A DNA stretch of 63,929 bases, the filler included, from an uncultured Methanosarcinales archaeon (lineage in GTDB: Archaea > Nanobdellota > Nanobdellia > Woesearchaeales > CAZKBD01): the NCBI GenBank assembly GCA_964550945.1. It is 5 parts of 5 records of this genome, joined end to end, with 100 filler letters (N's around TTAATTAATTAA, not from the genome) between each part and the next. Parts side by side here need not be neighbours in the genome. Positions count along the whole stretch, not along the records: positions 1 to 14,985 come from CAZKBD010000042.1; positions 15,086 to 29,993 come from CAZKBD010000043.1; positions 30,094 to 44,933 come from CAZKBD010000044.1; positions 45,034 to 59,745 come from CAZKBD010000045.1; 1 more part is not named here. One strand, given 5' to 3'. A model generated the notes under the pieces. It was given only the letters and a program-made list of their open reading frames with translations, searched no databases and was not told the origin of the DNA. The position numbers were made by a program, and so were the translations under genes. This document shows, piece after piece, positions 1 through 63,929 of the stretch. How positions within the stretch are numbered: position 1 is the stretch's first letter; each line of letters opens with the position of its first letter.

Positions 1-1
1 A

Positions 2-877
2 TTGGGGAAGAAGATACATACTGCCCGTTCGAGAAATGATCAAGTTAAAGTTGCCCTGCACTTGTATTCCAAAGATAAAATAACCAATATAAAAAAATCA
101 ATAATCATATTAATTAATAGTTTAAAAAAATTATCAAAAAAGGATATTGCTATTCCTGGCTATACCCATTACCAGAAGGCAATGCCTTCCTCATTCAAGC
201 TATGGGCAAATGCATTTATTGCTGCTTTAGATGATGATATCAAACTGTTAGATAGCGCTTATCAAATAATTGACCAAAATCCATTAGGTAGTGCTGCAGG
301 CTATGGAGTTCCATATGAGATTGATAAACAATTAACAACAAAAGAGATGGGTTTTAAAAAGATACAGGAAACAGGTTATGTCCAGAATTCTCGCGGCAAG
401 TTTGAGGCTATTGTATTGAATGCCTTAACAAATGTCATGCTGGATCTAAATAAGATGGCAACTGACCTTATCCTGTTTAGCATGCAGGAGTTCAAGTTTA
501 TAGATCTGCCAGAAGAGTTTACTACAGGAAGCTCCATCATGCCTCAGAAAAAGAATCCAGATGTTTTGGAGCTTATAAGGGGCAAATATCATGTTGTATT
601 AGGTTATGAGTTTACTGTTAAGAATGTATGCGCGAATTTGATTAGCGGCTATCATCGTGATTTCCAATTGACAAAAGAGCCTTTGATGAAAGGATCTAAG
701 ATTACAGAGGATTCTTTAAAGGTAATGGCTCTTGTCATATCTGGATTGAATATTAATAAAGAAAACTGCAAAAAAGCTATGACAAAAGATCTATATGCGA
801 CAGAAGAAGCTTATAAGCTAGTCAAGAAAGGGATGTCTTTTAGGGATGCTTATATGAAGGTTAAGAAAAGTATATAA
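2..877 (+). CDS. argH: Argininosuccinate lyase (5'-truncated)
   Basis: HTARSRNDQ, PGYTHYQ and GSSIMPQKKNPD fumarase/ASL-family signatures. Confidence 0.95.
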   Translation: MGKKIHTARSRNDQVKVALHLYSKDKITNIKKSIIILINSLKKLSKKDIAIPGYTHYQKAMPSSFKLWANAFIAALDDDIKLLDSAYQIIDQNPLGSAAGYGVPYEIDKQLTTKEMGFKKIQETGYVQNSRGKFEAIVLNALTNVMLDLNKMATDLILFSMQEFKFIDLPEEFTTGSSIMPQKKNPDVLELIRGKYHVVLGYEFTVKNVCANLISGYHRDFQLTKEPLMKGSKITEDSLKVMALVISGLNINKENCKKAMTKDLYATEEAYKLVKKGMSFRDAYMKVKKSI

Positions 878-900
878 ACAAATATATTTTCTAAGTTATC

Positions 901-2577
901 ATGGACAAATTCAAAGAAGAGATTATTAAATTATTGAAAAAAGAGCTAAAACAGGATATAGAGCTTGAAGTGCCTCCGAATCCTGAGTTCGGGGATTATG
1001 CATTTCCCTGCTTTGCTCTGGCAAAGGTTTTCAAGAAAAATCCAAATGATATTGCTTATGAGATTTCTCAAAAGCTGAAGAAAACAGACCTTATAGAAAA
1101 GATAGAAACAAAAGGGCCTTACATCAATTTTTTTGTGAATAAATCTGATTTGACAGAGAACACTTTAGAGGAAATCCAAAAGAAAAAGGAAAAATATGGA
1201 TTTAGCTCTTTAGGCAAAGGAAAAAAAGTATTGATAGAGCATACAAGCATTAATCCGAATGCTAGCCCTCATGTCGGAAGGGCAAGAAATGCGTTGATTG
1301 GGGATGCTGTTGCAAGGCTTTTAAAGTCGCAAAGCTATAATATAGAAACGCATTATTTTGTTAATGATGTTGGAAAGCAGATTGCAATGCTTGTTCTTGG
1401 CGCTAAAAATAAGAAAGTTACATTTGAGGGCTTATTGAAGATATATATTGAGATAAACAACAAGATTGAGAAAAACCCTGAGCTAGAGAAGGAGGTTTTT
1501 GAGCTGCTGCATAAATTAGAGCAAGGGGACAAAGAAGTAAAGAAGAAATTTAAGGATATCGTTGATGTTTGCATCAAAGGTCAGTCAGAGATATTCTCAG
1601 ATATAAACATCAAATATGATAAATTTGATTATGAAAGCGATTATCTTTGGTCAAAAGAGACCGATGAAGTTCTTAAAAAACTGGAAAAAACAGGCAAGTT
1701 ATTTACAGATGATGAGAAAAGAAAGGTTCTTGACCAGAAAGAGTTTAATCTAGCGATGAAGAGCCCTGTTTTTGTCTTGACAAGAGCTGATGGCACTTCA
1801 CTTTATCCATTAAGAGATATAGCATATACTATTGGCAAAATCAAGAAAGGGTATGACAGAAACATAATCGTATTAGGGGAGGACCAAAAGCTTTATTTCC
1901 AGCAGATTAATGCTGCATTACAATTGTTGGGCTATAAAGCTCCTGAAGTTGTCCATTATTCTTTTGTTCTGCTTAAAACAGGAAAAATGTCAACAAGAAA
2001 AGGAAATCTTGTTCTGCTTGAAGAATTTATGAGCGAAGCTGTCAAGAAAGCAAAAGAAGAGATCAAAAAGAGGAATGAGGATGTCCAAGCTAAAGAATTA
2101 GAAAAGCTAGCCAAGAGCATAGGGTATGGTGCAATAAAATATTCCATACTAAAGGTTTCTCCAGAAAAGAATGTTATTTTTGAATGGGATTCTGCTTTGT
2201 CTTTTGAAGGCGAAAGCGCTCCTTATATCCAGTATGCCCATGCACGCATATGCTCTATTTTCAATAAGTATGGCAAAAAATTGCCTCCTAAGGTGGAATT
2301 ATCCTCTTTAGTTGAACCAGCTGAGGCAGAATTGATAAAACAGCTGGCTGAATTCCCTGAGATGGTTGATAAGGCGACTGAGCATCTACAGCCGCATTTG
2401 ATTGCAAATTATATTTACAACCTGGCAAAAACATTCAATGAGTTTTACCACAGCTGCCAGATTTTAAAAGAAGATGAGCATTTAAAAAACGCCCGCCTTT
2501 ATCTGATAAGCTGCGTAAGGCAGGTTTTGGAGAATGGATTAGGTGTTTTGGGAATTGAAGCTCCGGAGCATATGTGA
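901..2577 (+). CDS. argS: Arginine--tRNA ligase
   Basis: FGDYA, HVGR (HIGH-type), KMSTRKG, GESAPYIQYAHARICSI (DALR domain). Confidence 0.97.
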   Translation: MDKFKEEIIKLLKKELKQDIELEVPPNPEFGDYAFPCFALAKVFKKNPNDIAYEISQKLKKTDLIEKIETKGPYINFFVNKSDLTENTLEEIQKKKEKYGFSSLGKGKKVLIEHTSINPNASPHVGRARNALIGDAVARLLKSQSYNIETHYFVNDVGKQIAMLVLGAKNKKVTFEGLLKIYIEINNKIEKNPELEKEVFELLHKLEQGDKEVKKKFKDIVDVCIKGQSEIFSDINIKYDKFDYESDYLWSKETDEVLKKLEKTGKLFTDDEKRKVLDQKEFNLAMKSPVFVLTRADGTSLYPLRDIAYTIGKIKKGYDRNIIVLGEDQKLYFQQINAALQLLGYKAPEVVHYSFVLLKTGKMSTRKGNLVLLEEFMSEAVKKAKEEIKKRNEDVQAKELEKLAKSIGYGAIKYSILKVSPEKNVIFEWDSALSFEGESAPYIQYAHARICSIFNKYGKKLPPKVELSSLVEPAEAELIKQLAEFPEMVDKATEHLQPHLIANYIYNLAKTFNEFYHSCQILKEDEHLKNARLYLISCVRQVLENGLGVLGIEAPEHM

Positions 2578-2627
2578 ATTCAAAAAACCAAAACATTTAT
2601 ATAGTTCTATAATATAACATAAGTTAT

Positions 2628-3221
2628 ATGAAGAAACTGATTGTTCGAGAAAAATACCCTAAGTTATATGAAGAAACTGCCAGAAATAAAGTTCTCGAAA
2701 CATTGTTTAGGTTTCCAGAGAAAGAGTTTAGTTTAAGCGACCTCGCCAAAGAGGCTGGAGTTGCAAAAGCTAATGTTGGAAAAATTCTGGAAGAGCTCCA
2801 AAAGGTAGGGCTTATCGAAATAGTGAAGTTAAGTAAAATATGGAGAATCAAAGCTAACAGTGTAAATTGGTATTTTTTGAGGAGTAAGATTGTCTATAAC
2901 CTTAATTTTATTTATCAAAGTGGGTTAGTCGAGTTTCTTTCTGATTATTTTAAAAATCCCAGGTCAATTATTCTGTTTGGAAGCTTTCGGAAGGGTGAAG
3001 ACATATCAGAATCTGACATTGACATTGCTATAGAAGAGGATGGCAATCTTGGTTTGGAAGATTATAAGACGGTTAGATTAAAAGAGTTGGGTGTGTTTGA
3101 AGATGTAATTAAAAGAAATATCCAAATTCACCTGTTTAATAGGGGCAATGTTAATATTAACTTGTTTAACAACATTGCAAACGGGATAGTCCTATTGGGT
3201 TTTTTAGAGGTTAAGCCATGA
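2628..3221 (+). CDS. HTH + minimal nucleotidyltransferase (MntA-like antitoxin)
   Basis: N-terminal HTH; LFGSFRKG...SDIDIAI Pol-beta motif; 4-bp overlap with downstream HEPN gene. Confidence 0.85.
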   Translation: MKKLIVREKYPKLYEETARNKVLETLFRFPEKEFSLSDLAKEAGVAKANVGKILEELQKVGLIEIVKLSKIWRIKANSVNWYFLRSKIVYNLNFIYQSGLVEFLSDYFKNPRSIILFGSFRKGEDISESDIDIAIEEDGNLGLEDYKTVRLKELGVFEDVIKRNIQIHLFNRGNVNINLFNNIANGIVLLGFLEVKP

Positions 3222-3649
3222 AAAAAGAAATGATAAATCCCTTGATTAGATCAGGGATACTAAGAATAAGACAAATAGATTCCGAAAGAATAAAATCTAT
3301 GGTATCCTCTGTAGAAATCAATGTTAAAATTGCAAAAGATATTCCTTTGACTGAAGACAGCGCAACAGTTATATTTAGAGAGATATATGAATCGGTAAGG
3401 CAATTAGGAGACGCCAGTTGGTGGTTAAGAGGGTATGAGCCGACAAATCATGACATCAGCCTTGAGATTTTAAAAGAGGCGGATATAAAAGAGAAGCTTA
3501 AATTAAACTTTCTTGATAGGTTTAAGAAAATAAGGCACGATGCCAATTATAAGGGATTTAAAGTGCTTGCTTCCCAAGCAAGAGAAATAATAGAATTTTG
3601 GGATAAATGTGGAAAAGAGGTTATAGATATATTGAAAAAGCAATTATAA
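3218..3649 (+). CDS. HEPN-domain protein (putative toxin)
   Basis: RHDANY (R-x4-Y/H) motif; coupled to MNT gene. Confidence 0.8.
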   Translation: MKKEMINPLIRSGILRIRQIDSERIKSMVSSVEINVKIAKDIPLTEDSATVIFREIYESVRQLGDASWWLRGYEPTNHDISLEILKEADIKEKLKLNFLDRFKKIRHDANYKGFKVLASQAREIIEFWDKCGKEVIDILKKQL

Positions 3650-3689
3650 TATAAAGAGGCTAGTTTAAACAGTTAGTTAGAAAGGTAAA

Positions 3690-4928
3690 ATGCAAAACGA
3701 AATAATCATCCTAATTGTTTTGATTGCTCTTTCAGCTTTTTTTTCAGCCTCTGAAATGGCTTTGGTGCAAGTCAGCAAATTGAAAGCAAGGCATCTTCTT
3801 GAAAAGAATAAGCGCGGAGCTAGAACACTAAAGAAGCTAAAAGACGATCCTCAGCGCATGTTAATAACAATACTTATTGGAAATAATGTGGTTAATATTA
3901 CAGCAGCAGCAATTGCGACAAAATTAGCTATTGGGATATTTGAGAACAATGCTGTTGGCATTGCTACAGGAGTTATGACTTTTTTATTGCTGGTGTTTGG
4001 CGAAGTAACACCTAAATCATTGGTTATACCCAAATATGAGACAATCGCTTTATTGGTTGCGAGGCCAATATGGATAATTAGCATTATTCTTTATCCAATA
4101 AGTTTTCTATTAAACCTGTTTGTTAAGTTATTGAAGAAGATGTTTAATATCAAAAGAGAAAAACCATTGGTCACAGAAGAAGAGCTGAAAAGCTACATCA
4201 AGGCTGGAGAAGAAGCTGGCTCTATAAAAGAGATTGAGAAGGAGATGATAGACAATATTTTCAGATTTGACGATGTTAATGTTGAGGAGATAATGACTTT
4301 AAGGCAAGATATGGTCTGCCTTAATTCCAGCAGCAAGTTAAAAGATGCTTTAAGGACCATCAAGAGCAAACTTTTTCTAAGATTCCCTGTGTATGGAGGC
4401 AGCAAAGATAAGATAGTAGGCATCCTTAACTTAAAAGAGGTATATGAGTATTTAGGTAAGAAGGGTTTTTTTGATATGAAAATAGCAGATATGATGAGAG
4501 AGCCTTTTTTTGTTCCAGAAACAAAAAAGATTGACAGTTTATTAAAGCAATTCCAAAAAAGACAAGAGCATATGGCTATAGTTGTAGATGAGCAAGGTGC
4601 TGTTTCTGGGTTAGTGACAATGGAAGATGTTTTGGAAGAGATTGTTGGAGAGATATTTGATGAAACTGATAGGATTGCGCCAAATATTTCCGCTATAGAC
4701 AACAAAAGCTGGATTGTAATGGGTAAGACTGATATCGGAGAGATCAATGAAAAATTAAAGACGAATTTCCAGGCAGAGGAATTTGAGAGTTTTGGAGGAT
4801 ATATTTTGAACAAAACAGGAAAGCTGCCAAAAGAAAAAGATGAGATAGATTTGGATGAGAATTATAAAGTGATTATTGAAGATGTAAACATAAACAGGAT
4901 AAATCGTGTTAGGCTGGTTAAGAAATAG
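3690..4928 (+). CDS. HlyC/CorC (CNNM) family transporter
   Basis: SAFFSASEMA DUF21 TM domain, GEVTPK, CBS pair, EDVLEEIVGEI, CorC C-terminus. Confidence 0.93.
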   Translation: MQNEIIILIVLIALSAFFSASEMALVQVSKLKARHLLEKNKRGARTLKKLKDDPQRMLITILIGNNVVNITAAAIATKLAIGIFENNAVGIATGVMTFLLLVFGEVTPKSLVIPKYETIALLVARPIWIISIILYPISFLLNLFVKLLKKMFNIKREKPLVTEEELKSYIKAGEEAGSIKEIEKEMIDNIFRFDDVNVEEIMTLRQDMVCLNSSSKLKDALRTIKSKLFLRFPVYGGSKDKIVGILNLKEVYEYLGKKGFFDMKIADMMREPFFVPETKKIDSLLKQFQKRQEHMAIVVDEQGAVSGLVTMEDVLEEIVGEIFDETDRIAPNISAIDNKSWIVMGKTDIGEINEKLKTNFQAEEFESFGGYILNKTGKLPKEKDEIDLDENYKVIIEDVNINRINRVRLVKK

Positions 4929-4933
4929 ATGAG

Positions 4934-6181
4934 CTAATGTTGGAAATCCGCTTTTTTTTCTGCACGCATTCTTGCCCAGTAATCAATACCTGCGTCTAAA
5001 ATCCATTTTGCTGGTTCTGCTACTAAAGGCACAAATTGGGATGCACTATATTGGGGATGGCGTTTAGTAGCATACCTGTAGGCATTATGTAAAAGAGCAT
5101 CCTCAGTTTTAAAAGCCAACTTTTCATTGCTATCTGCTGAACGCCACATAGCCATGCCTAATTGGTATACAAGATAGGAAAGAGTAGGGTCAGGTAATAT
5201 GCTTTTGGGGTCATCTCTCATAGCTTTAAAGTTTTGCAGGGTTCTAACCCAGACATCCTCATATAAAGAAACACGGCCTAGTTGCTGTTGCTCTCCATTT
5301 ATGGCTAAGTATTCATCACCAATCTGGTAATTAGCTTCAATAGTAAAAATTTTGCCATCAATTGTTCCTTCTATCCTTACCTTTTTTTCTGGCAATGTTG
5401 GTTTAAATCCGTCAAATCTTTTGAAATTAACTCTTAAATTAATTGTGGTGTCTGGTGTTGCTATATCTCCTTGAGTGTATCCATTAACAACATGAGGATA
5501 ATCTTCCCTATTTAGAGGGTCATAAGGTTTAGCTCTAGCCCGTACACTAACTCCATCTGGAAACAAACTAGGAAAGGTTACTTGTTTGCCAGAGACTTTT
5601 GCCATCAAATACAAAAAAAGCGCGATTGGATGCCCTGCTTCCTGAAGTTCTACTGTCTCCATAATACAGGCGTTTCTTTCATCATGCCTTGATTCACGAT
5701 TCTTTTGAAAAGAGGCTTCAAAAATTTTAATAGCCACATCATCAAATGAAGTGAGATAGCCTAATATCATGTCCGTTATCTTATGAGGGATTAATATCCA
5801 GTTGTAAAGAATGTTAGTTTTACGATTCACTGCTTCTGCTATTAATTGTTCGCAACGGCCTGGCCTGCCAGCATTAGACATAGGTTTTTCAGACAAAATG
5901 TTGGTGCCAAGAGGGATAAGCGCATTAAGATATTTGTCTCGGCTAGGACCTGGGTGCAATGCAAGATAATAGATATCTGCACCACTATGGCAGAACATCT
6001 CTTCAGAAGCTACTATGTGAACTAATCCTGGCTTCCTGAATTCTTCTGGAACTCCTAGGCGATCATAAAGCACAATCCTTTCAATTCCCTGAGATTCAGC
6101 TATGCCTATCAATGCAGCAGTCATAAGGCTGCCTGCAAGACCCTTTGCACCTGCTACTGCGACTTTCATAACAGTAGACAA
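4934..6181 (-). CDS. Gfo/Idh/MocA-like oxidoreductase (divergent)
   Basis: N-terminal Rossmann KVAVAGAKGLAG and SEKP motif. Confidence 0.55.
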   Translation of the reverse strand: MSTVMKVAVAGAKGLAGSLMTAALIGIAESQGIERIVLYDRLGVPEEFRKPGLVHIVASEEMFCHSGADIYYLALHPGPSRDKYLNALIPLGTNILSEKPMSNAGRPGRCEQLIAEAVNRKTNILYNWILIPHKITDMILGYLTSFDDVAIKIFEASFQKNRESRHDERNACIMETVELQEAGHPIALFLYLMAKVSGKQVTFPSLFPDGVSVRARAKPYDPLNREDYPHVVNGYTQGDIATPDTTINLRVNFKRFDGFKPTLPEKKVRIEGTIDGKIFTIEANYQIGDEYLAINGEQQQLGRVSLYEDVWVRTLQNFKAMRDDPKSILPDPTLSYLVYQLGMAMWRSADSNEKLAFKTEDALLHNAYRYATKRHPQYSASQFVPLVAEPAKWILDAGIDYWARMRAEKKADFQH

Positions 6182-6292
6182 ATTTTATGCTGCTTTTAAA
6201 TGTTGCTATGTTAAGATATTTTTAACTTCTTAATAGTAGTTACAAAATCGAAAGGTTTATATATTAGTTATTATGTATGGGTTATGTATAAG

Positions 6293-6433
6293 ATGGCTCA
6301 ATACACAATAACCAAAAGAATCGCAAAGCACGGAAACCAGGCAATAATAGTCATACCTAGGCTGCTGGAAGATGAACTGAAGCCAGGGACTATTGCTAAA
6401 GTCACTATTGATGTCATAAAACAAAATAATTAA
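6293..6433 (+). CDS. Small AbrB/SpoVT-like DNA-binding protein (46 aa, not in ORF track)
   Basis: Translated by hand: MAQYTITKRIAKHGNQAIIVIPRLLEDELKPGTIAKVTIDVIKQNN; TTTATATA box upstream. Confidence 0.7.
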   Translation: MAQYTITKRIAKHGNQAIIVIPRLLEDELKPGTIAKVTIDVIKQNN

Positions 6434-6435
6434 AA

Positions 6436-6583
6436 ATGTCAGAAACTTTTTACTAGTCTAGGACCGGTGGCTTAAAGCCAATCCATTTTGGGATTGTAAA
6501 AAGTTTCTGAGCATGCTCAAAAACCACGACATATATAAATGGATTATACTTGCCACTAATATCTGATCAGTGGTTTTTGACAT
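6436..6583. repeat. Double-hairpin repeat, TGTCA...TGAGCATGCTCA...TGACA family, copy 1
   Basis: 15-bp arm 6439-6453/6496-6510, central palindrome 6508-6519, 11-bp arm 6517-6527/6570-6580. Confidence 0.85.
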
Positions 6584-6606
6584 AAAGCTAAAAACTATGA
6601 TATAAA

Positions 6607-7014
6607 ATGGCATACCAATGCAACAATTGCGGACCAGGATGTGGAAGTTCTAATTACAGCACTCATGACTATGAAGGCCATGGCGCTGATCTCAGCAGAT
6701 TTGGCCCTGATTCAAAGGTAAACCAATATGATGATATCAATAAATACGAGAACAGCCCTTCACAAGATTATCATACAGTTGATAAGGATGAAGCAAAGAA
6801 AGAGGACGAAGAAAAGCAGCATACAATAGAAGATGATATTAAAAAAGGAGAGCAAAAAGAAGAAAAAGGGGATGAATTTAAAGCAATTCATGAAAAATTA
6901 CCCAAAGAGTTATTAATGCAGAATAAAAATATAGAGATAAGGAAGAAGAAAGTTGATTCGATCGAAGAGGCCATCAACAAAGCGATAAAATGCCAGAAAG
7001 AGGTAATGAATTAA
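6607..7014 (+). CDS. Hypothetical acidic protein with N-terminal Cys cluster
   Basis: 135-aa ORF, CNNCGPGCG; operon-like with next ORF. Confidence 0.7.
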   Translation: MAYQCNNCGPGCGSSNYSTHDYEGHGADLSRFGPDSKVNQYDDINKYENSPSQDYHTVDKDEAKKEDEEKQHTIEDDIKKGEQKEEKGDEFKAIHEKLPKELLMQNKNIEIRKKKVDSIEEAINKAIKCQKEVMN

Positions 7015-7015
7015 G

Positions 7016-7477
7016 ATGACATACCATCACCCAAGCTACCAAGCAAGCCACAAAAATGACAGCCCAAGCTATGCATTCTCTACAGCTGGAGATGCGGCAG
7101 CTACTGCGGATTATATGGTCAAAGCAGACCTTCCAGGTTACACTGCCAGATTTTACAGCCCAACTGAGCATGAGCAGTTCACAGATATAAAATATGACAA
7201 GATATTGGTCAATTATGATAAAGGTTTTCAGGCAATAAGAGAATCTGTGCAAGGATTTCCTTTAGAAGCTTATATACCTAGGTCATTGATGTTTGAGAGC
7301 GGTGGCGGCTCGCCATTTGTCGTTCCAAAAAAGAGCGCTACAGAAAAAGTAGCCAGGGAGATTGAAGAAGCTCAAAGAGAGGTTAAGGGAAAAGCCATAA
7401 TAATTGATACTATAATTGATGAGCTTATTATTGCAAGAAGAAGGATAAGAAAGAGGCAGATAATTGCAAAAAAATAA
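7016..7477 (+). CDS. Hypothetical protein
   Basis: 153-aa ORF 1 bp after previous stop. Confidence 0.7.
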   Translation: MTYHHPSYQASHKNDSPSYAFSTAGDAAATADYMVKADLPGYTARFYSPTEHEQFTDIKYDKILVNYDKGFQAIRESVQGFPLEAYIPRSLMFESGGGSPFVVPKKSATEKVAREIEEAQREVKGKAIIIDTIIDELIIARRRIRKRQIIAKK

Positions 7478-8189
7478 GTTATTAAAAAGAGGCATAAGGT
7501 ATTGTATATATATTCTGGTCTTATTTCTAATCCTCAATATATCACTCCATCTATATCTAATCAGTTTTAGGCTTATTGTTTTTGATGAAAAATTCTATAA
7601 ATCTGAATTTAAAAAATATAATGTATACGAAAGATTAGCCGGCCAGGATATTGATAAAATAAATTCAGATATTTTAGGTTATTTCAGGCATGAGGAAAGG
7701 GCTGTACCTATCGGCAATGATTTCTTTAATGAAAAAGAAAAAGCTCATCTGATAGACGTGAAATTATTGGTCAGGCTGGTGTTATTTCTTCTTTATAGCG
7801 GATTTCTAGCCATTGCGTTAAAGTTCATATTGTTATGGGTTTTAGTCAACTACCAAAAAGAGGACATTTGGAATTATAGTTATTTTATGTTAACTGCAGG
7901 TGGTATCTTAACAATCATACCTGCACTGTTTATTTGGGCTGTAATGAAGCTGAATTTTGATTCCTTTTTCACATTTTTTCATAAGATTGCCTTTGACAAT
8001 AATCTTTGGCTGATGAATCCAGCTACAGACAAAATAATCCTGATGTATCCTCAGGGCTTGTTTTATGACATTGCGATAAAGATTGCAATATTCACGCTAA
8101 TCCAAGCAATTGCTCTGATAGTTATTGGCATATCCTGCTATAAAATTAGGCAAAGATTTAAAAATAAAGAAACTATCTCTAGAAGATAA
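7464..8189 (+). CDS. DUF1461/TIGR01906 integral membrane protein
   Basis: EKAHLIDVK, FFTFFHKIAFDNNLW, LMYPQGLF motifs. Confidence 0.85.
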   Translation: MQKNKLLKRGIRYCIYILVLFLILNISLHLYLISFRLIVFDEKFYKSEFKKYNVYERLAGQDIDKINSDILGYFRHEERAVPIGNDFFNEKEKAHLIDVKLLVRLVLFLLYSGFLAIALKFILLWVLVNYQKEDIWNYSYFMLTAGGILTIIPALFIWAVMKLNFDSFFTFFHKIAFDNNLWLMNPATDKIILMYPQGLFYDIAIKIAIFTLIQAIALIVIGISCYKIRQRFKNKETISRR

Positions 8190-8190
8190 T

Positions 8191-8946
8191 ATGAGAAAGA
8201 CTATTATTGCAGCAAATTGGAAGATGAACAAGACTATTCAGGAGTCTATTTCTTTTGTCAAAACCCTGAAAAAATTGATTAAGAGTGATGTTGAGATTGT
8301 TATCTGCCCTATGTTCACTGCTTTGGAAGCTGTCTCTAAAGAATTAAAAGGCACAAAGATAAAGTTAGGAGCCCAGAACTGCTATTTTGAGGAGAAAGGC
8401 GCTTTCACAGGAGAGGTGTCACCTGTGATATTGAAAGACATTGGATGCGAATATGTGATTTTAGGCCATTCTGAGAGAAGAAAATATTTTAAAGAGACTG
8501 ATGATCTTATTAATAAAAAAATAAAGAAAGCTCTTTCTTGCGGATTGAAATCAATAGTTTGCGTTGGAGAGCTTCTTGAAGAAAGAGAAAATGGCATGAC
8601 CAATAAGGTTATTGAAAAACAGATTAAAGAATGCCTTAATGGGCTTACAGATAAGGATATGGCTGGTGTTGTTATTGCCTATGAGCCTGTCTGGGCTATT
8701 GGCACTGGAAAAAACGCAACGCCAATCCAGGCTGAAGAGTCTCATCTGTTCATGAGGGAGCTAATCGCTAAGATGTTTAATAAAGATATTGCAAAAAAAT
8801 TGAGGATACAGTATGGTGGCTCAGTCACAACAGAGAATATTAAAGACTTATTGCTGCAGGAAGATGTAGATGGCGCATTAGTTGGCGGAGCTTCATTAGA
8901 TTCAGATAATTTCTCAAAGATTGTTAATGGTTATGGCAGCAATTAG
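8191..8946 (+). CDS. tpiA: Triosephosphate isomerase, bacterial-type
   Basis: AANWKMN, GHSERR, AYEPVWAIGTG, YGGSV, LVGGASL; start moved to ATG 8191. Confidence 0.96.
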   Translation: MRKTIIAANWKMNKTIQESISFVKTLKKLIKSDVEIVICPMFTALEAVSKELKGTKIKLGAQNCYFEEKGAFTGEVSPVILKDIGCEYVILGHSERRKYFKETDDLINKKIKKALSCGLKSIVCVGELLEERENGMTNKVIEKQIKECLNGLTDKDMAGVVIAYEPVWAIGTGKNATPIQAEESHLFMRELIAKMFNKDIAKKLRIQYGGSVTTENIKDLLLQEDVDGALVGGASLDSDNFSKIVNGYGSN

Positions 8947-9535
8947 CGCATATGACAAATTTGCAAAACAGTACACTCAATATAGCTATTCTAGATTGCC
9001 TCAGTTCGAGCTTGATAGCTTTATTTCTATTATCTCTAAGAAAGCGCTGATTTTGGATGTTGCCTGCGGCCCTGGAAGGGACAGCGAATATTTTACCAAT
9101 GAGGGTTTTAAAGTGATTGGAATCGATCTTTCAAAAAAACTGATTGCAGAAGCTAAAAAAAGAGTAAAATCAAAAAAAGCCAAGTTCAAGGTGATGGATC
9201 TGGAGAAGATTAAGCTAAAAAAGAACAGCTTTGACGGGATATGGTGCTATAATTCCTCGGTGCATATAGATAGAAAGAACATCGCAAAAGTTCTTAAGAG
9301 ATTTTTTGATTTATTAAAGAAAGATGGCGTTTTATTTATTGATATTCTTGAGGGCAAAGAAGATAAAGTGGTCAAAAGCATTGAAGTAGGGAATATGCCA
9401 AGAAAATTCTCGTTTTTTGGGCAGGTTGAGACAGAAACAATGATGAAAGATATTGGATTTTATATCACAAGCATAACTCCAGTCAGGGTTGATAACTTTA
9501 CATGGATAAATATTTTTGCAAAAAAGCTAAGTTAA
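8933..9535 (+). CDS. Class I SAM-dependent methyltransferase
   Basis: ILDVACGPGRD, GIDLS, FDGIW motifs. Confidence 0.9.
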   Translation: MAAISAYDKFAKQYTQYSYSRLPQFELDSFISIISKKALILDVACGPGRDSEYFTNEGFKVIGIDLSKKLIAEAKKRVKSKKAKFKVMDLEKIKLKKNSFDGIWCYNSSVHIDRKNIAKVLKRFFDLLKKDGVLFIDILEGKEDKVVKSIEVGNMPRKFSFFGQVETETMMKDIGFYITSITPVRVDNFTWINIFAKKLS

Positions 9536-10120
9536 TTGATCCACTATATTGCCTAATCTCTGGTCTTGAGCATATTGCGCATAATAGCTTGCTTTGTAGT
9601 TTTGTATCAGCCTCTGTATATTGGCTACAGCCTGCACAGCATTATCAATGAATTGCAGCTTAATCTCTTTTTGCTCCATTCCGGATAATTCCAGAGCAAT
9701 ATTGCCCGTATTTGGAAAAGCTTTTTCGAAAGAGACTTTAACAATGTTGGAATAGGGTATCATGTCTTCTTTAACCTGGATCATCAAAAAGCTTCTGTAC
9801 AAAGCAAGCCGGTTGCTGTAAAAGATGTATCTCACTTTTCCAAGCGCAATATAATTAAACAACATAAGAAATATGCCCATTCCAAACAAAGCTATTGTAA
9901 CCCACATTATTATTTGTGTTTGGCTTGGTGGTGAAAACTGGATCCCTATTCCGCTAAATCCTTCCTGAATACCCTTATACACTTCTTTGATATCAATCAT
10001 GTAATTGAGAAATGCCACAGCAGTAATAATAACACCGACTGCAAAACCTATCTTTAATATATTAAGCAAGAATATCTTCTTTATATTTGGCCTAAGTTCT
10101 CCTAAAGCTTGCTCTTCCAT
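9527..10120 (-). CDS. Membrane protein with probable bacterial PH-like domain
   Basis: Two TM helices followed by beta-rich domain (IPYSNIVKVSF). Confidence 0.6.
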   Translation of the reverse strand: MEEQALGELRPNIKKIFLLNILKIGFAVGVIITAVAFLNYMIDIKEVYKGIQEGFSGIGIQFSPPSQTQIIMWVTIALFGMGIFLMLFNYIALGKVRYIFYSNRLALYRSFLMIQVKEDMIPYSNIVKVSFEKAFPNTGNIALELSGMEQKEIKLQFIDNAVQAVANIQRLIQNYKASYYAQYAQDQRLGNIVDQLT

Positions 10121-10217
10121 ATGCTCTATTTTAGAGAGATAGTATTAATATTTTTCTATCTGCAAAACAAAAATTATTTATATCCATCAATCTATACAGC
10201 TTATTTGGGGTGATCGA

Positions 10218-10727
10218 ATGAAGCCAAATATTTTAATAAGTTATGATCCTTCTCACAGCGGAACTGCCAAAGACAATATTGTGAACCTATTCAAAGATAT
10301 AAAACATGATGCAAAGCAGATAAAAAAAGAGGTTGACGGCTTGTTTTCTGCAAGTGTAAAAGATGCAAGAAAGGCTGTAAAGGATTTAACTGTATTATGC
10401 AAAAAAGATGCTGCAAGATTTGAAAAAACTTTCCATTATATACCTATAGATAAATGGTGCAAAGCCACAATCAAAGACATGCAGAAGGTAGTTAAAATAC
10501 TTGCAAAAGACATCAAGGACAAAGAGAAATGGAAGATGGAGTTAGGCAAGAGAAAAAGAGAAGGCCATGAGATGGAGTTGATATTAAAACTTACTGAATT
10601 AGTTGAGAAGCCAAAGGTTGATCTTGAAAATCCTGACAAAATCATCAGAGTGGAGATTATAGGGAATAAAGCTGGAATGTCATTATTGAAAAAAGGAGAA
10701 TTGCTGAAAGTGCCAAAAGGTGCATAA
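10218..10727 (+). CDS. THUMP domain protein
   Basis: KVDLENPDKIIRVEIIG motif; GGGGTGA SD upstream. Confidence 0.85.
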   Translation: MKPNILISYDPSHSGTAKDNIVNLFKDIKHDAKQIKKEVDGLFSASVKDARKAVKDLTVLCKKDAARFEKTFHYIPIDKWCKATIKDMQKVVKILAKDIKDKEKWKMELGKRKREGHEMELILKLTELVEKPKVDLENPDKIIRVEIIGNKAGMSLLKKGELLKVPKGA

Positions 10728-10729
10728 AA

Positions 10730-10894
10730 ATGTACAACCAATGCGAATCTTGCCGCAAGATGATTGAGAGCGCAGATGACTGCAGGTTAACCAGCCATGA
10801 CGGAATTAAAGTGCATACCTACTGCAGAAGCTGTTTTGACAGGATAACAAAGGAAAAGACAGGCAAAGAGATGAATAGGATAGTTATCCAATAA
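10730..10894 (+). CDS. Small zinc-finger protein (54 aa, not in ORF track)
   Basis: MYNQCESC...YCRSCF, two CxxC; starts 2 bp after THUMP stop. Confidence 0.65.
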   Translation: MYNQCESCRKMIESADDCRLTSHDGIKVHTYCRSCFDRITKEKTGKEMNRIVIQ

Positions 10895-11019
10895 GCATGA
10901 GATTCTAGAAAGGGATTAGATGAGGTTAGTTAGATTATTTCTGGTTCATATGGTCGTTTAGTTGTAATTGGTTGTCTAATTTAATATTTGCGAAAGACTG
11001 AGTCAGGTTCTGCATATAA

Positions 11020-11250
11020 TTAAAGATAATGTTTCTGGAAAAGAAAAAATATCAGCATGAATATTGCGGTTAGTGCAATGGTAAAATAAAGCATTCTTTT
11101 ATCATTGGCAAAACCAAATGGTATAAAACCTATAAATCCGCCGACAGCTATTTTGGAATCTTGTTTAGTAGTTTGCGATAATGCTCCAATAAATATCAGA
11201 ATCATGCCGATAAATATCACAAAAACACCTATCGGAATTAGCTCTTTCAT
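11020..11250 (-). CDS. DUF131/TIGR00304-like small membrane protein
   Basis: GGFIGFIPFGF motif between TM helices. Confidence 0.75.
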   Translation of the reverse strand: MKELIPIGVFVIFIGMILIFIGALSQTTKQDSKIAVGGFIGFIPFGFANDKRMLYFTIALTAIFMLIFFLFQKHYL

Positions 11251-11528
11251 ATGGTACAGAGATGCTAGCTCGTCTATAAAAATTTGGGTGTTACAAAATA
11301 TATATTACAAAATACTATAAATCCGAAAGCTTTAAATACTACTAGTATACATATTAGTATACCAATTTCCAAAAACCTTGTGTTTTTGGATCTCATAGAA
11401 AGAGGCAGTAATTTTGGCGTAACACTCGAAAAGAAAGAGGCCAAACAAAACAACCTTTTGATCCTCACTAATATTTCGAGTATAAAACTGCCTCTTCATC
11501 CTATTAAACGGGCTAGGGATTTCCTAAA

Positions 11529-11783
11529 ATGAACCAAGAATTGATAGTAAACAAAGAATTCGTTGAATTCAAGAACAATGTGGACGCATGGATCAAACAA
11601 ATTAGAGCTGAGTTTAATGAGTTACAGGATGTTTCTGATATTGTAGAAGAGAATGTTGGCAATGTTCAGCACAACTACGAGTTAATTTACGAGCTTAAGG
11701 ATGAAGTGGAAAAAATGAAGGAAGAGCTCAAGGCCCTAAAGTTGATCCAATTAGTAACCCTAAAAAAACAGATACAGCACTAA
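11529..11783 (+). CDS. Hypothetical coiled-coil protein
   Basis: 84-aa ORF with heptad pattern. Confidence 0.65.
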   Translation: MNQELIVNKEFVEFKNNVDAWIKQIRAEFNELQDVSDIVEENVGNVQHNYELIYELKDEVEKMKEELKALKLIQLVTLKKQIQH

Positions 11784-12544
11784 GCTATCTCATTTCCAAG
11801 CTCCTTTTTAAGGTCTTCGCTTGTTTTTAACATTATCTCTATCTCTCCAAAATGCTGTTCCTGGAATAGCTCTATTTTTTGCTGGTTTGTTAGATGCAGC
11901 AATGGTATGAATGTGTATACCTTATCTTCCTTGGAATCTGATGGGATCAGCTCGGAGAATGTTAGGACACTTTTTTTATCTTTATAAAAAAAAGATTTGA
12001 TTCTTCCATAAACATCCATGATTATTGCGGTTATATCCTTTCTTTTTGCAGGCATGGTGATATTTGTTGGAGGTATGCTCTGCAAAACTCTTCTCCTTTT
12101 TGTTTCCAAAGCCCTCTCAAGGGCATTCACAAGATCATATACCGAGACCTTTCTTTTTCTTGGCTGAGGGGTTCTTGGGATCAAGCTTGCTCTTTCCTGA
12201 GGCGTCATTTTGACATCTGGTGCCTCCTCAAAATCACTCTCTTCTTCCTCGCCTGAGAACAACCTATCAAGCTGGTCAAGATCTTCTCCCATCAACCTGG
12301 TTGATTTTATCCTTAGCAATATGGCTGCTGCCAATAATACTTTTCCAGAACCCCTGAAGTCCATCTCTTTCAGCTTTTTGACCATTTCCAGGTATTTTTG
12401 AGTTAATAAAGAGATGTCAATATCCCAAGGATCCATTTGCTCAGTCCTTACTAATTCAAACAGAATGCTCTGCCAGGTAATCTCATCTTTATCGAATAGA
12501 AGCTGGAATACGTGCTCATGGTTCTTAATAACGGGCAGTTGCAT
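11780..12544 (-). CDS. scpA: Segregation and condensation protein A (kleisin)
   Basis: MDPWDIDI, AAILLRIKS, FIPLLHL...QEQHFGEI. Confidence 0.92.
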   Translation of the reverse strand: MQLPVIKNHEHVFQLLFDKDEITWQSILFELVRTEQMDPWDIDISLLTQKYLEMVKKLKEMDFRGSGKVLLAAAILLRIKSTRLMGEDLDQLDRLFSGEEEESDFEEAPDVKMTPQERASLIPRTPQPRKRKVSVYDLVNALERALETKRRRVLQSIPPTNITMPAKRKDITAIIMDVYGRIKSFFYKDKKSVLTFSELIPSDSKEDKVYTFIPLLHLTNQQKIELFQEQHFGEIEIMLKTSEDLKKELGNEIA

Positions 12545-12660
12545 TATAACTGATTATAACCTAGTTCATATATAAATTTAGTGATTAAATACAGATTAAA
12601 TAGAATATAAAAATTGGAAAGCAAAACATTTTTAAATGAAAATATAATTCTGAGAATCAA

Positions 12661-12745
12661 GGGCTCGTGGTCTAGCGGCTATGACAGCACCCTTACAAGT
12701 TACTATGAAAGGTGTTAGTCCCCGGTTCGAATCCGGGCGGGCCCA
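12661..12745 (+). tRNA. tRNA-Val(UAC) with 12-nt intron at 37/38 (12698-12709)
   Basis: Acceptor GGGCTCG/CGGGCCC, anticodon stem GCACC/GGTGT, T arm CCCGG-TTCGAAT-CCGGG. Confidence 0.92.
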
Positions 12746-12756
12746 CTTTATCAAAT

Positions 12757-12891
12757 GCGCCAGTGATCTAATGGCTACGACTGGCTAGGCTTAAATTTAA
12801 CCAGTTGCCATGAATGATAGGACCTTGCCAAGGTTCTCATCCGAGAATTTTAGCTTTGCTAAGATCGGAAATTCGAATCTCGGCTGGCGCA
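12757..12891 (+). tRNA. tRNA-Gly(GCC) with D-loop intron (12777-12813) and 53/54 intron (12846-12871)
   Basis: Acceptor GCGCCAG/CTGGCGC; BHB helices ATGG/CCAT and TCCG/CGGA with 3-nt bulges restore a standard cloverleaf. Confidence 0.9.
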
Positions 12892-13803
12892 TTTACTTTC
12901 TTTCACTGATTTGTAGAAGAAATACCCCACTATACAGCAAGTCACTACTGGGGTGACCCAGGAGGGAATATGCAGCTTAAAACTTTCCAGAATCATTATT
13001 GTGCCTAGTGCAAAAATAGAATACATTGCTCCATTTTTAAGATATTTGTACTTTTTTACATTCTCAATATTCTTGATTGTTATTTGCCTTACAACAATCG
13101 CACCTATCCCGTTTCCTATCAATATAAGGGGGATAGATAAAGTAAACGCAAATGCCCCTAAAACACCGTCAACAGAGAAAGTAGCATCTATCACCTCAAG
13201 ATAAAGGATTTTGCTTATATCAGAGATGTTTGTCTTCCCTTCAAGCATCTGTTTTTCCATCTTAGCTGCATTTTCCTTAAATCCGTGTGTTATGAAGAAG
13301 GCTGTTGAGCCTATAACTGCTCCAAAAGCCATAAAAGGGTTTTGCTTAATTGATAACCAAACAAGCAAAGCCAATATCACTGATACTATTGTGAAGAACC
13401 ATACACCATGTTTTTCAATCAATTCCTCTCCTGCGATGCCGTAGTGTTTAGGCTCCAAAAAAAGCCAATGAAAGAAAAGAAAAACAAGAAAGGTGCCACC
13501 TCCAATAAATAAAACCGGTGAAGATTCCTCAACTGCCTTTAAGATGATAGGATCTGAGCTAAATGCTAACCTCAAAACACCATTTATACCAATCTGAGGG
13601 TTGCTCCCCCAAAGAATTAAAAAAGGCAGCAAGCCCCTAACCAAAAAAACTGCGATAATCAGCCCCCATATCAAAAACCATCTTCTGGCTTTTTTTGAGA
13701 CTGTTGCCAGAACCTCTCCATTTATGATCGCATTGTCTATGCTGCTAATCACTTCAAAAAGGCTTAAGCCAATAATTATCAAGATTATTTCAAATATGCC
13801 CAT
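12859..13803 (-). CDS. DUF475 (TerC-like) membrane protein
   Basis: SSIDNAIIN, YLEVIDATFSVDGVLGAFA, YLKNGAMYSI. Confidence 0.9.
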   Translation of the reverse strand: MGIFEIILIIIGLSLFEVISSIDNAIINGEVLATVSKKARRWFLIWGLIIAVFLVRGLLPFLILWGSNPQIGINGVLRLAFSSDPIILKAVEESSPVLFIGGGTFLVFLFFHWLFLEPKHYGIAGEELIEKHGVWFFTIVSVILALLVWLSIKQNPFMAFGAVIGSTAFFITHGFKENAAKMEKQMLEGKTNISDISKILYLEVIDATFSVDGVLGAFAFTLSIPLILIGNGIGAIVVRQITIKNIENVKKYKYLKNGAMYSIFALGTIMILESFKLHIPSWVTPVVTCCIVGYFFYKSVKESKCASRDSNFRS

Positions 13804-13920
13804 GGTGTTCCTAAAACTGGTAAGGGTATATAAATTTATTGTGAGTTAAAATCTCATTTTCCACCGGTGTATCTCACTGGTGAATTGCTGCCAGTTATGT
13901 AATCAGGGGAAAATGAGAAC

Positions 13921-13985
13921 AAGAAAATCGGCCCGAGCGAAGCGAGCATACAACCAGTCTATTGACTAAGGTGGCCGATTTTCTT
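13921..13985. repeat. Intergenic hairpin carrying REP-like core
   Basis: 13-bp IR AAGAAAATCGGCC/GGCCGATTTTCTT enclosing CGAGCGAAGCGAG. Confidence 0.75.
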
Positions 13986-14039
13986 TGATATCCAAACAAA
14001 AATCTTTATAAATATACTAAGTTCTCTGGCTTATTAAAT

Positions 14040-14236
14040 GGGCTCGTAGCTCAGCCTGGTTAGAGCGCTGGTCTTATATGACCACGCTTTATGCAACTAA
14101 GACAGCCAGCGGTCGAGGGTTCAAAACTTAGGGACTGCACCCTAAAGGTACCGGCAGTCAAGTGGGACATTCCTCACTTTGTTCGGAAGTCCCACGAACT
14201 TGATGCAATCCCTTTGCGAAAGTCCCTTCGAGCCCA
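14040..14236 (+). tRNA. tRNA-Ile(UAU) with 37/38 intron (14079-14103) and 97-nt 59/60 intron (14126-14222)
   Basis: Acceptor GGGCTCG/CGAGCCC, stem CTGGT/GCCAG, CTTA/TAAG BHB; splicing restores GAGGG-TTCAAAT-CCCTT. Confidence 0.88.
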
Positions 14237-14289
14237 TTTTTCTCTTTTTAGAAGGAGATTAATAGAAAACAAAAAATTAGGTGATATAA

Positions 14290-14487
14290 ATGCCAATTGT
14301 AAACATTGAAACATGGCCAATGGATAAAAAGAAGAAACCAGAGCTTATTAAGAACATTACAGAAGTCTTTACAGAAATGGGAATACCTGCTCAGGCAGTA
14401 ACAGTAATTATCCATGAAACTGAGCTTGATAATTGGGGAAGCGGAGGAGAGCAGCATTCTGTGAAGTTCAAAGATTTAAAAAGATAG
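14290..14487 (+). CDS. 4-oxalocrotonate tautomerase family protein
   Basis: N-terminal catalytic Pro (MPIV), VTVIIHE...NWGSGG. Confidence 0.9.
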   Translation: MPIVNIETWPMDKKKKPELIKNITEVFTEMGIPAQAVTVIIHETELDNWGSGGEQHSVKFKDLKR

Positions 14488-14535
14488 TAAAAAACAATAA
14501 CGTTTATAAATGGGATAAAAAATACAACTTTTAAG

Positions 14536-14732
14536 GCCCCCATGGTGTAGTCCGGTCACAGAAATGCTGGAGAATCATTTCGGCTTTTCGAGCCGAAGAC
14601 GTGGGTTCAAAACGAACCTTTTTGCTCTGCAAAAATGTTCGATCGAAATGGGGAATCTCACTTCGTTCGATTCGTTACTTTTAGAAAAAGTAACCAAAAT
14701 GAGCAGGTTTGGTGAAAGTCCCGCTGGGGGCA
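14536..14732 (+). tRNA. tRNA-Glu(UUC) with 15-nt D-loop intron (14558-14572) and 107-nt 59/60 intron (14612-14718)
   Basis: Acceptor GCCCCCA/TGGGGGC, TCGGC-TT-TTC-GA-GCCGA; BHB helices CCGG/CTGG and perfect TTCA/TGAA. Confidence 0.9.
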
Positions 14733-14757
14733 TTTTTATTACAAAGGTGGTAACTAA

Positions 14758-14859
14758 ATGAAACGTGGATCAAGAAGATGGAAGAAGAAAGGCCAGATGA
14801 GATGGAAATGGCAACGCAAAAGAATGAAGAAAGAGAAAAGAAAAAGAGTAAGAAGATAA
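14758..14859 (+). CDS. rpl41e: Ribosomal protein L41e/eS32-like (33 aa, not in ORF track)
   Basis: MKRGSRRWKKKGQMRWKWQRKRMKKEKRKRVRR; AGGTGG SD upstream. Confidence 0.8.
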   Translation: MKRGSRRWKKKGQMRWKWQRKRMKKEKRKRVRR

Positions 14860-14985
14860 TTATTCTCTTAAATAGGTAACGCCATTAACAACATTAACTA
14901 ATTTCTTCTTATTTAAAGCTTCAACTAATTGGTTTGCAATGTCAACAGCAACGTTCTCCTGGGCTTCTATTGTTGATGCGCCTAG
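14860..14985 (-). CDS. serA: C-terminal end of D-3-phosphoglycerate dehydrogenase-like enzyme (cut by gap)
   Basis: LGASTIEAQENVAVDIA...NVVN matches the HLGAST.EAQ signature. Confidence 0.75.
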   Translation of the reverse strand, partial: LGASTIEAQENVAVDIANQLVEALNKKKLVNVVNGVTYLRE

Positions 14986-15085
14986 NNNNNNNNNNNNNNN
15001 NNNNNNNNNNNNNNNNNNNNNNNNNNNNNTTAATTAATTAANNNNNNNNNNNNNNNNNNNNNNNNNNNNNNNNNNNNNNNNNNNN
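14986..15085. other. Artificial contig linker
   Basis: N-run + TTAATTAATTAA + N-run. Confidence 0.97.
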
Positions 15086-16240
15086 ACAGGCCTAGTTCCA
15101 GGCATCCATATAAACTTGGTTAGCTTATTGCTGGTCAGTTTCTCTGGCTATCTTCTTGGATTTACCTCTCCATTAAGCTTAGGAGTTTTCATTATTTCAA
15201 TGGGCATAACTCATACATTTTTAGATGCAATACCCTCTATTTTTCTAGGCGCGCCAGATGCTGAAAAGGCTTTAATAGTATTGCCAGGCCATAAGCTATT
15301 ATTAGAAGGAAGAGGTTTTGAAGCAGTAAAATTGACAGTGATAGGAGCTTTTTTTGGCTTAGTGATTACAGTCCTGCTTACTCCCTTGATGATCCCTTTT
15401 GTGCCATTTATCTATAATTTTATACAGCCTCTTATAGGATACCTCCTGATATTTGTTGTCCTGTTCATGACCTTAAGGGAGAAAGGCATTAAAAAATTAT
15501 GGTCATCATTTGTTTTCCTTCTTTCAGGAATTCTTGGTATAATTGTCTTTAGCTGGCCAAACTTGAATCAGCCCTTGTTTCCAATGCTTAGCGGATTGTT
15601 TGGAATAAGCTCTTTGGTGATATCCTTGTCAGAGAAGGTCAAAATCCCTGAGCAGACAATAAGCGAGACAATCCATGTCAGCTTAAAAGAAAGGGTTAAA
15701 GCAATACTAACCGCTGTATTTTGCGGAAGCTTGACAGGATTATTGCCTGGATTAGGAGCAGCAGAAGCAGCTGTCATCGGGATGGAGATTGTAAGGAACA
15801 TCTCTAATTACGGCTTCATGATAATGATTGGCGGCATAGGCACTATTAACTTTTTATTTGGGCTTGTCGCATTTTACACGATCAATAAGGCAAGAAATGG
15901 GGCAATAGTGGCTTTGATGGAAATAATAGAATCAATCAGTTTTACAGATTTATTGATATTTTTAGCAGTAGCATTGATTGTAGGCTCTATCGCCTTATTT
16001 TTGTCGTTGGAAATCACCAAAGGCTTTGCCAATTTCATTGGAAAGGTGGATTACAAGAAGATTTCGATAATAGTGATATCATTCATAACTGTATTGGTTT
16101 TTGTGTTCAGCGGTTTTACCGGGCTTTTAATCTTAGTGATAAGCACAGCAATCGGCATTATCTCTCCCTTAGTCGGCATAAAGAGAAGCACAGCAATGGG
16201 CTGTTTATTATTGCCCGTTATACTCTATTTTGTTTTATAG
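15086..16240 (+). CDS. TctA/DUF112 family permease (5'-truncated)
   Basis: GLVPGIHIN, HTFLDAIPSIFLGAP, LPGH, many TM helices. Confidence 0.88.
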   Translation, partial: TGLVPGIHINLVSLLLVSFSGYLLGFTSPLSLGVFIISMGITHTFLDAIPSIFLGAPDAEKALIVLPGHKLLLEGRGFEAVKLTVIGAFFGLVITVLLTPLMIPFVPFIYNFIQPLIGYLLIFVVLFMTLREKGIKKLWSSFVFLLSGILGIIVFSWPNLNQPLFPMLSGLFGISSLVISLSEKVKIPEQTISETIHVSLKERVKAILTAVFCGSLTGLLPGLGAAEAAVIGMEIVRNISNYGFMIMIGGIGTINFLFGLVAFYTINKARNGAIVALMEIIESISFTDLLIFLAVALIVGSIALFLSLEITKGFANFIGKVDYKKISIIVISFITVLVFVFSGFTGLLILVISTAIGIISPLVGIKRSTAMGCLLLPVILYFVL

Positions 16241-16402
16241 AAAAAGTGATTTTAATCAATTTATCATTAATAAGTAATAAAAAAAGAAAGGTTTGTATAC
16301 CCGTTATGCTTCAACGTTAACTTTGCAAGCCTGCTATGGTTTATGCAAGAAGCTAGAATTATATGTGATGTCAAATAACATAGAAGGTCTAGAAGAACAA
16401 AA

Positions 16403-16906
16403 ATGGCAAAATACAAAACAATTGGGGCGATTTTGAGTGGGATTGCAATAGGCGCTGTTGGAGTCCTTGGATTGGAAGCACTCTTAAAAGAACCAGAACA
16501 CTCCGAAAAATATGCTCAAACTATTCCAGAGCAAAGTTTACAGGTTGCAAAACCCGAGATCTCTAATAACCAAGGAACAATCCAAGTAATAAATGAAGGA
16601 ATATACCATGGCGAATCTTATCAAGGTAAAGTAACCATCTCAACCGAAGGTCTGATAGTACCCCCGAATTACAAACCCACTTTGAATTTTTTTGATACAG
16701 CTACTAATCAAACCCACTATATTCCTTTTGATAATGTTAAAAGTTGGCAATATCTATACAGCGAGTATAACCTTAGATACGGTCGGCTTGAACTAAGGGA
16801 CGGTAAACCATTAACAGGAACCATTGGAAACAATTTCTCAGTTGAAACCAGCATTGGTAGAGTGATTATTGACTATCATAGTATACAAAGCATAGTAATG
16901 GACTAA
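16403..16906 (+). CDS. Hypothetical membrane-anchored protein
   Basis: N-terminal TM, beta-rich remainder. Confidence 0.65.
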   Translation: MAKYKTIGAILSGIAIGAVGVLGLEALLKEPEHSEKYAQTIPEQSLQVAKPEISNNQGTIQVINEGIYHGESYQGKVTISTEGLIVPPNYKPTLNFFDTATNQTHYIPFDNVKSWQYLYSEYNLRYGRLELRDGKPLTGTIGNNFSVETSIGRVIIDYHSIQSIVMD

Positions 16907-17093
16907 AAGTTACAAGACATCCGGGGTTATACTCTAACTCACAGGCGGTTCTATTAGTACTTTTAAAAACCAGATTAGGACAATATGTCAAACATTTTTC
17001 CAACTCGTTACGGCTTATTCCATAAACTGAACCAGTAAATCCTGCTTATCTAAGAAATTATTAATGTCAACTTAATTTTGTTTAAATAAAAAC

Positions 17094-18035
17094 CTAACGT
17101 ATAAAGGATTGTCTTTTGTATTCCCAACCATCCCATGTGTGATCATGTACAGTAGCCGTTCTAAGAGCCCCTTCCTCGATTGTAGCTAGGCTTCTTATGG
17201 GGTTAGAAGTTCCAAACCTTGCTATTATACTCTTTTTATCAGCACCTCTAAATTCAACATAACTGAATGCTAATTTAAGCTCGATTATCATTTGATGCTC
17301 AGTGAGGGGGTAATCAGAGTCATAATTAGGATCCCACTGTTTTAAATGTGTGCTTGTTGTGCATTCTGCATAAAATCTTACTTGGGGCATGTTTCTAACT
17401 TCTCTCGCAGCATCATTTTGGAGTTCTAGATACAGATCTCCACTTCCTCCAGTAAGAGTATAAAACCATGGCATAATCCGCCTTGCACAAAGATACTCTT
17501 TCTTTTCCCGATGTTTCCACCATTGGCTTGATTGTGATTTCCCTACAGCTTGGGTTTGGACATCATATTCATATACCTTCATATCACTCAATTCGTATTC
17601 CACACCTATACACACTCGGAATGCTCCTCTTTTTTCTGTATCATATTTTCCTAACCAGACAATTGGATTTCGATCTTCGTTAACACTCCTTCCATCAGGA
17701 TTCATTGTGTTTGGATTAAAATCAATTTCAAAGCGCAAAGGCATACTTCGAACTCTATTCAGGGCATCGCGCAATACCCCATATTCTTCGTTCTTCCTTT
17801 TGTGGTCCTCATCTGTATCAAATTCGTCTTTTTCTGGATAAGGGATGCTACTATTTGGACCATCATTAAATAGATCATCGATTGTGAAGGATTCTTTTTC
17901 ACCTCTACAAAATTTAATGCCATACCAATTAGTAGGTGTCGATGCAGTTTGGGCAGAGGTTAATGTAGGAATAACTAATCCTAAAGATGCCATTGCAGTT
18001 GTTTGTAGCATCTGCCTTCTTGTTAATGCGTTCAT
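17094..18035 (-). CDS. Hypothetical protein with twin-arginine-like signal
   Basis: TRRQML + hydrophobic stretch + TSA/Q cleavage-like site. Confidence 0.65.
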   Translation of the reverse strand: MNALTRRQMLQTTAMASLGLVIPTLTSAQTASTPTNWYGIKFCRGEKESFTIDDLFNDGPNSSIPYPEKDEFDTDEDHKRKNEEYGVLRDALNRVRSMPLRFEIDFNPNTMNPDGRSVNEDRNPIVWLGKYDTEKRGAFRVCIGVEYELSDMKVYEYDVQTQAVGKSQSSQWWKHREKKEYLCARRIMPWFYTLTGGSGDLYLELQNDAAREVRNMPQVRFYAECTTSTHLKQWDPNYDSDYPLTEHQMIIELKLAFSYVEFRGADKKSIIARFGTSNPIRSLATIEEGALRTATVHDHTWDGWEYKRQSFIR

Positions 18036-18187
18036 TTTATGAGAAGCAAAATATGTTTTAATTTATAAAACTTATGTAAATGATTTATTTTTGTTTGTTT
18101 CCCTCATGGAAGGTTGTTTCCCCATTATTCATACAAATCTTTCAATTTACAGAAACCTTTTTAAATCTACCCTGATTTTTACCAGCT

Positions 18188-18439
18188 ATGCAAGGGATAA
18201 TTGTCAATTTCAGGAAAAGCAAGCGCGTACAGAAGACCAATCATATAATAATCAAGGTTGGCGAAAAGAAAGAAGATGCTGTTAAGCTAATTGGTAAATC
18301 AGTTTCTTGGAAAAGCCCTGCTGGAAAAGAAATAACAGGCAAAATAGCAAAGGAACACGGAAGAAACGGCTGCATAAGGGCAATCTTCGAAAAAGGCCTG
18401 CCTGGGCAATCTGTTGGACAAAAGGTTAGCATTAGTTAA
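18188..18439 (+). CDS. rpl35ae: 50S ribosomal protein L35Ae
   Basis: WKSPAGK.I.GKI...HG.NG.IRA.FEKGLPGQ. Confidence 0.93.
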   Translation: MQGIIVNFRKSKRVQKTNHIIIKVGEKKEDAVKLIGKSVSWKSPAGKEITGKIAKEHGRNGCIRAIFEKGLPGQSVGQKVSIS

Positions 18440-18496
18440 TAATATTTTATAATTCTTAGATAGTTACTATTTTGGTCTAATTATAATCCAATAATC

Positions 18497-18988
18497 TTAT
18501 TTTGCAATTTTTAATAAGTCACTACCGACCTTTTCTAACATAACTCTGAATTCTTGTTGCGCATATTGTATTCTTGCCTCTTCATCATGTAAAGGTTTCC
18601 ATTGGGGATATTTTGCTCTTAGTTTCTGATTCTCAGAAATAATTTTCATTAGGCCTTCCAAAACCAATTGCGCAATTGCAACAGTATCTTGAATAGCTTT
18701 ATGGAGATCTTCACTTATCTTTTTAACCATTAGTAACTCATCATTCTCGATAACTAACAGTTTGCGAGCATTACTACCTCTTAATCCTTTTCTAAGTCCT
18801 TCCATAATAATTGCTTCGATTTCATCCCGATCATGAATCATGCGCCCTTCCACTGAATACATTCTTATCGCTTCACCTTTTAAGTCTCTAGTCGGAGCTC
18901 TCTGGGGACCCATCTTTCGTCTTGCATCTATCATGCTAGTATCAACTACCGCTCCAAAAATCCTTGGAAAAATAGCCATAATTATCAC
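18497..18988 (-). CDS. Hypothetical helical protein
   Basis: 163-aa ORF with GGAGGGTGA SD. Confidence 0.65.
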   Translation of the reverse strand: MIIMAIFPRIFGAVVDTSMIDARRKMGPQRAPTRDLKGEAIRMYSVEGRMIHDRDEIEAIIMEGLRKGLRGSNARKLLVIENDELLMVKKISEDLHKAIQDTVAIAQLVLEGLMKIISENQKLRAKYPQWKPLHDEEARIQYAQQEFRVMLEKVGSDLLKIAK

Positions 18989-19065
18989 CCTCCTGAATAT
19001 TATACACTCTTACTTAATATACTCCTATTTAAACATTTATATTCTAAAGAAATAGAATAAAGAAT

Positions 19066-19188
19066 TTAAGGGCAGACCTGTACAGGTATAACTCCTCTTG
19101 CCGCTAGTACTGTCAGAATAACCCCTAAAATAAATGCTGTAACAATCCAGGTCGCTGGATGCAAAATTATGGCTTTTTTATTAAACAT
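19066..19188 (-). CDS. Mini-protein with class III (pilin-like) signal peptide (40 aa, not in ORF track)
   Basis: MFNKKA/IILHPATWIVTAFILGLFLTVLAARG...; AGGTGA SD. Confidence 0.55.
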   Translation of the reverse strand: MFNKKAIILHPATWIVTAFILGVILTVLAARGVIPVQVCP

Positions 19189-19311
19189 TAACATCACCTT
19201 TTTTTGTTGATAATACCACCTTATCTAGCAGCTATTTAAATATTTCGATTTATTGCTTTAAAACCCATTCATTCAAAAACAGCAAATTATTTAAACCCTG
19301 ACAAATAAGAA

Positions 19312-20289
19312 ATGCGTATGGTGCTTGACAAGTCAAATATGCTGGCAGTCCTTGAAAATTTTCCAAAGCAATGCAGGGATGCATTGGCAATTTCTAAAGG
19401 AGAGAAGCTCTCTAAAAAAGTGACAAACATAGTCGTGACAGGCATGGGCGGTTCTGCAATCGGAGGGGATTTATTAAAAACCTGCCTTTCAAATACAGAG
19501 ATGCCTGTTTTTGTCAACCGCAGCTATAAGCTGCCTAATTTCGTTGACGAGAGCACATTGGTCTTTGCAGTTTCTTATTCAGGCAACACAGAGGAAACAT
19601 TGAGCGCTTGCCAGGATGCAATAAACAAAAAAGCCAATGTGATTGCAGTAGCTTCTGGAGGAAAATTGGCAGAGCTCTGCAAAAAAACAATAGTAATACC
19701 CTCAGGCTTGCAGCCAAGAAATGCAATTGCTTACCTTTTTTTCCCGATGTTAGGCCTTCTCTTTAATTCTGGGCTGATCAATATCTCTAATAAAGAATTA
19801 AACGAGATGTTAATAGTCTTAAAAAACGTGAATGAATTTAAGGAAAGGGCAGAAAAGCTTGCAAAATCCATACAAGGCAAGACGCCAATAATATACTCTT
19901 CTGATTTTTTAGAGCCTGTTGCATACAGGTGGAAATGCGAGTTTAATGAAAACAGCAAACAGCCAGCTTTCTGCAATGTGCTCCCGGAGATGAACCATAA
20001 CGAAATAGTGGGCTATCATTCTATGAGAAAAGACCAATATATCGCAGTATTGATAAGAGACAGGTTTGACCATCCAAGAATCCAAAAAAGAATGGATATC
20101 TGCTCGAATATTATGGAAAAGCGCATAGAAGTAGCGCAAGTGCATACTCAAGGAGAGAGCATTCTTGCAAGGTTGTTCTCAGCAATCTATCTTGGGGATT
20201 TCACTTCATACTATCTTGCTGCGCTCAATAGAATAGACCCAACACCAGTAGAAGTGATCGAATATCTCAAAAAGGAGTTGGTAAAATGA
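19312..20289 (+). CDS. Bifunctional phosphoglucose/phosphomannose isomerase
   Basis: GMGGS, SYSGNTEET, ENSK, PEMNHNEI. Confidence 0.93.
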   Translation: MRMVLDKSNMLAVLENFPKQCRDALAISKGEKLSKKVTNIVVTGMGGSAIGGDLLKTCLSNTEMPVFVNRSYKLPNFVDESTLVFAVSYSGNTEETLSACQDAINKKANVIAVASGGKLAELCKKTIVIPSGLQPRNAIAYLFFPMLGLLFNSGLINISNKELNEMLIVLKNVNEFKERAEKLAKSIQGKTPIIYSSDFLEPVAYRWKCEFNENSKQPAFCNVLPEMNHNEIVGYHSMRKDQYIAVLIRDRFDHPRIQKRMDICSNIMEKRIEVAQVHTQGESILARLFSAIYLGDFTSYYLAALNRIDPTPVEVIEYLKKELVK

Positions 20290-20534
20290 AAAAAACAAAA
20301 AATAAACAAAAAATCAATAATAAAATCCTGTTTTTTATTATATTCCTTCTTACAATAGCTTGGATTTTGTCAATAAGCGCCTTATTGGTGGTCTGGCTTA
20401 GGCAGCCAATGTGCCCAGAAGCCTTGTTAGGCCCTCCAGAATTTCCAGTATTCTTATTTGTATTCATTGGAGCATTTGTAGCTTTCTGCTTTGGCGGCCT
20501 GTATGCAGCGTATAGGGTTGCTTTTTCCAATTAA
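20286..20534 (+). CDS. Small two-TM membrane protein
   Basis: 82 aa, overlaps PGI/PMI stop. Confidence 0.55.
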   Translation: MKKTKNKQKINNKILFFIIFLLTIAWILSISALLVVWLRQPMCPEALLGPPEFPVFLFVFIGAFVAFCFGGLYAAYRVAFSN

Positions 20535-20583
20535 TCAAAAAAATTATATATCCAGCTGGATATCTTGCTAATTGGGGGATTAA

Positions 20584-22647
20584 ATGATAATTAAATCTTT
20601 AAAGCTAAACAATATCCGGTCTTATCTAAATAATGAGATAATATTCCCAGAAGGATCAACCTTGCTAAGCGGCGATATTGGCTCTGGAAAATCTACAATC
20701 TTGCTGGCAATAGAATTTGCATTGTTTGGTGTAAAAAGAGCAGACCTTTCTGCGTCTGCATTATTAAGGCATGGAAAAAAAGAAGGTTCTGTTGAAATGA
20801 GATTCAACATCAGCAATAAAGACATTCTAATAAAAAGGAATCTAAAAAGAGGCAAGGAAGACATAAAACAAGAAACAGGTTATATAATAATTGACGGAAT
20901 CAAAAGAGAAGGCACAGCCATAGAACTTAAAACAATAATTCTAGACTTGTTAGGCTATCCAAAAGGGTTAGTCGCAAAAAGCAAAGACCTAATCTATCGT
21001 TATACTGTCTATACGCCCCAGGAGGAGATGAAGCAAATCTTAACAGAAGACAGAGAGATAAGGCTTGATATATTAAGAAGGGTCTTCAATATAGACAAGT
21101 ACAAGCGGATAAAAGAAAACTCAGCAATACTAATAAAAGAGATCAAAGAGACAAGAATTGCTTATGAAGCAAAAATCCATGATCTTGATCTAAAACAAAA
21201 GCAAAAAGATGAAAAACAGGGCGAATTCAAAAAAACAGATGAAAGATTAGGAGAGCTCTCACCAAAATTAAAAGAAGCAAAACAAAGGTTAAATGCAGAA
21301 AAGGGCAATCTGGAAAAAATTGAAAACATGATTAAAGAGCTGGAGAGATTAAAGCATGAATCAAAAATCAATGAACTAAACTTAAAAAACAAAGTAGAGG
21401 GCATAAACCGGAACAGGTTAAGGCTTGACATGCTCCAAAGGCAGACACAAGCGCTAAAGCAGGAACTGGAGCAAACAGAAAAAGCAGATGCTGAAACACT
21501 AGCAATTCCAATAAAAGAAAAGGAAAATGAAACAAGGCTGATGGAGCATACCCTCAAATCCATTAATGAAAAAATATACGAATTTCTCGCCAAAAAAAAT
21601 CATTCTCTAGGCATAAAAGAAAAAATAACTAAGATTGACAAATGCCCGACATGCCAGCAGGATGTTTCTCATGCTCACAAAGAAGCCATCCATAAAAGAG
21701 AAGACGAATCGCTTGTAAGGTTGGAAGAAGACCTCTTGCTCTATCAAAATCAGGAAAAGCAGGCAGAAGCCAAGCTTAAGGAGTTAAAAGAGATCCTTAA
21801 CCAGCTGAAAGAAAAAGAAAAAATCGCTTCTATCCAAAAAATAAAATCAGAGTCTTTAAAAGAAAAATCCAAGGAGATCCAGGATATCGAAGAGCATGAG
21901 CAGACGCTAAGAAAAGATATCAGCAAAATACGCGCAGTTAATGAAGAATTGATCAAACAGATCCAAAGCTACGAAATTACTGAAGAGGATTACAAGAAAA
22001 TAAAAAACCAGCTTGATTTTGCAATGATCGAAGAGAGAAAGCTTGAGCTGCAAAAAACAGCGCTGGAAAAAGAAAAAGAAGGCATTTTGAAAATAATAGG
22101 CATATTAGAAAAGGAAATCAGGGAAAAGATAGAGGTAAAAGAAAAACTTGCTCATCTATCACAGATGCAGAATTGGCTTGAAGAGCATTTCATAAACCTG
22201 ATGTCCACTATAGAAAAGCATATCATGTTAAAGATTCATTATGAGTTTAACAAGCTGTTCCAAAATTGGTTTGATACAATAATCGAAGACGAGATAATCT
22301 CAGTTAGAATAGACGATGAATTCAGCCCTGTGATAGAGCAAAACGGATATGAAACCAGCCTGGAAAATCTCTCTGGCGGTGAAAAGACATCATTAGCTCT
22401 AGCTTATAGGCTAGCCTTAAACAAAGTTATAAACGACATTGTAAGCGAGATAAAGACAAAAGACATCATTATGCTGGATGAGCCTACAGATGGATTTAGC
22501 ACAGAGCAGCTTGACAAAATCAGGATTGTCTTGGAGCAGTTAAATGTCAAGCAAACCATTATTGTCTCGCATGAAAACAAGATAGAAAGCTTTGTTGACA
22601 ATGTAATCAAAATAAATAAGAATGAGCATGTTAGCGATATTGCATAA
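20584..22647 (+). CDS. rad50: Rad50/SbcC-family ATPase
   Basis: Walker A GDIGSGKS, Q-loop, CPTC zinc hook, LSGGE, LDEPT, SH. Confidence 0.88.
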   Translation: MIIKSLKLNNIRSYLNNEIIFPEGSTLLSGDIGSGKSTILLAIEFALFGVKRADLSASALLRHGKKEGSVEMRFNISNKDILIKRNLKRGKEDIKQETGYIIIDGIKREGTAIELKTIILDLLGYPKGLVAKSKDLIYRYTVYTPQEEMKQILTEDREIRLDILRRVFNIDKYKRIKENSAILIKEIKETRIAYEAKIHDLDLKQKQKDEKQGEFKKTDERLGELSPKLKEAKQRLNAEKGNLEKIENMIKELERLKHESKINELNLKNKVEGINRNRLRLDMLQRQTQALKQELEQTEKADAETLAIPIKEKENETRLMEHTLKSINEKIYEFLAKKNHSLGIKEKITKIDKCPTCQQDVSHAHKEAIHKREDESLVRLEEDLLLYQNQEKQAEAKLKELKEILNQLKEKEKIASIQKIKSESLKEKSKEIQDIEEHEQTLRKDISKIRAVNEELIKQIQSYEITEEDYKKIKNQLDFAMIEERKLELQKTALEKEKEGILKIIGILEKEIREKIEVKEKLAHLSQMQNWLEEHFINLMSTIEKHIMLKIHYEFNKLFQNWFDTIIEDEIISVRIDDEFSPVIEQNGYETSLENLSGGEKTSLALAYRLALNKVINDIVSEIKTKDIIMLDEPTDGFSTEQLDKIRIVLEQLNVKQTIIVSHENKIESFVDNVIKINKNEHVSDIA

Positions 22648-22681
22648 TTTTAATATAGGGGATTAAATTCTTGCCTTTCAA

Positions 22682-22786
22682 GGGGCTGTAGTGTAGTTTG
22701 GCTATCACTGGCGCTCGGGGAGGACTTAAAGTCTTTCTTTTATCGCCTAATAGCGTCCAACCCGTGTTCAAATCACGGCAGCCCCA
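22682..22786 (+). tRNA. tRNA-Pro, probably GGG, with 31-nt intron (22721-22751)
   Basis: Acceptor GGGGCTG/CAGCCCC, stem GGCGC/GCGTC, CCGTG-TTCAAAT-CACGG; C at position 33 atypical. Confidence 0.8.
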
Positions 22787-23037
22787 TACATTCCTTACTT
22801 CTACAGGGGCGTTCATGCTATTGAGTGTAACGAAATAGCATAAACTCATCGCCGGTATCTGTAGGGTGCAGTCCCTCCAACGAATTCCCTTCATATAGTT
22901 CGTGAGACTTCCGAGCAAACCTCAGAAAACACAGTTTTATGATGGTTTAGAAACCATTTATTTCTAAAAGCGAGGAATGTCTCACTAGACTGTAGAATGC
23001 AAACGTACTCGTTTGCGTGGGAACCACGGCAGCCCCA
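22787..23037. mobile_element. Modular palindromic element ending in a duplicate of the tRNA-Pro 3' end
   Basis: CACGGCAGCCCCA at 22774-22786 and 23025-23037; internal modules shared (inverted) with the tRNA-Ile intron. Confidence 0.7.
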
Positions 23038-23119
23038 CATCCTTCACCTTTTGGCTAAATTTGCACCAAAAAGCAAAAAAAGAAACCTTTAAATAGTAGT
23101 AATCTCATTATTCCTAGTT

Positions 23120-24559
23120 GTGATTTTAATGGTAATGAAAAAGGGTGTTTTTTTATTAACTTTTGTTCTATTGCTTATGCCAATTATTTACGCAGAAGAT
23201 TTTAAGGTCTCTTTCACGCCAGTCCAAAACCAAATCAAGGCAGAGGAGGCAGCAAAATTTAATCTCACTATATCCAATAGCCTTGAAAGAATTGAACAAT
23301 TCAGGGTTTTTACAATGGATTACCCCACTTGGGATATCTATACAGACCCGATCCAAAATCCCATTATAGTTGAAGTGCAGCCAAAATCAGAAAAAACCAT
23401 AATTCTTCTTGTAGACCCTTTAAAAATATACGAAATTGGAGCATATAATGTAAACATCAAGGTTGAATCCACAACTAAAGGGCCTGCCATCAACACTCCT
23501 GTCAGGGTTTCAATTATTTCAAGCGAAGCAATGACCTATATACCCACAGTCACAGCAGACCTAGAAATTCCCGGCAGTATAGACCCAAGAGAAAATATCC
23601 TAATCAAAGTTAATCTTATAAATCAGAATATCTTGGATATTAAAGACTTGGTTATCAGGATAGAGAGCAATTTAATAAATGACGAGATAACAAATGAAAT
23701 TGGTCCAAAGGAAAGAAAAACAGTAGAACTTACAAAACAGCTGGATCCATTAACATCCCCCCAAAAAGGCATGCTGACCCTCACCCTATTAAAAGGCCAG
23801 GAAATGATAACAGGCCCTATCGCTAAAGAGTTTTCAATCGTAGAATACGCTTCTCAGTCAAAAGAAACAGTAACCAAACAGTTTCTTAAGACCCAAAAAG
23901 AGATACAATTCTCCTCCAACGATGAAAACTATAAAGGCGTTATGAAAGTTGAGACTAATCCCTTAAAAAGCCTATTCATAACAACAAAGCCCAAATCAAC
24001 TATTGTCAAAGAAAATGGAAAAACCTATTTGGCTTGGCCAGTTACTTTGGAAGATAAATTAATGGCAGTGAAAATAACCGAGAATTATAGGCCTTTGCTT
24101 TATCTGGCAATATTGATCATAATATTGATATTACTCTACCTTAAATTTAGGGGACCATTAACAATACAGAAGAGTGTAGCAGGCATTGAAAAACGAGAAG
24201 GTGGAATATCCAACGTAAACATAATTCTAGCAATAAAAAATCGCGGGAAAACAGCACTTAAGGATATTGAGTTGATGGACAGAATCCCTAATCTTGCCGA
24301 TATTGAAAAAGAAATCTCAATAGGCACATTGCAGCCAGTCAAGATATTAAAGCACGAGAAGAAAGGCTCCCTTGTCAAATGGGTCCTTGACAATTTAGAC
24401 GCCAGCGAAGAAAGAGTTATTAGATACAGAATAAAATCAAAGCTTTCAATTATTGGCGGTTTCAATCTTCCAGCTGCTGTTGCAAAGTACAGGCATAACA
24501 ATAAAGAAACTAAATCAAGGTCCAATAAGGTAACAATAACATCTCCTTCTCAATCATAA
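23120..24559 (+). CDS. Surface protein with Ig-like/DUF11-like domains and TM helix
   Basis: Signal peptide, beta-sandwich-like repeats, TM near residue 330, IKNRG..LKDIELMDRIP. Confidence 0.7.
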   Translation: MILMVMKKGVFLLTFVLLLMPIIYAEDFKVSFTPVQNQIKAEEAAKFNLTISNSLERIEQFRVFTMDYPTWDIYTDPIQNPIIVEVQPKSEKTIILLVDPLKIYEIGAYNVNIKVESTTKGPAINTPVRVSIISSEAMTYIPTVTADLEIPGSIDPRENILIKVNLINQNILDIKDLVIRIESNLINDEITNEIGPKERKTVELTKQLDPLTSPQKGMLTLTLLKGQEMITGPIAKEFSIVEYASQSKETVTKQFLKTQKEIQFSSNDENYKGVMKVETNPLKSLFITTKPKSTIVKENGKTYLAWPVTLEDKLMAVKITENYRPLLYLAILIIILILLYLKFRGPLTIQKSVAGIEKREGGISNVNIILAIKNRGKTALKDIELMDRIPNLADIEKEISIGTLQPVKILKHEKKGSLVKWVLDNLDASEERVIRYRIKSKLSIIGGFNLPAAVAKYRHNNKETKSRSNKVTITSPSQS

Positions 24560-24595
24560 TATTTATAAATAGCCTTCGATTTTCTTTAAGTTATC

Positions 24596-24740
24596 CCCCG
24601 CCTAGCTCAAACTCATTAAATATGAGGAGCATCGGCTAGAGCGTTCGGCTGTAGAAATTGTTTTGATATGTGCAGAGCACTCTGATGATAAACAATCAGC
24701 CGTTACCGAAAGGTTCCTGGTTCGAATCCGGGGGCGGGGA
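24596..24740 (+). tRNA. tRNA-Tyr(GUA) with 15/16 intron (24611-24632) and 50-nt 37/38 intron (24655-24704)
   Basis: C1-G72 acceptor CCCCGCC/GGCGGGG, stem TTCGG/CCGAA, BHB GCTC/GAGC with CTCAT/ATGAG stem. Confidence 0.88.
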
Positions 24741-24813
24741 TTTAGCTGGAAGCAATTCCAGCATTTTCTTTTTTACAAAACCTATATAAACTGATAACAC
24801 TCTCTCTTTTGAT

Positions 24814-25476
24814 ATGATCAAAGCAATCCTTTTTGATTTAGACAACACATTGATAGATTTTCTTAAAATGAAAAAGATTTCATTAGAAGCAGCAGTAGAC
24901 GCTATGATTGACGCAGGGCTGAAAGTGAATAAATCTTCAACATTAAAGAAATTTTATAAGATATATGATAAGAAAGGGATGGAATACCCTAAGCTATTCC
25001 AGGATTTCCTGAATGAGCAGACAGGCAAGATTGATTATAGGATATTGGCATATGGCATAGTTGCGTACAGAAAAGCAAGAATAGGCTTCTTAGAGCCCTA
25101 TCCTCATACAGACTATGTCTTGCTAAAGCTAAAGCAAAAAGGCATCAAATTAGGAATAGTAACTGACGCGCCTCGTTTAAAGGCGTGGATAAGGATTGTA
25201 TCTATGCGATTAAGTAACTTCTTTGATATTGTTGTTGCTTTTGAGGATACAAATCAGTTAAAGCCAAGCCAGCTTCCTTTCAAAGTAGCATTGAAAAAAC
25301 TGAATCTAAAGCCAGAAGAGTGCTTAATGGTAGGTGATTGGCCAGAACGTGACATAAAAGGAGCCAATGCTATTGGTATGAAGACATGCTTCGCAAGATA
25401 CGGCAATCCCAAAGCAGCTAAAATAAAGGCAGACTACGAAATAAATGACATTAAAGAGCTCCTAAGCATAATTTAA
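24814..25476 (+). CDS. HAD-superfamily hydrolase (TIGR02253-like)
   Basis: FDLDNTL, KP, VGDWPERDI. Confidence 0.92.
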   Translation: MIKAILFDLDNTLIDFLKMKKISLEAAVDAMIDAGLKVNKSSTLKKFYKIYDKKGMEYPKLFQDFLNEQTGKIDYRILAYGIVAYRKARIGFLEPYPHTDYVLLKLKQKGIKLGIVTDAPRLKAWIRIVSMRLSNFFDIVVAFEDTNQLKPSQLPFKVALKKLNLKPEECLMVGDWPERDIKGANAIGMKTCFARYGNPKAAKIKADYEINDIKELLSII

Positions 25477-25730
25477 GCGCCCATTATCCTAATAATTGTC
25501 TTTAAAAGAATGGCAAATAATCCATATACCCCAATAAAAATAAAGACTGTAGCAAAAATCCTTTTGTGCTTTTCAATCTTCTGCGGCAAAAGCAAATAAA
25601 TCGCATAAGAGATAAAAAAACAAAAGAACAGCGTAGCAATCAAAAAAGTAGAAACTTCGCTTTCAGCTTGAGGAATATAAACAGTAGGAATTGCCATTAG
25701 TCGCCTCTTAATCAAATATCTGATGAACAT
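25473..25730 (-). CDS. Small membrane protein
   Basis: Two TM helices; start uncertain. Confidence 0.5.
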   Translation of the reverse strand: MFIRYLIKRRLMAIPTVYIPQAESEVSTFLIATLFFCFFISYAIYLLLPQKIEKHKRIFATVFIFIGVYGLFAILLKTIIRIMGA

Positions 25731-25857
25731 ATTTAAATAACTTTTGGTTTATTGCATATTCACCATCAATCAGTAAATCACAGAAGAATTATTTTTATCC
25801 AAAGATTTAAATACTAATTATGATAAAACCCCTAGTTTACAAAGGAGGTGTATCTTG

Positions 25858-26007
25858 ATGGCAGAAGAATTGTCGTTTTATGATGTAAAAGGCAAAAAGA
25901 AATTTAACGCTACTGAATACAAGGTAGTTACAAAAAAAGGAAGAAGATTTGCTGTTGCTAAAGCTCCTTCTGGAATCGATGCTTATAGAATTTTAGGAAA
26001 AGCATAA
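25858..26007 (+). CDS. CC1-like small chromatin protein (49 aa, not in ORF track)
   Basis: MAEELSFYDVKGKKKFNATEYKVVTKKGRRFAVAKAPSGIDAYRILGKA; TTTAAATA box and GGAGGTG SD. Confidence 0.8.
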   Translation: MAEELSFYDVKGKKKFNATEYKVVTKKGRRFAVAKAPSGIDAYRILGKA

Positions 26008-26024
26008 TTCTTTTCTTTTCCTTT

Positions 26025-26528
26025 TTATTTTGTTTTGCCTGCTAATAAAGCTATGGTAAACACAGCAACCAATAAAACAAAGATCATTCCTACCACTTTT
26101 GGATGGAATATAACTGAAGTGCTTTTTGAATAATCTGTTCCAGTCTCATTGCCTGGGATATTGCTCTCATCCCTGATATAGCTTAATGCGCCTATAATCA
26201 AGCCAACGATTATAATCACAACCACAACCCATTTTAGGCTTTCAAATTGTGTCCCAGACACCCCAAATAGCTTTGTGGCCATTATAATAAACAGAATAAA
26301 GATAAATATGACCCCAAACCAAGGCAGTATAAATTTGATTGAGCCAATAGCAATCGGGCTGAACCATACTAATAATCCAACTACAAGGCCAATAATCCAT
26401 ATTATGGCTTTATTCTCTCCTAAAGTCTTTGTCGCTGTAAGTATTGCCACTACACCTAACCATACAAGAATAAAAACAAAAAGATTGGAAAATTGCGCTA
26501 AACCAGCTACATCCAAAAAGGTAGCCAT
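26025..26528 (-). CDS. Hypothetical membrane protein (paralog 3)
   Basis: 5 TM; related to two upstream ORFs. Confidence 0.75.
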   Translation of the reverse strand: MATFLDVAGLAQFSNLFVFILVWLGVVAILTATKTLGENKAIIWIIGLVVGLLVWFSPIAIGSIKFILPWFGVIFIFILFIIMATKLFGVSGTQFESLKWVVVVIIIVGLIIGALSYIRDESNIPGNETGTDYSKSTSVIFHPKVVGMIFVLLVAVFTIALLAGKTK

Positions 26529-26538
26529 TATCTAAACC

Positions 26539-27144
26539 TCACTTCTTTGGGCTGAAAAAGTCCTGGAATGACTTTCCCATGCGGCCTAGAGCGCCAGTCT
26601 TTTCTTCTGCAGACTCTCCTTTGGTTACCCACCAGATTATTATTGCAAATACCAAAATCATTACTATTACTGCAATCGTGTCTGTCCCAAAGAAATTCTC
26701 AAACCAACTCCAGTTTGCCCACCAGCCAGCAGCAGACCCAAATATGACAGCAATAGCAATAATTGCTACAATAGCTACCCAGCCAGATAAAGCTCCACCC
26801 ATCCAGTTTCTTTCTCCTCCTAATACACCTATCAATATCAGCAACATTACAATTGCAACTAACAAAACTGAAACTTGTGGAAGAGCCTTATTCATAATAT
26901 CCACAGGATCCCATCCCCACGAGCTGTAAACCCCAGTTACATGAGGGATAACAAACATTAATCCCAGCACTATTGAGAAGATAGCGTTAAATCTTCTCCT
27001 TCCTTCCCCTAGAATTTGCGTTTTTTGCAATACCGCAAATATAACTACAAATACCAGCAAGAAAGGCAACAGAACATCCATTATGCCCCATGATTCTAAT
27101 ATCCTGACAAATTCTTCAAGATTATATGCGCGACTTAATGCCAT
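26539..27144 (-). CDS. Hypothetical membrane protein (paralog 2)
   Basis: DVLLPFLLVF...FAVLQKT.ILG motif. Confidence 0.8.
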   Translation of the reverse strand: MALSRAYNLEEFVRILESWGIMDVLLPFLLVFVVIFAVLQKTQILGEGRRRFNAIFSIVLGLMFVIPHVTGVYSSWGWDPVDIMNKALPQVSVLLVAIVMLLILIGVLGGERNWMGGALSGWVAIVAIIAIAVIFGSAAGWWANWSWFENFFGTDTIAVIVMILVFAIIIWWVTKGESAEEKTGALGRMGKSFQDFFSPKK

Positions 27145-27217
27145 TTTTTACACCTCTAAATTTTTTAAAAATTTTGAGGGGTTAGGAATTCTTAATTCCT
27201 AAGACCTCATTTGTTTT

Positions 27218-27793
27218 TTATTTTGAACTTTCTGATTTTGGGGAAGTTTTTTCCCTCTCAGTTACAATGAACCAAACACATAATACAATAAGTATTAATA
27301 AAACTATCGAACCGACAGCATTGCTTGCATTATTTCCGCTAACCCAGGACCAGAATATATTGAGCCAGCTTTCTCCTTCAAATTCAATTGCATTGAGGAA
27401 AATCAAGACAATTCCAATGAACATTATCACCGAGAAAAATACCTTCCATCCTTTGCTTAAGTCAAATTCTCCTTCTTTGTAGAAAGACCCGACTAACAAT
27501 AAAAACAATACTGCTAGCATCAACAAAACAACCATCTGGCTTGAAACCGTTGATATGATTGCAACCAATTTTGAAGAAGCAACAACTAAAAATGCTATCA
27601 CAAAAGCAGCCATTGTGTTAAGGTTTTTTCTGGAGTACTTCTTATTGTCAATGGTCTCCTCTCCTAATACCCTTGTTTTTTCAAAAATCGCAAAAACAAT
27701 TGTAAAAACAAGCAAGAAAGGCAGAACTACATCATATAATCCTATTTCTCCAAAAAACTCTATAACGCCTCTTAATGGCGATTCAACTACCAT
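27218..27793 (-). CDS. Hypothetical membrane protein (paralog 1)
   Basis: DVVLPFLLVF...FAIFEKT.VLG motif. Confidence 0.8.
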   Translation of the reverse strand: MVVESPLRGVIEFFGEIGLYDVVLPFLLVFTIVFAIFEKTRVLGEETIDNKKYSRKNLNTMAAFVIAFLVVASSKLVAIISTVSSQMVVLLMLAVLFLLLVGSFYKEGEFDLSKGWKVFFSVIMFIGIVLIFLNAIEFEGESWLNIFWSWVSGNNASNAVGSIVLLILIVLCVWFIVTEREKTSPKSESSK

Positions 27794-27875
27794 ACACTTT
27801 AACTATGAGACGAATGATATATAAACTTTTCGATTTTCGTAAACTTTAAATAAGGCACCAATTTCTATATGGATA

Positions 27876-28445
27876 ATGCTTGATAAAACTGATTTTAACC
27901 GGATTAGGTCAAATTTGGATAGGTATGATAGTAAGCGGGAAGAGTTAATCAAGAAAGCAAGGGAAGTGCTGAAGCTTTCAAAGCAGCTGATATATTCTGT
28001 TCACCGGAATGATCTCAAAGAGGCAGATGGCATTTTCACATCCCTCAAAAAAGAAAAGATCAACCTTGACAAGATTGCAGTTTCTCATAAAAATCTTTTT
28101 GGTGAAGGAAGCTATTCAGAAGCAATGCAGGAATATGTTGAAGCTATGGCTTATTATGGTATCACTAAAGATAGAAAAATCCCTACTCAATCAAGTTTAA
28201 AGGTTTCAGAAGAAGATTATCTCATGGGTATATGTGACTTAACAGGCGAACTTACAAGAAAGGCAGTAACAATAGCTCATAAAGACAACAAAGAGGTTGA
28301 AAAGATAAAAGACCTTGTTGAAGAGATATTTGGCGAATTCTTGAAATTCAACCTAAGGAACGGAAATCTAAGGAAGAAATTTGACCAGATCAAATGGAAT
28401 CTGAAGAAGTTAGAAGAAATTGTTTACGATACAAAGAAGAGATAA
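27876..28445 (+). CDS. Translin/TRAX family protein
   Basis: REELIK, QEYVEA, YLMGICDLTGELTR, LRKKFD. Confidence 0.92.
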   Translation: MLDKTDFNRIRSNLDRYDSKREELIKKAREVLKLSKQLIYSVHRNDLKEADGIFTSLKKEKINLDKIAVSHKNLFGEGSYSEAMQEYVEAMAYYGITKDRKIPTQSSLKVSEEDYLMGICDLTGELTRKAVTIAHKDNKEVEKIKDLVEEIFGEFLKFNLRNGNLRKKFDQIKWNLKKLEEIVYDTKKR

Positions 28446-28476
28446 ATTTAAATAAACTCTCACAATTATTTTTTCT

Positions 28477-29667
28477 ATGTTCAAACTAATCTCACAAGAT
28501 AAAAAAGCCCGCCTTGGCATAATCAAAACCCCTCACGGCTCTTTTGAAACGCCTTATTTTATTCCGGTTGCTACAGCAGCCACAGTAAGAGCATTAGACC
28601 AACAAGACATGAAATGTCTAAAAGCAGGCGTTCTTTTAGCAAATACTTTTCATCTTCATCTAAGGCCAGGAGACGAATTGATAAAAAAACTTGGCGGCTT
28701 GCATAAATTCATGAGTTGGGAAAATCCAATTGTAACAGATTCTGGCGGCTTTCAGGCATTTAGCTTAGGGTTTGGGATGGAGCATGGTGTTGGTAAAATT
28801 GGAAATATCTTCACTAATCAAACACCCAACCAAAATCCCAAGCTCGCAAAAGTGGATAATTTTGGAGTTACCTTTAATTCGCAAATAGATGGAAAAATAA
28901 TAAGATTNNNNNNNNNNAGATTAACCCCAAAAACCTCCATTGAGATCCAGAACAATTTAGGAGCCGATATTATTTTCGCGTTTGATGAATGCACCTCTCC
29001 ATTATCTGGCTATGAATACACCAAAATTGCCCTAAAAAGAACGCATAGCTGGGCAGAAGAATGCATTAGATATCACAAAAACAAAAAACAGGCTTTATTT
29101 GGCATTGTACAAGGTGGAGCATATAATGATTTAAGGATTAAAAGCGCCAAATTCATTAATTCTTTAAGCTTTGATGGTTTTGGCATTGGCGGCTCGTTAG
29201 GAAACTCAAAAACCGACATGCACAAAATACTTGACTGGACCATCCCTTTGCTTGACAAAAACAAGCCAAGGCATCTTTTAGGGATAGGCGCTATAGAAGA
29301 CATATTCAATTCTGTTGAGAAAGGCATTGATACTTTTGACTGTGTTGCGCCAACAAGGTGGGCAAGAAGAGGCCATCTCTATATCTCACCAAAAGAAAAA
29401 GGGAGCCAAAAAAATAAATTCAGGATAAATATCGCAACAGCAAAATTCAAAGAAGACAAAAAACCAATAGACAAAAGCTGCAGCTGTTATGTCTGCAAAA
29501 ACTATTCAAGAGCCTATCTCAGGCACTTACACACAGCAAATGAGCTGACTTATTTTAGATTGGCAAGCTACCATAACCTTAATTTTATCCTAAGATTGAT
29601 GGAGCAGATCAGAACTTCAATTAAAGAGAATAGCTTTCAAAAATTAAAAAAGGAATGGTTGAGATGA
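28477..29667 (+). CDS. tgt: Bacterial-type tRNA-guanine(34) transglycosylase (10-N gap at 28908-28917)
   Basis: NTFHL, TDSGGFQ, FDEC, GIVQGG, FDCV, CSCYVC...H zinc site; no PUA extension. Confidence 0.92.
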
Positions 29668-29993
29668 TTTGTTATAACTAAACTTTCACAGTTTATTTAA
29701 ATAGGCGTATCTATTTATGCCTATATGGAATCAAACTATCTTTTTCTAAGAATAGGGGTGGAAAAAATAAAAAAAGGTGATGATTTTGTTTATAGAAGCC
29801 CCTATGTTTGTTATGATTTTCTGCTTAATGTTTAAGCAGGCTTTGACTAAACCGCAAAGAAAGCATTTTGGTTTATTTTTGACTCAGCGAATGGTCGGTT
29901 CACCAAAACACCAGACAATTTCAAAAATAAGAAATTTATTTCTTAATCCCGCCAAGAGTTCGTCATGGTCTGAAAGACCTGACGGTGAATTGG

Positions 29994-30093
29994 NNNNNNN
30001 NNNNNNNNNNNNNNNNNNNNNNNNNNNNNNNNNNNNNTTAATTAATTAANNNNNNNNNNNNNNNNNNNNNNNNNNNNNNNNNNNNNNNNNNNN
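29994..30093. other. Artificial contig linker
   Basis: N-run + TTAATTAATTAA + N-run. Confidence 0.97.
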
Positions 30094-30103
30094 AAGCAAG
30101 AAA

Positions 30104-31369
30104 ATGATCAAGATAATTAAATCAGAAGACAAAAAAGAACTGGAAAGAATAAAAAAAAGATCTTCAGCAGAATTTGAGCTAGTTTTGGATAGGGTGAAGC
30201 CCATAATAAGAGACGTCAAGCTAAAAGGCGATAACGCATTGTCTTATTATTCAAAAAAATATGATAATTTTAATCTGACAAAAAACAACATATCAATAAA
30301 AAAAGAAGAGATTGAAAGAGCTTATAAAAAAGTTGATAAAAAAGTGATAGAAGCGTTTAAGCAAGCAAAAAAGAATATTGAGAGGTATTGCGAGCTTCAA
30401 AAGCCAAAAGAATGGTTTAAAGAGGTTGAAAAAGGCGTTACATTAGGCCAGCTAGTAAGGCCATTAGAAAAAGTAGGCTGTTATATCCCAGCAGGAGCCT
30501 ATCCTCTTCCGAGCTCTGTTTTAATGACTGTTGTTATTGCAAAAATAGCAGGTGTTCCTGAAGTGGTTATATGCTCTCCTCCCCGAGAAAAGAATTTCGA
30601 GATTATAGTAGCTGCAGATATTGCTGGTGCTGATCAAATCTTCAGGCTTGGAGGGGCTCAGGCAATTGCAGCAATGGCTTATGGGACTGAAACTGTTCCA
30701 AAAGTGGATAAGATAGTGGGGCCAGGAAACATATTTGTGACAGCAGCCAAAAAATTAGTCTATGGTGATGTGGGCATTGATTTTTTGGCAGGCCCAAGCG
30801 AGATAATGATTATCGCAGAGAAAGGCGATCCAGAAAACATCGCAGCAGACATGCTGGCTCAGGCAGAGCACGATAGATTAGCTTCAGCTATCCTGTTAAC
30901 CTCAAATAAAGAGCTGGCAGAAGAAGTTAAAGAAGAGATAAGCGAGCAGCTTAAAGAATTGAGCAATATCACAGCGCAAGAATCAATAAGGAAATTCAGC
31001 GCAATTGTCCTTACTAAAAATATGGATGAATCTTTTGATATTGCAAATGATTTTGCTCCAGAGCACTTAGAAATAATAAGTGAAGACAGAAACTTGCTAA
31101 AAAAAGTGAAAAATGCAGGAGCTGTATTTTTAGGCGAATACAGCTGTGAAGCAGCAGGAGATTATTGTGCAGGCCCAAGCCATGTGCTCCCAACAGGAGG
31201 GAATGCAAAAATAAGGTCAGGTTTATCAATTTACGATTTCATTAAAATGCCCTCTTTCCAGTCTATTACAAGAGAAGGATTAAAAAAACTGAAAGATACA
31301 ATCACAACAATTGCTGATGTTGAAGGGCTTACAGCCCATAAAAAAAGCGTTGAAAAAAGGTTCAAATGA
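30104..31369 (+). CDS. hisD: Histidinol dehydrogenase
   Basis: GGAQAIAAMAYG, KIVGPGN, AGPSE, QAEH, APEHL, GPSHVLPT. Confidence 0.97.
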   Translation: MIKIIKSEDKKELERIKKRSSAEFELVLDRVKPIIRDVKLKGDNALSYYSKKYDNFNLTKNNISIKKEEIERAYKKVDKKVIEAFKQAKKNIERYCELQKPKEWFKEVEKGVTLGQLVRPLEKVGCYIPAGAYPLPSSVLMTVVIAKIAGVPEVVICSPPREKNFEIIVAADIAGADQIFRLGGAQAIAAMAYGTETVPKVDKIVGPGNIFVTAAKKLVYGDVGIDFLAGPSEIMIIAEKGDPENIAADMLAQAEHDRLASAILLTSNKELAEEVKEEISEQLKELSNITAQESIRKFSAIVLTKNMDESFDIANDFAPEHLEIISEDRNLLKKVKNAGAVFLGEYSCEAAGDYCAGPSHVLPTGGNAKIRSGLSIYDFIKMPSFQSITREGLKKLKDTITTIADVEGLTAHKKSVEKRFK

Positions 31370-32412
31370 TCAATCCAAAAAAATCAATAATAGAAATGAA
31401 GCCTTACAACCCTCCTCTTGAAAACAGAAGGGGAAAATTAAGGCTTGACTTTAATGAGAACACGATAGGCTGCTCTCCAAAGGTTATTGAAGCGATAAAA
31501 AACATAAAGCCAGAGGACATTGCAAGCTATCCCGAGTATTCTCCATTTATCAAGAGGTTAGCAGCTAATCTTAAAGTTAGCGAAGATAATCTGATGATAA
31601 CAAATGCAGGCGATGAAGCGATAATGGTTTTGATGCAGGCTTTTGTAGATAAAGGAGATGAAGTAATAATTCCAGTCCCAACATTCACAATGTTCAAATG
31701 TTATGCGCAGATTGCAGGCGCAAAGATAACTGAAGCATTATACAATCCAGACCTATCATTCCCGACAGAAGCAATTACAAAAAAGATAACCAGCAAAACC
31801 AAAATTGTGATTTTAGTGACGCCAAACAATCCAACAGGAACGTCAATTAAAAAAGAGGATATAATAAAGATAATTGAGAAAGCAAAAGACTCTATTGTGT
31901 TAATTGATGAAGCATATTATCAGTTCTCTGGGATAAGTTTCTTAGGCCTTATCAAAAAATATGATAACCTGATCATTTTAAGGACATTTTCAAAAGCATT
32001 TGGGATGGCTGGATTGCGCTTAGGCTGCTTATTCTCAAATAAAGAGATTATAAAGACACTAAAGAAAGTGAGAAGCCCGTACAGCATTAACACAGCAGCT
32101 GTAATTGCTGCAAATGCTGCCCTAGATGATAAAAAATTTGTTGATAGTTATGTTGCAGAAGTCCTGGAAGCGAAGGATATCTTATGCAGCAAGCTAAGCC
32201 AGTTAAAGATCCGCTATGTAAAAGGCGATGCTAACTTTGTTCTGGCTTATTTTGGCGATGATTGCAAAAAAGTGGTTGAAAAACTAAGGAAAAAGGATAT
32301 TTTAGTCAGGGACAGAAGCAGCGATCCATTGCTTGATGGTTTTGTCAGGATAACAATCGGCACAAAAGAGCAGATGAATTTAGCTGCTGCTGCCTTGGAA
32401 GCGATAAGATGA
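31366..32412 (+). CDS. hisC: Histidinol-phosphate aminotransferase
   Basis: LDFNEN, PNNPTG, DEAY, RTFSKAFGMAGLRLG. Confidence 0.95.
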   Translation: MINPKKSIIEMKPYNPPLENRRGKLRLDFNENTIGCSPKVIEAIKNIKPEDIASYPEYSPFIKRLAANLKVSEDNLMITNAGDEAIMVLMQAFVDKGDEVIIPVPTFTMFKCYAQIAGAKITEALYNPDLSFPTEAITKKITSKTKIVILVTPNNPTGTSIKKEDIIKIIEKAKDSIVLIDEAYYQFSGISFLGLIKKYDNLIILRTFSKAFGMAGLRLGCLFSNKEIIKTLKKVRSPYSINTAAVIAANAALDDKKFVDSYVAEVLEAKDILCSKLSQLKIRYVKGDANFVLAYFGDDCKKVVEKLRKKDILVRDRSSDPLLDGFVRITIGTKEQMNLAAAALEAIR

Positions 32413-32555
32413 GCGACTTATTACTACTCATCCTGTCAATTATTGGCTTAATGGCGCTTTACTGGGTTTTGTTTGGGCAATGGAGATACAATAAAATGAT
32501 GTCTCAGGAATCAGGCCAGAAGATGGATAATGGACTGAAAGGAAATGAAAAATAG
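32409..32555 (+). CDS. Small single-TM protein (48 aa, not in ORF track)
   Basis: ATGA overlap with hisC stop; hydrophobic N-terminus. Confidence 0.5.
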   Translation: MSDLLLLILSIIGLMALYWVLFGQWRYNKMMSQESGQKMDNGLKGNEK

Positions 32556-32748
32556 AATATTAATCTGCCCAAAATGCGGCAGCATAGACATTAAATCGCA
32601 CCCAGACCATCTATCGGCCGTTATTGGAGTTACTCCAATCGAAAGCCAATGCAAGAATTGCGGATTTTTGAGCAAGATTTTTCCAGAGATTGGCATTAAA
32701 GGCATTCAAGGATTCAGAAATCAGATAAAAAAGAAAACAAGAAGATGA
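32545..32748 (+). CDS. Small zinc-ribbon protein
   Basis: CPKCGS...CKNCGF. Confidence 0.7.
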   Translation: MKNRILICPKCGSIDIKSHPDHLSAVIGVTPIESQCKNCGFLSKIFPEIGIKGIQGFRNQIKKKTRR

Positions 32749-33401
32749 AAGCATTAATCTTTGACATGGATGGGGTGTTAGTAGATGTAAGCCAGTCATA
32801 CAGAATAGCAATCAAAAAGACAGCAGAGTATTTTACCGGAGAGGAGATAACAAAAGAGGATATACAAAAACTTAAGAACAAAGGCGGCTTTAATGATGAT
32901 GTTGATCTGACTGAAGCATTGATCTCGATCAGAGGCAAAATGCCAGATGGAAAAAGAGTACTAAAAAAATTTGATGAGATTTACAGCACGTTGAAAGAAA
33001 AAGAGCTCTGGCTGCTTAAGCCCGAGATTTTAAGGAAGCTATATTTAAAATACAAACTGGGGATAGTGACAGGCAGGCCGAAAAAAGACGCAGATTACAC
33101 CTTAAAAAAAGAGAATGTAAGCAAATTTTTTGAGGTTGCGATAACCATGGAAGACGTTCCAAAAAACAAGAGAAAGCCTGACGCATATGGCCTGAAACTA
33201 GCGATAATGAGGTTAGGCGCTACAGAGGTATTTTATTTTGGAGACAACATTGATGACATGAAGATGGCTGTTAGTGGAGGAGCCACACCAATAGGTGTTT
33301 TGCCTCCTGGAATAAACGGAAAATTAAAAAGCCTGCTGATAGAGAATGGAGCTAAGGAAGTGCTTGATGATATCAACAATTTATTAACAGTTATTAAGTA
33401 A
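32745..33401 (+). CDS. HAD hydrolase, probable histidinol-phosphatase
   Basis: FDMDGVLVDVSQSY, GGFNDD, GDNIDD; position in his cluster. Confidence 0.8.
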   Translation: MKALIFDMDGVLVDVSQSYRIAIKKTAEYFTGEEITKEDIQKLKNKGGFNDDVDLTEALISIRGKMPDGKRVLKKFDEIYSTLKEKELWLLKPEILRKLYLKYKLGIVTGRPKKDADYTLKKENVSKFFEVAITMEDVPKNKRKPDAYGLKLAIMRLGATEVFYFGDNIDDMKMAVSGGATPIGVLPPGINGKLKSLLIENGAKEVLDDINNLLTVIK

Positions 33402-33425
33402 TAATAAAAAAATAATTAATAAAAA

Positions 33426-34013
33426 ATGCGGAAATCAATCGTTGAAAGAAAAACAGCAGAAACTGAGATTTTGATAGATTTGGATATAGACGGCAAAGGT
33501 AAATCAAAGATAGATACAAAAATAAATTTCCTAAACCACATGCTTGAGCTGTTTTCTAAATTCGGGCTTTTTGATTTGATGATCAAAGCTAGAGGCGATT
33601 TAGATATAGACCAGCACCACACGACAGAGGATATTGGAATTGTCCTAGGCCAGGCTTTTGAAAAAGCGCTGGGCAACAAAAAAGGGATTAACCGCTCTGG
33701 GTATTTTGTTATGCCTATGGATGAAGCGCTTGCAATTATCGCAGTTGACATAGGTGGAAGGCCATTCCTAAGTTATGAAGCGGAATTCTCAAAAGAGAAG
33801 ATTGGCGACCTTGATGCAGAATTGCTGCAGGATTTTTTCCAGGCTTTCACAGCCAATCTTAAATGCAATCTTCATGTAAAAGTGCCTTCTGGAAGAAGTG
33901 ATCATCACAAAGCAGAAGCCATCTTTAAGGGATTTGGCAAAGCGATGAAGATGGCATGCTCAAAAGACCCAAGGGCAATTGAAGATATACCAAGCACAAA
34001 AGGGATGGTATGA
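33426..34013 (+). CDS. hisB: Imidazoleglycerol-phosphate dehydratase
   Basis: RKTAET, HHTTED, PMDEA, HHKAEA.FK, PSTKG. Confidence 0.96.
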   Translation: MRKSIVERKTAETEILIDLDIDGKGKSKIDTKINFLNHMLELFSKFGLFDLMIKARGDLDIDQHHTTEDIGIVLGQAFEKALGNKKGINRSGYFVMPMDEALAIIAVDIGGRPFLSYEAEFSKEKIGDLDAELLQDFFQAFTANLKCNLHVKVPSGRSDHHKAEAIFKGFGKAMKMACSKDPRAIEDIPSTKGMV

Positions 34014-34624
34014 TAGCAATAATTGACTACGGTGCAGGCAATCTGCAAAGCGTAAAGAATGCTTTAGATTTTATTAGGGTAGAGAATAAGATAACCAATA
34101 AAGCAGGCGATATAGAAAAAGCAGACAAGATTATTTTGCCTGGTGTAGGCTCATTTGGCAACATTATAAGCTATCTGGAGAAGAATAACCTTATTGATCC
34201 TATCAAAGATAGCATCCTAGCTGGAAAGCCCTATCTTGGCATCTGCCTTGGCTTGCAGATACTTTTTGAAAAAAGCGAAGAAGATAGAAAAGCTAAAGGA
34301 TTAGGCATTTTCAAAGGAAATGTAGTCAAATTCAAGAGTAAAAATCTAAAAATTCCTCAGATTGGATGGAATTCAATTAAGATAAATAAAGATAATAAGA
34401 ATGGATTATCGCTAAAAGACGGCTCTTATTTCTATTTTGTGCATTCTTACTATGTTAAACCGAAAGATGGAATCATAGTTTTGGCAGAAACCGATTACGG
34501 CATTAAATTTGTCAGCGCAATCGCTAAAGGCAATGTGTTTGGAGTTCAATTCCATCCAGAAAGAAGCGGCTCAGTCGGGCTTAAGGTATTGGAGAATTTC
34601 TGTAAGATCCACCGAAAGGTTTAA
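34010..34624 (+). CDS. hisH: Imidazole glycerol phosphate synthase glutaminase subunit
   Basis: DYGAGN, PGVG, GICLGLQ, YFVHSY, QFHPE. Confidence 0.96.
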   Translation: MIAIIDYGAGNLQSVKNALDFIRVENKITNKAGDIEKADKIILPGVGSFGNIISYLEKNNLIDPIKDSILAGKPYLGICLGLQILFEKSEEDRKAKGLGIFKGNVVKFKSKNLKIPQIGWNSIKINKDNKNGLSLKDGSYFYFVHSYYVKPKDGIIVLAETDYGIKFVSAIAKGNVFGVQFHPERSGSVGLKVLENFCKIHRKV

Positions 34625-34634
34625 ATATATCACT

Positions 34635-34652
34635 TAACTAGTATACTAGTTA
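34635..34652. promoter_or_regulatory. Perfect 18-bp palindrome, probable operator
   Basis: TAACTAGTATACTAGTTA between TTTAAATA box and ATG 34654. Confidence 0.65.
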
Positions 34653-34653
34653 T

Positions 34654-35496
34654 ATGAACAAAACAGCGCTAATGAAAGAGCTTGAGCCTATTTTAAGCGA
34701 TAAAGAGATTGAGGTAGTGTTAAAAAGACTGGATAACAAGCATATAAGCCAGACAGAAAGCAATTATTTAGCTAGATCAATAAGGCCCAAGCTGAGGTCA
34801 GCTGAATTTGCTGCCTCTATAGAGCTGCTTTCGCTGCTAGACTACAGAAGAAAAAAATATGAAAGAGAAGACAGCTTATTAAAAGAGAAGATATTAGCTG
34901 CTGTTCAAGATTATATCAGGAATGTAAAAGCCATAATTTTATTCGGCTCATACATAAGGAACAGGCACACTAATTACAGAGACATAGACGTGATGGTTGT
35001 CCTGAACAAGAAATCATGGAAAAGCTCATCTGAAAAAAATAAGCTTGAGAAAATGGTTCAGAAGGCCATAGACGTCAAAACAGACATAAAATTGATTTCC
35101 TATAATGAGCTGATAAGCCTCATGCCCTACAGCCCATTGTTGCAGACCGAACTTGAAGAGCATAAAGTCATTTATGGGAGTATACAAATAAAGGCGGATA
35201 TAACCCCAAAAAAAGAATACCTTCACAAAAAATTATTAGAAGCTGAATACGCTATAGAGCTGGGAAAGAAAATTAAGCCAAGGTATATATACAACGCAAT
35301 AAGAAACTGTCTTGCTATAAAATTATACATAGATAAGACAGTGGACAATAAGCTGATAATAACCACGATCGAGAATAACATTGGCAAGCTAACAGCTGAA
35401 AGCCTATTGGATAACCAGGCTAATCCTGTCCAGAGGGACATTGCTTTAAGATACTTGGACTACCTATATAATAAACTAAGTGGGGTTTTGGCATAG
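34654..35496 (+). CDS. Nucleotidyltransferase-domain protein with N- and C-terminal extensions
   Basis: ILFGSYIR...DIDVMV motif. Confidence 0.75.
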   Translation: MNKTALMKELEPILSDKEIEVVLKRLDNKHISQTESNYLARSIRPKLRSAEFAASIELLSLLDYRRKKYEREDSLLKEKILAAVQDYIRNVKAIILFGSYIRNRHTNYRDIDVMVVLNKKSWKSSSEKNKLEKMVQKAIDVKTDIKLISYNELISLMPYSPLLQTELEEHKVIYGSIQIKADITPKKEYLHKKLLEAEYAIELGKKIKPRYIYNAIRNCLAIKLYIDKTVDNKLIITTIENNIGKLTAESLLDNQANPVQRDIALRYLDYLYNKLSGVLA

Positions 35497-35813
35497 TGAG
35501 CAAAAAGGAACAGCTTGAAAATTTGGCTACATTCATTGGCCTAAGGGCTGCGCATGAGATATTAATCAGATTAACTAATAAGCCAGAGTCAATTCCTCAC
35601 CTAAAGCAGGAAGTGGACACATACAATGATTTGATTTTTGACTTAGCAGAGGGAAACTGGAATAATGAAGATATTAAGAAAATCGAAGAATCTGCAAAGA
35701 AAAAGTGCAATAAGAAACTTGATACATATATAGATATTGGCAATGAAAAATTCAGCCTAGCTGAGAAGGTTATAGCAGATATCATGATCGATTTAGAGCT
35801 TGAAAATGCTTAA
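35496..35813 (+). CDS. Hypothetical partner protein of the nucleotidyltransferase
   Basis: 1-bp overlap with upstream gene. Confidence 0.65.
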   Translation: MSKKEQLENLATFIGLRAAHEILIRLTNKPESIPHLKQEVDTYNDLIFDLAEGNWNNEDIKKIEESAKKKCNKKLDTYIDIGNEKFSLAEKVIADIMIDLELENA

Positions 35814-36405
35814 GGCAATTATCTTTGACATGGACGGCGTTTTGTTTGAAAGCCATGACGCCTGGGTGAAGGTATTTAACAAATCAAGAGAGCATTTTGG
35901 GCTTAAGCCAATATCTGTAGAGGAGTTTGACAAAAACTGCTGGTCTGTTGATTCAAGCATCGTTGTTCCTAGATATTTTCAGGGAAAGTCAACAAAAGAT
36001 GTTACATCATATTATGACAAGATCTTTTTGGAGTTCATTGATGATGTAATCCTGACAAAAAAGGCTAAGGAAACATTAGAGGGGCTAAAAAAGCGCAAGA
36101 TTAGATTGGCAATTGCTACTAACACCTATCACAAGCAGGCAGAGCGGATTTTAAAAGTGATGGGCTTGCGTAAATATTTTGAGGTTATTGTAGGCGCAGA
36201 TGATGTCAGGATAGGAAAGCCTGAGCCAGACATCATATACAAAGCAGTAAAAGAGCTCGGCTTAAAAATAAGTGAAATTGTTTTTATTGGAGACAATAAG
36301 ATAGATATGCAGACATGCGAAAATGCAAGATGCAGCACAATAGGGTATAAGATTGATGGGCACAAAAGAATAGATAATTTTGAAGACTTGTTGAAGGTAG
36401 TCTAA
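35800..36405 (+). CDS. HAD hydrolase (phosphoglycolate phosphatase-like)
   Basis: FDMDGVL, KPEP, IGD. Confidence 0.88.
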   Translation: MKMLKAIIFDMDGVLFESHDAWVKVFNKSREHFGLKPISVEEFDKNCWSVDSSIVVPRYFQGKSTKDVTSYYDKIFLEFIDDVILTKKAKETLEGLKKRKIRLAIATNTYHKQAERILKVMGLRKYFEVIVGADDVRIGKPEPDIIYKAVKELGLKISEIVFIGDNKIDMQTCENARCSTIGYKIDGHKRIDNFEDLLKVV

Positions 36406-37170
36406 ATGCTGGCAAAAAGGATAATTCCATGTATGGACATTGACAAAGGAAGGGTAGTCAAAGGAATAAACTTTGTAGGAATAAGGGATGCAGGGAATCC
36501 AATTGAGCTGGCAAGGGAGTACAACAGGCAAGGCGCTGACGAGCTTGTTTTTTTAGATATAACTGCAAGTCATGAAAAAAGAAAAACAGTGGTTGATCTG
36601 GTAAAAAAGGTTGCTAAAGAGATATTCATCCCATTCACAGTTGGTGGAGGAATATCAACAGTAGATGATGTAAGGGCAATACTAAATGCAGGAGCAGACA
36701 AGATAAGCATAAACACTGCTGCTGTGAAAAACTCAAGTTTTATTAAGGAATCTAGCCAGAAATTTGGCTCTCAATGCATTGTTCTAGCAATAGATGCTAG
36801 AAGAAATGAAAAGATGAAGAGTGGATATGAAGTTGTTATATATGGTGGAAGAGAAGGAACAGATAAAGATGCGGTTGAATGGGCAAAGCAAGGAGAAAGA
36901 TTAGGCGCAGGCGAGATATTGCTGACATCTATGGAAAGAGACGGCACAAAGCTTGGCTTTGACCTGCCAATAACAAGAAAAATAAGCGAAGCTGTAAACA
37001 TCCCAGTAATAGCCTCTGGCGGTGTTGGCGAGCTAAACCATTTTGTAGAAGCCTTTAAAGAAGGAAAAGCAGACGCTGCATTAGCCGCTTCTATATTCCA
37101 TTACGGCGAATATACTGTAAAGGATATCAAGGATTTCTGCAAAAAGAAGGGGATTGTAGTCAGAGAATAA
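36406..37170 (+). CDS. hisF: Imidazole glycerol phosphate synthase cyclase subunit
   Basis: [40 protein letters not shown]. Confidence 0.97.
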
Positions 37171-37234
37171 ATTGCCACTTTTTAGTGGTTAAAATAGAAA
37201 GATTTATAAAGAATAAAAATAATTATTTCTGATA

Positions 37235-38230
37235 ATGGACACTAGAACTAGAAGATTATTTCTTGGATTAGAAGAGTTGGTCTCTGTAGGCAGTATTGCA
37301 CTAGCTGGCATTCTTCCTCCAGAGTATGAAGCAAAGCCAGTTCCAAAACATCTTACTATTAGCAGGAGAAGTTTTCTAGGAGCTGCAACAGGAGCTTCAG
37401 CAGCAGCTTATGCAACATTATATCAACCATTTGTAGCAGCTGAGACTTCATTTGATCAAAAAGACTTAGAAGAAGCTGTAGGACAGAATGTAAGGTTGAA
37501 ATCAGTTGAGCCAATATATATTGGCCCAAGATATGATGGAAAGCCAACAAAACCAGCTTATATGTGTGAATTGGCTCATAATGTGAAGAGGAAGACACTT
37601 TCACTCAGCGAGGTGATTACTAATCATGCTATTTACTTTATTAGAAATGGTATGATAAGGAGATTAGAGAGTGTAGCAGAGGTGTTAGCAAACAGGAACA
37701 ATCCAAGATTAAATAAGGATCCAGAGATTCTGCTTGTACTAAGGGAGTATGAAGGCAAGCCATTTTCAAAAGAAGATTTTGTAAGTTATAATTTCAATCT
37801 AGAGAACAAAGACGCCTTAATTTGGACGTTAATTGAGCACGTGAAGCAACATGACTATGACCTATCCTCAGGTAAGATGGACGGAGGTTTTGGCTGCGGT
37901 TGGGGTCCTCGCTATTATCAAATGAAGCAAGAAACAGGATTCCCAATAAACTCCACTGTTTTAGCAGAAGAAAGGGGATTGATTGCTGGATTGTTGCGCT
38001 GCAAAAAAGAATATTATTGGTTATCAGAAGTATTTGCGCTCCAAAAGCTTCCTAAAAAAGAATACCACCTGAGAACCGCAGGCACAGTATTGATACAATT
38101 ATTTGACAGAAGAATGCAGGAGATTGGAATACCAGCTAATCAATATACTAGCCTGTCAAGGCAGCAGATAACTGATGTTGCAGTGGGTTTTGCGCAAAAA
38201 TATTTTCCTGATTTGGTCGAGAATAAGTAA
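37235..38230 (+). CDS. Hypothetical protein with twin-arginine-like motif
   Basis: 331-aa ORF; SRRSFLG followed by Ala-rich hydrophobic stretch. Confidence 0.65.
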   Translation: MDTRTRRLFLGLEELVSVGSIALAGILPPEYEAKPVPKHLTISRRSFLGAATGASAAAYATLYQPFVAAETSFDQKDLEEAVGQNVRLKSVEPIYIGPRYDGKPTKPAYMCELAHNVKRKTLSLSEVITNHAIYFIRNGMIRRLESVAEVLANRNNPRLNKDPEILLVLREYEGKPFSKEDFVSYNFNLENKDALIWTLIEHVKQHDYDLSSGKMDGGFGCGWGPRYYQMKQETGFPINSTVLAEERGLIAGLLRCKKEYYWLSEVFALQKLPKKEYHLRTAGTVLIQLFDRRMQEIGIPANQYTSLSRQQITDVAVGFAQKYFPDLVENK

Positions 38231-38256
38231 GAATCACTCCTGTAACTTATGTTCTG

Positions 38257-40287
38257 TTATGGTTGTATAGTCCTAAGATAATTCCCAAACATTGTTAGTC
38301 TTTGGTTGTTATTACCTTCACTGCCTTCTGAATAGATTTCAACATCAACATGCGGCCCAGTTGCAATGCCTGAATCTCCTACTCTGGCGATATTATCTCC
38401 TGGCTGAACCCAATTACCTAATTGAGCATCCTTATCATTAAACCTTGCATGGTGATGGGTTTCCATAAAAATTTTGTTGCCATCATTATCTAAAAGGATG
38501 GTGCCATCTTTGTTGTACAATTCTATTTTCATTGTGTTACCATAACCGCCATTATATCCTTTTTTAATGCCAACAACCTTGCCATAAATCGCTCCTTGTT
38601 CGCCAATAGCTTCTCCAAGATCAGGGAATCCCACATAAGATCCTTTTGGAGCAGCAAGATCATAAGCAATATGATTACCCGCTGGAAGGTTGGGATCTTT
38701 TTCATTGGTGCGCTCTCTAGGAACATCGCTAACATAATTAAAATTATTAATCCAACTACTACCATGATTACCTACCCAATAAAGCAAAGCTTCTGAGCTG
38801 ATATCAGTGCTGCCAGGTCGTTTAGTTGGAATTGACCTAGCTCCAGCAGACTCAATTTTATCCGAAACAGTCACAGAAGCATCAAACAAGAAATCTGATG
38901 ATTCGTCACGGCCTTTTTTATTAATTAATTGGTCTAAAGTAAAACCCGTGTTATCTTCAATAATTTGAGCTGCTTTATCAGCATGTTCTTGTGTTGGAGT
39001 GCCTGTTCCATCCCAGCCAGCTAACCTATAAGCATAATTAATCAATTCCTGGACCGTCTTATATTTCCCTTCTCTGTGGCCTTCCAACAAGGGATTATTT
39101 GTATTTTTCTCTTGGGACATTATATTATGCTCTCCATAAACCCTATCTCTCATTTTAGGTGTGTTCAACAGATAATTGTTATCAATTGATCCTAATTTCC
39201 ATCTTATTTCATCTTGAACATAAAGTAGTTCTCCTTTGTCAGAATTTTTAATCCATGCAGAGCCGTCAACATATATGAAAGGGCCAACATCTCTGTTAAT
39301 AGCTGTTAGGGTTTCTGGCCCAAGAACGCTTAATTCCGTTTCTCTACCAGAAGCTAACTGGCCTTTCTCAGTTAAGTATTGCTGATATTCTTTCAAAGCA
39401 GATTTTGTTCTAGGACCAAGAACATTATCTGGAACAAGAGCCTTGCCTTCGTAATCCTTGTAGCCCAATTCGTTCAATAAGAGCTGCAGCCCATATACAT
39501 CACCTGCCTCAAGTTGATTCCTAGTCTCAAATTTCGCATCTGCAATATAAGCCCTAATCCCAGTCTGGTAAACAACACTAAGGCCTTTAGCTTCCCCCAT
39601 AAGTTTACTATCATAAATGCATATGCCTGCTTGGCCACATTTGTTAAAAAGAATTTTTTTGTCCTCACTATCACTATTTTCAATTTCTTTTACAACCCCA
39701 TTATTTATCTCTAAGTTCTCTCCTTCTTTCAACCAGAATTCCCCTTGCTTTGCCTGTAACTTCCCCTTAACAGCAATGCCATCAACTTTTATTCCCTCTT
39801 CCCCATTGATGGTAAATTCACTATCTGAGCTCGGTTTGCCAACCGCGCTTCCCTTAGGGTAAGTTATTTCAATATTATTACTCTTGACGCTTATTTGAGT
39901 GCCTGCTGGAAAATTTTTGTAATCATCAGGAGCCAGCTTATCAGCTCCAACTGAAATAGTGCCATCAGCACCCCAATTGATTATAGAAGCATCTTTTATA
40001 GAAGCATCTTTGCTGAATTTTAAATCCTTACTGCCACCGAAACTCTGAATGAATCTATCGCCATCCACCATATTAGAGTTTTGATTGATAAGGATATAAT
40101 CCAGATTACCTAATGCATAGTTCATCTCTTTCCACTTCACCCCATCTGCATTTCCGTGCTCAAGAGCAGAGTTTATACTGTTTGGATCATTCATATCAAC
40201 TGCGTTTTTCTCTTCAGTAGCTGGCTGGCCTATAGCAAGAAAGCTGCATAAAACCAAAACTATTATTAATATTACCTTCAGTTTCAT
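38257..40287 (-). CDS. Secreted protein with peptidoglycan-binding domain and C-terminal M23 peptidase
   Basis: Signal peptide; DVYGLQLLLNELGY...LGPRTKSALKEYQ; HIAYDLAAPKG, GGYGN, VQPGDNIARVGDSGIATGPHVD. Confidence 0.85.
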   Translation of the reverse strand: MKLKVILIIVLVLCSFLAIGQPATEEKNAVDMNDPNSINSALEHGNADGVKWKEMNYALGNLDYILINQNSNMVDGDRFIQSFGGSKDLKFSKDASIKDASIINWGADGTISVGADKLAPDDYKNFPAGTQISVKSNNIEITYPKGSAVGKPSSDSEFTINGEEGIKVDGIAVKGKLQAKQGEFWLKEGENLEINNGVVKEIENSDSEDKKILFNKCGQAGICIYDSKLMGEAKGLSVVYQTGIRAYIADAKFETRNQLEAGDVYGLQLLLNELGYKDYEGKALVPDNVLGPRTKSALKEYQQYLTEKGQLASGRETELSVLGPETLTAINRDVGPFIYVDGSAWIKNSDKGELLYVQDEIRWKLGSIDNNYLLNTPKMRDRVYGEHNIMSQEKNTNNPLLEGHREGKYKTVQELINYAYRLAGWDGTGTPTQEHADKAAQIIEDNTGFTLDQLINKKGRDESSDFLFDASVTVSDKIESAGARSIPTKRPGSTDISSEALLYWVGNHGSSWINNFNYVSDVPRERTNEKDPNLPAGNHIAYDLAAPKGSYVGFPDLGEAIGEQGAIYGKVVGIKKGYNGGYGNTMKIELYNKDGTILLDNDGNKIFMETHHHARFNDKDAQLGNWVQPGDNIARVGDSGIATGPHVDVEIYSEGSEGNNNQRLTMFGNYLRTIQP

Positions 40288-41027
40288 TTTAATTGCGCCA
40301 CAAACCTGAAAACATATGGCTCCTCAATGTCAGTTGTATAATCCTTTATTGTGAAAAGCACTTTTTTTTCTCCGATCATATTTACTGCAATTTTTAGATT
40401 GTTCTGCTCAGCCAGCTCAACCAAGCAGCTCAAGCAGACAGTTTCCGGGTCTTTAACAAGCTCATTCACAATTGCTCTGCTTATATCATATATCTTCCCA
40501 AGCCTCATTGGCTCGATTGTCACAAGGAACGGCTGAAGATTATTTGATTTTTCTTGCTGGAATAAAGTCAAATCAGCATTTACATTAAAAGTGACTTTGT
40601 CTTGCGCAACTGTAGTTTTTGTTATAGGATTGCCTTCCTCAAATGAAAATCCAATATCCTCTCCAGTACAATCATAGATAAACTCATTCATAAAGTCAGA
40701 CAGCTCAGATTCTATTGTTGCCATTGAAGGCGTAATTGCCGCATTGTCAAAAAAAACCGCGGATTGTGCATCGTTATAATCAAAACCATCTGGAAGGATA
40801 TAATACCCGCCTTGCGCCCCAATCAATTCCAAAGCATCTGTTCCTACCTCTTCCATGCACCTCTGCATATACTCTCTAACCGGTTTTACATCCAGCTCGC
40901 TAACTTCATCAGGAGTTAGCTCACTCTTCTGCGTATTTAAACTTACTATATAAGCCATTAAAGACAAAACAAGGATCACCAAACCCAGGATAATAAATAA
41001 AGTTATCTGCCCCTTTTTTCTAACCAT
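40284..41027 (-). CDS. Class III signal peptide (pilin-like) protein
   Basis: RKKG/QITLFIILGLVIL. Confidence 0.8.
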   Translation of the reverse strand: MVRKKGQITLFIILGLVILVLSLMAYIVSLNTQKSELTPDEVSELDVKPVREYMQRCMEEVGTDALELIGAQGGYYILPDGFDYNDAQSAVFFDNAAITPSMATIESELSDFMNEFIYDCTGEDIGFSFEEGNPITKTTVAQDKVTFNVNADLTLFQQEKSNNLQPFLVTIEPMRLGKIYDISRAIVNELVKDPETVCLSCLVELAEQNNLKIAVNMIGEKKVLFTIKDYTTDIEEPYVFRFVAQLK

Positions 41028-41073
41028 ACCTTATTTTTGCATCAGCTTATTTAAATAGTTTACTAATCAAAAA

Positions 41074-41239
41074 GGCTGTGTTCAAAATATAGGTGGCATC
41101 AATTTTGTGAGGCTCTTCTGTTACAAAAGCAAAAGAGTTAAGAGGGTTGGCTCCTACGGAGCTTTAACGATATGTGTACTATCAGGAGCTAAGCCGAACA
41201 CCGATGCCACCCGAACGAAGTGAGATTTTGAACACAGCC
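41074..41239. mobile_element. 166-bp MITE with 15-bp TIRs and 10-bp target-site duplication
   Basis: GGCTGTGTTCAAAAT/ATTTTGAACACAGCC; TAATCAAAAA at 41064-41073 and 41240-41249. Confidence 0.85.
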
Positions 41240-41307
41240 TAATCAAAAACGCAATCAATTAGCAAAAAAACATAGATATATAAATTAGTGATATTAATAA
41301 TTAATTG

Positions 41308-42333
41308 ATGGTATCAATAAAAAGAGAGGGCATTATTTTAGAGCCTACAAAGTTGGGTTTTGAAAACAAGGGCGTCTTTAATCCAGCCTGCATTCTAAAG
41401 GGCAAGTATATCCACATGTACTATCGGGCTTGGGATGTTAATAACCGTTCAACAATAGGCTATTGCAAACTAGAAGGCCCTTTAAAAGTCATAGAGAGGT
41501 CAAAAAAGCCAGTATTATTTCCTGAAGCTGGCTATGAGCTTAATCTCGAAGATCCAAGAGTTGTCTTGCTTGATGAAAAATATTATATGACTTATACTGC
41601 TTATGACGGCAGAAATGTGAGGATTGCTTACGCAACCAGCAAAGACCTTAAAAAATTTAAAAAACAAGGCATCATATCGCCAGAAATAACCTATGATGGA
41701 GCAGAGGATATTTTTAAGGCTTGCAGCTCTAAGCTAAAAGAAAGATATTTTCTTTTTGAATCATATTTTAAGGACATAGTTGGAAAAGATGTGTTGTTGT
41801 GGAACAAAGATGCTTTTTTGTTCCCAAAAAAGATCAATGGAAAGTATGCATTGATCCACAGGATCCTCCCAGACATCCAGGTTATATATTTCAAGGGTTT
41901 CAAAGAGCTGACATTAGATTTCTGGAAAGAGTATTTTAAAAGATTGAGTGATTTTGTGGTTCTTGAATCAGAGTACTGGTATGAGTCAAGGAATATAGGG
42001 GGAGGATGCCCTCCAATAGAAACCGATAAAGGCTGGCTTATGATATATCATGCAGTAGATGACATGGACAGAGGAAAGATATACCGGGCAGGAGCTGCTT
42101 TGCTTGACAAAAAAGATCCGACAAAGGTTATAGGGCATTTAAAAGAGCCGTTGTTTTCGCCAGAAGAGGTTTGGGAAAAAAAGGGCAATGTCCCTAATGT
42201 AGTGTTTCCCACAGGCGCAGTCATCTTAAAGAACCGGCTTTATATTTATTACGGAGCTGCTGATACAAGGATAGCTGTTGTTTCCCTTGACCTCAACGAG
42301 CTCTTAGACGAGCTAACCCTTAGCAAGAAATAG
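41308..42333 (+). CDS. GH130-like glycosidase/phosphorylase
   Basis: VFNPA, EDPR, NKDAFLFP, IHR, GWLMIYH, VPNVVFP, YYGAAD. Confidence 0.9.
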   Translation: MVSIKREGIILEPTKLGFENKGVFNPACILKGKYIHMYYRAWDVNNRSTIGYCKLEGPLKVIERSKKPVLFPEAGYELNLEDPRVVLLDEKYYMTYTAYDGRNVRIAYATSKDLKKFKKQGIISPEITYDGAEDIFKACSSKLKERYFLFESYFKDIVGKDVLLWNKDAFLFPKKINGKYALIHRILPDIQVIYFKGFKELTLDFWKEYFKRLSDFVVLESEYWYESRNIGGGCPPIETDKGWLMIYHAVDDMDRGKIYRAGAALLDKKDPTKVIGHLKEPLFSPEEVWEKKGNVPNVVFPTGAVILKNRLYIYYGAADTRIAVVSLDLNELLDELTLSKK

Positions 42334-42362
42334 CTAGTTTGTATTGACTGCAAAGTCCTACA

Positions 42363-42488
42363 TGTCAAGAACTGCGGACTGAAGTCCACAGCATGCAGTT
42401 CTTGAGCATGCTCAGAAATATACCCTAATCACCAAGCGGATTGGAATTTGTCCATCAGTCAAAATAAGCTAAGGGTATATTTCTGACA
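42363..42488. repeat. TGTCA...TGAGCATGCTCA...TGACA repeat, copy 2
   Basis: 11-bp arm 42365-42375/42395-42405, palindrome 42403-42414, 15-bp arm 42412-42426/42472-42486. Confidence 0.85.
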
Positions 42489-42524
42489 CATAAATATTTA
42501 TATTAGTAACATTCTTATTTTCTA

Positions 42525-44726
42525 ATGGAAGACAAATCATCATGGATTCTATATATGTGCACCTATCCTCCAAGAGAATGCGGAATAGCCACTTTTAGCA
42601 AGGACTTGACAACAGCCATTGACAGGAAGTTCGCTCATTCTATAAAATCAAAGATCCTTGCAATGAACAACGACTTAACCAATATATACAACTACCCTGA
42701 AGATGTCATTTTCCAGATATCCGACGCTGATATCCAGGAGTATATCAATATTGCAAAGAAAATCAACATGGCAGACAAGATTAAATTAGTCAATATCCAG
42801 CATGAATTTGGCATCTTTGGAGGAGAGTACGGAAGTTATCTGATAGCATTCCTTGAGATCATAGAAAAACCTGTAATAATCACTTTTCACTCTATTCTGC
42901 CAAAGCCAGATGATAAGATGAAAAAGATTGTCCAGACTTTAGCAGAGAAATCAGAATGTATGATTGTGATGTCAAAAATAGCAGCTAACATTTTAAGAGA
43001 GGTATATGGCATCAAAACAGGCATTGAGATTGTGCCTCATGGCATCCCCACTGTCTCATTTAGCCATCCTACAACCGAAAAAACAAGAATGGGCTATAAA
43101 GATAGGATTATTCTATCTTCATTTGGAATGATAAACCCTGGAAAGGGGTATGAGCAGGTCATAGATGCTCTCCCCAAGGTTATTGCAAAATTTCCTAACA
43201 TATTATACCTCATAGTAGGCGAAACCCATCCTGTGGTAAGAAGAAGAGAAGGAGAACAGTATAGAAACTTCCTTGAAAAGAGAGTGAAAAAATTAAAGCT
43301 TGAAAATAACGTAAAATTTTATAATAAATATGTAAAGCTAAAAGAGATTGTGCAATATCTGCAGGCAACTGACATATACATATCCTCAAACACCGACCCA
43401 AATCAAGTGACTAGCGGAACACTATCCTATGCTGCTGGCACTGGCCGCGCAGTAGTATCAACGCCTTTCTTGCACGCCAAAGAGCTTGTCACGCCAGATA
43501 TTGGAGAATTAGTTAAATTTGGCGATTCAGAATCATTTGCTAATGCCATTATAAAGGTTTTATCCCATCCAAAGCTAAAGTCTGATATGGAAAGAAACGC
43601 GTATGCAAAAACAAGGAATATGACTTGGGATAATGTAGCATTGGCTTACATGGAAATTTTCAAGAAGCATGTGGGCATGTTCGAGGAGTTTGGCATAAAA
43701 ATTCCAAGTGTCAAGCTGAACCATGTAATTAAGCTGACAGACGACTTCGGCATGATTCAATTTGCCAATAACACTCATCCAGATATATCTTCAGGTTATG
43801 CTCTTGATGATAATGCAAGGGCAATGATTGTCTGCTGTATGCACTATAATACGTTTAAGGACTCTTCTAAACTCAGTTTAATCAAAGAGTATATGAATTT
43901 TATCAGCCATACGCAGCAAAGTGACGGAAGATTCTTTAATTTTGTTAACCATGCAAGGGATATAGACTTAGAGCAATGGAGTGATGATCCTCATGGAAGA
44001 GCTTTATGGTCTCTTGGGTTTTTGATCAATACTCCAGGGATACCTAATGATATGAAAGCGAACGCAGAGCAGATGTTTAAAAAAGCGTTGCCTATTGTTG
44101 ACAATATAAGGTCGCCAAGAGCAGTCGCATTTAATATTCTTGGATTATATTTTTACAACAAAGCAAAGCCAGATGTTGAAAATACCCAAAAGATCAAGGA
44201 ACTGGCTGATTACCTTGTCAAGTTGTATAATAATTGCTCATCTGATAAATGGCACTGGTTTGAGGGCTATCTAACTTATTCCAACAGCAAGCTTCCTGAA
44301 GCGCTTTTTTATTCATACCTGGCAACAAAAGAAAAAAAATATTTGGATGTTGCGCAAAAAACCCTAGATTTCCTAAGTTCAATAACCTTTGACGATGGCA
44401 TATTTGCGCCTATTGGCCAAAATGGATGGTACATGAAGAATGGCCAGAAAGCTCATTTTGACCAGCAGCCTGTGGATACGGCCTCTATGGTGCAGACGCT
44501 TCTTCTGGCAAACAAGATTACTAATAAATCAAGTTATCTGAAAGATGCTGTCAAAGCATTCCAATGGTTTCTGGGCAGGAATTGCCTGAATAGGATTGTT
44601 TATGATGAATCAACAGGCGGCTGCCATGACGGCATTGGAGAATCAGCAATCAATCTCAACCAGAGCGCAGAATCAACCATCTCTTATCTTATTGCAAGGC
44701 TTTCATTATACAAGAATAATCAGTAA
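42525..44726 (+). CDS. GT4 glycosyltransferase fused to alpha/alpha-toroid domain
   Basis: YPPRECGIATF, QHEFGIFGG, SGTLSYA; C-terminal DDNARA, FDQQP, NQSAEST. Confidence 0.88.
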   Translation: MEDKSSWILYMCTYPPRECGIATFSKDLTTAIDRKFAHSIKSKILAMNNDLTNIYNYPEDVIFQISDADIQEYINIAKKINMADKIKLVNIQHEFGIFGGEYGSYLIAFLEIIEKPVIITFHSILPKPDDKMKKIVQTLAEKSECMIVMSKIAANILREVYGIKTGIEIVPHGIPTVSFSHPTTEKTRMGYKDRIILSSFGMINPGKGYEQVIDALPKVIAKFPNILYLIVGETHPVVRRREGEQYRNFLEKRVKKLKLENNVKFYNKYVKLKEIVQYLQATDIYISSNTDPNQVTSGTLSYAAGTGRAVVSTPFLHAKELVTPDIGELVKFGDSESFANAIIKVLSHPKLKSDMERNAYAKTRNMTWDNVALAYMEIFKKHVGMFEEFGIKIPSVKLNHVIKLTDDFGMIQFANNTHPDISSGYALDDNARAMIVCCMHYNTFKDSSKLSLIKEYMNFISHTQQSDGRFFNFVNHARDIDLEQWSDDPHGRALWSLGFLINTPGIPNDMKANAEQMFKKALPIVDNIRSPRAVAFNILGLYFYNKAKPDVENTQKIKELADYLVKLYNNCSSDKWHWFEGYLTYSNSKLPEALFYSYLATKEKKYLDVAQKTLDFLSSITFDDGIFAPIGQNGWYMKNGQKAHFDQQPVDTASMVQTLLLANKITNKSSYLKDAVKAFQWFLGRNCLNRIVYDESTGGCHDGIGESAINLNQSAESTISYLIARLSLYKNNQ

Positions 44727-44804
44727 GGGCTAAGGGACATATTTATTTTCTGAAAAGAATTATGAGAATTCTAAAAAAGGTATATGCAGTTCAGCATCAG
44801 CTAT

Positions 44805-44921
44805 AAAAAATTTTAACAACAATGGCAGCGGCGAGGCAGGGGAACCCCTGTGGGATGCCGAGCAGGGCATTTTGCAAAGCAAAATGACCGTCGCCTGCCA
44901 TTTTTGTTGTTAAAATTTTTT
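44805..44921. repeat. Long imperfect inverted repeat with internal hairpins (MITE-like)
   Basis: AAAAAATTTTAACAACAATGGCAG/CTGCCATTTTTGTTGTTAAAATTTTTT enclosing CAGGGGAACCCCTG and CATTTTGCAAAGCAAAATG. Confidence 0.7.
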
Positions 44922-44933
44922 AAAAAGAGGTTT

Positions 44934-45033
44934 NNNNNNNNNNNNNNNNNNNNNNNNNNNNNNNNNNNNNNNNNNNNTTAATTAATTAANNNNNNNNNNN
45001 NNNNNNNNNNNNNNNNNNNNNNNNNNNNNNNNN
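44934..45033. other. Artificial contig linker
   Basis: N-run + TTAATTAATTAA + N-run. Confidence 0.97.
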
Positions 45034-45170
45034 CATGATTTAAGGAAGCTCACTTCTTGATTGAACTTCTCACCTACGTCTTCAGCGTATTGAGCTATAG
45101 CATCGCTATAAGTGCTCTCCTTAGCCGAAGGCCGGATTTAAAATTCCTTCTCAGGCTGAGCTACCGTCCC
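45034..45170 (-). tRNA. tRNA-Phe(GAA), 3'-truncated, with at least three non-canonical introns (45121-45151, 45090-45111, 45039-45070)
   Basis: Splicing at three BHB motifs gives GGGACGG-TA-GCTC-AGCCTGGGA-GAGC-A-CTACG-CT-GAA-GA-CGTAG-GTGTC. Confidence 0.87.
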
Positions 45171-45214
45171 ATTAGTATCATAGAATTAGTAAATAGTTTA
45201 TAAATATTATTGTT

Positions 45215-45631
45215 TTATAATTCGTCAATATCTTCTTCGTCATCAACAGGCTTTTCAGGCAGTTCATCATCAGATACGCCCTGCTCCATCCTTTCCAATT
45301 GCTCAGGGGCATTTGTGTAGACTGGCTCTTGGTTTTTGTCTGATTTTTCAATTATCTCCAGTTTGCCTAATTTGCCTGTTGTCAATTGCTTTTCGCCCTG
45401 CCATTCATTTACATATCCATTTATTATTTTTACCTTATCTCCTTCATTGACTTTATCAATCTGGTCATTCCATAAAGTGAGTTTGATCTCACCAGAATCG
45501 TCTTTGACTTTTGCATTACAGACTCTGCCTGGCTTGCCAAATTTTTCAAATTTCCTAGGCTCTTCTTTAGAAACAACTTCTACTGTTAGAGTTACGTTGC
45601 CTTGTTTTGCCTGTAAGTCTGATATTGCCAT
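45215..45631 (-). CDS. Single OB-fold ssDNA-binding protein (SSB/RPA)
   Basis: KDDSGEIKLTLWN, NGYVNEWQG, acidic tail. Confidence 0.9.
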   Translation of the reverse strand: MAISDLQAKQGNVTLTVEVVSKEEPRKFEKFGKPGRVCNAKVKDDSGEIKLTLWNDQIDKVNEGDKVKIINGYVNEWQGEKQLTTGKLGKLEIIEKSDKNQEPVYTNAPEQLERMEQGVSDDELPEKPVDDEEDIDEL

Positions 45632-45668
45632 ATTATTGTTGGAAGTATTAGTTTATTTATAAACTTAA

Positions 45669-47417
45669 TCATAAAATCTTGCCAAGATTTTCAAGTTTTT
45701 CATTGTTTAATAGCTTGGGGATCATCTCTTTTAGAGCTTCAATTTTAACTCTTACCTGTTTTGTTGTATTACGGTCGCGGATAGTTATTGATTTATCATT
45801 CAAAGTATCAAAATCAATTGTTATGCAGAATGGGATACCAAGTTCGTCTGCTCTGGCATACCTCCTTCCAACTGAGCCTGATCTATCATACTGGCAGGTG
45901 AATTCTTTATTTAACAGGCGGTATACTTTTCTTGCTTCATCTTCCAACTTATTTACTAAAGGGAATATGCCTAACTTGACTGGTGCTAGTTTTGGATTTA
46001 ATTTAAGGACAATATTTCCTCTTTCCTTGTCATCGTTATATGCGTCAAATAAGAATGCCAATAAAGCCCTGTCAACTCCCTGAGAGGGCTCAATCACTTT
46101 AGGCAATATTTTTTCTTTTGATTCTTCATCATAAACTTCCAGGTTTTGTTTTGATGTGTTTTTGTGCTGCTGCAAGTCAAATTGGCCCCTATTTGCGTTC
46201 CCATGGATCTCTTTCCAACCGAATGGAAATTGATATTCAATGTCAAAACATGCGCTGCTGTAATGGGCTAATTCGTCTTTTAAATGCTCTCTTAATCTTA
46301 AGTTATCTGGATTGATTCCAAGGTCTAGAAACCATTGGTAAACCTCTTTTAGCCAGTAAACATGCCATTCGTCCAATAGTTTTTTGTCAAGCATATCCTT
46401 GATTGACATTTTAATGTGTTCTTTGTTTTGTTTTTGGAGTTCTGCTGTCAATATGTTGAATTTGAAATTAATTTCCTTAAGGTATTTGCATTTTGTTTCA
46501 GCTGGATGGATAAAATATTCAATCTCCATCTGTTCAAACTCTCTAGTTCTGAATAAAAAATCTCTTGGAGAAATTTCATTTCTGAATGCTTTTCCGATCT
46601 GCGCTATCCCAAATGGCAATTTTTGCCTTGTTGTGTCTAAAACTAATTTGAAGTTTGTGAATATCAGCTGAGCTGTTTCTGGCCTAAGATAAGAGATTGA
46701 TTTTTCATCCTGCAAAGGCCCAACATGGGTTGTAAACATCAGGTTAAATTGAACTATTTCGTTTTCTAATTCATAGCCTGCTTTTTTGAAATCTTCCTGA
46801 GCATTTTGGATATGTTCTAGGAGTTGCTCTTTTTTTAATCCGTCTGTCTTGATTTTTAATATCTCTTCAACTAAATGGTCTGCCCTGTAGTATTTCTTGT
46901 GTTTGCTGCAGAAAATCATTTTATCTGAGAAAGAATCAACATGGCCTGATGCTTTCCACACTAAAGGATGAGATATGATAGTTCCATCAATCCCAACAAC
47001 ATCTTCCCTGGACTGCACAAAGGTTTTCCAGAAATCCTGCTTGATGTTGTTTTTTAGTTCAACTCCTAACGGGCCATAATCAAAAAATCCTGCTAAGCCA
47101 CCATAAATTTCAGAGTTTTGATAAACAAAACCTTTCTTTTTGCAAAATACAGCCATATCATTTATTGATAGCATTGTTTTAATAGGATTTTGTATTGGTT
47201 TATATATGTTTTCTTTAGGTACTACACTATTAGGAACGATGTTTTTTTTAGGTACTACTTTGAGTTCAGCTAGTTTAGCTGCTATCTCCTTTTTAGAAGG
47301 CTTTAGTTTGCCGAAGTAAGCTATGTTTTTTGATATGACTTTAGAGCCTGTTCTTTTGGATTCCCTAAGATAATAATACAGCTTGCCATGGATCTTTTTC
47401 TGCACAAGGTAGGGCAT
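45669..47417 (-). CDS. glyS: Glycine--tRNA ligase (alpha2); core starts at 47174, preceded in frame by an 81-aa extension
   Basis: EIYGG, WKASGH, LRPETAQ, FRNEISPR, REFEQMEIE, VIEPS.GVDR, GRRYARADE. Confidence 0.93.
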   Translation of the reverse strand: MPYLVQKKIHGKLYYYLRESKRTGSKVISKNIAYFGKLKPSKKEIAAKLAELKVVPKKNIVPNSVVPKENIYKPIQNPIKTMLSINDMAVFCKKKGFVYQNSEIYGGLAGFFDYGPLGVELKNNIKQDFWKTFVQSREDVVGIDGTIISHPLVWKASGHVDSFSDKMIFCSKHKKYYRADHLVEEILKIKTDGLKKEQLLEHIQNAQEDFKKAGYELENEIVQFNLMFTTHVGPLQDEKSISYLRPETAQLIFTNFKLVLDTTRQKLPFGIAQIGKAFRNEISPRDFLFRTREFEQMEIEYFIHPAETKCKYLKEINFKFNILTAELQKQNKEHIKMSIKDMLDKKLLDEWHVYWLKEVYQWFLDLGINPDNLRLREHLKDELAHYSSACFDIEYQFPFGWKEIHGNANRGQFDLQQHKNTSKQNLEVYDEESKEKILPKVIEPSQGVDRALLAFLFDAYNDDKERGNIVLKLNPKLAPVKLGIFPLVNKLEDEARKVYRLLNKEFTCQYDRSGSVGRRYARADELGIPFCITIDFDTLNDKSITIRDRNTTKQVRVKIEALKEMIPKLLNNEKLENLGKIL

Positions 47418-47569
47418 AATATAGTTTTAGGGACTACAGGTTTAAATAGATTTTGGTGTTTAGAAGATATAATGATTGGAGGTCTAAAAGTTTGTTTGAT
47501 AGGTGTTCTATTCAATTATGACTACGAGGCACACACGAACTAAAACTATACCGAACGGAAGGGGCACAC

Positions 47570-47764
47570 TCAAAAACGGATTTCTTTCTTTATCATCAAA
47601 ATAATCATAAATATTACAAATCCACTCCATAAAACCCAAACAGGTTTAATTATACCCAAAGCAACTAAGATTAGAATCACAATTATGCTTACAAGAAGAA
47701 CAATAGATAATACTTTCTGCCAAGTTTTCAAATGATTCCAAACATCTCTTATGATATTAGTCAT
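47570..47764 (-). CDS. Small two-TM protein
   Basis: 64 aa; stop codon lies inside the left IR. Confidence 0.65.
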   Translation of the reverse strand: MTNIIRDVWNHLKTWQKVLSIVLLVSIIVILILVALGIIKPVWVLWSGFVIFMIILMIKKEIRF

Positions 47765-47767
47765 TTT

Positions 47768-48709
47768 TTACTCCCAGAAATCTCTCGCAGCATCTTTTAA
47801 TTCTTCCCATTCTTTTTCAGCAATTTTATCTGGATCATCACCACAAACAGTTTTTACAAATTGCTGATTTTCATCATAGATATTGTAAAATGACTGCTTT
47901 ACTGTTTTTCCAATTGAACCATCAGAATTAATCATTGTTTTCTGCATAAAAGCCATAGTGGTTTGACTAGATTGATCACCACAATACCAATAATTTGGAT
48001 TTTGGCCTTGCTTGCTTCCTTTATGACAATAGATTGTTCCAAAATTAAAGCCCAACATAGTATTAGTGTCATACGGTGCTATCTGCCATCCTTCAAATTT
48101 TTTAACATCCATAAATGGTAATAATCCTTCCACTTTTCTAAGTGGGACATTTATTTGAGGACACTCTTTTGAGATAGTCGCTGGTAATATGTTATTTAAG
48201 GAATCTAAAATGCCCCCAGTATTTGTACTGGTACTTTGTGATGTTGAATAAACCATATTTTGCTGATTTGAAGATGAAGATTGTGTAAAGAATAATAATA
48301 ACAGGAGTAGGACTACTGAAACCCACAAAATAGTTTTTGTAATGTTAAATCTTCTCACAAGATATGCAACTAAAACAAGACCAAGTGATGTCAGCAATAG
48401 AGAAATTAGATAATTATTAATGTTTAATATATTTGTTAGAATGAAGAAACTCCAAATTGTAACAGAATTAATAACAGACCAAAATATAAACCATTTATCA
48501 ACAACAAATCGCTTTTTGGCAGTAAATATTTTTGCTATTCTTGCAAAGATTGTTACACCACATCCCATAAGAAGCAACTGAATAAAACTATTCTGAAAAT
48601 TGAGATAATTTAGTATCCTACTTAAGAGAAATAATGAAATTGAATGGATAACTATCCAAATTAAAGACCATTTGAGACTGAATTTAGTTTTCTTCTTTTT
48701 AGGTTTCAT
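47768..48709 (-). CDS. Multi-TM protein with Cys-containing extracellular domain
   Basis: 5 TM then CHKGSKQGQNPNYWYC. Confidence 0.75.
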   Translation of the reverse strand: MKPKKKKTKFSLKWSLIWIVIHSISLFLLSRILNYLNFQNSFIQLLLMGCGVTIFARIAKIFTAKKRFVVDKWFIFWSVINSVTIWSFFILTNILNINNYLISLLLTSLGLVLVAYLVRRFNITKTILWVSVVLLLLLLFFTQSSSSNQQNMVYSTSQSTSTNTGGILDSLNNILPATISKECPQINVPLRKVEGLLPFMDVKKFEGWQIAPYDTNTMLGFNFGTIYCHKGSKQGQNPNYWYCGDQSSQTTMAFMQKTMINSDGSIGKTVKQSFYNIYDENQQFVKTVCGDDPDKIAEKEWEELKDAARDFWE

Positions 48710-48864
48710 TTTCGATATCCTAATTCCTTAATTGCCTCATGAAAAATTGCTGTTGGACTATAATGGTTCTTCTTCAACCAATAACTGATATCATCTGTTA
48801 TTCTAACAGTTATATGTTTTGTTCTTTCTCTTCTGCTCCTTTTCTTACATCTGTTTGGATCCAT
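48706..48864 (-). CDS. Small RHH-like DNA-binding protein (52 aa, not in ORF track)
   Basis: ...RTKHITVRITDDISYWLKKNHYSPTAIFHEAIKELGY; ATGA overlap with downstream gene. Confidence 0.65.
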   Translation of the reverse strand: MDPNRCKKRSRRERTKHITVRITDDISYWLKKNHYSPTAIFHEAIKELGYRK

Positions 48865-48878
48865 TTTCAATCTGTATA

Positions 48879-48919
48879 TACATAAATAAATACATAAATA
48901 AATACATAAATAAATACAT
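48879..48919. repeat. Tandem 12-bp repeat (TACATAAATAAA)x3.4
   Basis: Read directly; lies between TATA box and RHH start. Confidence 0.85.
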
Positions 48920-49000
48920 CAAGTATATAAATCTTGCTATTTTTGAGTGTGCCCCTTGACGATTGTCCTTGATACGGTATTTCTTTCGACTTTTCATTCA

Positions 49001-49027
49001 AAATCCAACAGAACTTTAGAATGCAAA
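49001..49027 (+). repeat. 27-bp direct repeat, left copy
   Basis: AAATCCAACAGAACTTTAGAATGCAAA, identical at 49963-49989. Confidence 0.85.
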
Positions 49028-49097
49028 AAGTTTACATTAGGTTATAAACCTCGATGTTCAGCAAATTATAAATACTAATCTGCAACAGATATAAACA

Positions 49098-49520
49098 ATG
49101 GCAGACAAATACTGGTTTGACACATGCATCTGGAGAGATTTCTATGAGAATAGGTTCAGTAAAGCAGGAAATCCATTGGGTGAATACGCCACAAACGCAT
49201 TTATGAAAATATTTAGGAAAGGTTGTAAAGTTTTATTTTCCGAATCCCTCATAAGAGAACTACACAAAGATTATAGCACGGACGAAATCAATGATATGCT
49301 TAACCTCCTTTTTATGAGCAATATTCTTTTTAAAGTTGATATAACCCGAGAAGACTATCTTGAAGCAAAAGATTTATCAGAAAAGAGAAACCTTCCCTTT
49401 GTTGATTGCCTAAATGCTGTACAATCTAGGAATCATAAATCAATAATGGTCTCTCAAGATGAGCACTTTACAAAAAATCTTTCAGACATTGTCAAAGTAA
49501 TAAAACCTCAGGATCTCTAG
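49098..49520 (+). CDS. PIN-domain (VapC-like) protein
   Basis: FDTCIW, E, LPFVDCL, SQDEHF acidic tetrad. Confidence 0.88.
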   Translation: MADKYWFDTCIWRDFYENRFSKAGNPLGEYATNAFMKIFRKGCKVLFSESLIRELHKDYSTDEINDMLNLLFMSNILFKVDITREDYLEAKDLSEKRNLPFVDCLNAVQSRNHKSIMVSQDEHFTKNLSDIVKVIKPQDL

Positions 49521-49783
49521 CTGAATCTTTTGCCTAACTCTGCCATTAATTCCCTGCTAACTGCTTGTTTTGTCTTTAGATTATCCTTATATGTTGTTTT
49601 CTTCCTGGCTTTTCCCCGATACTTCAAGAACTCTTTCATCAATTCTTCCTTGCTTAGCTCAGCAAGCTTGTCTCTTACAGCTTCCCTGATAAACTCAGTC
49701 CTGGAATTAAAGTTATGCTCAGTTATAGTCTCGTCTATCTTTTTCAATACATCTTCCTGGAACTTAACAGTTACGGCTTCCAT
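49517..49783 (-). CDS. CopG/RHH antitoxin-like regulator
   Basis: VTVKF...IDE...FNSRTEFIREAVR. Confidence 0.88.
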   Translation of the reverse strand: MEAVTVKFQEDVLKKIDETITEHNFNSRTEFIREAVRDKLAELSKEELMKEFLKYRGKARKKTTYKDNLKTKQAVSRELMAELGKRFS

Positions 49784-49962
49784 TGTATGCCGGAGTAATA
49801 CATAGTATTATTTAAAACTTTTGAAAATTCAGCTATTCTTCACCCCCAACCCCACAGAATAGCCAACAGCCTCTGATTCCTAACGCTCAAAGTGCGCCTC
49901 TTTGCCTTCTAAATTCTAGTCCCGTCTTCGGCTTGTTTTGCCACAATTCAGACTTCCGTTCG

Positions 49963-49989
49963 AAATCCAACAGAACTTTAGAATGCAAA
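49963..49989 (+). repeat. 27-bp direct repeat, right copy
   Basis: Identical to 49001-49027. Confidence 0.85.
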
Positions 49990-50061
49990 CAATTTACCAA
50001 TTATCTTATCATGAGCCTTTTCTGCAGTATATCTAACGGGTTTGCCTTTTTTGGATAGAGT

Positions 50062-50205
50062 TTATATCAACCCAATAGAGCTGGTTGGGAGAGACTGATC
50101 TTCTTCAACAATAAGGATCTTTTTTGGAATCTTAAAAAGACATTCGTCACAATACAACCTATCATTAGCTATTTCAGACCTACATTTTAAACAGTTGTTT
50201 GTCAT
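50062..50205 (-). CDS. Small zinc-finger protein (47 aa, not in ORF track)
   Basis: MTNNCLKCRSEIANDRLYCDEC; AGGGGGGA SD. Confidence 0.5.
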   Translation of the reverse strand: MTNNCLKCRSEIANDRLYCDECLFKIPKKILIVEEDQSLPTSSIGLI

Positions 50206-50760
50206 TATAATCCCCCCTGGGTTTAGTTTTTTAGCAATATTATATCTGGTTATAATTGATCGACCAGTTTATTTCATAATTACTAAACCCAATTCTCTTT
50301 TTGCTCTAGCCTGCTTTTGTTTACTATGCTACTATTTTCAAATAAACTGTCAAATTCGCTTATTGTGTTTTTGGTTACAAAGTGATCAGCATTACTAAAC
50401 AATACTTTTTGTTCCATTTTCTACCTCGCAATATCTGTTCTACGCTTTTTATCAACTAATTCTATATACTCGCCATCCTCGTTTTCAATAATCGCCTTTC
50501 CCTGGAATTCAAACATTTTTTACATCCTCCGATACAATTGATAAAATCCCTATTTATCTTCAAAATCGTACATAACGTCTTCAGAGCCATATCTATGAAA
50601 GATCCAATATGGATTTTCGTCAAATGGTTTTCTCTCAAAATTTGTCATTTTAATCATCTTTGATTGTTAAATGCAAGATTAGGCAGATTCTTTACAATCC
50701 CTTTCTACCCTAAGTTGCTTGTTTTTGCCTATCTATCTGCATTCGCCTCATTTTTTCTAA

Positions 50761-50877
50761 CTACTCACTTGGTTTTTCACAGTAAGGACAAATTAATGCA
50801 AGCCCGACAAGTTTTACCTTGCCTTTTATTTGCCTCTTGCAATGCTTACAAATAGCTGTCCTGGTTGTTTTAACCAT
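50761..50877 (-). CDS. Small zinc-ribbon protein (38 aa, not in ORF track)
   Basis: CKHC...CPYC. Confidence 0.5.
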   Translation of the reverse strand: MVKTTRTAICKHCKRQIKGKVKLVGLALICPYCEKPSE

Positions 50878-50949
50878 ATCTACATATTAAGCAGGATAAC
50901 TATAACTAGTTAGGGTAGTAGAAATTATCTAAAATGCCTTAGAAAGTTG

Positions 50950-51504
50950 TTATTTACCCAAGAAAAATTGATTTGTACTGGCTAATTTTTTATCGAGGAT
51001 ATAGTTCAATAAACCAACAGAACTTGTTTTAATCATCCTATCCACTGAAAATGGATATACATGCACTATCTCAATCTCTTTAGAGTATTTTGCCTGTAAT
51101 TTCATAAGATACCTGTCCTTTTGGTCTATATTCTTAAATCCCATAACAAGGAGATGAGAGATATTTGATTCAGGAATACGATAACAGGTTATCACTTCTG
51201 GGATTTTTTGTATATTCTGGGCGATTTGCTCTTCAGAATATTTCCCCCAGACATATTGAGTGAATTTTATACCAAGAACAACCAGTGCTTCAATTCCTAT
51301 TTTTTTAAAATCAATTATCGGCATATACCCCCTTATGATCCCCACACGCTCTAGTTTATGCCTGATCTTAAAGATCGCTTGTTGAGAAAGCCCCATTTTT
51401 TTAGCTATTTCTAAATCCGGGATTTTAGCCTGTTCAATAATCTTTTTCAGAACTTTTTGTTCGTTTTTTGTTAATTTTGGCAGGTTAATATCTGGCTTTT
51501 CCAT
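50950..51504 (-). CDS. Lrp/AsnC family transcriptional regulator
   Basis: HTH EIAKKMGLSQQAI...LERVGIIRGYMPIIDFKKIG. Confidence 0.88.
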   Translation of the reverse strand: MEKPDINLPKLTKNEQKVLKKIIEQAKIPDLEIAKKMGLSQQAIFKIRHKLERVGIIRGYMPIIDFKKIGIEALVVLGIKFTQYVWGKYSEEQIAQNIQKIPEVITCYRIPESNISHLLVMGFKNIDQKDRYLMKLQAKYSKEIEIVHVYPFSVDRMIKTSSVGLLNYILDKKLASTNQFFLGK

Positions 51505-51662
51505 ATTAATGACGAAGACGATATCCTATATAAAGGTTCTTATCATCTCATTACCCAATTTTATTAGAATTATTTCCTCAGCCATTCAATTTATTCTGTA
51601 GACAACCCTAATCAGTCTGAAATTGTATTGGTCCTGTTTTTATATTATATAACCTAAAACGG

Positions 51663-52289
51663 TTATTTATCCTTTGTGGTTATATCATCTAACTTAGCTA
51701 AGATAGCCTTCCGAGCAAGCCTCTCGGGAAGCAGCACAGGGATGAACTTATATTCCAATTTCCAGAAATCAAAAAAATCACGAGCTTGTTCTATTTTGAT
51801 TAGGGGAACAAAAATGGTGTTGTCAGAGATTTTTATTCCTTCAAAGGTGCCTATTGCGCCGTTAGATCCGCCTCTGCCATTAAGCGCATAGTAAAATCTA
51901 GTCTTAGTGGTGTTATCCAACTGGCTTGTTTCATAGATAAAGGCTCCAAAAGAAGCAAAACCATAATCAGAAGCTGTATAGTGAGACTTAACCAAGCTAA
52001 ATCCCTCAAACAAATAGCCTTCTCGTCCATCAAAATGTCTATCTAAGCAAGTTTTTAATGTTTTGGATATTACTGATATATTTGCGGGCATTTTTTTTCT
52101 ATAATCATATTCAAGATTTTTATCGATATTTTCTTTAAAAATCATTAAAATATCAATATCAGAAGGTTTTTCTTTGCCCCTCATAAATGAGCCAAAAACA
52201 ACTATGTCTTCTATCTTACCTATATTTCTTTTATAGAAACTTTTAGTTATTTTCTTTAATTGAGTAATTTTTGAGTTCATTTTCAACAA
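51663..52289 (-). CDS. Nucleotidyltransferase (MNT) with C-terminal extension
   Basis: VFGSFMRGK..PSDIDI; RFYYALNGRG tail. Confidence 0.82.
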   Translation of the reverse strand: MLKMNSKITQLKKITKSFYKRNIGKIEDIVVFGSFMRGKEKPSDIDILMIFKENIDKNLEYDYRKKMPANISVISKTLKTCLDRHFDGREGYLFEGFSLVKSHYTASDYGFASFGAFIYETSQLDNTTKTRFYYALNGRGGSNGAIGTFEGIKISDNTIFVPLIKIEQARDFFDFWKLEYKFIPVLLPERLARKAILAKLDDITTKDK

Positions 52290-52578
52290 TCCTTTTTATC
52301 CTATCACATTCTTCTCTGGTCAATAACTTAGAATAAGTATCCCTGTAGGTATTAAACTCTTTATCCAGCTCTCTGTAAGTAGAAGGAAAGCCTTTTTTAA
52401 GGAACTGAAATCTTTCGGTGTGGTCTTTTGGGCTTTGACCAATCTTGTTTAACAGTATAAAATCTTGCAAGGCAAACCATGTCTTGAAATACAGAATTAC
52501 AGCTGAGGTGTAATCTTTTAAATCATATAAAGTATCGGCTGATATTTTGAATTTGATAATCTGGTCTTTAGTCAGCAT
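52243..52578 (-). CDS. HEPN-like partner protein
   Basis: AVILYFK, PKDHTERF, YRDTY; overlaps MNT gene. Confidence 0.7.
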   Translation of the reverse strand: MLTKDQIIKFKISADTLYDLKDYTSAVILYFKTWFALQDFILLNKIGQSPKDHTERFQFLKKGFPSTYRELDKEFNTYRDTYSKLLTREECDRIKRIVENELKNYSIKENN

Positions 52579-52634
52579 GTTATACTATAAAACAGTTATG
52601 TTATATTTAAACTTTTGGGTTAGAGTGTATAACA

Positions 52635-53840
52635 TCATTTCTTTAACCACTCAACCTCTTCTTTTGACAATTCAAGCTCTTCTGTTATCTGGTTAGCCAT
52701 TTGCCTGTTTTTTTGGAAAATAATTTGAAAATAAGGCATGTCTTTTATGATTTCTTTTATTGAGGAATGTGTTTTTTCTGCTATTTTTGCTGCAATTGCT
52801 TTTTTCTTTGCTAATTTCTGGTTGGCCCACCATATCTTCAATAATTTACCGGTTGGCTTATACTGCACCATGTGCTTGTATTTCTCGTCTTTTGATAAAG
52901 CAACTCCAGCAGTTATTAACTCGTTGATATAAACCAAGAAACGCCAGTGCTGCCATCTTCTTATCCTTCTGTTAAAGACGTCTGCTTTGCTTAGTTTATC
53001 ATAAGCTCGAGCCAGATCTTTTGGCTTTGTGTATTCTCTTGGTATATTCTCATCAAGCCAGAGCAATTGCTGGTCTAAGTCTTCCCTAACATTTTCAAAA
53101 GCTGTTAATGCCACTTTTGGATCCGTTGTTTTGAATATCTTAAACAGGGCATTGAGTATAGTGTCTTCCTTATTCCTTTCGTATAATTCTTCCAGGCTTT
53201 CTTTTGTTAGCTCTTTTGTCTCAAAAGAAAGGGTTTGCAAGTCGTTTATTGCTGCCCTGCAATCACCGCCTGATCTTCTTGCTAATGACTTTAATATTTC
53301 ATCCTGGAATCTTATCTTTTCTTTGATGCAGATATTTTTTAATACATCATAGACTGCTGAATAATCCAACGGCTTAAATTCTATGAGCTGCGTCTTGGAC
53401 CTTAAAGAAGCGAATTTATAGTCCCAGGGATTCTGCATAGTAAGAATTATCGGAAAAGAGGTTTCCTGGATTATCTTAAGTATAGCCTGCAAACCCCCTC
53501 TGTCATTTGTTCCTGACAAGCCGTCAACTTCATCTACCAAAATGAGTTTTCCTCTTGAAAATAAGCTTTGCTGATAGACTGCTGAGCCTAATTTTTCATT
53601 TATCTGCTCTTTATTGCGGACATCGCTAGCATTTATTTCATAAATTTCATAATTAAATTCATGAGCCAAGGCATATATGCTCATGGTTTTTCCAGAGCCG
53701 CTAGGGCCGTAGACCAGGCACGATTTCTTGCTTTGCTGCTTAAACCTCTCAATAAAATGCTTTAATAAGTTTATAGCTGCATCCTGGCCTTTTATCTCTG
53801 CAAGTGTTTTTGGCTGGTATTTTTTTATGAATGGGAGCAT
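52635..53840 (-). CDS. rfcL: Replication factor C large subunit
   Basis: KKYQPK, GPSGSGKT, EINASD.R, DEVDG, GDCRAAINDLQ, WLDENIP. Confidence 0.94.
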   Translation of the reverse strand: MLPFIKKYQPKTLAEIKGQDAAINLLKHFIERFKQQSKKSCLVYGPSGSGKTMSIYALAHEFNYEIYEINASDVRNKEQINEKLGSAVYQQSLFSRGKLILVDEVDGLSGTNDRGGLQAILKIIQETSFPIILTMQNPWDYKFASLRSKTQLIEFKPLDYSAVYDVLKNICIKEKIRFQDEILKSLARRSGGDCRAAINDLQTLSFETKELTKESLEELYERNKEDTILNALFKIFKTTDPKVALTAFENVREDLDQQLLWLDENIPREYTKPKDLARAYDKLSKADVFNRRIRRWQHWRFLVYINELITAGVALSKDEKYKHMVQYKPTGKLLKIWWANQKLAKKKAIAAKIAEKTHSSIKEIIKDMPYFQIIFQKNRQMANQITEELELSKEEVEWLKK

Positions 53841-53866
53841 AATTAAAGGGAAGAATAAGAGGTTTA

Positions 53867-55045
53867 TTAAGATTTTGGTGCAGCAATTAATTTTACCAAT
53901 TGTTGAATGTATTGCGCAGGATCTTGACCATTGCAGAAGGCCTTCTGAACAGCACCTGGAGTTGGTTCTGAAATCATATGGTGTAGAAAAATTAATTTAT
54001 CAGGTTTGTTTAATGAGTTATACAAACTCAATAAACCGTGCAGGGCTGGTGCAATTTGTGCAGGATTATGAGTTTCTGCTAAAAGTGCACTTGTCCTGTA
54101 AGCTGCATCAGCACGATTGGCCTCATGCAGTTGTACAAAACTATCCCCTAATAAGCAATACCAGCATGGATTTTGAGGATCAGTAGTTGTTTTTGCAATT
54201 AAGGATTTTACTCTGTTGATTTCTCTTGTTGCCTTGGCTTGTTCCTGCCATTTATGATATTGTGTTGCTTGAGTATGCAACCAAGTTAATACATTATCTT
54301 TTTCGGCGCTTTTCTGTAAATGACCCAAATATTCAACAATCTTGCCAGTTGCTGGAATAAACCGGCTTCTGGCGTAACTTTGTTTTGGAGTAGTGTCAAG
54401 ATATTCTAATCTTGCGGCTTTAGGTGCAAAATAGCCTCTGGCAGCAGTGTTTCCACTTTGTGCAATTGCTCTGTATAACCCATGGAGTGATTGTAATACT
54501 TTATGAGTTAGTTCTAAATCAAGAGTCTGCCAAGCAAAGGCAGCACAAAATTCATATGTACCAACAGCTTCAAAAGGTGTTTTTAATTTTGCGCAGCTGC
54601 TAGCTAAAGTCTCCAAGGATTTTGGCAAAGCTTTACAACCAAATGCCTGCATTGAAAGCTGTGCAGCCATTTTGTGATAATTTTGTGTGTTGCCTTCAGA
54701 ATCCAGGAAAGCTGCTAGTTCCATATATGGCACAACATCTTTTGGTTGTGCGGCAATTGCTGCTCGATACTTCTCAATAACCTGATCAATAGTAGATGCT
54801 CCCACTGGAAGGTGTGTTGATTGCGCTGCTAATCTTGCTTGCTCTAATGGCGGGTCTTTGGCAAATAAATCTAATACAGATGAAAAACCTGATTCTGGTG
54901 CAAATAGGTCTGTTTCTAGTTTAAGATTTGGATCAGGTGCAAATAAGGCCTCGACAATTTTGGGACGTCGTATTGCACCTGGTGGTGCAGTTGTCCTTCT
55001 ATGATCTTCTTCAGTTTTTGCTGAGTTTTGTCTCCACCATAACAT
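53867..55045 (-). CDS. Hypothetical alpha-helical (TPR-like) protein
   Basis: Internal repeated helical units; LFAP repeats at N-terminus; AGGTGG SD. Confidence 0.65.
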   Translation of the reverse strand: MLWWRQNSAKTEEDHRRTTAPPGAIRRPKIVEALFAPDPNLKLETDLFAPESGFSSVLDLFAKDPPLEQARLAAQSTHLPVGASTIDQVIEKYRAAIAAQPKDVVPYMELAAFLDSEGNTQNYHKMAAQLSMQAFGCKALPKSLETLASSCAKLKTPFEAVGTYEFCAAFAWQTLDLELTHKVLQSLHGLYRAIAQSGNTAARGYFAPKAARLEYLDTTPKQSYARSRFIPATGKIVEYLGHLQKSAEKDNVLTWLHTQATQYHKWQEQAKATREINRVKSLIAKTTTDPQNPCWYCLLGDSFVQLHEANRADAAYRTSALLAETHNPAQIAPALHGLLSLYNSLNKPDKLIFLHHMISEPTPGAVQKAFCNGQDPAQYIQQLVKLIAAPKS

Positions 55046-55177
55046 TAGTTACCACCTTAACGTAGAAGAATGGTATTTGGCTTTTAAAGATTTCGTGAAT
55101 TCTGGTTTTGAGGCTCACCTCAAGTTGAAACACCCTGCTAAATGTGAGGAATCGCTTCAAAAAGGATAATGTTTAAA

Positions 55178-55957
55178 CTAATCTGAAACATAGCTTCCGG
55201 TAATATTTGCTAATCCAATGAGGTTTCTAGCGTATAACACTAAAAAATTTCCATGGCCTGCAAATACCATTTCAACTTTTGCGCCTTTATTTCCACTATA
55301 GTTAGCTAATAATCCTTCTAATTTCTGGAACCCTTCAAGCCTGATCCCATAAGCATTTTGGTGCGCTTTTAATCCATCCATCACTATTGGTTTAACTGGA
55401 TCGAAATAATCCTGAAATATTTGCGAAAAGACCTCAGAGGGAATAAGCCCGCGTTCTTTTGATTCTGAAAACCATCCTGGCCTATAAGCATAAATGTGAG
55501 TGTACTCGCATAATTTTTCTGCGAGCAGGGCATCATTGGGATTAGTTAATCCAAAAAAAGGAGGGTCATTTTCACCTGCTTCACAATACCCAAAGATTTC
55601 GAATAATTCTCTTTCTAATTCTCGCGTATATCCATCCCATTTTTGCCTGTCTTCTCGCGTTAAGACATTAGAATAAACATTATTCCCAATCTCGTTGATC
55701 ATTGATCCAAAATCTAAAGCGCAGTTTCTTGATGTTGAGGAATTATCCTGAAGATATACTACATGTGAAGTTCGATCAAATTCACCCCCAGGATGATTGT
55801 CATCAAGACCAAATAATCTTGGCAGCATTGGCTCATAATCTGAGCATACTACAAAAGCCAGCCCATCATAAAATAAAGGAGGTATGTTTGCTTTGTCAAG
55901 AACACTTGCCAGATCATCCCTTGACTTTATGTGAATGTTTTTTTGCAGTCCACGCAC
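55178..55957 (-). CDS. Hypothetical protein
   Basis: 259-aa ORF; NEIGN..Y and downstream SEVF resemble a degenerate zincin site. Confidence 0.55.
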   Translation of the reverse strand: MRGLQKNIHIKSRDDLASVLDKANIPPLFYDGLAFVVCSDYEPMLPRLFGLDDNHPGGEFDRTSHVVYLQDNSSTSRNCALDFGSMINEIGNNVYSNVLTREDRQKWDGYTRELERELFEIFGYCEAGENDPPFFGLTNPNDALLAEKLCEYTHIYAYRPGWFSESKERGLIPSEVFSQIFQDYFDPVKPIVMDGLKAHQNAYGIRLEGFQKLEGLLANYSGNKGAKVEMVFAGHGNFLVLYARNLIGLANITGSYVSD

Positions 55958-56184
55958 AAGGATGGCTGATGATTCTGTAGAAGTTGAGTAATATGTCCTT
56001 ATAGTCTGGCCTAATGCGATTGATGCTTATGTTAAAAAAACTGCCGAAGCAGTTAGATATAATAACCTCCTTGGAGTTGTTTTTAATTGCTTTTTAATTC
56101 TTGACAATAACTGCAGCATTTTAATAGCTAAATAATGATTGTGTTTTTAAAAAGATATCTGAAATAAGTTAGCTTTTTTCTTTT

Positions 56185-56401
56185 TGTCAAAAACTACCTA
56201 TCACAGATGAGTGGCATGAAGCATTAGTGTCTGTTAATTATTGATGAACCTGTGGTTTTTGAGTATGAACTGAGAAATTTGCTTTGCAAATTTCTGGTTT
56301 GTTAGAAATGCCTTGCATTTCAAACACTCAGAAACTTTCGATATTACTATTGAAGATTTGATTTCGGCCATCAATTCTAAACTGGCAGGAAGTTTCTGAC
56401 A
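56185..56401. repeat. TGTCA...TGACA repeat, copy 3, centre split by nested double hairpin
   Basis: TCAAAAACTAC/GTGGTTTTTGA, TGAGTAT...ACTCA, TCAGAAACTT/AAGTTTCTGA. Confidence 0.8.
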
Positions 56402-56498
56402 TTTCCAAAATGTTTTAGAAATTGAGGATTTCTAAACCTTTATCGTTTCGCTCTGCTCAACAATAAAGTTTAAATAATAAGCGAGTTCTCCAGTAATC

Positions 56499-58916
56499 GT
56501 GGAATTACCTAAAAACTATAATTACAAAGATGCTGAAGAGAAGTGGATAAATTATTGGATAGATGAAGGAATATACAAATTTGATGTTAATGACAATAAA
56601 AAAGAGATTTATTCTATAGATACTCCTCCTCCAACTGTTTCTGGGAAGATGCATCTAGGCCATGCTTTCAGCTATGCGCAGCAGGATTTTGTTGTCAGGT
56701 TTCAACGGATGCTTGGAAAGAATGTTTTCTATCCTTTTGGGACTGATAACAATGGTGTTGCGACTGAGCGATTGATAGAGAAAATGAGGAATATTAAAGC
56801 CAGGAATATGGACAGGGAAGAATTCAGAAAGCTTTGCATGGAAACCTTGGATAAAGAATTAAGGCCAAAATATATTGCAGACTGGAAAAGGATTGGAATG
56901 AGCTGCGACTGGAATATTTTTTATGATACTATAGACGAGCATTCCAGAAAAATTTCACAGAGGTCATTCATCCAGCTTTACAAAGCAGGAAGAGAATATA
57001 GAAAGGATGCGCCAACAATGTGGTGCCCTGAATGTGAGACTGGAATTTCGCAAGTTGAATGCCAAGATAAGGAGCTTGATTCGTTCTTTAATGATATTGT
57101 GTTCAAAGTTGGAGATGAGGAATTGATAATAGCAACAACAAGGCCAGAATTATTACCAGCGTGTGTTGCCGTGTTCTATCATCCAACTGACAAAAGATAT
57201 CAAAAATTAAAAGGCAAAAAGGCTAAAGTGCCATTATTTGATTTTGAGGTTCCTATCCTGCCAGATGCAAGGGCTGATCCAGAGAAAGGAACAGGAATTG
57301 TAATGTGCTGTACTTTTGGCGACCAGACAGATATGGAATGGCAGAAAGCGCATAACCTGCCAATAAAGGTAGCGATAACGCAAGACGGAAAGATGACAAG
57401 CATAGCAGGAAAATATGAAGGCATGTCCATTCAAACTGCAAGGAAGATGATGATTGAGGATATGAAGGATTTAAGATTGCTGTTAAGCCAAGAGCCAATA
57501 AAGCACGCAGTAAATGTCCATGAAAGGTGCGGAACAGAAGTAGAATACCTAAAAACAAAGCAGTGGTTCATAAAATACCTGGATTTAAAAAAAGAGATGC
57601 TAAAATGGGGCAAGAAGCTAAAGTGGTATCCAGATCATATGAGAAGCAGATATGACCACTGGGTTAAAGGATTGCAGTGGGATTGGCTGATCTCAAGGCA
57701 AAGATATTTTGGCGTGCCATTTCCAGTCTGGTATTGCAAGAAATGCGATGAATCGATATTAGCAAGAGAGGAGGACCTGCCCGTGGATCCATTGAAAGAT
57801 AAGCCTGCTATAGAAAAATGCCCTAAGTGCGGCTGTGAAGAGTTTATTCCAGAAAAGGACATATTGGATACGTGGGCAACTTCTAGCTTAACCCCCCAAT
57901 TGTCAATTGAATTGATGCCAGAAAAATGGCAAAAAAGATTGTATCCAATGTCATTAAGGCCGCAAGCCCATGATATAATCACATTCTGGCTGTTTAACAC
58001 AGTTGTTAAATCACAATTACACAATAATTTGAATCCATGGCAGGATGTTATGATTTCAGGGCATGCGCAAGATCCTCATGGAAAGAAAATGTCTAAATCA
58101 AAAGGGAATGTTATTGAGCCTCAGGAAGTAATTCAGAAATATGGAGCAGATTGCTTGAGATTTTGGGCAGCTGGCTCTAAGCTGGGAGATGATTTGCCAT
58201 TCCAGGAAAAGGATTTGGTTACAGGACAAAAGTTTATCACAAAATTATGGAATGCCTCTAAATTTGCATTTATGCATCTTCAAGATTATGATTGTGAAAA
58301 GCCAAAATTGGAAATAGCAGATAAATGGATTCTCTTAAAGTTAAGCATGATAATAAAAGAGTCAACAGAATCTTTTAAAAAATATGAATACGCAAGAACT
58401 AAATCTGATGTCGAGAATTTCTTCTGGCACACCTTTTGTGACAATTATTTAGAGGTTGTGAAAGACAGATTGTATAATCCGGACAAAAGAGGAAAGGAAG
58501 AGAGAAAGTCAGCACAATATGGATTGTATCACAGCTTAGCTGCAATACTCAAGATGATGGCTCCTGTCATGCCATTTGTTACAGAAGAGATTTATCATTT
58601 ATACTATGCCAAGAAAGAAAATACAAAAAGCATCCATATATCCAAGTGGCCTGATTTGAATATTGTTGATAAGAAAGCTGAGAAGATTGGAGATGTCATT
58701 ATAAATGCGGTCCAGGATGTAAGAAGGGCAAAAGCTGAAAAGAATATATCATTAAAAAGCCCTGTCAAGAAGCTGTTAATCAAAGCCAAAATAACTGAAA
58801 ATGATTTTAAGATTATTAAGGACGATATAATAGGGGCTACAAATGCAGAGAATATTGAATTTGAAGCTTTAGACGAGAAATCAGAGATGGATTTTGAGAG
58901 CAAGGTTGAGGTTTAA
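56499..58916 (+). CDS. valS: Valine--tRNA ligase (archaeal type)
   Basis: DTPPPTVSG.MHLGH, TTRPE, DWLISRQR, KMSKS. Confidence 0.96.
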   Translation: MELPKNYNYKDAEEKWINYWIDEGIYKFDVNDNKKEIYSIDTPPPTVSGKMHLGHAFSYAQQDFVVRFQRMLGKNVFYPFGTDNNGVATERLIEKMRNIKARNMDREEFRKLCMETLDKELRPKYIADWKRIGMSCDWNIFYDTIDEHSRKISQRSFIQLYKAGREYRKDAPTMWCPECETGISQVECQDKELDSFFNDIVFKVGDEELIIATTRPELLPACVAVFYHPTDKRYQKLKGKKAKVPLFDFEVPILPDARADPEKGTGIVMCCTFGDQTDMEWQKAHNLPIKVAITQDGKMTSIAGKYEGMSIQTARKMMIEDMKDLRLLLSQEPIKHAVNVHERCGTEVEYLKTKQWFIKYLDLKKEMLKWGKKLKWYPDHMRSRYDHWVKGLQWDWLISRQRYFGVPFPVWYCKKCDESILAREEDLPVDPLKDKPAIEKCPKCGCEEFIPEKDILDTWATSSLTPQLSIELMPEKWQKRLYPMSLRPQAHDIITFWLFNTVVKSQLHNNLNPWQDVMISGHAQDPHGKKMSKSKGNVIEPQEVIQKYGADCLRFWAAGSKLGDDLPFQEKDLVTGQKFITKLWNASKFAFMHLQDYDCEKPKLEIADKWILLKLSMIIKESTESFKKYEYARTKSDVENFFWHTFCDNYLEVVKDRLYNPDKRGKEERKSAQYGLYHSLAAILKMMAPVMPFVTEEIYHLYYAKKENTKSIHISKWPDLNIVDKKAEKIGDVIINAVQDVRRAKAEKNISLKSPVKKLLIKAKITENDFKIIKDDIIGATNAENIEFEALDEKSEMDFESKVEV

Positions 58917-59347
58917 TTGATCATCGCCTTTTCAAGCTCGGTTAGAACTTGATTTGCTTCATTAGTTCTGTCATAAACCTCTTGTCCACGTGTAAATCTT
59001 GGGTGGCTGAAATAACCATTATCACACATTTGCCTTAACAGGGGAACATATGATTTTAAAAAGACCTTTGATCGGTTAGGATCCAAAAGGAAAACCTGCC
59101 CCATATGGATCACTTCTGCTGGATGGATAAACGATTGGTGGGCTAGTCCATCATCGGTTATAGATTCCGTCATTTGCATCAGCAGAATGTCTATATAGCC
59201 TTGAGTGTAGACGCTTACTACACTAGACTCATGCTCACTGCCTTTGCTCCTACCGACAGCTGAGTGATTACGGCCTGAAGAAGTGCTATCTGGTAAATAT
59301 GCTCCTCCTACCCTTCTTAGATGTCCCATAATTGCTGGTCCAGACAT
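58913..59347 (-). CDS. Hypothetical protein
   Basis: 144-aa ORF with GGAGGG SD. Confidence 0.55.
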   Translation of the reverse strand: MSGPAIMGHLRRVGGAYLPDSTSSGRNHSAVGRSKGSEHESSVVSVYTQGYIDILLMQMTESITDDGLAHQSFIHPAEVIHMGQVFLLDPNRSKVFLKSYVPLLRQMCDNGYFSHPRFTRGQEVYDRTNEANQVLTELEKAMIN

Positions 59348-59403
59348 TTTCCCTCCAATTAAAACAGACAGGGGGCCTTTATCTAGCTATTGCCTGTTTA
59401 ACA

Positions 59404-59745
59404 TTATATATTTTTGACACTAACTCCCCCTTTTGTGTCCTCTATGAGATACCCCTTTTCTTTTAACTCGCCCCTTATTTTATCAGCTAAACTATAGTTT
59501 TTATCCTTTCTTGCCTGCTCCCTTAGGTCTACCAGGTTTTGGATTTCTGCTGGGGGGGTTTCTTGCTTTTTGAACTCCAACACACCAATAACCTTATCGA
59601 ATTGCCTCATCATATCTATGACTTTTTTTGCGTCTGATCTGCTTATGATTAATTTGTTTATTTCATTTGTAAGGTTGAATATAACTGCAATGGCTTCTGA
59701 TATATTAAGGTCATCATCCATTTTTTTCTCAAATTTGAGTTTTGC
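59404..59745 (-). CDS. cysS: Cysteine--tRNA ligase C-terminus (cut by gap)
   Basis: MDDDLNISEA, REQARKDKNYSLADKIR...IED. Confidence 0.9.
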   Translation of the reverse strand, partial: AKLKFEKKMDDDLNISEAIAVIFNLTNEINKLIISRSDAKKVIDMMRQFDKVIGVLEFKKQETPPAEIQNLVDLREQARKDKNYSLADKIRGELKEKGYLIEDTKGGVSVKNI

Positions 59746-59845
59746 NNNNNNNNNNNNNNNNNNNNNNNNNNNNNNNNNNNNNNNNNNNNTTAATTAATTA
59801 ANNNNNNNNNNNNNNNNNNNNNNNNNNNNNNNNNNNNNNNNNNNN
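59746..59845. other. Artificial contig linker
   Basis: N-run + TTAATTAATTAA + N-run. Confidence 0.97.
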
Positions 59846-60099
59846 GTATAGAGCAGCGCCCCTATCAAGAACATGAATCCAAGTATAACTAATAAGTCCA
59901 TTGCTCTTGCTAATTCCAGTGACTTCACAAATGGATCTAACAGGCTAGGAGCTAAAGACACAATAATAAATAGCGCCCATAAAAACACCCAAAAACTAAA
60001 CTCTTTTACAGTAAACTCTTTTCTTTTATAATGTAAAAATGTGTAATAAACCATAAACAAGCCAAACAAAGCCCCAATAATCTGTATTCCTAATATCAT
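59846..60099 (-). CDS. DUF2304-like membrane protein (3'-truncated)
   Basis: Three TM helices; ATGA-coupled to GT2 gene. Confidence 0.75.
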
Positions 60100-60755
60100 T
60101 TTGTCAACCGCCACCAAAACATGTTCATTACAATTTTTACTCCATCCATAACAGTAGTTCCTTTATATTTATCTGAGTATATGGTCTTTATTAATATCTC
60201 TTTGTATTTTAGTCTTTTCTTCCCGACATTCGCTATCATCTCAGATTCCATGCTGTAGTCAGAAGCTTGCCACCTTATTTTCTTGTAACTATCAGCTGTA
60301 AAAGCCCTGTAGCCGGATTGCGTGTCTTTTAGGCTGATTTTGAACAATATCCTAGTCGCTAAATTAATGACAAAATTGCCAAACCTTAATATGATGGGCA
60401 TATTTTCAGTTTCTTTCCTGGAGCCAAAAACAATGTCTGCTTCTTTTAATGTTTTAATAAAATTAGGTATCTCTTCTGGGTCATGCTGGGTATCAGCATC
60501 CAGTACAATTAGCATATCTGCTCCTTGAGTTATTGCATAATCACAGCCTGTTTTTAGTGCAGCACCTTTACCAAGATTGACAATGTGCTTCAATGTGACT
60601 GCTCCTGCATTCTTTGCAACATCATATGTCCTGTCAAAGGAGCCATCATCAACAACAATAACCTTATCCACATATCTCTTGGCGTTAGTAACAACATCAG
60701 CTACTCTATTTTCTTCGTTATATGCAGGGATTATTGCAAATATGTTTTCTTTCAT
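60096..60755 (-). CDS. GT2 glycosyltransferase (Dol-P-sugar synthase-like)
   Basis: IPAYNEE, VDDGS, NLGKG, DAD.QH, DTQSGYR. Confidence 0.92.
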   Translation of the reverse strand: MKENIFAIIPAYNEENRVADVVTNAKRYVDKVIVVDDGSFDRTYDVAKNAGAVTLKHIVNLGKGAALKTGCDYAITQGADMLIVLDADTQHDPEEIPNFIKTLKEADIVFGSRKETENMPIILRFGNFVINLATRILFKISLKDTQSGYRAFTADSYKKIRWQASDYSMESEMIANVGKKRLKYKEILIKTIYSDKYKGTTVMDGVKIVMNMFWWRLTK

Positions 60756-63700
60756 TATTCTACAGCTGTTTCATTCGTAGGCATAAATTCCTGTACAATA
60801 TTCTTTTCTGTGCCATTCCAGTCTACCTTCCAAACATATATCTCATTTCCATTAAAGCTCTTTTCATAATTAAAAGGCTTGAAATATCTTAAGCCATGGC
60901 CTTTAAGGTAATACAGCCTTGTGAACATAGAATCTGCCAATTCTGACGATGACATCACAATCTTATAACCTCCTCCATCTGGTACCAAAGTCATCCCAAA
61001 TCCTATGCTGTTATTTTCAAACCTTTTCACTTTCACATCTTTCCCTTCAACATAGACTAATGGATCAGGATGCAAAACTCCTTTATTCGTCGGCACATCT
61101 GCTTGCATTGTAGTCAGGTTAATATACGCAGAAGCTCCCTGGATTATATCACATCTTATCACATTCTCTATTGGCCCAGCGCAACCTCCTGTGCCTATAT
61201 AGCTTGGCCAGGGCGCTATCCAGCTATTTGCTTCATCATTAGTCATAATCGATTTTACCTCATTATAGGTGTTTTTTGATTCATCATACGTTAAATTAAA
61301 CCTATTTTGCAAGAATGAAGTATATAAATCAAGATCATTATTGCCTTCTTTGAATGTGTTGTACATCAATGCTTTATTGAAATCCCAAGAGCCAAAATGA
61401 GCCCACACGCCGGATTTGCCTATCATATCATCAGAAGTTATAAAATAGTTCTCAGGAGCTTCGCAATGAGTATGCGAAAGGAGATCATTAATCTTGCTTT
61501 CATCAAATCCATCCTTAGCCAAATCCGCTTCAGCCTTCTCCTTTTTAAGAGGAATGATTTCATTAAGTACATCCATAGTTTTAGGGGTGTCATTAGTTAT
61601 CTCAAAAATATCACTATATGCATTATTGCCTCCATTGCATTCGCATCCAGAACAATCCAACATTCTCAAAATACCCGCAGCAATAGTTTCGTTGTTTGTT
61701 AATAACGCCTTGCCGATCCAGTATGCCTGTGGCGTATTCTGTGATGTTCCGTCAAAAGTCACTGCTCTATCCCCAATAAACTTAAACCAATGGCCATAAT
61801 CCCACCAGGAATTGATTATCGCATCTGGTTCTGATTCAACTCTTATTTTGTCTAGTGAATTGAACCATGCATCATTGACCATAGGAATGTTATTTTTTGC
61901 AATTGCTTTTGATGATGCCCATGGGCCAATCAGAAGCAGGCTTAGTAATATGATCAGAATTACCTTAACGAGGATCTTGTTTATCTTAAGCTCTTGGATT
62001 ATCCACTGGCTGAGGTAATTATAAACAAAACCCACAGCTACTGCAAAAGCTACACTAAACGCAGGCATTAGCAATAAAGAAAATCTTATGCCTTTTGTGC
62101 TTGCATAGACTGTAGCAACAAACCACAATATCATAATCGAGGCATATTTTATGTCTATGCCTTTAACCGAATTCTTCATATCAATCAAAAACTTTGCTAA
62201 GAGAGGCGCACTTATTAACACAATAAACACCAATACACTATCAGGTTTGATCACAAACATTATTGCCAAATACCACAAGACAGAAAGTCCTAAGAACCGC
62301 CAACTTTGCTTATCTTTTCTTGTTAATAACAAAGCTAATCCCACTAATCCCATGAAAACCAAAAAAGGGCCGCCTAGGGATGTTATGACGCTATTGAGGG
62401 AAGCGGGGTTTTGCTCAGCAACTGTTGTAAATACATTAGGCCAGACACTTGAGATTTCCTTTAACTTCGTAAACCTTATTGGCTCAAATGGCGCATACTT
62501 AAATGTCTGGAAACCCTGGAATAATGATACAAACAAACCCGAGGAAGTTATAAACAATACTATCAACATAACTGTATCTTTTATTTGAGATTGCTTGATA
62601 AAATTAACAACGCCTTTCTTGAGTTCGTCTCTGTTAACAATGATCACATACAGTATGTATACAATAGAAGAGGCTAAAATAAAATCAAAGATATACCACC
62701 AACCTCCCCAGGTAAATGCATACAACCCGACTAAAAAACCAGAGATAGCGCATAAGCTCAATTTTTTTATCATCTTTTCAGATTCAAATGCCTCCAGGAA
62801 CAGCCACGTGATCATTAGAGGAAACAAAATATTATTGGCATCTGTGTCTGCTGACATTGTTCTTGAAATTGATGCTGGGTTGATTGCGATCATTACACCT
62901 GCGATTAAACCGCCAAAATTCCCTGCAAACCTTCGCGCGATAAAAAAAGCAGGGATTATCGAAAGAACAACTAACACAATAGGCACATAAAAAGTGACAT
63001 CCCTTAATTCTAATTGGTTATTGAAGAAATGGATGAATTTGAACAAATAAGCCATAAAATAAGCGTGGAATAGATCAGGTGTAATCGGTCTTCCTGCTGG
63101 AGCAAACATATGGCTATCCCATGCTTGGCCATTTACATATTCATCAGCAGGATGTCCTTTTTCCAGAATATTCCTTGAAAACCTAAGCCAATACCATGGA
63201 TCTAAATCAGTAGGGTAAGTATGGCCATCACTATCTTGCAATTGAGACTTAAAGTAAGAAGAAACGCCATTTAACTGCTCATCAATCTTGTCTTTCTGGG
63301 TTTTTAATACATTCTGGAATTCCCTTTCTACTAATGCATCTTTGTTAGTGTCCGGCAGATTAGGGTATTGTTGGTCTATCTGTGTCCTGATACTTGACCT
63401 TAGCTGGTCATACACAGAACTTTTAGCCCAATCATCAGTTATAGGCAGATAAGCAGGCATTGCTCTCAGATAAATTGCCAGAAACATAGGAATTAAAATC
63501 AAGAATATAACTCCATATTTTTTCATGAACAAGGATAATTTTTTCCAATCAACAGCCAATTCCTGCTCTTGAGTGTTCTCTTTTGCGCCTTCTTTTTTGC
63601 TTTTAAAAATATTTTTAATCTTGCCAAAATCTATGGTTATTTCATCTTCTTCTTTGGCTTTTTCAGTTTCTGATCTAATAATTTCTTTTTCAGTTTTAGC

Positions 63701-63796
63701 TTCGGGTTTTTTCTTCTTGAAGAAATTGGTCACTTTATTCAAATCAATAGATATTTCATCATCTTTGTCGCTATCTTTTTCCATCAAATCCCCCAT
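60755..63796 (-). CDS. aglB: Oligosaccharyltransferase AglB (STT3)
   Basis: DLDPWY, TVAEQ, WWDYG, DMIGK, many TM helices. Confidence 0.94.
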   Translation of the reverse strand: MGDLMEKDSDKDDEISIDLNKVTNFFKKKKPEAKTEKEIIRSETEKAKEEDEITIDFGKIKNIFKSKKEGAKENTQEQELAVDWKKLSLFMKKYGVIFLILIPMFLAIYLRAMPAYLPITDDWAKSSVYDQLRSSIRTQIDQQYPNLPDTNKDALVEREFQNVLKTQKDKIDEQLNGVSSYFKSQLQDSDGHTYPTDLDPWYWLRFSRNILEKGHPADEYVNGQAWDSHMFAPAGRPITPDLFHAYFMAYLFKFIHFFNNQLELRDVTFYVPIVLVVLSIIPAFFIARRFAGNFGGLIAGVMIAINPASISRTMSADTDANNILFPLMITWLFLEAFESEKMIKKLSLCAISGFLVGLYAFTWGGWWYIFDFILASSIVYILYVIIVNRDELKKGVVNFIKQSQIKDTVMLIVLFITSSGLFVSLFQGFQTFKYAPFEPIRFTKLKEISSVWPNVFTTVAEQNPASLNSVITSLGGPFLVFMGLVGLALLLTRKDKQSWRFLGLSVLWYLAIMFVIKPDSVLVFIVLISAPLLAKFLIDMKNSVKGIDIKYASIMILWFVATVYASTKGIRFSLLLMPAFSVAFAVAVGFVYNYLSQWIIQELKINKILVKVILIILLSLLLIGPWASSKAIAKNNIPMVNDAWFNSLDKIRVESEPDAIINSWWDYGHWFKFIGDRAVTFDGTSQNTPQAYWIGKALLTNNETIAAGILRMLDCSGCECNGGNNAYSDIFEITNDTPKTMDVLNEIIPLKKEKAEADLAKDGFDESKINDLLSHTHCEAPENYFITSDDMIGKSGVWAHFGSWDFNKALMYNTFKEGNNDLDLYTSFLQNRFNLTYDESKNTYNEVKSIMTNDEANSWIAPWPSYIGTGGCAGPIENVIRCDIIQGASAYINLTTMQADVPTNKGVLHPDPLVYVEGKDVKVKRFENNSIGFGMTLVPDGGGYKIVMSSSELADSMFTRLYYLKGHGLRYFKPFNYEKSFNGNEIYVWKVDWNGTEKNIVQEFMPTNETAVE

Positions 63797-63929
63797 ATAA
63801 AACAGTTACCAGTTCGGATATAACGCTAATTTATAAATCTTATGAAAATGAAAAGTAAATCATCTAACTTGATGTATACAGAAAAATCCAGCCATGGCGT
63901 TGATGAGGCAAAACAGGTTCGTATACGCA

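What the first reader, a model, noticed from the sequence alone, without database searches (positions are those of the whole stretch)
6436..56401. Double-hairpin repeat family with fixed junctions and free loops (three copies)
Seen at 6436-6583, 42363-42488 and 56185-56401: TGTCA-[stem 1]-TGAGCATGCTCA-[stem 2]-TGACA. Stems (10-15 bp) start TCAGAAA/TCAAAAA/TCAAGAA and covary between copies, while loops are unrelated in sequence and length. All are intergenic, just upstream of a gene or its TATA box. Inference: conservation of only the junction suggests a cruciform/four-way substrate for a transposase or recombinase that captures flanking DNA, or a structured RNA. BLAST would largely miss it.
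Basis: partly seen in the sequence, partly recalled or inferred. Interest (0 to 1): 0.8.

Follow-up and report, generated by a model that had tools for sequence, protein, structure and literature searches.

The report
Dumbbell-shaped IS200 mini-transposons of Woesearchaeota
The three repeats are copies of a small gene-less jumping-DNA family in tiny groundwater archaea that carries the end signals of IS200-type transposons and is predicted to fold its single strand into a dumbbell whose two ends meet, so it likely moves without a scar using a borrowed transposase.

Summary
The repeat is real, and the family is much larger than three: 46 arm pairs in this genome, and 40 of 301 genomes of the order carry the core.

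1. The terminal dinucleotides co-vary with the centre hexamer, not with each other. In 85 of 91 non-consensus centre halves the end is complementary. One strand is therefore predicted to fold into a nicked dumbbell with abutting ends.
2. The loops are not captured flanks. They hold the subterminal hairpins and guide tetranucleotides of a Woesearchaeota IS200-like (Y1 TnpA) clade, plus nested insertions. The left guide predicts the insertion site by the IS608 rule (42 of 45 at one position, 26 expected). There is a one-sided target motif, no target duplication, and one exact empty site in a congener.

Best reading: non-autonomous IS200/IS605 derivatives (PATE-like), likely moved in trans as single-stranded circles.

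Still open: no matching TnpA was found in this genome, the cut position is uncertain by one base, and 50-nt copies without the IS hairpins also move.

The scan reported this family (e1-3787860) and similar ones before, as REP-like with no known enzyme.

The parts
6437..6582 (+). Copy 1, long dumbbell element (146 nt); inferred active strand +
6431..6436 (+). Target motif 5' of copy 1 (family consensus TTRANA; host DNA)
6439..6510 (+). Copy 1 left arm; left guide at 6446-6449 and IS200-type left hairpin at 6450-6470
   Evidence: (HMM hit 6448-6472)
6511..6516 (+). Copy 1 centre GCATGC: G and C bulged; CA pairs with the left-end TG and TG pairs with the right-end CA (predicted; covariation shown family-wide)
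6517..6580 (+). Copy 1 right arm; decayed right guide 6549-6552, IS200-type right hairpin 6553-6573, then the cleavage-site-like TGAC at 6578-6581
   Evidence: (HMM hit 6550-6575)
42363..42488 (-). Copy 2 (126 nt), active strand -; left arm 42412-42486 (guide 42476-42479), centre 42406-42411, right arm 42365-42405 with guide CATG 42392-42395 and hairpin 42372-42391 resembling the right end of a second IS200 clade (L160)
42489..42494 (-). Target motif of copy 2; fits the guide rule at 2 of 3 guide positions, plus the constant A
56185..56401 (-). Copy 3 (217 nt), active strand -; left arm 56328-56399, right arm 56187-56262 (guide 56215-56218, hairpin 56194-56214), centre split into 56263-56267 and 56327
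56268..56326 (+). 59-nt nested double hairpin inserted without duplication in the centre of copy 3; related insert at the same position in G000 C24 and C81, first arm only in C68 and C49
56415..56435 (.). Lone 21-nt hairpin resembling one arm of a short family member, 13 nt from copy 3

Best explanation
These are gene-less derivatives of IS200/IS605-type insertion sequences that keep the left and right end hairpins and guide tetranucleotides, and they likely move as single-stranded circles cut out and re-inserted by a Y1 (HUH) TnpA supplied in trans. Shown: dispersed copies, IS200-type hairpins in both arms, left guide predicting the target, target motif on one side only, no duplication, scarless empty sites, and ends that co-vary with the centre. 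Inferred: the centre is an inverted copy of the right-end/left-end junction plus two bulged bases, so the excised strand would fold into a closed rod with its ends pre-aligned. TnpA would bind the inner hairpins after the outer stems open. The rod would let copies sit in hairpin loops, introns and ORFs with little disturbance. The enzyme and the role of the rod are untested.
For: End-centre covariation. On a set chosen only for centre GCACAC, the right end is TG in 47 of 55 and CA in 4. With arms-only selection (236 doublets), 85 of 91 non-consensus centre halves are closed and 4 keep the consensus end; 378 of 381 consensus halves are closed. Without the GCACAC set it is 36 of 40, with six compensatory types.

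Polarity. A at -3 in 147 of 171 and A at -1 in 148 of 171, on one side only.

IS link. An HMM built from 12 ends of tnpA-bearing elements of other genomes puts 28 of 38 hits in G000 inside the family's ~10 kb footprint (0.5% of the genome), including both arms of copy 1.

Guide rule. It fits 7 of 9 left and 8 of 9 right IS ends. Four G265 copies end exactly at the predicted site. In 45 independent long sites, guide-target pairs are 42, 30 and 30 against 26, 16 and 21.6 in shuffles, with the constant A in 44 of 45. Within G000 alone it is 18 of 28 against 9.4, maximum 17 in 5000 shuffles.

No duplication and scarless sites. No target duplication at 2-8 nt in 109 sites. One exact 147-bp filled/empty pair between G075 and G163. 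Nested copies restore the host sequence. Rule source: PMC3201880 and PMC5934647.
Against: No TnpA of the matching clade in G000 (92% complete, 177 contigs); its two Y1 genes and one remnant belong to another clade, whose ends do not resemble the family. The clade is in only 6 of 40 element-positive genomes. Any Y1_Tnp is in 12 of 21 positive and 12 of 29 negative genomes. No tnpA flanked by the family's own ends was found. Informative nested empty sites put the cut one base 3' of the IS608 position; for long copies the register is ambiguous because the base is the same on both sides in 102 of 109. The outer stems bury the guides and the cleavage site. Copies of about 50 nt lack the IS hairpins yet are mobile, and show no guide-target signal. 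Orientation clustering in G163 does not match GC skew or the cdc6 position.
Confidence: 0.7

Rival explanations
1. The dumbbell itself (outer arms plus centre) is the mobile unit and is handled by a different enzyme, such as a REP-type Y1 protein, an integron-like single-strand tyrosine recombinase reading the bulged G, or a host enzyme. The IS hairpins in long copies would be relics or passengers.
For: Short copies of 49-57 nt have only the outer arms and still insert without duplication. The bulges are conserved: G in 160 and C in 159 of 171. The cut is shifted by one base in nested copies. The matching TnpA is missing in most hosts.
Against: In long copies the inner left guide predicts the target, which a passenger would not do. 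Sister families with other outer stems carry the same IS hairpins and follow the IS608 register at the right end. G000 has only one tyrosine recombinase match, and no gene recurs beside the copies.
Confidence: 0.2
2. A functional structured RNA or an intron-like RNA element, spliced or circularised and re-inserted through reverse transcription.
For: Strong folds and G.T tolerance on one strand. One arm sits in a tRNA-Leu T-loop intron. The genome has DGR-like loci with apparent reverse transcriptase starts.
Against: Both orientations relative to flanking genes. No Rfam match. DNA-transposon guide rule. The fold has two one-base bulges on the same strand, not a bulge-helix-bulge. No whole family member forms an intron among the 9 T-loop candidates listed.
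Confidence: 0.05
3. A conventional MITE with TG...CA terminal inverted repeats moved by a DDE transposase, or a double-stranded cruciform substrate that captures flanks.
For: The consensus copy reads TGTCA...TGACA.
Against: The ends follow the centre, not each other (TG...TG in 47 of 55). No duplication. One-sided target motif. The loops belong to sequence subfamilies.
Confidence: 0.03

Closest known systems
PATEs (palindrome-associated transposable elements) of Haloquadratum walsbyi (PMC3119063; passages read)
   Same: Archaeal, transposase-free, no target duplication, near-terminal palindromes shared with IS200/IS605 elements, short target oligonucleotide, host to nested insertions.
   Different: PATEs are defined there as lacking terminal inverted repeats. 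Here each end pairs with an inverted copy of the junction in the centre, giving a dumbbell, and consensus copies look like they have inverted ends. The supplements with PATE sequences could not be read, so a hidden dumbbell in PATEs is not excluded.
IS608 / ISDra2 (IS200/IS605 family; PMC3201880, PMC5934647; passages and sections read)
   Same: Subterminal hairpins with a guide tetranucleotide at the 5' foot; crossed guide-site pairing with an unpaired A at -2; target 5' of the left end; no duplication. A purine after the tetranucleotide matches the third guide base, as for the +1 base of ISDra2.
   Different: No tnpA or tnpB. Outer stems sequester the guides and the right cleavage site. The cut appears one base further in the informative nested cases. 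Minimal copies lack the hairpins.
SMR-A small mobile repeats of Haloquadratum (PMC3119063)
   Same: Inverted ends, no duplication, mobilisation called enigmatic, insertion into the palindromes of PATEs and IS605 elements. Short GCACAC-type copies here sit in hairpins at 6 of 29 sites against 1.2 expected and are nested in long copies.
   Different: SMR-A are about 110 bp with no stated similarity to transposons.
REP/BIME/REPIN with TnpA-REP, and CGTC/TGTC-tagged REPs (PMC3733652, PMC8266576, PMC6006769; passages read)
   Same: Dispersed, mostly extragenic hairpin doublets; some copies in frame; no linked transposase (as for CGTC REPs).
   Different: No invariant unpaired GTAG/CGTC tag: the terminal dinucleotide varies with the centre. 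No REPtron-like flanked tnpA was found. Targets follow an IS-type variable guide.

Membership tests
IS200/IS605 non-autonomous derivative (PATE-like) | Subterminal hairpins related to those of tnpA-bearing IS200/IS605 elements | tested here: met
   HMM from 12 IS ends: 28 of 38 G000 hits inside the family footprint. Met for long copies only; short copies lack them.
IS200/IS605 non-autonomous derivative (PATE-like) | No target-site duplication; precise empty site | tested here: met
   109 sites; 147 vs 0 bp; nested joints
IS200/IS605 non-autonomous derivative (PATE-like) | Target tetranucleotide 5' of the left end chosen by guide pairing, A at -2 | tested here: met
IS200/IS605 non-autonomous derivative (PATE-like) | Cut immediately 3' of the guide-paired tetranucleotide | tested here: inconclusive
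   Nested short copies show a cut one base further. Long copies are ambiguous: same base on both sides in 102 of 109.
IS200/IS605 non-autonomous derivative (PATE-like) | No terminal inverted repeats (PATE definition) | tested here: inconclusive
   Consensus ends are complementary, but they co-vary with the centre and not with each other
IS200/IS605 non-autonomous derivative (PATE-like) | Cognate TnpA available in trans in the host | tested here: inconclusive
   Matching clade not found in G000; in 6 of 40 positive genomes against 10 of 261 negative; genomes are incomplete
IS200/IS605 non-autonomous derivative (PATE-like) | Single-strand excision to a circle by TnpA; lagging-strand bias | not testable with these tools
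   Needs biochemistry. Orientation clusters in G163:C7 but does not match skew or cdc6.
REP / CGTC-tagged REP | Invariant unpaired GTAG or CGTC/TGTC tag at the foot of a hairpin with an 8-9 bp stem and 4-5 nt loop | tested here: not met
   The terminal dinucleotide is paired and varies (TG, CA, CG, TA, CT, GA)
REP / REPtron | tnpA-REP gene flanked by the repeats | tested here: not met
   32 Y1 loci examined (output partly cut); none seen flanked by the family's ends
MITE (DDE) | Terminal inverted repeats that match each other, with target duplication | tested here: not met
Structured ncRNA / BHB intron | Fixed orientation to transcription, Rfam family, or bulge-helix-bulge ends | tested here: not met
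   no RNA data available
Integron attC cassette site | R boxes (RYYYAAC/GTTRRRY; recalled, not from a call), arrays beside an intI | tested here: not met
   The ends are TG/CA-type; copies are dispersed; no recurrent neighbour gene

The most novel reading that the evidence does not exclude
Woesearchaeota IS200 derivatives have evolved a self-synapsing design: an inverted copy of their own circle junction in the middle folds the strand into a nicked rod that aligns both ends, takes over the guide's job and moves the cut by one base. This lets elements shrink to about 50 nt, lose the classical transposase-binding hairpins and parasitise the hairpin loops of other IS200 elements. It would be the smallest HUH-transposition substrate and a mechanism for 'orphan' repeats such as SMR-A and CGTC-REPs.
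Probability: 0.3. Interest if true: 0.8.

Novelty: new variant of a known kind. Interest (0 to 1): 0.58.

Why it matters
It ties an abundant, unexplained hairpin repeat of DPANN archaea to a named enzyme family through a testable base-pairing rule. It also shows a fold, a nicked dumbbell with covarying closure, that my paper searches did not find described for IS200/IS605 derivatives (open-access library only). The natural guide-target series is a ready set of retargeting variants for a scarless single-strand transposase. The 50-nt copies make the long-standing question of how transposase-less palindromic repeats spread directly testable with oligonucleotides.

Tried and rejected
- Viral contigs: 0 matches for the core and none for the TnpA clade.
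- Shared neighbour gene: among 745 ORFs near 111 copies, no cluster occurred in more than 3 loci, and the top clusters were mostly housekeeping genes.
- Autonomous element with the family's ends around a gene: only chance long pairs; three loci had a Y1 ORF within 900 nt of an end-like motif, and none was a true end.
- Any-Y1 co-occurrence: 12 of 21 against 12 of 29. My note and the test input used a miscount (13/21, 11/29); neither is significant.
- Replication-strand bias: in G163:C7, 12 of 14 right ends lie on one strand before 400 kb and 8 of 9 on the other after 420 kb, but skew is monotonic and cdc6 is at 275 kb, so it is inconclusive.
- Guide-like covariation in short copies: three weak hits among about 200 comparisons, not accepted.
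- Sequencing runs: no RNA holder listed. Contigs laid on copies 1 and 3 showed no joint skipping an element (contigs show presence only).
- Empty-site search between G075 and G163: 2 distinct empty-site pairs (one exact, one blurred by an A-run) and one larger indel; the other copies had no two-sided ortholog in the stretches held.
- Representative-protein search: 231 relatives of the TnpA, no context, not used further.
- (6 genomes, right-end motif) mostly added chance hits in ORFs.
- Supplements of PMC3119063 were unreadable; they bear on the PATE and SMR-A comparison.
Full report
**Observation.** The window joins five contigs of a 1.97-Mb, 36.6% GC genome. Most named records that carry the same core are Woesearchaeota or Nanoarchaeia, so the host is likely of that group. 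Copies 1 and 2 are as described; copy 3 has the same ends and arms, but its centre is split by a 59-nt nested double hairpin. The centre 12-mer occurs twice in the window (0.23 expected) and 28 times in the genome. Arm-pair centres number 28 against 0, 0 and 0 in Markov controls. The core is in 7 of 61 and 40 of 301 genomes of the order, patchily across families. That count includes two genomes flagged unpublished (G194, G127), whose loci L157 and L158 are also among the 236 doublets below. Sizes run from about 49 to over 200 nt.

**Fold.** The general form is NN-arm-x N4 y-arm-NN. The left dinucleotide is complementary to centre positions 2-3 and the right one to positions 4-5. As a blind test I pulled 119 metagenome matches on the non-palindromic centre GCACAC. 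In the 55 distinct copies with both arms (the rest were cut by contig ends, had no arms or were duplicates), the right end is TG in 47 and CA in 4. Over all 236 doublets chosen on arms only, 85 of 91 non-consensus centre halves have the complementary end and 4 keep the consensus; without the GCACAC set it is 36 of 40, in six pair types. A single strand is therefore predicted to fold into two coaxial hairpins joined by a 4-bp helix with two bulges (G in 160 and C in 159 of 171) and a nick where the 5' and 3' ends abut. The centre is the reverse complement of the would-be circle junction plus those two bases (read from the sequence). Kin share changes, so counts overstate independent events; the six types do not.

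**Polarity and insertion.** With the G-containing arm first, G.T outnumbers A.C 20 to 0 at arm position 3. The 5' flank has the motif TTRANA (35 of 148, against 1 of 148 at the other end; A at -3 and -1 in about 86%). The element's own right end fits the same motif. There is no duplication of 2-8 nt in 109 sites. A 147-bp copy in G075 is exactly absent at the orthologous site of the congener G163. Nested copies restore the host sequence when removed. Orientation is independent of flanking genes (7 vs 6 in G000 and 7 vs 4 in G163, by hand). One copy is in frame in a secreted protein.

**What the loops are.** The loops fall into subfamilies (65-95% best match within G000) that combine in at least nine left/right pairings. 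Comparing flanks of Y1 tnpA genes with the arms pointed to one IS200-like clade (L171, L380, L388; Pfam Y1_Tnp). Its left and right subterminal hairpins match the inner hairpins of the long arms. An HMM from 12 such IS ends of other genomes gave 38 hits in G000, 28 of them inside the family's 0.5% footprint (intervals set by me), including both arms of copy 1. Most other hits are contig-end fragments or sister families with different outer stems and a similar two-arm fold. The right arm of copy 2 instead resembles the right hairpin of a second IS200 clade (L160).

**Guide rule.** In IS608 the first and second guide bases pair with positions -3 and -4 of the cleavage site, and A at -2 is unpaired (PMC3201880 section 20; PMC5934647 passages). 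The fourth-base pairing with -1 I infer from the listed sequences. In ISDra2 the base after the cut pairs with the third guide position (PMC5934647 discussion). The rule predicts 7 of 9 left and 8 of 9 right IS ends picked automatically (the three misses are mis-picked hairpins), and four G265 copies diverge exactly after the predicted site. In the long dumbbells, the four bases at the foot of the inner left hairpin predict flank positions -5 to -2. Among 45 of 109 independent sites with an objectively placed hairpin, the pairs number 42, 30 and 30 against 26, 16 and 21.6 in shuffles, and the constant A is present in 44. A fixed-position version gives 74, 54 and 56 of 103 against 43, 35 and 41. 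Within G000 it is 18 of 28 against 9.4. The neighbouring register also scores on two positions, but only this one scores on all three with the constant A. The right guide is CA-N-N in 64 of 83 copies where a hairpin was placed, matching TG of the terminal TGAC.

**Mechanism.** Shown: all of the above. Inferred: TnpA in trans excises the active strand as a circle and inserts it 3' of a guide-selected site, as for IS608. The rod fold pre-aligns or protects the ends and makes insertions structurally quiet.

**Against, and unexplained.** The matching TnpA clade is not found in G000. It is in 6 of 40 positive and 10 of 261 negative genomes (p about 0.01; kin not independent; G292, flagged unpublished, is one of the ten). 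Any-Y1 presence does not track the element (12 of 21 against 12 of 29). No tnpA lies between the family's own ends. Informative nested sites place the cut one base beyond the IS608 position; for long copies both registers fit in 102 of 109. Short copies have no inner hairpins and no accepted guide signal, yet they move, and the GCACAC type favours hairpins (6 of 29 against 1.2), among them loops of IS-type palindromes. Orientation switches near 400 kb in G163:C7 with no matching skew or cdc6 landmark.

**Comparison.** The family works like an IS200/IS605 non-autonomous element and is closest to the PATEs of Haloquadratum; the short copies parallel SMR-A (PMC3119063 passages; supplements unreadable). 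It fails the defining tests of REP/CGTC-REP (PMC3733652 passages; PMC8266576 passages; PMC6006769 passages), DDE MITEs and structured RNA. Searches (listings only, apart from the papers named) found no description of this family or fold; the library lacks most subscription papers.

**Earlier scan notes.** The scan had noted this family in this genome (e1-3787860) and similar hairpin families elsewhere as REP- or RPE-like with no enzyme. A word search for an IS200 guide link found no note. The tRNA-His intron of e1-9975234 lacks this family's arm motif; only a single arm sits in a tRNA-Leu intron.

**Verdict.** Real, mobile, a new variant of a known kind; interest 0.58.

Noticed in passing
L001 (G000:C153) and L002 (G000:C146): Both Y1 tnpA genes of G000 lie directly upstream of a DGR-like arrangement: an ORF with a variable-region-like C-terminus, a template-like repeat and the apparent start of a reverse transcriptase. 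A C-terminal remnant of the same tnpA clade is at G000:C99:3450-3548.
   Followed up: partly
G000 C148:700-840, C4:53040-53185, C58 end, C17:1125-1250: Sister family with the same IS200-type hairpins, different outer stems and a two-arm fold; its right end follows the standard IS608 register.
   Followed up: partly
G000 C80:293-455, C122:4150-4260, C56:7265-7420; G218 loci L421, L425: Sister family sharing the left arm but with a right end TTAG guided by AATC.
   Followed up: partly
G000 C6:27968-28036 and C14:4280-4358: Second closed double-hairpin family with unrelated arm motifs.
   Followed up: no
G000:C48:5133-5243: 111-bp copy inserted in frame (37 codons) after the signal peptide of a secreted protein.
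   Followed up: partly
window 14040-14236 and 14536-14732; G000 C3, C5, C6, C31, C37, C86: Many tRNA genes carry T-loop introns of 35-110 nt, several with hairpin modules; most were missed by aragorn, which found 12 tRNAs.
   Followed up: partly
G163:C7: Element orientation flips near 400 kb (12 of 14 against 8 of 9) without a matching GC-skew switch; 7 of 9 right ends lie on one strand in G009:C2.
   Followed up: partly
G000 C12:18879-18990, C122:4270-4397; loci L074, L327, L329: Tandem copies joined at the right end, which itself fits the target motif.
   Followed up: partly
window 14986-15085, 29994-30093, 44934-45033, 59746-59845: The window is a concatenation of contigs C42, C43, C44, C45 and C124 separated by N spacers, so the three copies are on different contigs.
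   Followed up: yes

Follow-up and report, generated by a model that had tools for sequence, protein, structure and literature searches.

How can a stretch of archaeal DNA in which every tRNA gene is interrupted encode working tRNAs, and where do the inserts come from? The window, i.e., the whole stretch analysed (63,929 nt), consists of five joined contigs of a Woesearchaeota-type genome; the span from 12661 to 45170 comprises four of them with N spacers in between and is not a single locus. The assembly is a fragmented MAG of 177 contigs, 92.5% complete. Our preferred reading, judged from sequence and given a probability of roughly 0.7, is that these are working tRNA genes of a Woesearchaeota-type archaeon with BHB inserts, likely spliced by an alpha4 EndA and RtcB, and that some of the introns would stem from hairpin elements.

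Interrupted tRNA genes in the window and genome-wide

A preliminary description had counted seven tRNA genes and 13 introns, nine of them non-canonical, in the window, and all were recovered where it had placed them (Table 1). Its statement that every tRNA gene is interrupted holds for the window but not genome-wide, where two of 39 genes are intron-free; the heavy intron load that it proposed is displayed by the other 37, with 66 introns, and is found order-wide as well. Interrupted genes carry one to three short introns, and 15 of the 66 lie at position 59/60 in the T-loop. The tRNA-Trp gene reveals three introns (37/38, 53/54, and 59/60) and has two in genome G016. An ORF on the opposite strand (12859-13803) ends within the 3' part of tRNA-Gly, and C33 is found instead of U33 in tRNA-Pro(GGG) and tRNA-Val(GAC).

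Table 1. tRNA genes, introns, and element-related features of the window.
Feature	Position	Strand	Details
tRNA-Val(TAC)	12661..12745	+	intron 12698-12709 (37/38, 12 nt)
tRNA-Gly(GCC)	12757..12891	+	introns 12777-12813 (D-loop after 20a, 37 nt), 12846-12871 (53/54, 26 nt)
tRNA-Ile(TAT)	14040..14236	+	introns 14079-14103 (37/38, 25 nt), 14126-14222 (59/60, 97 nt)
Element head hairpin	14127..14152	+	CTWAGGG-N5/6-CCCTAWAGRTACC; 5' end of the Ile 59/60 intron
tRNA-Glu(TTC)	14536..14732	+	introns 14558-14572 (D-loop, 15 nt), 14612-14718 (59/60, 107 nt)
tRNA-Pro(GGG), C33	22682..22786	+	intron 22721-22751 (37/38, 31 nt)
Variant element head copy, reverse orientation	22854..22876	-	downstream of tRNA-Pro
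Second copy of tRNA-Pro positions 61-73	23025..23037	+	exact, 13 nt
tRNA-Tyr(GTA)	24596..24740	+	introns 24611-24632 (15/16, 22 nt), 24655-24704 (37/38, 50 nt)
tRNA-Phe(GAA)	45034..45170	-	introns 45151-45121 (18/19), 45111-45090 (27/28), 45070-45039 (46/47)

The 37 complete genes display 36 different anticodons, with CAT occurring twice, and our census contains tRNAs for all 20 amino acids. Interrupted genes are the sole ones found for their anticodons, and 11 amino acids would be left without any tRNA if splicing were not assumed. A homology search of the genome revealed no gene for Ala(CGC), Arg(CCG), Gln(TTG), Glu(CTC), Ile(GAT), Leu(CAG), or Val(CAC); these may be unassembled, absent, or hidden. 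Arg(TCT), which Rfam detects, and the truncated Phe gene were missed by our masked finder; the former was added manually and the latter parsed by hand.

As had been claimed, removal of the inserts restores cloverleaves: at its default threshold, ARAGORN accepts all six complete spliced products of the window and 37/37 genome-wide. The Phe gene stops at the contig edge after position 51, with its T-arm and 3' acceptor strand outside the contig, and its product is therefore not scorable; a search of the assembly for the 3' end found none. In 1.2 Mb of reversed genome, our finder gave no hit scoring at least 5, and real genes score 46-75. Rerun without its BHB term, it returned an equal insert number in 36/37 genes and an identical mature sequence in only 19/37, which means that many exact junctions depend on the BHB rule.

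Of the standard finders, ARAGORN and Rfam indeed miss many of these genes. ARAGORN detects five, and its intron mode yields 12 calls, some with wrong anticodons, while Rfam finds 12 genes for nine of the 20 amino acids, compared to 20 in our census; within the window, each detects only Val. The unspliced tRNA-Pro gene, read here as GGG, is called CGG in intron mode. A run of ARAGORN with lowered threshold was rejected, as its 745 calls were mostly spurious. For complete Nanobdellota genomes, a median of 35 tRNAs by tRNAscan-SE is given in the accessible part of one report (10.64898/2026.05.13.725050). A 2026 preprint describes tRNA-Trp as absent from 30/123 complete Woesearchaeales genomes, where loss, split genes, and detection failure were not distinguished; the introns of the Trp genes described above suggest hidden introns as the cause of this gap in annotations.

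BHB junctions and a dispersed hairpin element

In each of the two 3-nt bulges, the intron would be cut between the second and third base. The 4-bp central helix between the bulges has 4/4 pairs in 37/40 non-canonical introns compared to about 0.9 in a shuffled-intron null, a figure that is partly circular, since our finder required at least 3/4 pairs at non-canonical sites and rewarded four. The full helix occurs in 14/15 introns at 59/60 (0.34 expected with shuffled introns), in 23/25 of the other non-canonical ones (0.58 expected), and in all three Phe introns. Canonical introns reveal 4/4 pairs in 9/26 cases (null about 0.6) and at least three pairs in 24/26. The central helix together with both flanking helices is present in only 26/40 non-canonical introns, 14/40 failing this strict test, so that the enzyme would need to cut HBh' and hBH forms. 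Position 59/60 can be seen as a second hot spot because it would be the T-loop twin of 37/38, lying between the sixth and seventh base of a seven-base loop; the T-stem would serve as outer helix and TTCR would pair with YGAA at the intron end. The 59/60-intron pattern was found in 248/401 genomes of the order compared to about 58 in the control, and 17/44 introns of G016 lie there; in a single-contig relative, 28/34 tRNA genes are interrupted.

The Ile 59/60 intron belongs to a dispersed, likely mobile hairpin element. Elsewhere, this element is also found as an intron of further tRNA types, and it adjoins duplicated tRNA ends. Its head opens 59/60 introns of Pro(GGG) in G064, Pro(TGG) in G439 and G094, and Gly(TCC) in G168, as well as a D-loop intron of Thr in G211; the first 41 nt of the G439 intron are identical to the Ile intron. 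G064 harbours 10 copies, most of them outside tRNAs. The head hairpin is imperfect and covarying, with the W/W' positions paired in 44/45 copies (35 A-T, 9 T-A), which are not independent of each other. A duplicate of at least 13 nt lies beside the head in 20/36 copies compared to 2/84 look-alike controls, kin and re-assembled samples inflating the element counts. The element accounts for one of the 66 introns of this genome and heads a 59/60 intron in only 5/401 genomes. At non-canonical sites of this genome, the only clearly homologous intron pair is formed by the 59/60 introns of Glu and, on another contig, Lys(CTT) (83/116 columns identical); besides this pair and an Ile/Pro-flank match, BLAST for intron donors gave only short, near-chance matches. 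The Lys gene is separated from a Lys 5' fragment by a LAGLIDADG gene.

Some introns at least would arrive as small non-coding hairpin elements entering the DNA at the D-loop (~20/21) or the T-loop (57-60); an insertion forming a BHB would persist as an intron, whereas one that brings along a duplicated gene end would persist as a flank. An enzyme acting in trans would mobilise the element. No transposase or integrase was found in the 49 of 69 flanking ORFs that were scanned. REP/REPIN and IS200/IS605 miniature elements are substrates of HUH/Y1 transposases and are short, non-autonomous, and imperfectly hairpinned. Our element resembles them in its imperfect hairpin, which has a single bulged base and, at the foot, a short conserved sequence, a resemblance only; it differs from HUH/Y1 elements in having no linked transposase that we found and in its gene-end duplications of 13-30 nt, which are not known to be typical of IS200/IS605. 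An HUH/Y1-type enzyme is our guess, made by analogy with the bulged hairpin. A Y1 transposase is present in only two of five element-bearing genomes, and the head motif was not noticed in the stretches read at three Y1 loci, two of them at contig ends. Among viral contigs, four pattern matches were found, none with the full head. A casposon or TIR element was rejected, as no inverted repeat was seen by eye at the far end of flank copies.

It is conceivable, though we consider it doubtful, that the introns spread as RNA: once excised, they would insert by reverse splicing wherever a BHB can form, be copied into DNA by reverse transcription, and enter the gene through recombination, with element flanks and duplicates as by-products and no DNA transposase involved. 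This would fit the position of the head, which in all intron copies, D-loop as well as 59/60, begins exactly where the 5' splice site lies, the homology of the Lys and Glu introns, and the lack of an adjoining mobile-element gene at the scanned copies. However, copies next to 3' duplicates are antisense to the tRNA, the duplicates run a few bases past mature tRNA ends, further copies lie at the ends of protein genes, and G064 has several of them.

Introns at 37/38 and 59/60 might also be maintained by selection as a shield that breaks up the sites in the anticodon loop and T-arm at which viruses and plasmids integrate, an idea of Randau and Soll as related in PMC4090602. Both hot spots coincide with regions named as SSV integration sites, and the duplicated tRNA ends and the LAGLIDADG gene by Lys show that the genes are invaded. 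We hold this to be unlikely, though compatible with the preferred reading, since the load varies widely in the order (9 to 41 Rfam-visible tRNA genes per genome, in 40/41 genomes) and BHB geometry alone explains both hot spots.

The splicing endonuclease

On the preferred reading, the inserts would be excised by an alpha4 EndA and the exons rejoined by RtcB. The genome encodes a single alpha-type EndA subunit of 191 aa (one PF01974 and one PF02778 match) next to an RNase Z-like gene; RtcB is encoded as well. Neither tblastn nor phmmer revealed a second subunit in the genome, no three-unit fusion of ~390 aa was found, and the relatives of the order have one EndA match each (30/30 genomes, single-contig genomes included). 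The catalytic Y127, H137, and K168 are invariant. Aligned to M. jannaschii EndA (1a79), the protein retains the acidic L10 loop, which is missing from the N. equitans alpha, and thus unites the traits of an M. jannaschii-type alpha4 enzyme, catalytic triad and L10, in one gene. CSL (L1), ASL (L2), or NEQ loop inserts were not found in this EndA; at the crenarchaeal CSL site in the N-terminal domain, the alignment shows a 10-residue gap to S. tokodaii alpha and a length close to that of M. jannaschii, and a model displays a short hairpin there (pLDDT 82-91). This model, built from an alignment, is of low quality in the catalytic domain, with pLDDT <50 at the loop before the catalytic His, so that a fold search only confirms the EndA family; a single-sequence model was unusable (pLDDT 41.8).

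Based on these sequence features, EndA is likely a homotetrameric alpha4. The core of this finding was anticipated by Kaneta et al. 2018 (PMC5829648), whose accessible text links a DPANN alpha4 EndA bearing an L3 loop to a marked excess of disrupted tRNA genes, covers one Woesearchaeota genome (Ca. Woesearchaeota RBG_13_36_6), and contains no order-wide or intron-position data. L3 is defined there as a loop inserted before the catalytic His (N. equitans 90-98, ARMAN-2 240-247). In our enzyme, the alignment reveals no length insert over M. jannaschii: the Tyr-His loop comprises nine residues in 110/111 homologues, as in M. jannaschii, compared to 15 in N. equitans (six more) and 14 in ARMAN-2, with which it shares a G-x-K-P motif. 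In that study, the short Tyr-His loop may have been scored as L3.

The "relaxed EndA" of the Thermoproteales or ARMAN kind that had been proposed is not supported by the gene found, which encodes one alpha unit with loops of about M. jannaschii length and no signs of an (alpha-beta)2 or epsilon2 enzyme; in part, the idea survives for the substrates, given that only 26/40 non-canonical introns have both flanks besides the full central helix. Papers hold that alpha4 EndA requires the strict motif and that loops give breadth. Published alpha4 and alpha'2 enzymes cleave relaxed junction forms poorly (PMC3239211, PMC3488258), which speaks against the preferred reading. Judged from its substrates, our enzyme suggests an alpha4 EndA with a tolerance broader than strict hBHBh'. 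A loop-less alpha4 enzyme would cope because non-canonical sites nearly all offer it a perfect central helix, and it would tolerate the loss of one outer helix. The closer a genome's EndA is in identity to the one described here, the lower its Rfam tRNA count tends to be (rho -0.64; 29/30 genomes, one partial sequence dropped); nothing is drawn from this, since related genomes are not independent of each other and none of the loops differs.

That the introns are real and EndA is instead an N. equitans-like (alpha-beta)2 heterotetramer, whose beta subunit is either missing from the assembly or too diverged to be detected, appears improbable. The closest solved sequence is indeed N. equitans alpha (E 1e-33), relaxed junctions are present, and a very divergent beta subunit would escape detection, crenarchaeal beta chains being unmatched by the same sequence search. 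Yet N. equitans beta is matched by our EndA query at E 2.6e-13, with no second match here or in 30/30 relatives, and the alpha chain retains the acidic L10 loop, otherwise supplied by beta.

In public runs of three studies, DNA contigs cover parts of the Val, Gly, Ile, and Glu inserts with zero differences, although the best-matching run could be the very sample from which the genome was obtained; precisely the 15 bases at 14558 are absent from other contigs of these runs. No RNA run was listed as containing the sequence, which has no bearing on expression. Unspliced pseudogene decay or assembly artefacts, for which the fragmentation of the MAG and C33 in Pro(GGG) and Val(GAC) could speak, are hardly credible given inserts unchanged in contigs from other runs, sole genes for their anticodons, amino acids left tRNA-less without splicing, BHB helices far above the null, and the same pattern in a single-contig genome.

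Comparison with other intron-rich archaea

Dense multi-intron tRNAs are known from Thermoproteales, ARMAN-2 (Ca. Micrarchaeum; PMC3239211), and the Asgard Freyr-, Jord-, and Atabeyarchaeaceae (10.64898/2026.10.13.758758). As in those lineages, BHB introns are found here at 37/38 and many further sites, 53/54 and 59/60 among them; a gene may carry up to three, and standard finders miss many. The load of 37/39 is on a par with the 92-95% given for three Asgard genomes (10.64898/2026.10.13.758758) and lies above the 87% maximum and the 56% of ARMAN-2 given in the accessible text of PMC3239211. In contrast, EndA of those lineages is of the (alpha-beta)2 or epsilon2 type and carries CSL/ASL loops, while a single alpha unit without them is found here, and 59/60 is here a dominant second site.

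Related introns in different tRNA types recall Thermoproteales, where intron transposition was described by Fujishima 2010 (as reported in PMC4090602), and the duplicated tRNA fragment beside an insertion at an intron-gaining gene recalls Caldiarchaeum, for which Sugahara 2012 (PMC3293823) proposed a mobile-element model of tRNA disruption. The insert of that model is a 1.8-kb recombinase cassette, whereas ours is protein-less and ~60-240 nt long, with one head occurring in several states (intron, 5' flank, 3' flank, free) and several families. In the Asgard preprint, no path by which introns arrive was identified, and "how they arrive" is left open (10.64898/2026.10.13.758758); here, a dispersed element is traceable into introns. 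Our literature search, which covered neither subscription papers nor bioRxiv supplements, found no order-wide account of Woesearchaeales tRNA introns or of the element.

A further-reaching reading, conceivable but less likely than not, is that Woesearchaeales represent a fourth intron-rich archaeal lineage, with ~95% of tRNA genes interrupted, a single-subunit EndA without known specificity loops, and introns seeded by a protein-less DNA hairpin family in three states (intron, flank with duplicated end, free). As to annotation, Rfam gives tRNAs for only nine of 20 amino acids in a genome having all 20. If true, the further-reaching reading would break the rule that relaxed splicing needs an (alpha-beta)2 or epsilon2 architecture or a loop insert, a rule now assayable with the 191-aa EndA and natural relaxed substrates (Tyr 15/16, Phe 27/28, and 59/60). 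It would also provide the first traceable source of archaeal BHB introns: one element ties introns, duplicated gene ends, and free copies together in a testable manner and may show how such tRNA introns arrive.

Interrupted tRNA genes in the window and the genome

The genome under study (1.97 Mb in 177 contigs, 36.6% GC, completeness 92.5%), probably that of a member of the order Woesearchaeales, contributes contigs C42, C43, C44, C45, and C124 to the window, with N spacers between them. ARAGORN and Rfam found no tRNA gene there except that for Val. A purpose-written finder, which fits a cloverleaf model while permitting jumps of the bulge-helix-bulge (BHB) type, recovered six complete genes with ten introns, at the same positions as in the preliminary description. 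The tRNA-Phe gene on the minus strand is truncated by the contig end after position 51 and was parsed by hand, revealing three inserts, each with a 4/4 central helix; together, these genes bear out the 13 introns counted earlier, four of them canonical (position 37/38) and nine non-canonical (any other position). Local folding gave a helix-and-bulge shape at most window junctions, the shape being absent from the minimum-energy fold at Ile 59/60. Public DNA contigs cover part of the Val-Glu stretch with zero differences, and other contigs of the same runs precisely lack the Glu D-loop insert.

Across the whole genome, the finder returned 37 complete tRNA genes. Two of them are uninterrupted, 14 contain a single intron, 15 contain two, and six contain three; ARAGORN accepted the spliced products of all 37. 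The expectation that standard tools would overlook such genes held for two of these, Rfam reporting 12, ARAGORN 5, and ARAGORN in intron mode 12. With Arg(TCT) and the partial Phe gene, the census comprises 39 tRNA genes, 37 of which are interrupted. The introns total 66 and are 11-110 nt long, with 26 located at 37/38, 15 at 59/60, and 25 at other sites. All 20 amino acids have a tRNA in this census, compared with nine by Rfam alone. On 1.2 Mb of reversed DNA the finder gave zero genes. Without any BHB term, the number of inserts was unchanged in 36/37 genes and the mature sequence was identical in 19; the inserts themselves thus do not depend on the motif, whereas many exact junctions do.

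The tRNA-Ile of the window has the anticodon UAU, as is also found in G016, a single-contig genome of another family of the order; only two CAU tRNAs occur genome-wide, and neither TIGR03280 nor PF08489 detected TiaS in the genome. This combination equals the AUA-decoding strategy of ARMAN, as outlined in passages of PMC3239211.

Splice junctions and the splicing endonuclease

Because the finder scoring favours good helices, the following figures lean high: a full central helix in 37/40 non-canonical introns, where shuffling the introns predicts 0.9, and in 9/26 canonical ones; both flanking helices besides the central helix in 12/15 introns at 59/60 and in 14/25 other non-canonical introns; and, on the intron side, a helix of at least two pairs in only four of those at 59/60. 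Within the window, Glu 59/60 has the strict form, Ile 59/60 a 3/4 central helix, and Tyr 15/16 and Phe 27/28 have no outer helix. An AG end stands directly before T60 in 12/15 introns at 59/60. TGA/GATGA-type boxes, present in relatives too, occur in the canonical introns of three tRNAs, Tyr, elongator Met, and Trp, the last two having similar introns; all three are possibly kink-turn or box C/D-like guide introns.

The tRNA-splicing endonuclease EndA is encoded by one gene of 191 aa, adjoining an RNase Z-like gene, and a gene for the ligase RtcB was found in the genome. A relaxed EndA had been supposed beforehand. Determining its type did not support this at the level of the enzyme: compared with solved structures, the single subunit is without the crenarchaeal CSL insert and retains an acidic L10 loop, and Pfam, tblastn, and phmmer revealed no second subunit in the genome. 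The junctions, some of which lack an outer helix, support it in part. One EndA match was found in each of 30 relatives (30/30). The 80 closest relatives of the protein share 64-81% identity and are mostly labelled Woesearchaeota, Nanoarchaeota, or Nanoarchaeia, the remainder being third-party bins under different names. Its Tyr-His loop has nine residues, as in M. jannaschii and in 110/111 EndA homologues, compared with 15 in N. equitans and 14 in ARMAN-2.

According to the relevant passages of Fujishima 2011 (PMC3239211), alpha4 EndA requires a strict motif, and those of Hirata 2012 (PMC3488258) show the ASL insert to be what enables cleavage of a 59/60 hBH intron; the loop model of specificity is restated in part of PMC12397907. 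Kaneta 2018 (PMC5829648), in the sections bearing on this, linked DPANN alpha4 enzymes with the L3 insert, one Woesearchaeota genome included, to more disrupted tRNAs, so that on the evidence of that text a lineage-level link is already published. Our literature searches did not find the apparent lack of a loop insert, the size of the load, or its order-wide spread described.

A hairpin element at tRNA genes

The Ile 59/60 intron opens with a hairpin head, CTWAGGG-N5/6-CCCTAWAGRTACC. Four exact copies exist in this genome, all at tRNAs: one inside this intron and three others, each separating a tRNA gene, that for Gly(TCC), Thr(GGT), or Thr(TGT), from a duplicated 5' fragment. Variant heads lie antisense, ahead of duplicated 3' ends of Pro and Arg(TCG). 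The pattern occurs in 10/301 order genomes, two of the ten unpublished, with 0 control matches. Among 36 distinct copies with enough flank (10 short ones were left out), 20 have a duplicate of at least 13 nt beside the head, compared with 2/84 look-alikes (20/34 without the unpublished pair); the duplicates are mostly tRNA ends and some protein-gene ends. The head begins 59/60 introns in five genomes from three families and in four anticodon types, one 27-nt relic among them, and likewise in one metagenome contig. In another genome of the order, G211, it opens a D-loop intron of Thr at the same point where the Thr 5' fragments of our genome stop. Of the 69 ORFs flanking head copies, the 49 that were scanned included no mobilising gene. 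The pattern fits insertion at the DNA level with BHB formation as a filter; the element accounts for only 1/66 introns of this genome. Apart from this element, the 59/60 introns of Glu and Lys share homology.

G016 (L264, L290, L307) has another element, of about 90-100 nt, repeated in its Met and Trp introns and twice in those of Arg(CCT), indicating cross-type intron copying in another family too. In other relatives (G394 C41 and C55; L112; L127), T-arm segments containing introns, or fragments of tRNAs, are repeated in tandem, possibly the same process duplicating repeatedly.

On intron origin, the relevant passages of an Asgard preprint (10.64898/2026.10.13.758758) report no general route of arrival, those of Sugahara 2012 (PMC3293823) propose integration of a recombinase element, and those of the Yoshihisa 2014 review (PMC4090602) cover intron transposition and an anti-integration idea. 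A Nanobdellota preprint (10.64898/2026.05.13.725050) notes, in its pertinent part, missing Trp genes and leaves the cause unsettled.

Coordinates of selected features in the window and in other contigs (C) of the same genome
Feature	Location	Remark
tRNA-Ile	window 14040-14236	
Head of Ile 59/60 intron	window 14127-14152	
Short ORF	window 14760-14861	Arg/Lys-rich, after tRNA-Glu; presumably ribosomal protein L41e
tRNA-Pro(GGG)	window 22682-22786	position 33 is C, not the near-universal U
Variant head and duplicated 3' end, Pro	window 22854-23037	
tRNA-Val(GAC)	C6:38620-38519	position 33 is C, not the near-universal U
Tyr canonical intron	window 24655-24704	
Elongator Met canonical intron	C5:18895-18942	
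Trp canonical intron	C81:1489-1533	
Queuine tRNA-guanine transglycosylase	window 28477-29667	bacterial type in an archaeon; TIGR00430 above cut-off
Intergenic palindromic hairpin modules	window 41074-41240, 42410-42490, 44824-44902, 22930-23015	at about 41212-41227, 16 nt in common with Glu 59/60 intron
tRNA-Lys(CTT) region (L333)	C5:22796-23900	22-nt 5' fragment, 223-aa LAGLIDADG gene, then full gene with intron at 22/23, close to the break point
Ala(TGC) intron	C88:857-897	neither register clean: 56/57 with 3/4 helix or 59/60 with 4-nt bulge

Spread across the order

In a sample of one genome per family, 40/41 genomes have between 9 and 41 Rfam-visible tRNA genes. A pattern for short 59/60 introns, which recovers only 4/15 such introns of our genome and most of whose matches are unchecked as tRNAs, gave about 751 matches in 248/401 order genomes, compared with 64 matches in 58 genomes for the reversed pattern; without 12 unpublished genomes, all matching, the tally is 236/389. 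In G016, 28 of 34 tRNA genes are interrupted by 44 introns, 17 of them at 59/60, and ARAGORN passes all 34 spliced tRNAs. By the order-wide pattern and this second census, the window is typical of the intron-rich end of the order.

The observation of multi-intron tRNAs is correct, and the phenomenon is of a known kind; distinctive here are the load of about 95%, the order-wide 59/60 hot spot, the apparently loop-less, single-subunit EndA, and a traceable element.

What the first reader, a model, noticed from the sequence alone, without database searches (positions are those of the whole stretch)
14126..14718. Large T-loop (59/60) tRNA introns assembled from mobile palindromic modules
Seen: tRNA-Ile and tRNA-Glu carry 97- and 107-nt inserts at the same site, both with ends TTCAAA|AC...GAAAG|T and a BHB helix (TTCA/CGAA, TTCA/TGAA), but with different interiors. 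The Ile intron holds module A (AGGGACTGCACCCTAAAGGTACCGGC) and module B (GTGGGACATTCCTCACTTTGTTCGGAAGTCCCACGAACT). Near-identical copies of both occur inverted, and in the opposite order, at about 22851-22985. The Glu intron has the same TCACTTCGTTC loop as the MITE at 41.2 kb. Established: archaeal splicing endonuclease removes anything bounded by a BHB, and most tRNA introns are short. Inference: a REP/MITE-like repeat family uses BHB introns as a neutral safe haven, or creates them. I know of no description of this link.
Basis: partly seen in the sequence, partly recalled or inferred. Interest (0 to 1): 0.9.

Follow-up and report, generated by a model that had tools for sequence, protein, structure and literature searches.

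The report
Mobile T-loop introns in archaeal tRNAs
Two transfer-RNA genes of a tiny groundwater archaeon are each split in the T-loop by a roughly 100-base protein-spliced intron, and one of these introns belongs to a folded sequence family that hops between tRNA genes and genomes, which gives a handle on how such introns spread.

Summary
tRNA-Ile(UAU) (14040-14236) and tRNA-Glu(UUC) (14536-14732) carry 97- and 107-nt inserts at position 59/60. Their ends form a bulge-helix-bulge (BHB) splice motif, strict in Glu and relaxed in Ile.

This is not a local oddity. My scan found at least 15 tRNA genes in this 1.97-Mb genome with a 15-110-nt insert at the same site. Standard finders see only 12 tRNAs.

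The Ile intron belongs to a conserved family: hairpin A (AGGGACUGCACCCU), a variable hairpin B, then CGAAC. The family sits at 59/60 of Leu, Pro and one untyped tRNA in four other families of the order.

All five copies in this genome are linked to tRNA genes. The four outside an intron lie between a whole tRNA gene and a partial copy of its 5' or 3' end. So this is a tRNA-specific mobile intron or element, not a generic REP/MITE. The "MITE" at 41.2 kb is single-copy and shares only 16 nt.

Movement at the DNA level is inferred and the mechanism is open. A new lead is that LAGLIDADG homing-endonuclease genes sit beside tRNA genes with the same kind of partial duplication.

Splicing itself is unproven, because no RNA data exist. 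Papers already describe 59/60 introns, intron transposition and an integration model. This scan noted similar elements on other genomes.

The parts
14040..14236 (+). tRNA-Ile(UAU) gene. Exons 14040-14078, 14104-14125 and 14223-14236.
   Evidence: Cloverleaf read. ARAGORN calls Ile(tat) with i(40,25) after in-silico removal of the T-loop insert. No other Ile-UAU gene was found in the genome.
14079..14103 (+). Canonical 37/38 intron of tRNA-Ile, 25 nt.
   Evidence: ARAGORN intron call. Orthologues in relatives also carry an intron here.
14126..14222 (+). T-loop (59/60) intron of tRNA-Ile, 97 nt. It contains hairpin A (14126-14159), hairpin B with a TCACTTTGTTC tip (14162-14195), CGAACTT, and a 3' tail ATGCAATCCCTTTGCGAAAG.
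   Evidence: It belongs to a family aligned in A1. It is 79% identical to the tRNA-Pro intron of G300, with the first 42 nt identical.
14536..14732 (+). tRNA-Glu(UUC) gene with a roughly 15-nt D-loop insert (~14559-14573) and a T-loop intron.
   Evidence: Cloverleaf read by eye; acceptor and T stems found by the scan. ARAGORN mistypes it because the D-loop insert remains. Relatives have Glu next to Ile.
14612..14718 (+). T-loop (59/60) intron of tRNA-Glu, 107 nt. A long closing helix encloses three hairpins, one tipped with TCACTTCGTTC.
   Evidence: The MFE fold shows T-stem, 3-nt bulge, TTCA:TGAA, 3-nt bulge and inner helix. Its 3' 53 nt are 90.6% identical to the 110-nt T-loop intron of tRNA-Lys(CUU) on contig C5.
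22682..22786 (+). tRNA-Pro(CGG) gene with a 23-nt canonical intron and no T-loop intron.
   Evidence: ARAGORN call at C43:7597-7701; sequence.
22787..23023 (-). Insert downstream of tRNA-Pro, antisense to the tRNA. It holds hairpin B' (arms ~22897-22919 and 22967-22992, with an extra ~50 nt in the loop), module A (22851-22876) and a second hairpin (~22816-22849). It ends in GTGGGAA next to the tRNA fragment.
   Evidence: It is about 79% identical over about 70 nt to inserts after two other tRNAs (C5:23933-24001 and C120:1691-1756).
23024..23036 (+). Second copy of the 3' end of tRNA-Pro (CACGGCAGCCCCA, nt 61-73, possibly from nt 58).
   Evidence: Exact 13-nt direct repeat.
41064..41250 (.). 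MITE-like element with a 16-bp terminal inverted repeat (AGGCTGTGTTCAAAAT) and flanking direct repeat TAATCAAAAA. It shares 16 nt with the Glu intron.
   Evidence: BLAST finds no second copy in the genome. I do not count it as part of the intron family.

Best explanation
Shown, or directly read from sequence:
- Both inserts are archaeal protein-spliced (BHB) introns at tRNA position 59/60. This site is the T-arm counterpart of the canonical 37/38 site.
- The geometry is: T-stem; a 3-nt bulge (A, G, then T60); a 4-bp helix between T-loop nt 54-57 (UUCR) and the intron's YGAA; a 3-nt bulge (A58, A59, first intron base); then an inner helix.
- The lineage has such introns in about half of its detectable tRNA genes, and it encodes one EndA, RtcB and RNase P RNA.

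Inferred:
- UUCR is nearly universal in tRNAs. Any sequence that ends in YGAAAG and closes on itself therefore becomes a spliceable intron once it is placed after A59 of any tRNA. That makes 59/60 a universal landing site.
- The Ile intron is one copy of a mobile, structured element: hairpin A with an invariant ACUGCA loop, a variable hairpin B, then CGAAC.
- The element has moved between tRNAs of different isotypes and between genomes. Its CGAA end mismatches A57 of tRNA-Ile, as if it came from a G57 host.
- The Glu intron is a second family, shared with tRNA-Lys(CUU).
- Movement is at the DNA level. Copies occur in both orientations, and copies outside an intron lie between a whole tRNA gene and a partial copy of its end that stops in the D-loop or starts in the T-loop.

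Most likely route (speculative): a break in the loop-coding DNA is repaired by copying. tRNA-adjacent LAGLIDADG endonucleases are candidates for making the break.

My odds by step: about 0.9 that these are BHB introns; about 0.75 that the Ile intron belongs to a mobile tRNA-specific family; about 0.6 that movement is at the DNA level; about 0.25 that the endonuclease-break route is right. The overall figure is for the first three taken together.
For: 1. BHB motif. Across the 15 T-loop inserts, 57 of 60 central-helix positions pair. Position 57 covaries with the intron base: A-U in 8, G-C in 4, G.U in 1, A.C in 1 and 1 irregular. MFE folds show the two 3-nt bulges. Removing the insert lets ARAGORN find a tRNA in 13 of 15.

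2. Enzymes. EndA is a 214-aa protein with both Pfam domains. RtcB is present, and so is RNase P RNA.

3. These genes have no back-up. No uninterrupted Ile-UAU or Glu-UUC gene was found in the genome, which is 92% complete.

4. Family across genomes. The exact 14-mer AGGGACTGCACCCT gives 13 hits in 10 of 401 genomes of the order, against 2 hits for the reversed control. Of the 13, 11 lie in or beside tRNA genes and 2 look like chance hits. Five are sense 59/60 introns, in Ile UAU, Leu CAG, Leu UAA, Pro GGG and one untyped tRNA, at 54-83% identity.

5. Structure. In hairpin A, 97% of cells pair and 3 of 7 pairs show compensatory changes; 0 of 500 shuffles reach the observed score.

6. Sites are polymorphic. 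Of 7 orthologous Ile genes in relatives, 4 have no T-loop intron and 3 carry unrelated ones.

7. Within-genome sharing. The Glu and Lys introns are 90.6% identical over 53 nt. In G035 the Ile and Glu introns resemble each other.

8. Footprints. 3 of 30 tRNA genes have an adjacent partial duplicate of 12 nt or more, and all 3 inserts carry the element. A fourth, degenerate case follows tRNA-Lys.

9. Endonuclease lead. A 223-aa LAGLIDADG ORF (PF14528, 35 bits) lies between an exact copy of tRNA-Lys nt 1-22 and the full gene. The same layout occurs in G001. In relatives, 5 of 13 homologue loci have a tRNA within about 500 nt.
Against: - No RNA data exist, so splicing and circular introns are unshown.
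- The Ile motif is imperfect. It has an A57.C mismatch and two U.U pairs in the inner helix, and the MFE fold does not form it.
- EndA is a single-gene, alpha4-like form, which papers describe as strict. I did not check the loop insert that Kaneta 2018 links to broad specificity.
- The family is sparse: 10 of 401 genomes by exact word.
- No close relative is held, so I have no filled-versus-empty comparison at strain level.
- I found no convincing BHB around the copies outside introns.
- The endonuclease link is adjacency only. tRNA-Arg next to the C40 endonuclease gene has no D-loop or T-loop intron. No structural relative turned up, and no cleavage site is known.
- Three 5' duplications start exactly at tRNA nt +1. 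A pure DNA-break model does not predict this.
- Conservation of hairpin A could reflect a function rather than recent spread.
Confidence: 0.6

Rival explanations
1. A generic REP/MITE-like palindromic repeat family, moved by an HUH or RAYT-type transposase, lands anywhere. It survives inside pre-existing BHB introns because they are neutral.
For: - The hairpin-tip motif TCRCTTYGYTC occurs 21 times against 5.3 expected. It tops hairpins in several unrelated contexts, including the 41.2-kb element.
- The tip of hairpin B differs between the otherwise near-identical G000 and G300 introns, like a swapped cassette.
- Two IS200-type Y1 transposase genes exist.
Against: - All 5 copies of the A/hairpin element in the genome are tied to tRNA genes.
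- There are no terminal inverted repeats or fixed target duplications.
- The 41.2-kb element is single-copy.
- The transposase contigs show no shared sequence.
- In sense introns the element's own ends build the splice motif, so it is not a passenger.
Confidence: 0.12
2. Integration scars. A plasmid or virus with a tyrosine integrase integrated into tRNA genes, using an attachment site that copies the tRNA end. Deletions then left only the arms (modules A/B) between direct repeats. An attachment site that carried an intron seeded the T-loop introns, as in the Caldiarchaeum model.
For: - Direct repeats of tRNA ends flank the inserts, starting in the T-loop or ending in the D-loop.
- In G018 and G027 the repeats run past the tRNA end.
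- The model is published (PMC3293823; Discussion read).
Against: - The inserts are 72-250 bp and carry no integrase.
- The genome has one tyrosine recombinase, far from these loci.
- The same modules sit beside many different tRNAs and in both orientations.
- The only protein gene found inside such a repeat-flanked insert is a LAGLIDADG endonuclease.
- None of the 118 viral-contig stretches holding the 14-mer showed the element's signature.
Confidence: 0.15
3. The element is a conserved functional RNA, for example a protein-binding or tRNA-maturation RNA delivered as an intron or as a leader. On this view it is vertically inherited rather than mobile.
For: - The hairpin A loop is invariant and the stem shows compensatory changes.
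- Sense copies lie in transcribed places: introns and 5' leaders.
Against: - The distribution is patchy: 10 of 401 genomes.
- Host tRNAs differ between genomes.
- Three of the five copies in this genome are antisense to the tRNA.
- It matches no Rfam family.
Confidence: 0.1
4. Artefact or decay: the loci are misassembled, or the two genes are dead pseudogenes.
For: - The genome is a 177-contig metagenome bin.
- The Ile splice motif is imperfect.
Against: - Contigs from two samples match with 0 differences.
- Exons reconstitute normal cloverleaves.
- No other gene for these anticodons was found.
- The same architecture occurs in 15 genes of this genome and in other genomes.
Confidence: 0.02

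Closest known systems
Non-canonical 59/60 BHB introns of ARMAN-2 (Ca. Micrarchaeum) pre-tRNA-Cys(GCA) and pre-tRNA-Pro(GGG) (Fujishima et al. 2011, PMC3239211; passages seen)
   Same: Same site, same kind of motif and also a DPANN archaeon. The 13-nt Cys intron was cut in vitro by the host endonuclease.
   Different: - Those introns are short (the Cys intron is 13 nt; the Pro intron length was not given in the passages I saw) and were not reported as a shared family.
- The enzyme there is the three-unit epsilon2 type. Here it is a single 214-aa alpha-type gene.
- Here 15 genes carry the site and the inserts reach 110 nt.
[quoted passage not shown] 2010; the paper itself was not seen, only its summary in PMC4090602)
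   Same: Near-identical introns occur in tRNAs of different isotypes, the inferred gain is at the DNA level, and the mechanism is unknown.
   Different: - This is a different phylum.
- One fixed site (59/60) is used.
- The family crosses genomes of different families.
- Copies also lie outside introns, next to partial tRNA duplicates. I did not see that feature described there.
Caldiarchaeum tRNA-Thr model: a mobile element integrates, the gene gains an intron and a 5' tRNA fragment is stranded (Sugahara et al. 2012, PMC3293823; abstract and Discussion read)
   Same: A partial tRNA copy, an insert and a whole tRNA gene in a row, with intron gain tied to a mobile element.
   Different: - There the insert is 1.8 kb and encodes a putative recombinase.
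- Here the inserts are 72-250 bp with no gene, or about 860 bp with a LAGLIDADG endonuclease gene.
- Here the same small element is itself the intron elsewhere.
Collaborative homing of an intron and a free-standing homing endonuclease in phages
   Same: A free-standing endonuclease gene lies next to an intron-bearing gene. The intron would break the enzyme's target site, so both spread together.
   Different: - Those are self-splicing group I introns in phage protein-coding genes.
- Here the introns are protein-spliced and lie in tRNA genes.
- No cleavage has been shown here.
- Rfam found no group I intron in the endonuclease loci.

Membership tests
Archaeal BHB (protein-spliced) tRNA intron | Two 3-nt bulges separated by a 4-bp helix at the exon-intron junctions | tested here: met
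   Glu has TTCA:TGAA with bulges AA|A and AG|T plus an inner helix. Ile is the same but with an A57.C mismatch and a weak inner helix, so it is a relaxed motif.
Archaeal BHB (protein-spliced) tRNA intron | Removing the insert restores a canonical tRNA | tested here: met
   ARAGORN calls Ile(tat) after removal. Glu gives a cloverleaf by eye, but ARAGORN mistypes it because the D-loop insert remains.
Archaeal BHB (protein-spliced) tRNA intron | The host encodes the splicing endonuclease and the RtcB ligase | tested here: met
   EndA at 98 bits and RtcB at 433 bits.
Archaeal BHB (protein-spliced) tRNA intron | The spliced tRNA and excised (circular) intron are seen as RNA | not testable with these tools
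   No RNA run holds the stretch.
MITE / REP-type repeat | Many dispersed copies not tied to one kind of gene | tested here: not met
   The genome has 5 copies of the A/hairpin element and all are at tRNA genes. The 41.2-kb element has 1 copy.
MITE / REP-type repeat | Terminal inverted repeats and a fixed-length target duplication | tested here: not met
   Modules A/B have none, and the flanking repeats are tRNA pieces of 13-23 nt or more. Only the 41.2-kb element has a 16-bp terminal repeat and a flanking direct repeat.
MITE / REP-type repeat | A cognate transposase (HUH/Y1) whose ends match the repeats | tested here: inconclusive
   There are two Y1 transposase genes. I saw no shared hairpins on contig C153, but the element ends are cut off by the contig ends.
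Transposed tRNA intron family (in the sense of Fujishima 2010) | Similar intron sequence in tRNAs of different isotype | tested here: met
   Hosts are Ile UAU, Leu CAG, Leu UAA and Pro GGG, at 54-83% identity. Within this genome, Glu and Lys share an intron.
Integrase-type integrated element at a tRNA gene | Direct repeats of the tRNA end flank the insert | tested here: met
   Seen at C31, C43 and C120, in degenerate form at C5, and in relatives.
Integrase-type integrated element at a tRNA gene | An integrase gene inside or beside the insert | tested here: not met
   The inserts are too small to hold one, and the genome's single tyrosine recombinase is on contig C24.
LAGLIDADG homing endonuclease gene (C5:22985-23653) | LAGLIDADG domain | tested here: met
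   PF14528 at 35.4 bits against a cut-off of 22.5. Two LAGLIDADG-like motifs are visible in the translation.
LAGLIDADG homing endonuclease gene (C5:22985-23653) | Cuts the element-free allele at or near its own insertion site | not testable with these tools
   Adjacency only: 5 of 13 homologue loci in relatives have a tRNA within about 500 nt.

The most novel reading that the evidence does not exclude
T-loop introns of this archaeal order are self-sufficient mobile elements that exploit the one invariant sequence of all tRNAs.
- The element carries YGAAAG and its own closing helix, so insertion after A59 of any tRNA yields a spliceable gene.
- Spread is driven by breaks in the D-loop-coding and T-loop-coding DNA. 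tRNA-adjacent free-standing LAGLIDADG endonucleases would make the breaks, and an intron at the site would protect against cutting. This would be collaborative homing of a protein-spliced intron.
- Repair by copying and template switching would then leave the partial tRNA duplications seen here.
Probability: 0.2. Interest if true: 0.85.

Novelty: new variant of a known kind. Interest (0 to 1): 0.66.

Why it matters
How archaeal protein-spliced introns arrive in tRNA genes is still open. [quoted passage not shown] A 2026 preprint on Asgard archaea tested copying, mobile elements and reverse transcription and found no general route (passages).

This locus offers concrete material for that question:
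- One recognisable element is found as an intron at a universal site in several tRNA isotypes and genomes.
- The same element is found outside introns with junctions that map to loop positions.
- Candidate nuclease genes lie beside tRNA genes with the same footprints.

Each of these can be tested at the bench.

There is also a practical point. Standard tRNA finders see only 12 tRNAs in this genome, so tRNA counts and codon-usage inferences for such lineages are badly biased.

Tried and rejected
- RNA evidence: no RNA holder is listed for the stretch. Laying DNA contigs confirmed the assembly but says nothing about splicing.
- Viral carriers: the 14-mer occurs in 118 viral-contig stretches, and none of the 118 shows the element's signature. 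I treat them as chance.
- Wide genome scan: my pattern with a fixed 18-nt spacer was too rigid and returned 22 bacterial chance hits.
- BHB scan: a strict search around the copies outside introns gave only weak hits that look like chance. It also missed the known Ile and Glu motifs, so it settles nothing.
- IS200 link: I saw no shared hairpins or sequence on contig C153.
- Rfam: no family matches the introns or the 22.9-kb insert at E up to 10.
- PDB: no sequence relative of the LAGLIDADG protein at E up to 0.01.
- Earlier notes looked up by sequence: nothing found.
- K-turn, C/D-box and sarcin-ricin readings of the hairpins were considered by eye and dropped, because the motifs do not fit.
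- A leaderless-tRNA idea (no RNase P) was dropped, because RNase P RNA is present.
- A first shuffle script timed out. An analytic estimate replaced it.
Full report
**Setting**

The window is not one stretch of DNA. It joins five contigs (C42, C43, C44, C45, C124) of one metagenome bin, separated by runs of N. The bin has 1.97 Mb, 177 contigs and 36.6% G+C, and is rated 92% complete with 2.3% contamination. The finding lies at the end of C42. The "22.9 kb" locus is on C43 and the "41.2 kb" element is on C44. All held relatives are of the same order but of other families, so no close kin could be compared. The runs that hold the stretch are groundwater metagenomes.

**The observation**

Read by eye, 14040-14236 is tRNA-Ile(UAU). 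It has a canonical 25-nt intron (14079-14103) and a 97-nt insert after TTCAAA of the T-loop (14126-14222). Likewise 14536-14732 is tRNA-Glu(UUC), with a roughly 15-nt insert in the D-loop and a 107-nt insert at the same T-loop place (14612-14718).

ARAGORN and Rfam at gathering score miss both genes. At a relaxed threshold Rfam gives only weak partial tRNA hits. When a script cut the T-loop insert out, ARAGORN called tRNA-Ile(tat) with the 25-nt intron.

Contigs from two samples of one study cover 14051-14760, and 14051-14494 plus 14535-14729, without a single difference. Misassembly is therefore unlikely.

ARAGORN with introns allowed finds 12 tRNAs in the whole genome, none of them Ile-UAU or Glu-UUC. 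The interrupted genes are the only ones seen for these anticodons.

**The site and the motif**

A pattern scan for acceptor and T stems with anything in between found 15 tRNA genes with a 15-110-nt insert at this place. All have the form TTCRAA|...YGAAAG|T or a close variant.

Read as RNA, the order of parts is:
- the T-stem;
- a 3-nt bulge made of the last two intron bases and T60;
- a 4-bp helix between T-loop bases 54-57 and the intron's YGAA;
- a 3-nt bulge made of A58, A59 and the first intron base;
- an inner helix.

This is the bulge-helix-bulge motif. Position 59/60 stands to the T-arm exactly as 37/38 stands to the anticodon arm. That correspondence is my inference from the geometry.

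Across the 15 genes, 54 of 60 central-helix positions are Watson-Crick pairs and 3 are G.U. Base 57 covaries with its partner: A-U eight times, G-C four times, G.U once, A.C once, and one gene is irregular. The single A.C is the Ile intron.

MFE folds show the two bulges in most of the 15, Glu included, but not in Ile. Removing the insert lets ARAGORN find a tRNA in 13 of 15.

The genome has one EndA gene (214 aa, N-terminal and catalytic domains; best solved relative is the Nanoarchaeum alpha subunit), plus RtcB and RNase P RNA. No RNA run is available, so splicing is inferred and not shown.

**The Ile intron is a member of a family**

The 14-base core of module A (AGGGACTGCACCCT) occurs 13 times in 10 of 401 genomes of the order. 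The reversed control occurs twice.

Contexts of the 13 hits:
- five are sense introns at 59/60: this Ile, and one each in G067, G251, G300 and G104;
- three are 5' contexts (two in G175, one in G238);
- three are 3' contexts (C43 and C120 here, and G012);
- two lie in what looks like coding sequence and are probably chance.

After removal of the intron, ARAGORN types the hosts as Ile UAU, Leu CAG, Leu UAA and Pro GGG; one is not typed. The introns are 54-83% identical, and the G000 and G300 introns are 79% identical. Their first 42 nt are the same.

The family plan is: four bases, hairpin A, about 12 bases ending GCAGUCAAG, a hairpin B of variable sequence and tip, CGAACUU, then AUGCAAUCCCU and YGAAAG.

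On the five-member alignment:
- the local hairpin A pairs in 97% of cells, has compensatory changes in 3 of 7 pairs, and no shuffle of 500 reaches the observed score;
- a rival long-range pairing of AGGGA with UCCCU, which would form the inner helix of the splice motif, pairs in 78% of cells with one compensatory pair.

Both folds may exist. Five sequences is a small sample.

The Ile copy ends in CGAAAG. That would pair perfectly with G57, as in G104, but it mismatches the A57 of tRNA-Ile. I read this as a trace of arrival from a G57 host (inference).

**The Glu intron is a second family**

Its 3' 53 nt are 90.6% identical to the 110-nt T-loop intron of a tRNA-Lys(CUU) gene on C5, and a further 16 nt match exactly. 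In both, a long closing helix encloses the same hairpins in partly different order.

In G035 the neighbouring Ile and Glu genes carry T-loop introns that resemble each other but neither of the above.

Of seven orthologous Ile(UAU) genes in relatives, four have no T-loop intron (G018, G009, G034, G032) and three have unrelated ones (G035, G017, G005). The site is therefore filled and emptied often.

**Copies outside introns**

In this genome the A/hairpin element has five copies:
- the Ile intron;
- one upstream of tRNA-Gly(UCC) on C31, sense to the tRNA;
- three downstream of tRNAs, antisense: Pro(CGG) on C43 (window 22787-23023), an ARAGORN-mistyped tRNA on C120, and Lys(CUU) on C5.

The three antisense copies are about 79% alike over about 70 nt.

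Each copy outside an intron lies between a whole tRNA gene and a partial copy of that same gene. The partial copies are nt 1-21 on C31; the 3' end from the T-loop (nt 57-60) to nt 73 on C43 and C120; and a degenerate version (10 of 14) on C5. Of 30 tRNA genes checked, 3 have such a duplicate of 12 nt or more, and all 3 inserts carry the element.

Relatives show the same pattern: two loci in G175 have a copy of nt 1-20/23, then the element, then the full tRNA. In G238 the element sits after nt 21 of the tRNA itself. In G012 and G027 related inserts follow tRNAs with repeats of the 3' end.

**What it is not**

It is not a general MITE. No copy lies away from a tRNA gene, and there are no terminal inverted repeats.

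The 41.2-kb element does have a 16-bp terminal repeat and a flanking direct repeat. However, it has no second copy in the assembly and shares only 16 nt with the Glu intron.

The 11-nt tip motif TCRCTTYGYTC is real as a motif, with 21 found against 5.3 expected. It tops unrelated hairpins, and I cannot say what it does.

The two IS200-type transposase contigs show no link to the modules. The viral-contig hits are chance.

**How it may move**

Both orientations occur. At C5 a duplication includes a diverged promoter, and other duplications include trailer sequence. These features point to DNA-level movement, not reverse splicing.

A new lead came from C5. Between an exact copy of tRNA-Lys nt 1-22 and the full gene lies a 223-aa ORF with a LAGLIDADG domain. 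A second such ORF sits just upstream of tRNA-Arg(UCU) on C40.

Homologues occur in 9 of 40 relatives. Of 13 such loci, 5 have an Rfam-detectable tRNA within about 100-490 nt, far more than tRNA density would give (my rough estimate is a few per cent). In G001 the layout is again a copy of nt 1-21, the endonuclease gene, then the full tRNA. In G238 a tRNA with a near-identical 5' end (20 of its first 21 nt) carries the small element at the same position.

I therefore propose breaks in the loop-coding DNA, repaired by copying with template switching. This is speculation.
- For it: one end of each duplication is fixed in a loop and the other end varies.
- Against it: three 5' duplications start exactly at +1; tRNA-Arg on C40 has no D-loop or T-loop intron; no cleavage is known.

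The published integration model (PMC3293823) explains the repeats equally well. It does not explain the tiny size of the inserts, the two orientations, or the lack of an integrase.

**What is known**

- 59/60 introns in a DPANN archaeon, and their cleavage in vitro, are in print (PMC3239211; passages).
- Kaneta et al. note many disrupted tRNA genes and incomplete tRNA sets in DPANN genomes with alpha4-type enzymes (PMC5829648; passages).
- Intron transposition in Thermoproteales and its unknown mechanism are summarised in PMC4090602 (passages).
- A 2026 preprint on Asgard archaea finds no general arrival route (passages).
- My four paper searches (and the finds above) turned up no description of a conserved T-loop intron family that also lies beside tRNAs with partial duplicates, nor of LAGLIDADG genes beside archaeal tRNA genes. 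A full-text search of open papers cannot prove absence, and I did not open any supplementary files.
- This scan has noted like elements on other genomes (e1-3822348, e1-965727, e1-5290498, e1-4392582). Those are unchecked notes, not support.

**Verdict**

It is wrong in calling the element a generic REP/MITE and in calling the link undescribed. I rate it a new variant of a known kind, of good interest because it makes the arrival mechanism testable.

Noticed in passing
window 13840-13995 (C42), just upstream of the tRNA-Ile promoter: A structured repeat of about 150 nt has 7 copies in the genome (C42, C17, C3, C148, C4, C58, C96; 75-92% identity). There are two subfamilies, a conserved two-domain fold and a T-run at the end. 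It matches no Rfam family. It could be a multi-copy small RNA gene or a mobile element.
   Followed up: partly
G000 contig C5:22796-23660 (outside the window) and C40:~300-1150: Free-standing LAGLIDADG endonuclease genes lie directly beside tRNA genes. The C5 gene sits between an exact copy of tRNA-Lys nt 1-22 and the full gene. Their 5' untranslated region holds a roughly 40-nt motif with about 15 copies in the genome.
   Followed up: partly
G000 contigs C153 and C146 (outside the window): An IS200-type Y1 transposase gene is followed by a 265-aa ORF and a reverse transcriptase. The 3' end of the ORF (about 1190-1290) and a downstream repeat (about 1600-1700) differ mainly at adenines, as in a diversity-generating retroelement.
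   Followed up: no
whole genome G000: Rfam (12 over cut-off) and ARAGORN (12) each find only about a dozen tRNAs in a genome that is 92% complete. At least 15 more are hidden by T-loop inserts, and several of those also have D-loop inserts (Glu, Lys, and the genes at C71:759 and C37).
   Followed up: partly
L008 (G035), L011 (G017), L012 (G005): The Ile-Glu gene pair is syntenic across the order. In G035 the T-loop introns of Ile and Glu are homologous to each other but unrelated to those in this genome.
   Followed up: no
L002 (G018): tRNA-Ile(UAU) without a T-loop intron is followed by an insert of about 110 nt. The insert is flanked by a 38-nt direct repeat that runs from the T-loop to 21 nt past the tRNA end.
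   Followed up: no
window 14290-14487: A 65-aa ORF lies between the two tRNA genes. By eye it looks like a 4-oxalocrotonate tautomerase family protein. I did not test it against any library.
   Followed up: no
window 41064-41250: An element with a 16-bp terminal inverted repeat and a flanking TAATCAAAAA repeat lies in an intergenic gap. It is single-copy in this assembly.
   Followed up: partly

Follow-up and report, generated by a model that had tools for sequence, protein, structure and literature searches.

It is an open question how protein-spliced tRNA introns reach new positions and how they pass from one tRNA gene to another, unrelated one. In the archaeal genome studied here (G000), the question is raised by a tRNA-Pro(GGG) gene whose 3' end recurs downstream, behind an insert that resembles, in reverse, the intron of a tRNA-Ile gene. 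An earlier note on this DNA saw in the locus either an att-like mini-insertion or a snapshot of how 59/60 introns arise. The window that we analysed is a stretch of 63,929 nt in which several G000 contigs are joined by N spacers, with the tail repeat on contig C43 and the tRNA-Ile intron on contig C42 (C-numbers denote contigs, other G-numbers other genomes, and L-numbers loci).

The tRNA-Pro(GGG) locus and its insert

Nucleotides 61-73 of the tRNA (22774-22786) are exactly repeated 251 nt downstream, at 23025-23037, as the earlier note had reported. When the preceding AA and the T60>C change are counted, the repeat is 15/16 identical, and the chance of such a repeat within 300 nt is about 4e-7. 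The weak similarity noticed past its end is there as well, in the form of a looser likeness that runs a few bases into the trailer. Contigs from two samples of one study (X1 record 1, 22200-23224, and X3 record 14, 22567-23500), one of which may be the source of the assembly, span both copies without any difference, and a contig from another study (X7) covers 22670-22877, including the first junction, again with no difference. These contigs refute an assembly chimera at this locus; an origin of the repeat by chimera or by chance is extremely improbable, the same layout being found in other families, even if certain tandem copies in G019, situated at contig ends, may be assembly echoes. A joint skipping the insert was absent among the contigs examined, which drop rare variants, and an empty-site search in metagenomes gave three matches, none of them a tRNA.

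Table 1. Features of the tRNA-Pro(GGG) locus and of the tRNA-Ile intron, in window coordinates
Feature	Position	Strand	Remarks
True 59/60 intron of tRNA-Ile(UAU), 97 nt, on C42	14126..14222	+	5' part corresponds to a hairpin and core unit in antisense
tRNA-Pro(GGG) gene, intact T-arm	22682..22786	+	Exon 1 22682-22720, exon 2 22752-22786; C at position 33; orthologue L004
Canonical 37/38 intron of tRNA-Pro(GGG), 31 nt, relaxed bulge-helix-bulge	22721..22751	+	Putative boundaries
T-loop nt 54-60, near-palindromic TTCAAA	22767..22773	+	Putative target of the element, from sequence and register comparison
Tail copy 1 (nt 60-73, U60)	22773..22786	+	Most likely the functional 3' end
Trailer after tail copy 1	22787..22805	+	Loose likeness to the trailer after tail copy 2
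Unit 1	22806..22890	+	Hairpin 22811-22845, core (module A) 22851-22876; 79% identical over 68 nt to the C120 tRNA-Arg unit (E 4.6e-7)
Unit 2	22893..23023	+	Arms of hairpin B 22897-22916 and 22967-22992; degenerate core, terminal hairpin 22999-23016; end motif GTGGGAA 23017-23023
Double hairpin, 50 nt, nested in the loop of hairpin B	22917..22966	+	
Tail copy 2 (nt 60-73, C60)	23024..23037	+	C would mark any spliced product

ARAGORN gives the anticodon CGG for this tRNA, most likely a mis-parse, because its syntenic orthologue has the same loop without the 37/38 intron and the genome possesses separate TGG and CGG Pro genes; we treat the gene as Pro(GGG). All five orthologues seen have a C at position 33, where a U is usual (window 22715-22716; L002-L005). 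The locus has as neighbours an upstream gene encoding a Rad50/SbcC-like ATPase and a gene for a protein without a Pfam match. Among 40 homologues of the protein encoded downstream, the three with an organism name are assigned to Nanoarchaeota or Ca. Woesearchaeota, and we take the host to be a DPANN archaeon of the Woesearchaeota type. No tyrosine recombinase is encoded in or beside the insert, the sole PF00589 match in the genome being on contig C24, in agreement with the earlier statement that no integrase is nearby. An Rfam gathering scan and default ARAGORN of the window retrieved only a tRNA-Val, and no Rfam family matched the insert. Directly after this tRNA-Val, a tRNA-like gene with apparent introns (window 12758-12892) was missed by both programs.

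The 237-nt insert is made of two tandem gene-less units, each a hairpin followed by a core, which end in GTGGGAA and precede the copy of tRNA nt 60-73. In a four-way alignment, both units have this order, the second with the nested double hairpin, a degenerate core and the GTGGGAA end, and they can be aligned along their length with a unit found behind a tRNA-Arg gene on C120 and with the reverse complement of the tRNA-Ile intron. A circular permutation of modules A and B of that intron was dropped in favour of this arrangement in two units. The reversed modules themselves lie between the copies as the earlier note had proposed: module A at 22851-22876, with 24/26 identical positions (E 8e-4 against the genome), and the arms of module B at 22897-22919 and 22967-22992 (E 0.035 each), interrupted by a 50-nt insert that corresponds to the nested double hairpin described there. 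The region 22760-23040 is predicted to fold far more strongly than shuffled sequence (z -5.5). The inverted repeat said to enclose the modules does exist, with 8 bp (22799-22806/22990-22997), but at chance level, since 63 of 300 shuffles reach 8 bp, and with a pairing probability of 0 in the folded precursor; we rejected it as a boundary of the element.

A family of gene-less units behind tRNA genes

Among 15 intact T-arms detected by pattern in G000, two have a downstream tail copy, that on C43 and that behind the tRNA-Arg gene on C120, which has the same layout; C5 carries a third, degenerate unit downstream of an intron-bearing tRNA. In the 401 genomes of the order, the Pro-type end pattern has five matches in four genomes (control 0), and the core pattern, which represents one subfamily, has 49 matches in 31 genomes (about 8%) belonging to 29 of 258 genera, with many tRNA types (control 1). 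One of these 49 matches is in G374, outside the loci that we read. Of the 40 loci read, 38 are directly behind a tRNA and two are cut by contig ends, the remaining G019 places having been read separately. GTGGGAAYC alone is not enriched, and the core pattern has no match in viral contigs. A typical unit is gene-less, 50-130 nt long, and composed of a variable hairpin, a short stem-loop core and GTGGGAA; it is followed by a copy of the host gene that starts at nt 57-60 and ends 0-17 nt past nt 73, within the trailer, the spacing between copies being 61-865 nt. The core stem is 93.9% paired and three of its eight pairs changed on both sides, indicative of covariation, with a right arm partly fixed by the pattern; RNAalifold did not recover this stem.

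Second tails could be scored in 43 of 46 units. They are perfect 14-nt copies in 23 of the 43 and keep nt 66-73 in 38, and four have a foreign appearance. The T-stem is broken in 14 of 42 second tails and in no first tail seen, copy 1 having been chosen by the presence of at least four T-stem pairs. The variable parts of units from one genome resemble each other (median 0.78, 22 pairs) more than those of units from different genomes do (0.56, 839 pairs), with likeness of at least 80% in 8/22 same-genome pairs vs 2/839 cross-genome pairs. The Leu and Ser units of G019 have an identical variable part and differing tails, and near-identical units are shared by the Leu, Ser, and Glu genes of G019 and likewise by several tRNA genes of G318, the tails being local in most cases.

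A covariance model of the core found 47 matches in 24 of 151 genomes. Among 20 new loci read from this search, 14 lie after a visible tRNA with a tail copy, another such unit is cut at a contig start, one precedes tRNA-Cys without duplication, and two have neither tRNA nor duplication. In the remaining two, L189 and L179, the duplicated sequence is the end of the 16S rRNA and, outside any tRNA, a 22-bp stretch that begins at a T-loop-like GGTTTGAAT, respectively. The model describes a tight subfamily and, up to an E of 5, did not match the units of the window; their membership in the family is suggested instead by the BLAST match of unit 1 to the C120 unit, the similarity between module A and the core of a G082 unit with a tail duplication (21/23 identical), the four-way alignment and the common layout. 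The locus is part of a widespread, undescribed family of mini-elements. Our search of the open literature retrieved no description of the element.

Other arrangements accompany these units. Tandem arrays of tail plus unit occur in L180 (G061:C58), L025 (G062:C60) and L023 (G019:C16); a Pro-type tail is included in the G062 Val array, and the 5' end of the G061 Leu gene recurs several times upstream of that gene. In G019, other unit types without GTGGGAA duplicate the tail and trailer (L051, L057, L182), one of them with an antisense copy of the T-arm.

Relation to 59/60 introns and alternative explanations

As read from its sequence, the tRNA-Ile intron is a reversed hairpin and core unit in the same register at the palindromic T-loop. 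Read in antisense, this intron and a 27-nt tRNA-Pro intron of G104 leave 2 nt between the core hairpin and the T-loop hexamer that follows it, like the sense units. In the Ile intron of G310 the register is off by 2 nt, and among three hairpin-bearing introns from the 401-genome pattern search it held in one of the two tested. G000 has 13 genes with true 59/60 introns by pattern, plus one more, and most of the 13 show no core. The core combined with a canonical intron end has seven matches in the 401 genomes, fewer than the reversed control, three being true introns and four unrelated. A reversed element at the start of true introns suggests how such introns arise, and the family is a plausible source of some 59/60 introns, although the numerical support is thin. 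The Pro(GGG) orthologues seen occur in three states: plain (G030, G018), duplicated (G000, G019) and with a true intron in G010, whose syntenic gene carries a 59/60 intron of 103 nt. A relative with a 59/60 Pro intron, for which the earlier note had suggested looking, is thus at hand. In ARMAN-2, tRNA-Cys and tRNA-Pro(GGG) have non-canonical 59/60 bulge-helix-bulge introns (PMC3239211). The junction position is the same here, the Ile intron of G000 shares the unit in antisense and the syntenic Pro(GGG) orthologue is intron-bearing; in contrast to the ARMAN-2 cases, the tRNA here is complete when unspliced, its 3' exon is duplicated and the helix would be TGGG instead of YGAA. As a separate observation, the 107-nt 59/60 intron of tRNA-Glu (window 14601-14733) and a 110-nt intron on C5 (G000:C5:23766-23900) are 82% alike over 90 nt and form one intron family in two tRNA types.

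The insert behind tRNA-Pro is probably not spliced. The earlier note had observed that TGGG-AA|C (23018-23024) can pair with the T-loop TTCA, and it formally can, through two Watson-Crick and two G-U pairs, with a 3-nt bulge AA|C (23022-23024) that fits the 59/60 register. It could be an optional 59/60 intron, EndA cutting a relaxed hBH between the T-loop and TGGG-AA and RtcB joining nt 59 to copy 2, with the excised circle possibly as the mobile form. The register is exactly 59/60 in the 27 scored units, genes for EndA and RtcB are present in G000 next to its 13 true 59/60 introns, and for a DPANN EndA, in vitro cleavage of an intron of the relaxed hBH type at 59/60 has been described (PMC3239211). 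However, the central helix has at least three Watson-Crick pairs (3-4) in 13/13 true introns, mostly TGAA opposite TTCA and CGAA opposite TTCG, vs 0/27 units (1-2 pairs; not counting 16 of the 43 units, whose tails are gapped or foreign), a comparison that, like that of the tails, is partly circular because the search pattern fixes TGGG and copy 1 was picked on at least four T-stem pairs. Forcing the helix costs a median of 0 kcal/mol in true introns vs 4.4 in units and 5.2 at this locus, and unit helices do not covary with nt 57, unlike those of true introns. The tRNA can form with the insert in place, its T-arm and acceptor being completed by copy 1 (T-stem probability 0.82-0.90), and in the whole precursor the 59/60 helix has a probability of 0 and lies ~6 kcal/mol above the copy-1 cloverleaf; against the unspliced reading, the acceptor strand pairs in the equilibrium fold more with copy 2 (0.8) than with copy 1 (0.2). 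Several ends found by the model, and thus not bound to the pattern, break the helix (L166, L168, L170, L176, L183/184), whereas one true intron ends in TGGA-AA and L188 in the near-canonical TGGA-AG, so that intermediate helix ends exist. Second tails decay while no broken first tail was seen, foreign tails are second ones whereas a reinserted circle predicts foreign first tails, and the core also occurs outside tRNAs. We accordingly consider an optional intron unlikely, with minor splicing conceivable given EndA, RtcB and the relaxed specificity that DPANN EndAs can have (PMC3239211 and PMC5829648). The weak helix, its lack of covariation with nt 57, the decaying second tails and the helix-breaking ends do not sustain the spliceable half-way state proposed in the earlier note. 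What survives of its snapshot of intron origin is the link to introns, through the antisense Ile unit, the G010 intron and the G019 duplication. At this locus, U60 versus C60 is a built-in marker separating unspliced from spliced product.

Two further explanations place the duplication outside splicing. The reverse transcription of a pre-tRNA from its 3' trailer, with a stop at modified A58 and a switch to the element RNA, would agree with a left end fixed near nt 58-60 and a right end that varies within the U-rich trailer; m1A58 stops reverse transcriptase, and the genome encodes two DGR-type enzymes of this kind. Such retro-copying seems quite unlikely, considering that the duplications extend to a non-tRNA site and a 16S end, that GAA(T) microhomology alone accounts for the left end and that no reverse transcriptase is linked to any unit read. 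An even less probable origin is the remnant of an integrase-driven element of the SSV1/pNOB8 type, with attL and attR at the tRNA 3' end, shrunk to a mini-island. Such integration is known to leave an intact tRNA and a directly repeated tRNA 3' end (PMC3293823), and one long member (L075) encloses an ORF, but this ORF is LAGLIDADG-like, tied to initiator tRNA and accompanied by the core in only 1/11 loci, the only integrase gene of the genome is on another contig, C24, the repeat has a variable right end (0-17 nt) and viral contigs lack the core pattern. Moreover, near-identical units are found at different tRNA types, each usually beside the tail of its own host gene; a fixed attP could not produce this, and a classical att scar is therefore unsupported. 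Of the att-like mini-insertion first suggested, the mini-insertion with a duplicated tRNA end stands and the classical att scar does not. The units share with SSV1/pNOB8 integration, and with the Caldiarchaeum model in which introns are gained through the intron-bearing attP of an integrase element at a single locus (PMC3293823), an intact tRNA, a direct terminal repeat and a mobile element as proposed intron source; they differ from SSV1/pNOB8 in the lack of a recombinase, a size of ~50-240 nt instead of kilobases, the many tRNA types and the variable right end of the repeat.

Proposed copying between loci and candidate enzymes

Our best reading, which we hold to be reasonably probable, is that the units are non-autonomous mobile elements copied from locus to locus at the DNA level, with a fate, trailer or 59/60 intron, that depends on their orientation. 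More tentatively, a gene-less element of an undescribed class might target the palindromic T-loop common to all tRNAs, its orientation deciding between a trailer and an EndA-spliced 59/60 intron. In this copying, a broken or stalled strand at the tRNA 3' end would use a donor locus as template for trailer, hairpin, and core and then rejoin its host at the GAA(T) common to every T-loop, leaving the host tail duplicated. In sense orientation, the tRNA would stay whole, use copy 1 and shed the remainder as 3' trailer, so that copy 2 would be free to drift. Since the T-loop hexamer is palindromic, the same end of the element could also join the opposite strand, in antisense, interrupting the loop after nt 59; such an insertion would survive only if a bulge-helix-bulge forms, becoming a true 59/60 intron like that of tRNA-Ile. 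As a first guess, the trigger may be a free-standing LAGLIDADG nuclease together with host repair. On this copying model, the tRNA-Pro locus would represent an unspliced sister outcome of intron gain and not an intron in transit.

What we count in favour of copying is the recurrence of the units, their likeness within genomes, their local tails and the drift of copy 2, and the duplicated non-tRNA site and 16S end suggest that targeting acts on sequence. As no empty-site or excised allele was seen, it is the distribution of the units that argues for mobility; concerted gene conversion would give a similar pattern, and the four foreign-looking second tails need late switching or later recombination. 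If the T-loop is targeted with an orientation-dependent fate, the element would be a direct source of non-canonical archaeal tRNA introns. The recurrence of the core at many tRNA types and its homology, in reverse, with the start of true 59/60 introns provide concrete predictions on orientation, register, and donor-recipient pairs.

Comparable short elements exist in other systems. Like MITEs and REP-like elements, the units are short, gene-less and hairpin-rich, with several copies per genome, nested insertions and, as in MITEs, a target duplication. Unlike MITEs, they have no significant terminal inverted repeats (none shared was seen in the 40 loci read) and their duplications are variable (14-31+ bp) and anchored at the T-loop. 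To our knowledge, IS200/IS605-type elements make no duplication; on inspection, the core does not fit their guide and cleavage pairing rules. Tandem repeats at E. coli tRNA ends such as tyrT/RttR begin with the tRNA's own 3' end. Our units likewise start with a tRNA 3' end, and in G019, G061 and G062 they are arranged in tandem, although here one conserved core, related to introns, is found across tRNA types and genera. The element departs in a defining feature from each of the intron, island, and MITE families.

The inventory of candidate enzymes in G000 includes four free-standing LAGLIDADG ORFs (two beside tRNAs), two DGR-type reverse transcriptases, two Y1 transposases and one tyrosine recombinase. 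No unit was seen adjoining the Y1 transposases, both located at contig starts. The ORF enclosed in the long unit L075 has no Pfam or PDB-sequence match and none by Foldseek; in a structure comparison (VIA), its best score was to a homing-endonuclease intein (Z 5.8, rmsd 2.9, 93 aligned), and LAGLIDADG_3 was detected in 9 of 13 relatives scanned. The 11 best loci of its single-domain LAGLIDADG-like family (L121-L131, in 11 genomes, one cut by a contig end) are all beside initiator tRNA-Met, in either orientation; a tail copy without core follows twice. Given this tie to the initiator tRNA, the scarcity of the core in its loci and the lack of a homologue in our search of G000, we rejected this ORF as a general mobiliser.

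Some other features of these genes and of the intergenic regions deserve mention. On C5 (G000:C5:22795-23704), a tRNA gene has a second copy of its first 23 nt ~880 nt upstream, and the two copies enclose a 225-codon LAGLIDADG ORF, a 5'-end counterpart of the tail duplication. The free-standing LAGLIDADG ORFs (G000:C5, C33, C40, C104; L121-L131) have in common a short upstream motif with CACTGGACA before a TATA-like box, and a long conserved hairpin is found upstream of two LAGLIDADG ORFs and downstream of the C24 integrase. Contigs C146 and C153 of G000 each carry a DGR-type reverse transcriptase, template-repeat-like stretches and a Y1 transposase. Further intergenic palindromic repeats are present in the window at 6450-6530, 42350-42500 and 56240-56470, and the self-complementary GAGCATGCTC has 58 two-strand matches in G000, that is, ~29 sites. 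Finally, the ends of G000:C37, C60, C101, C107, and C131 share a ~45-nt repeat, which might be a CRISPR leader or repeat and beyond which their sequences differ.
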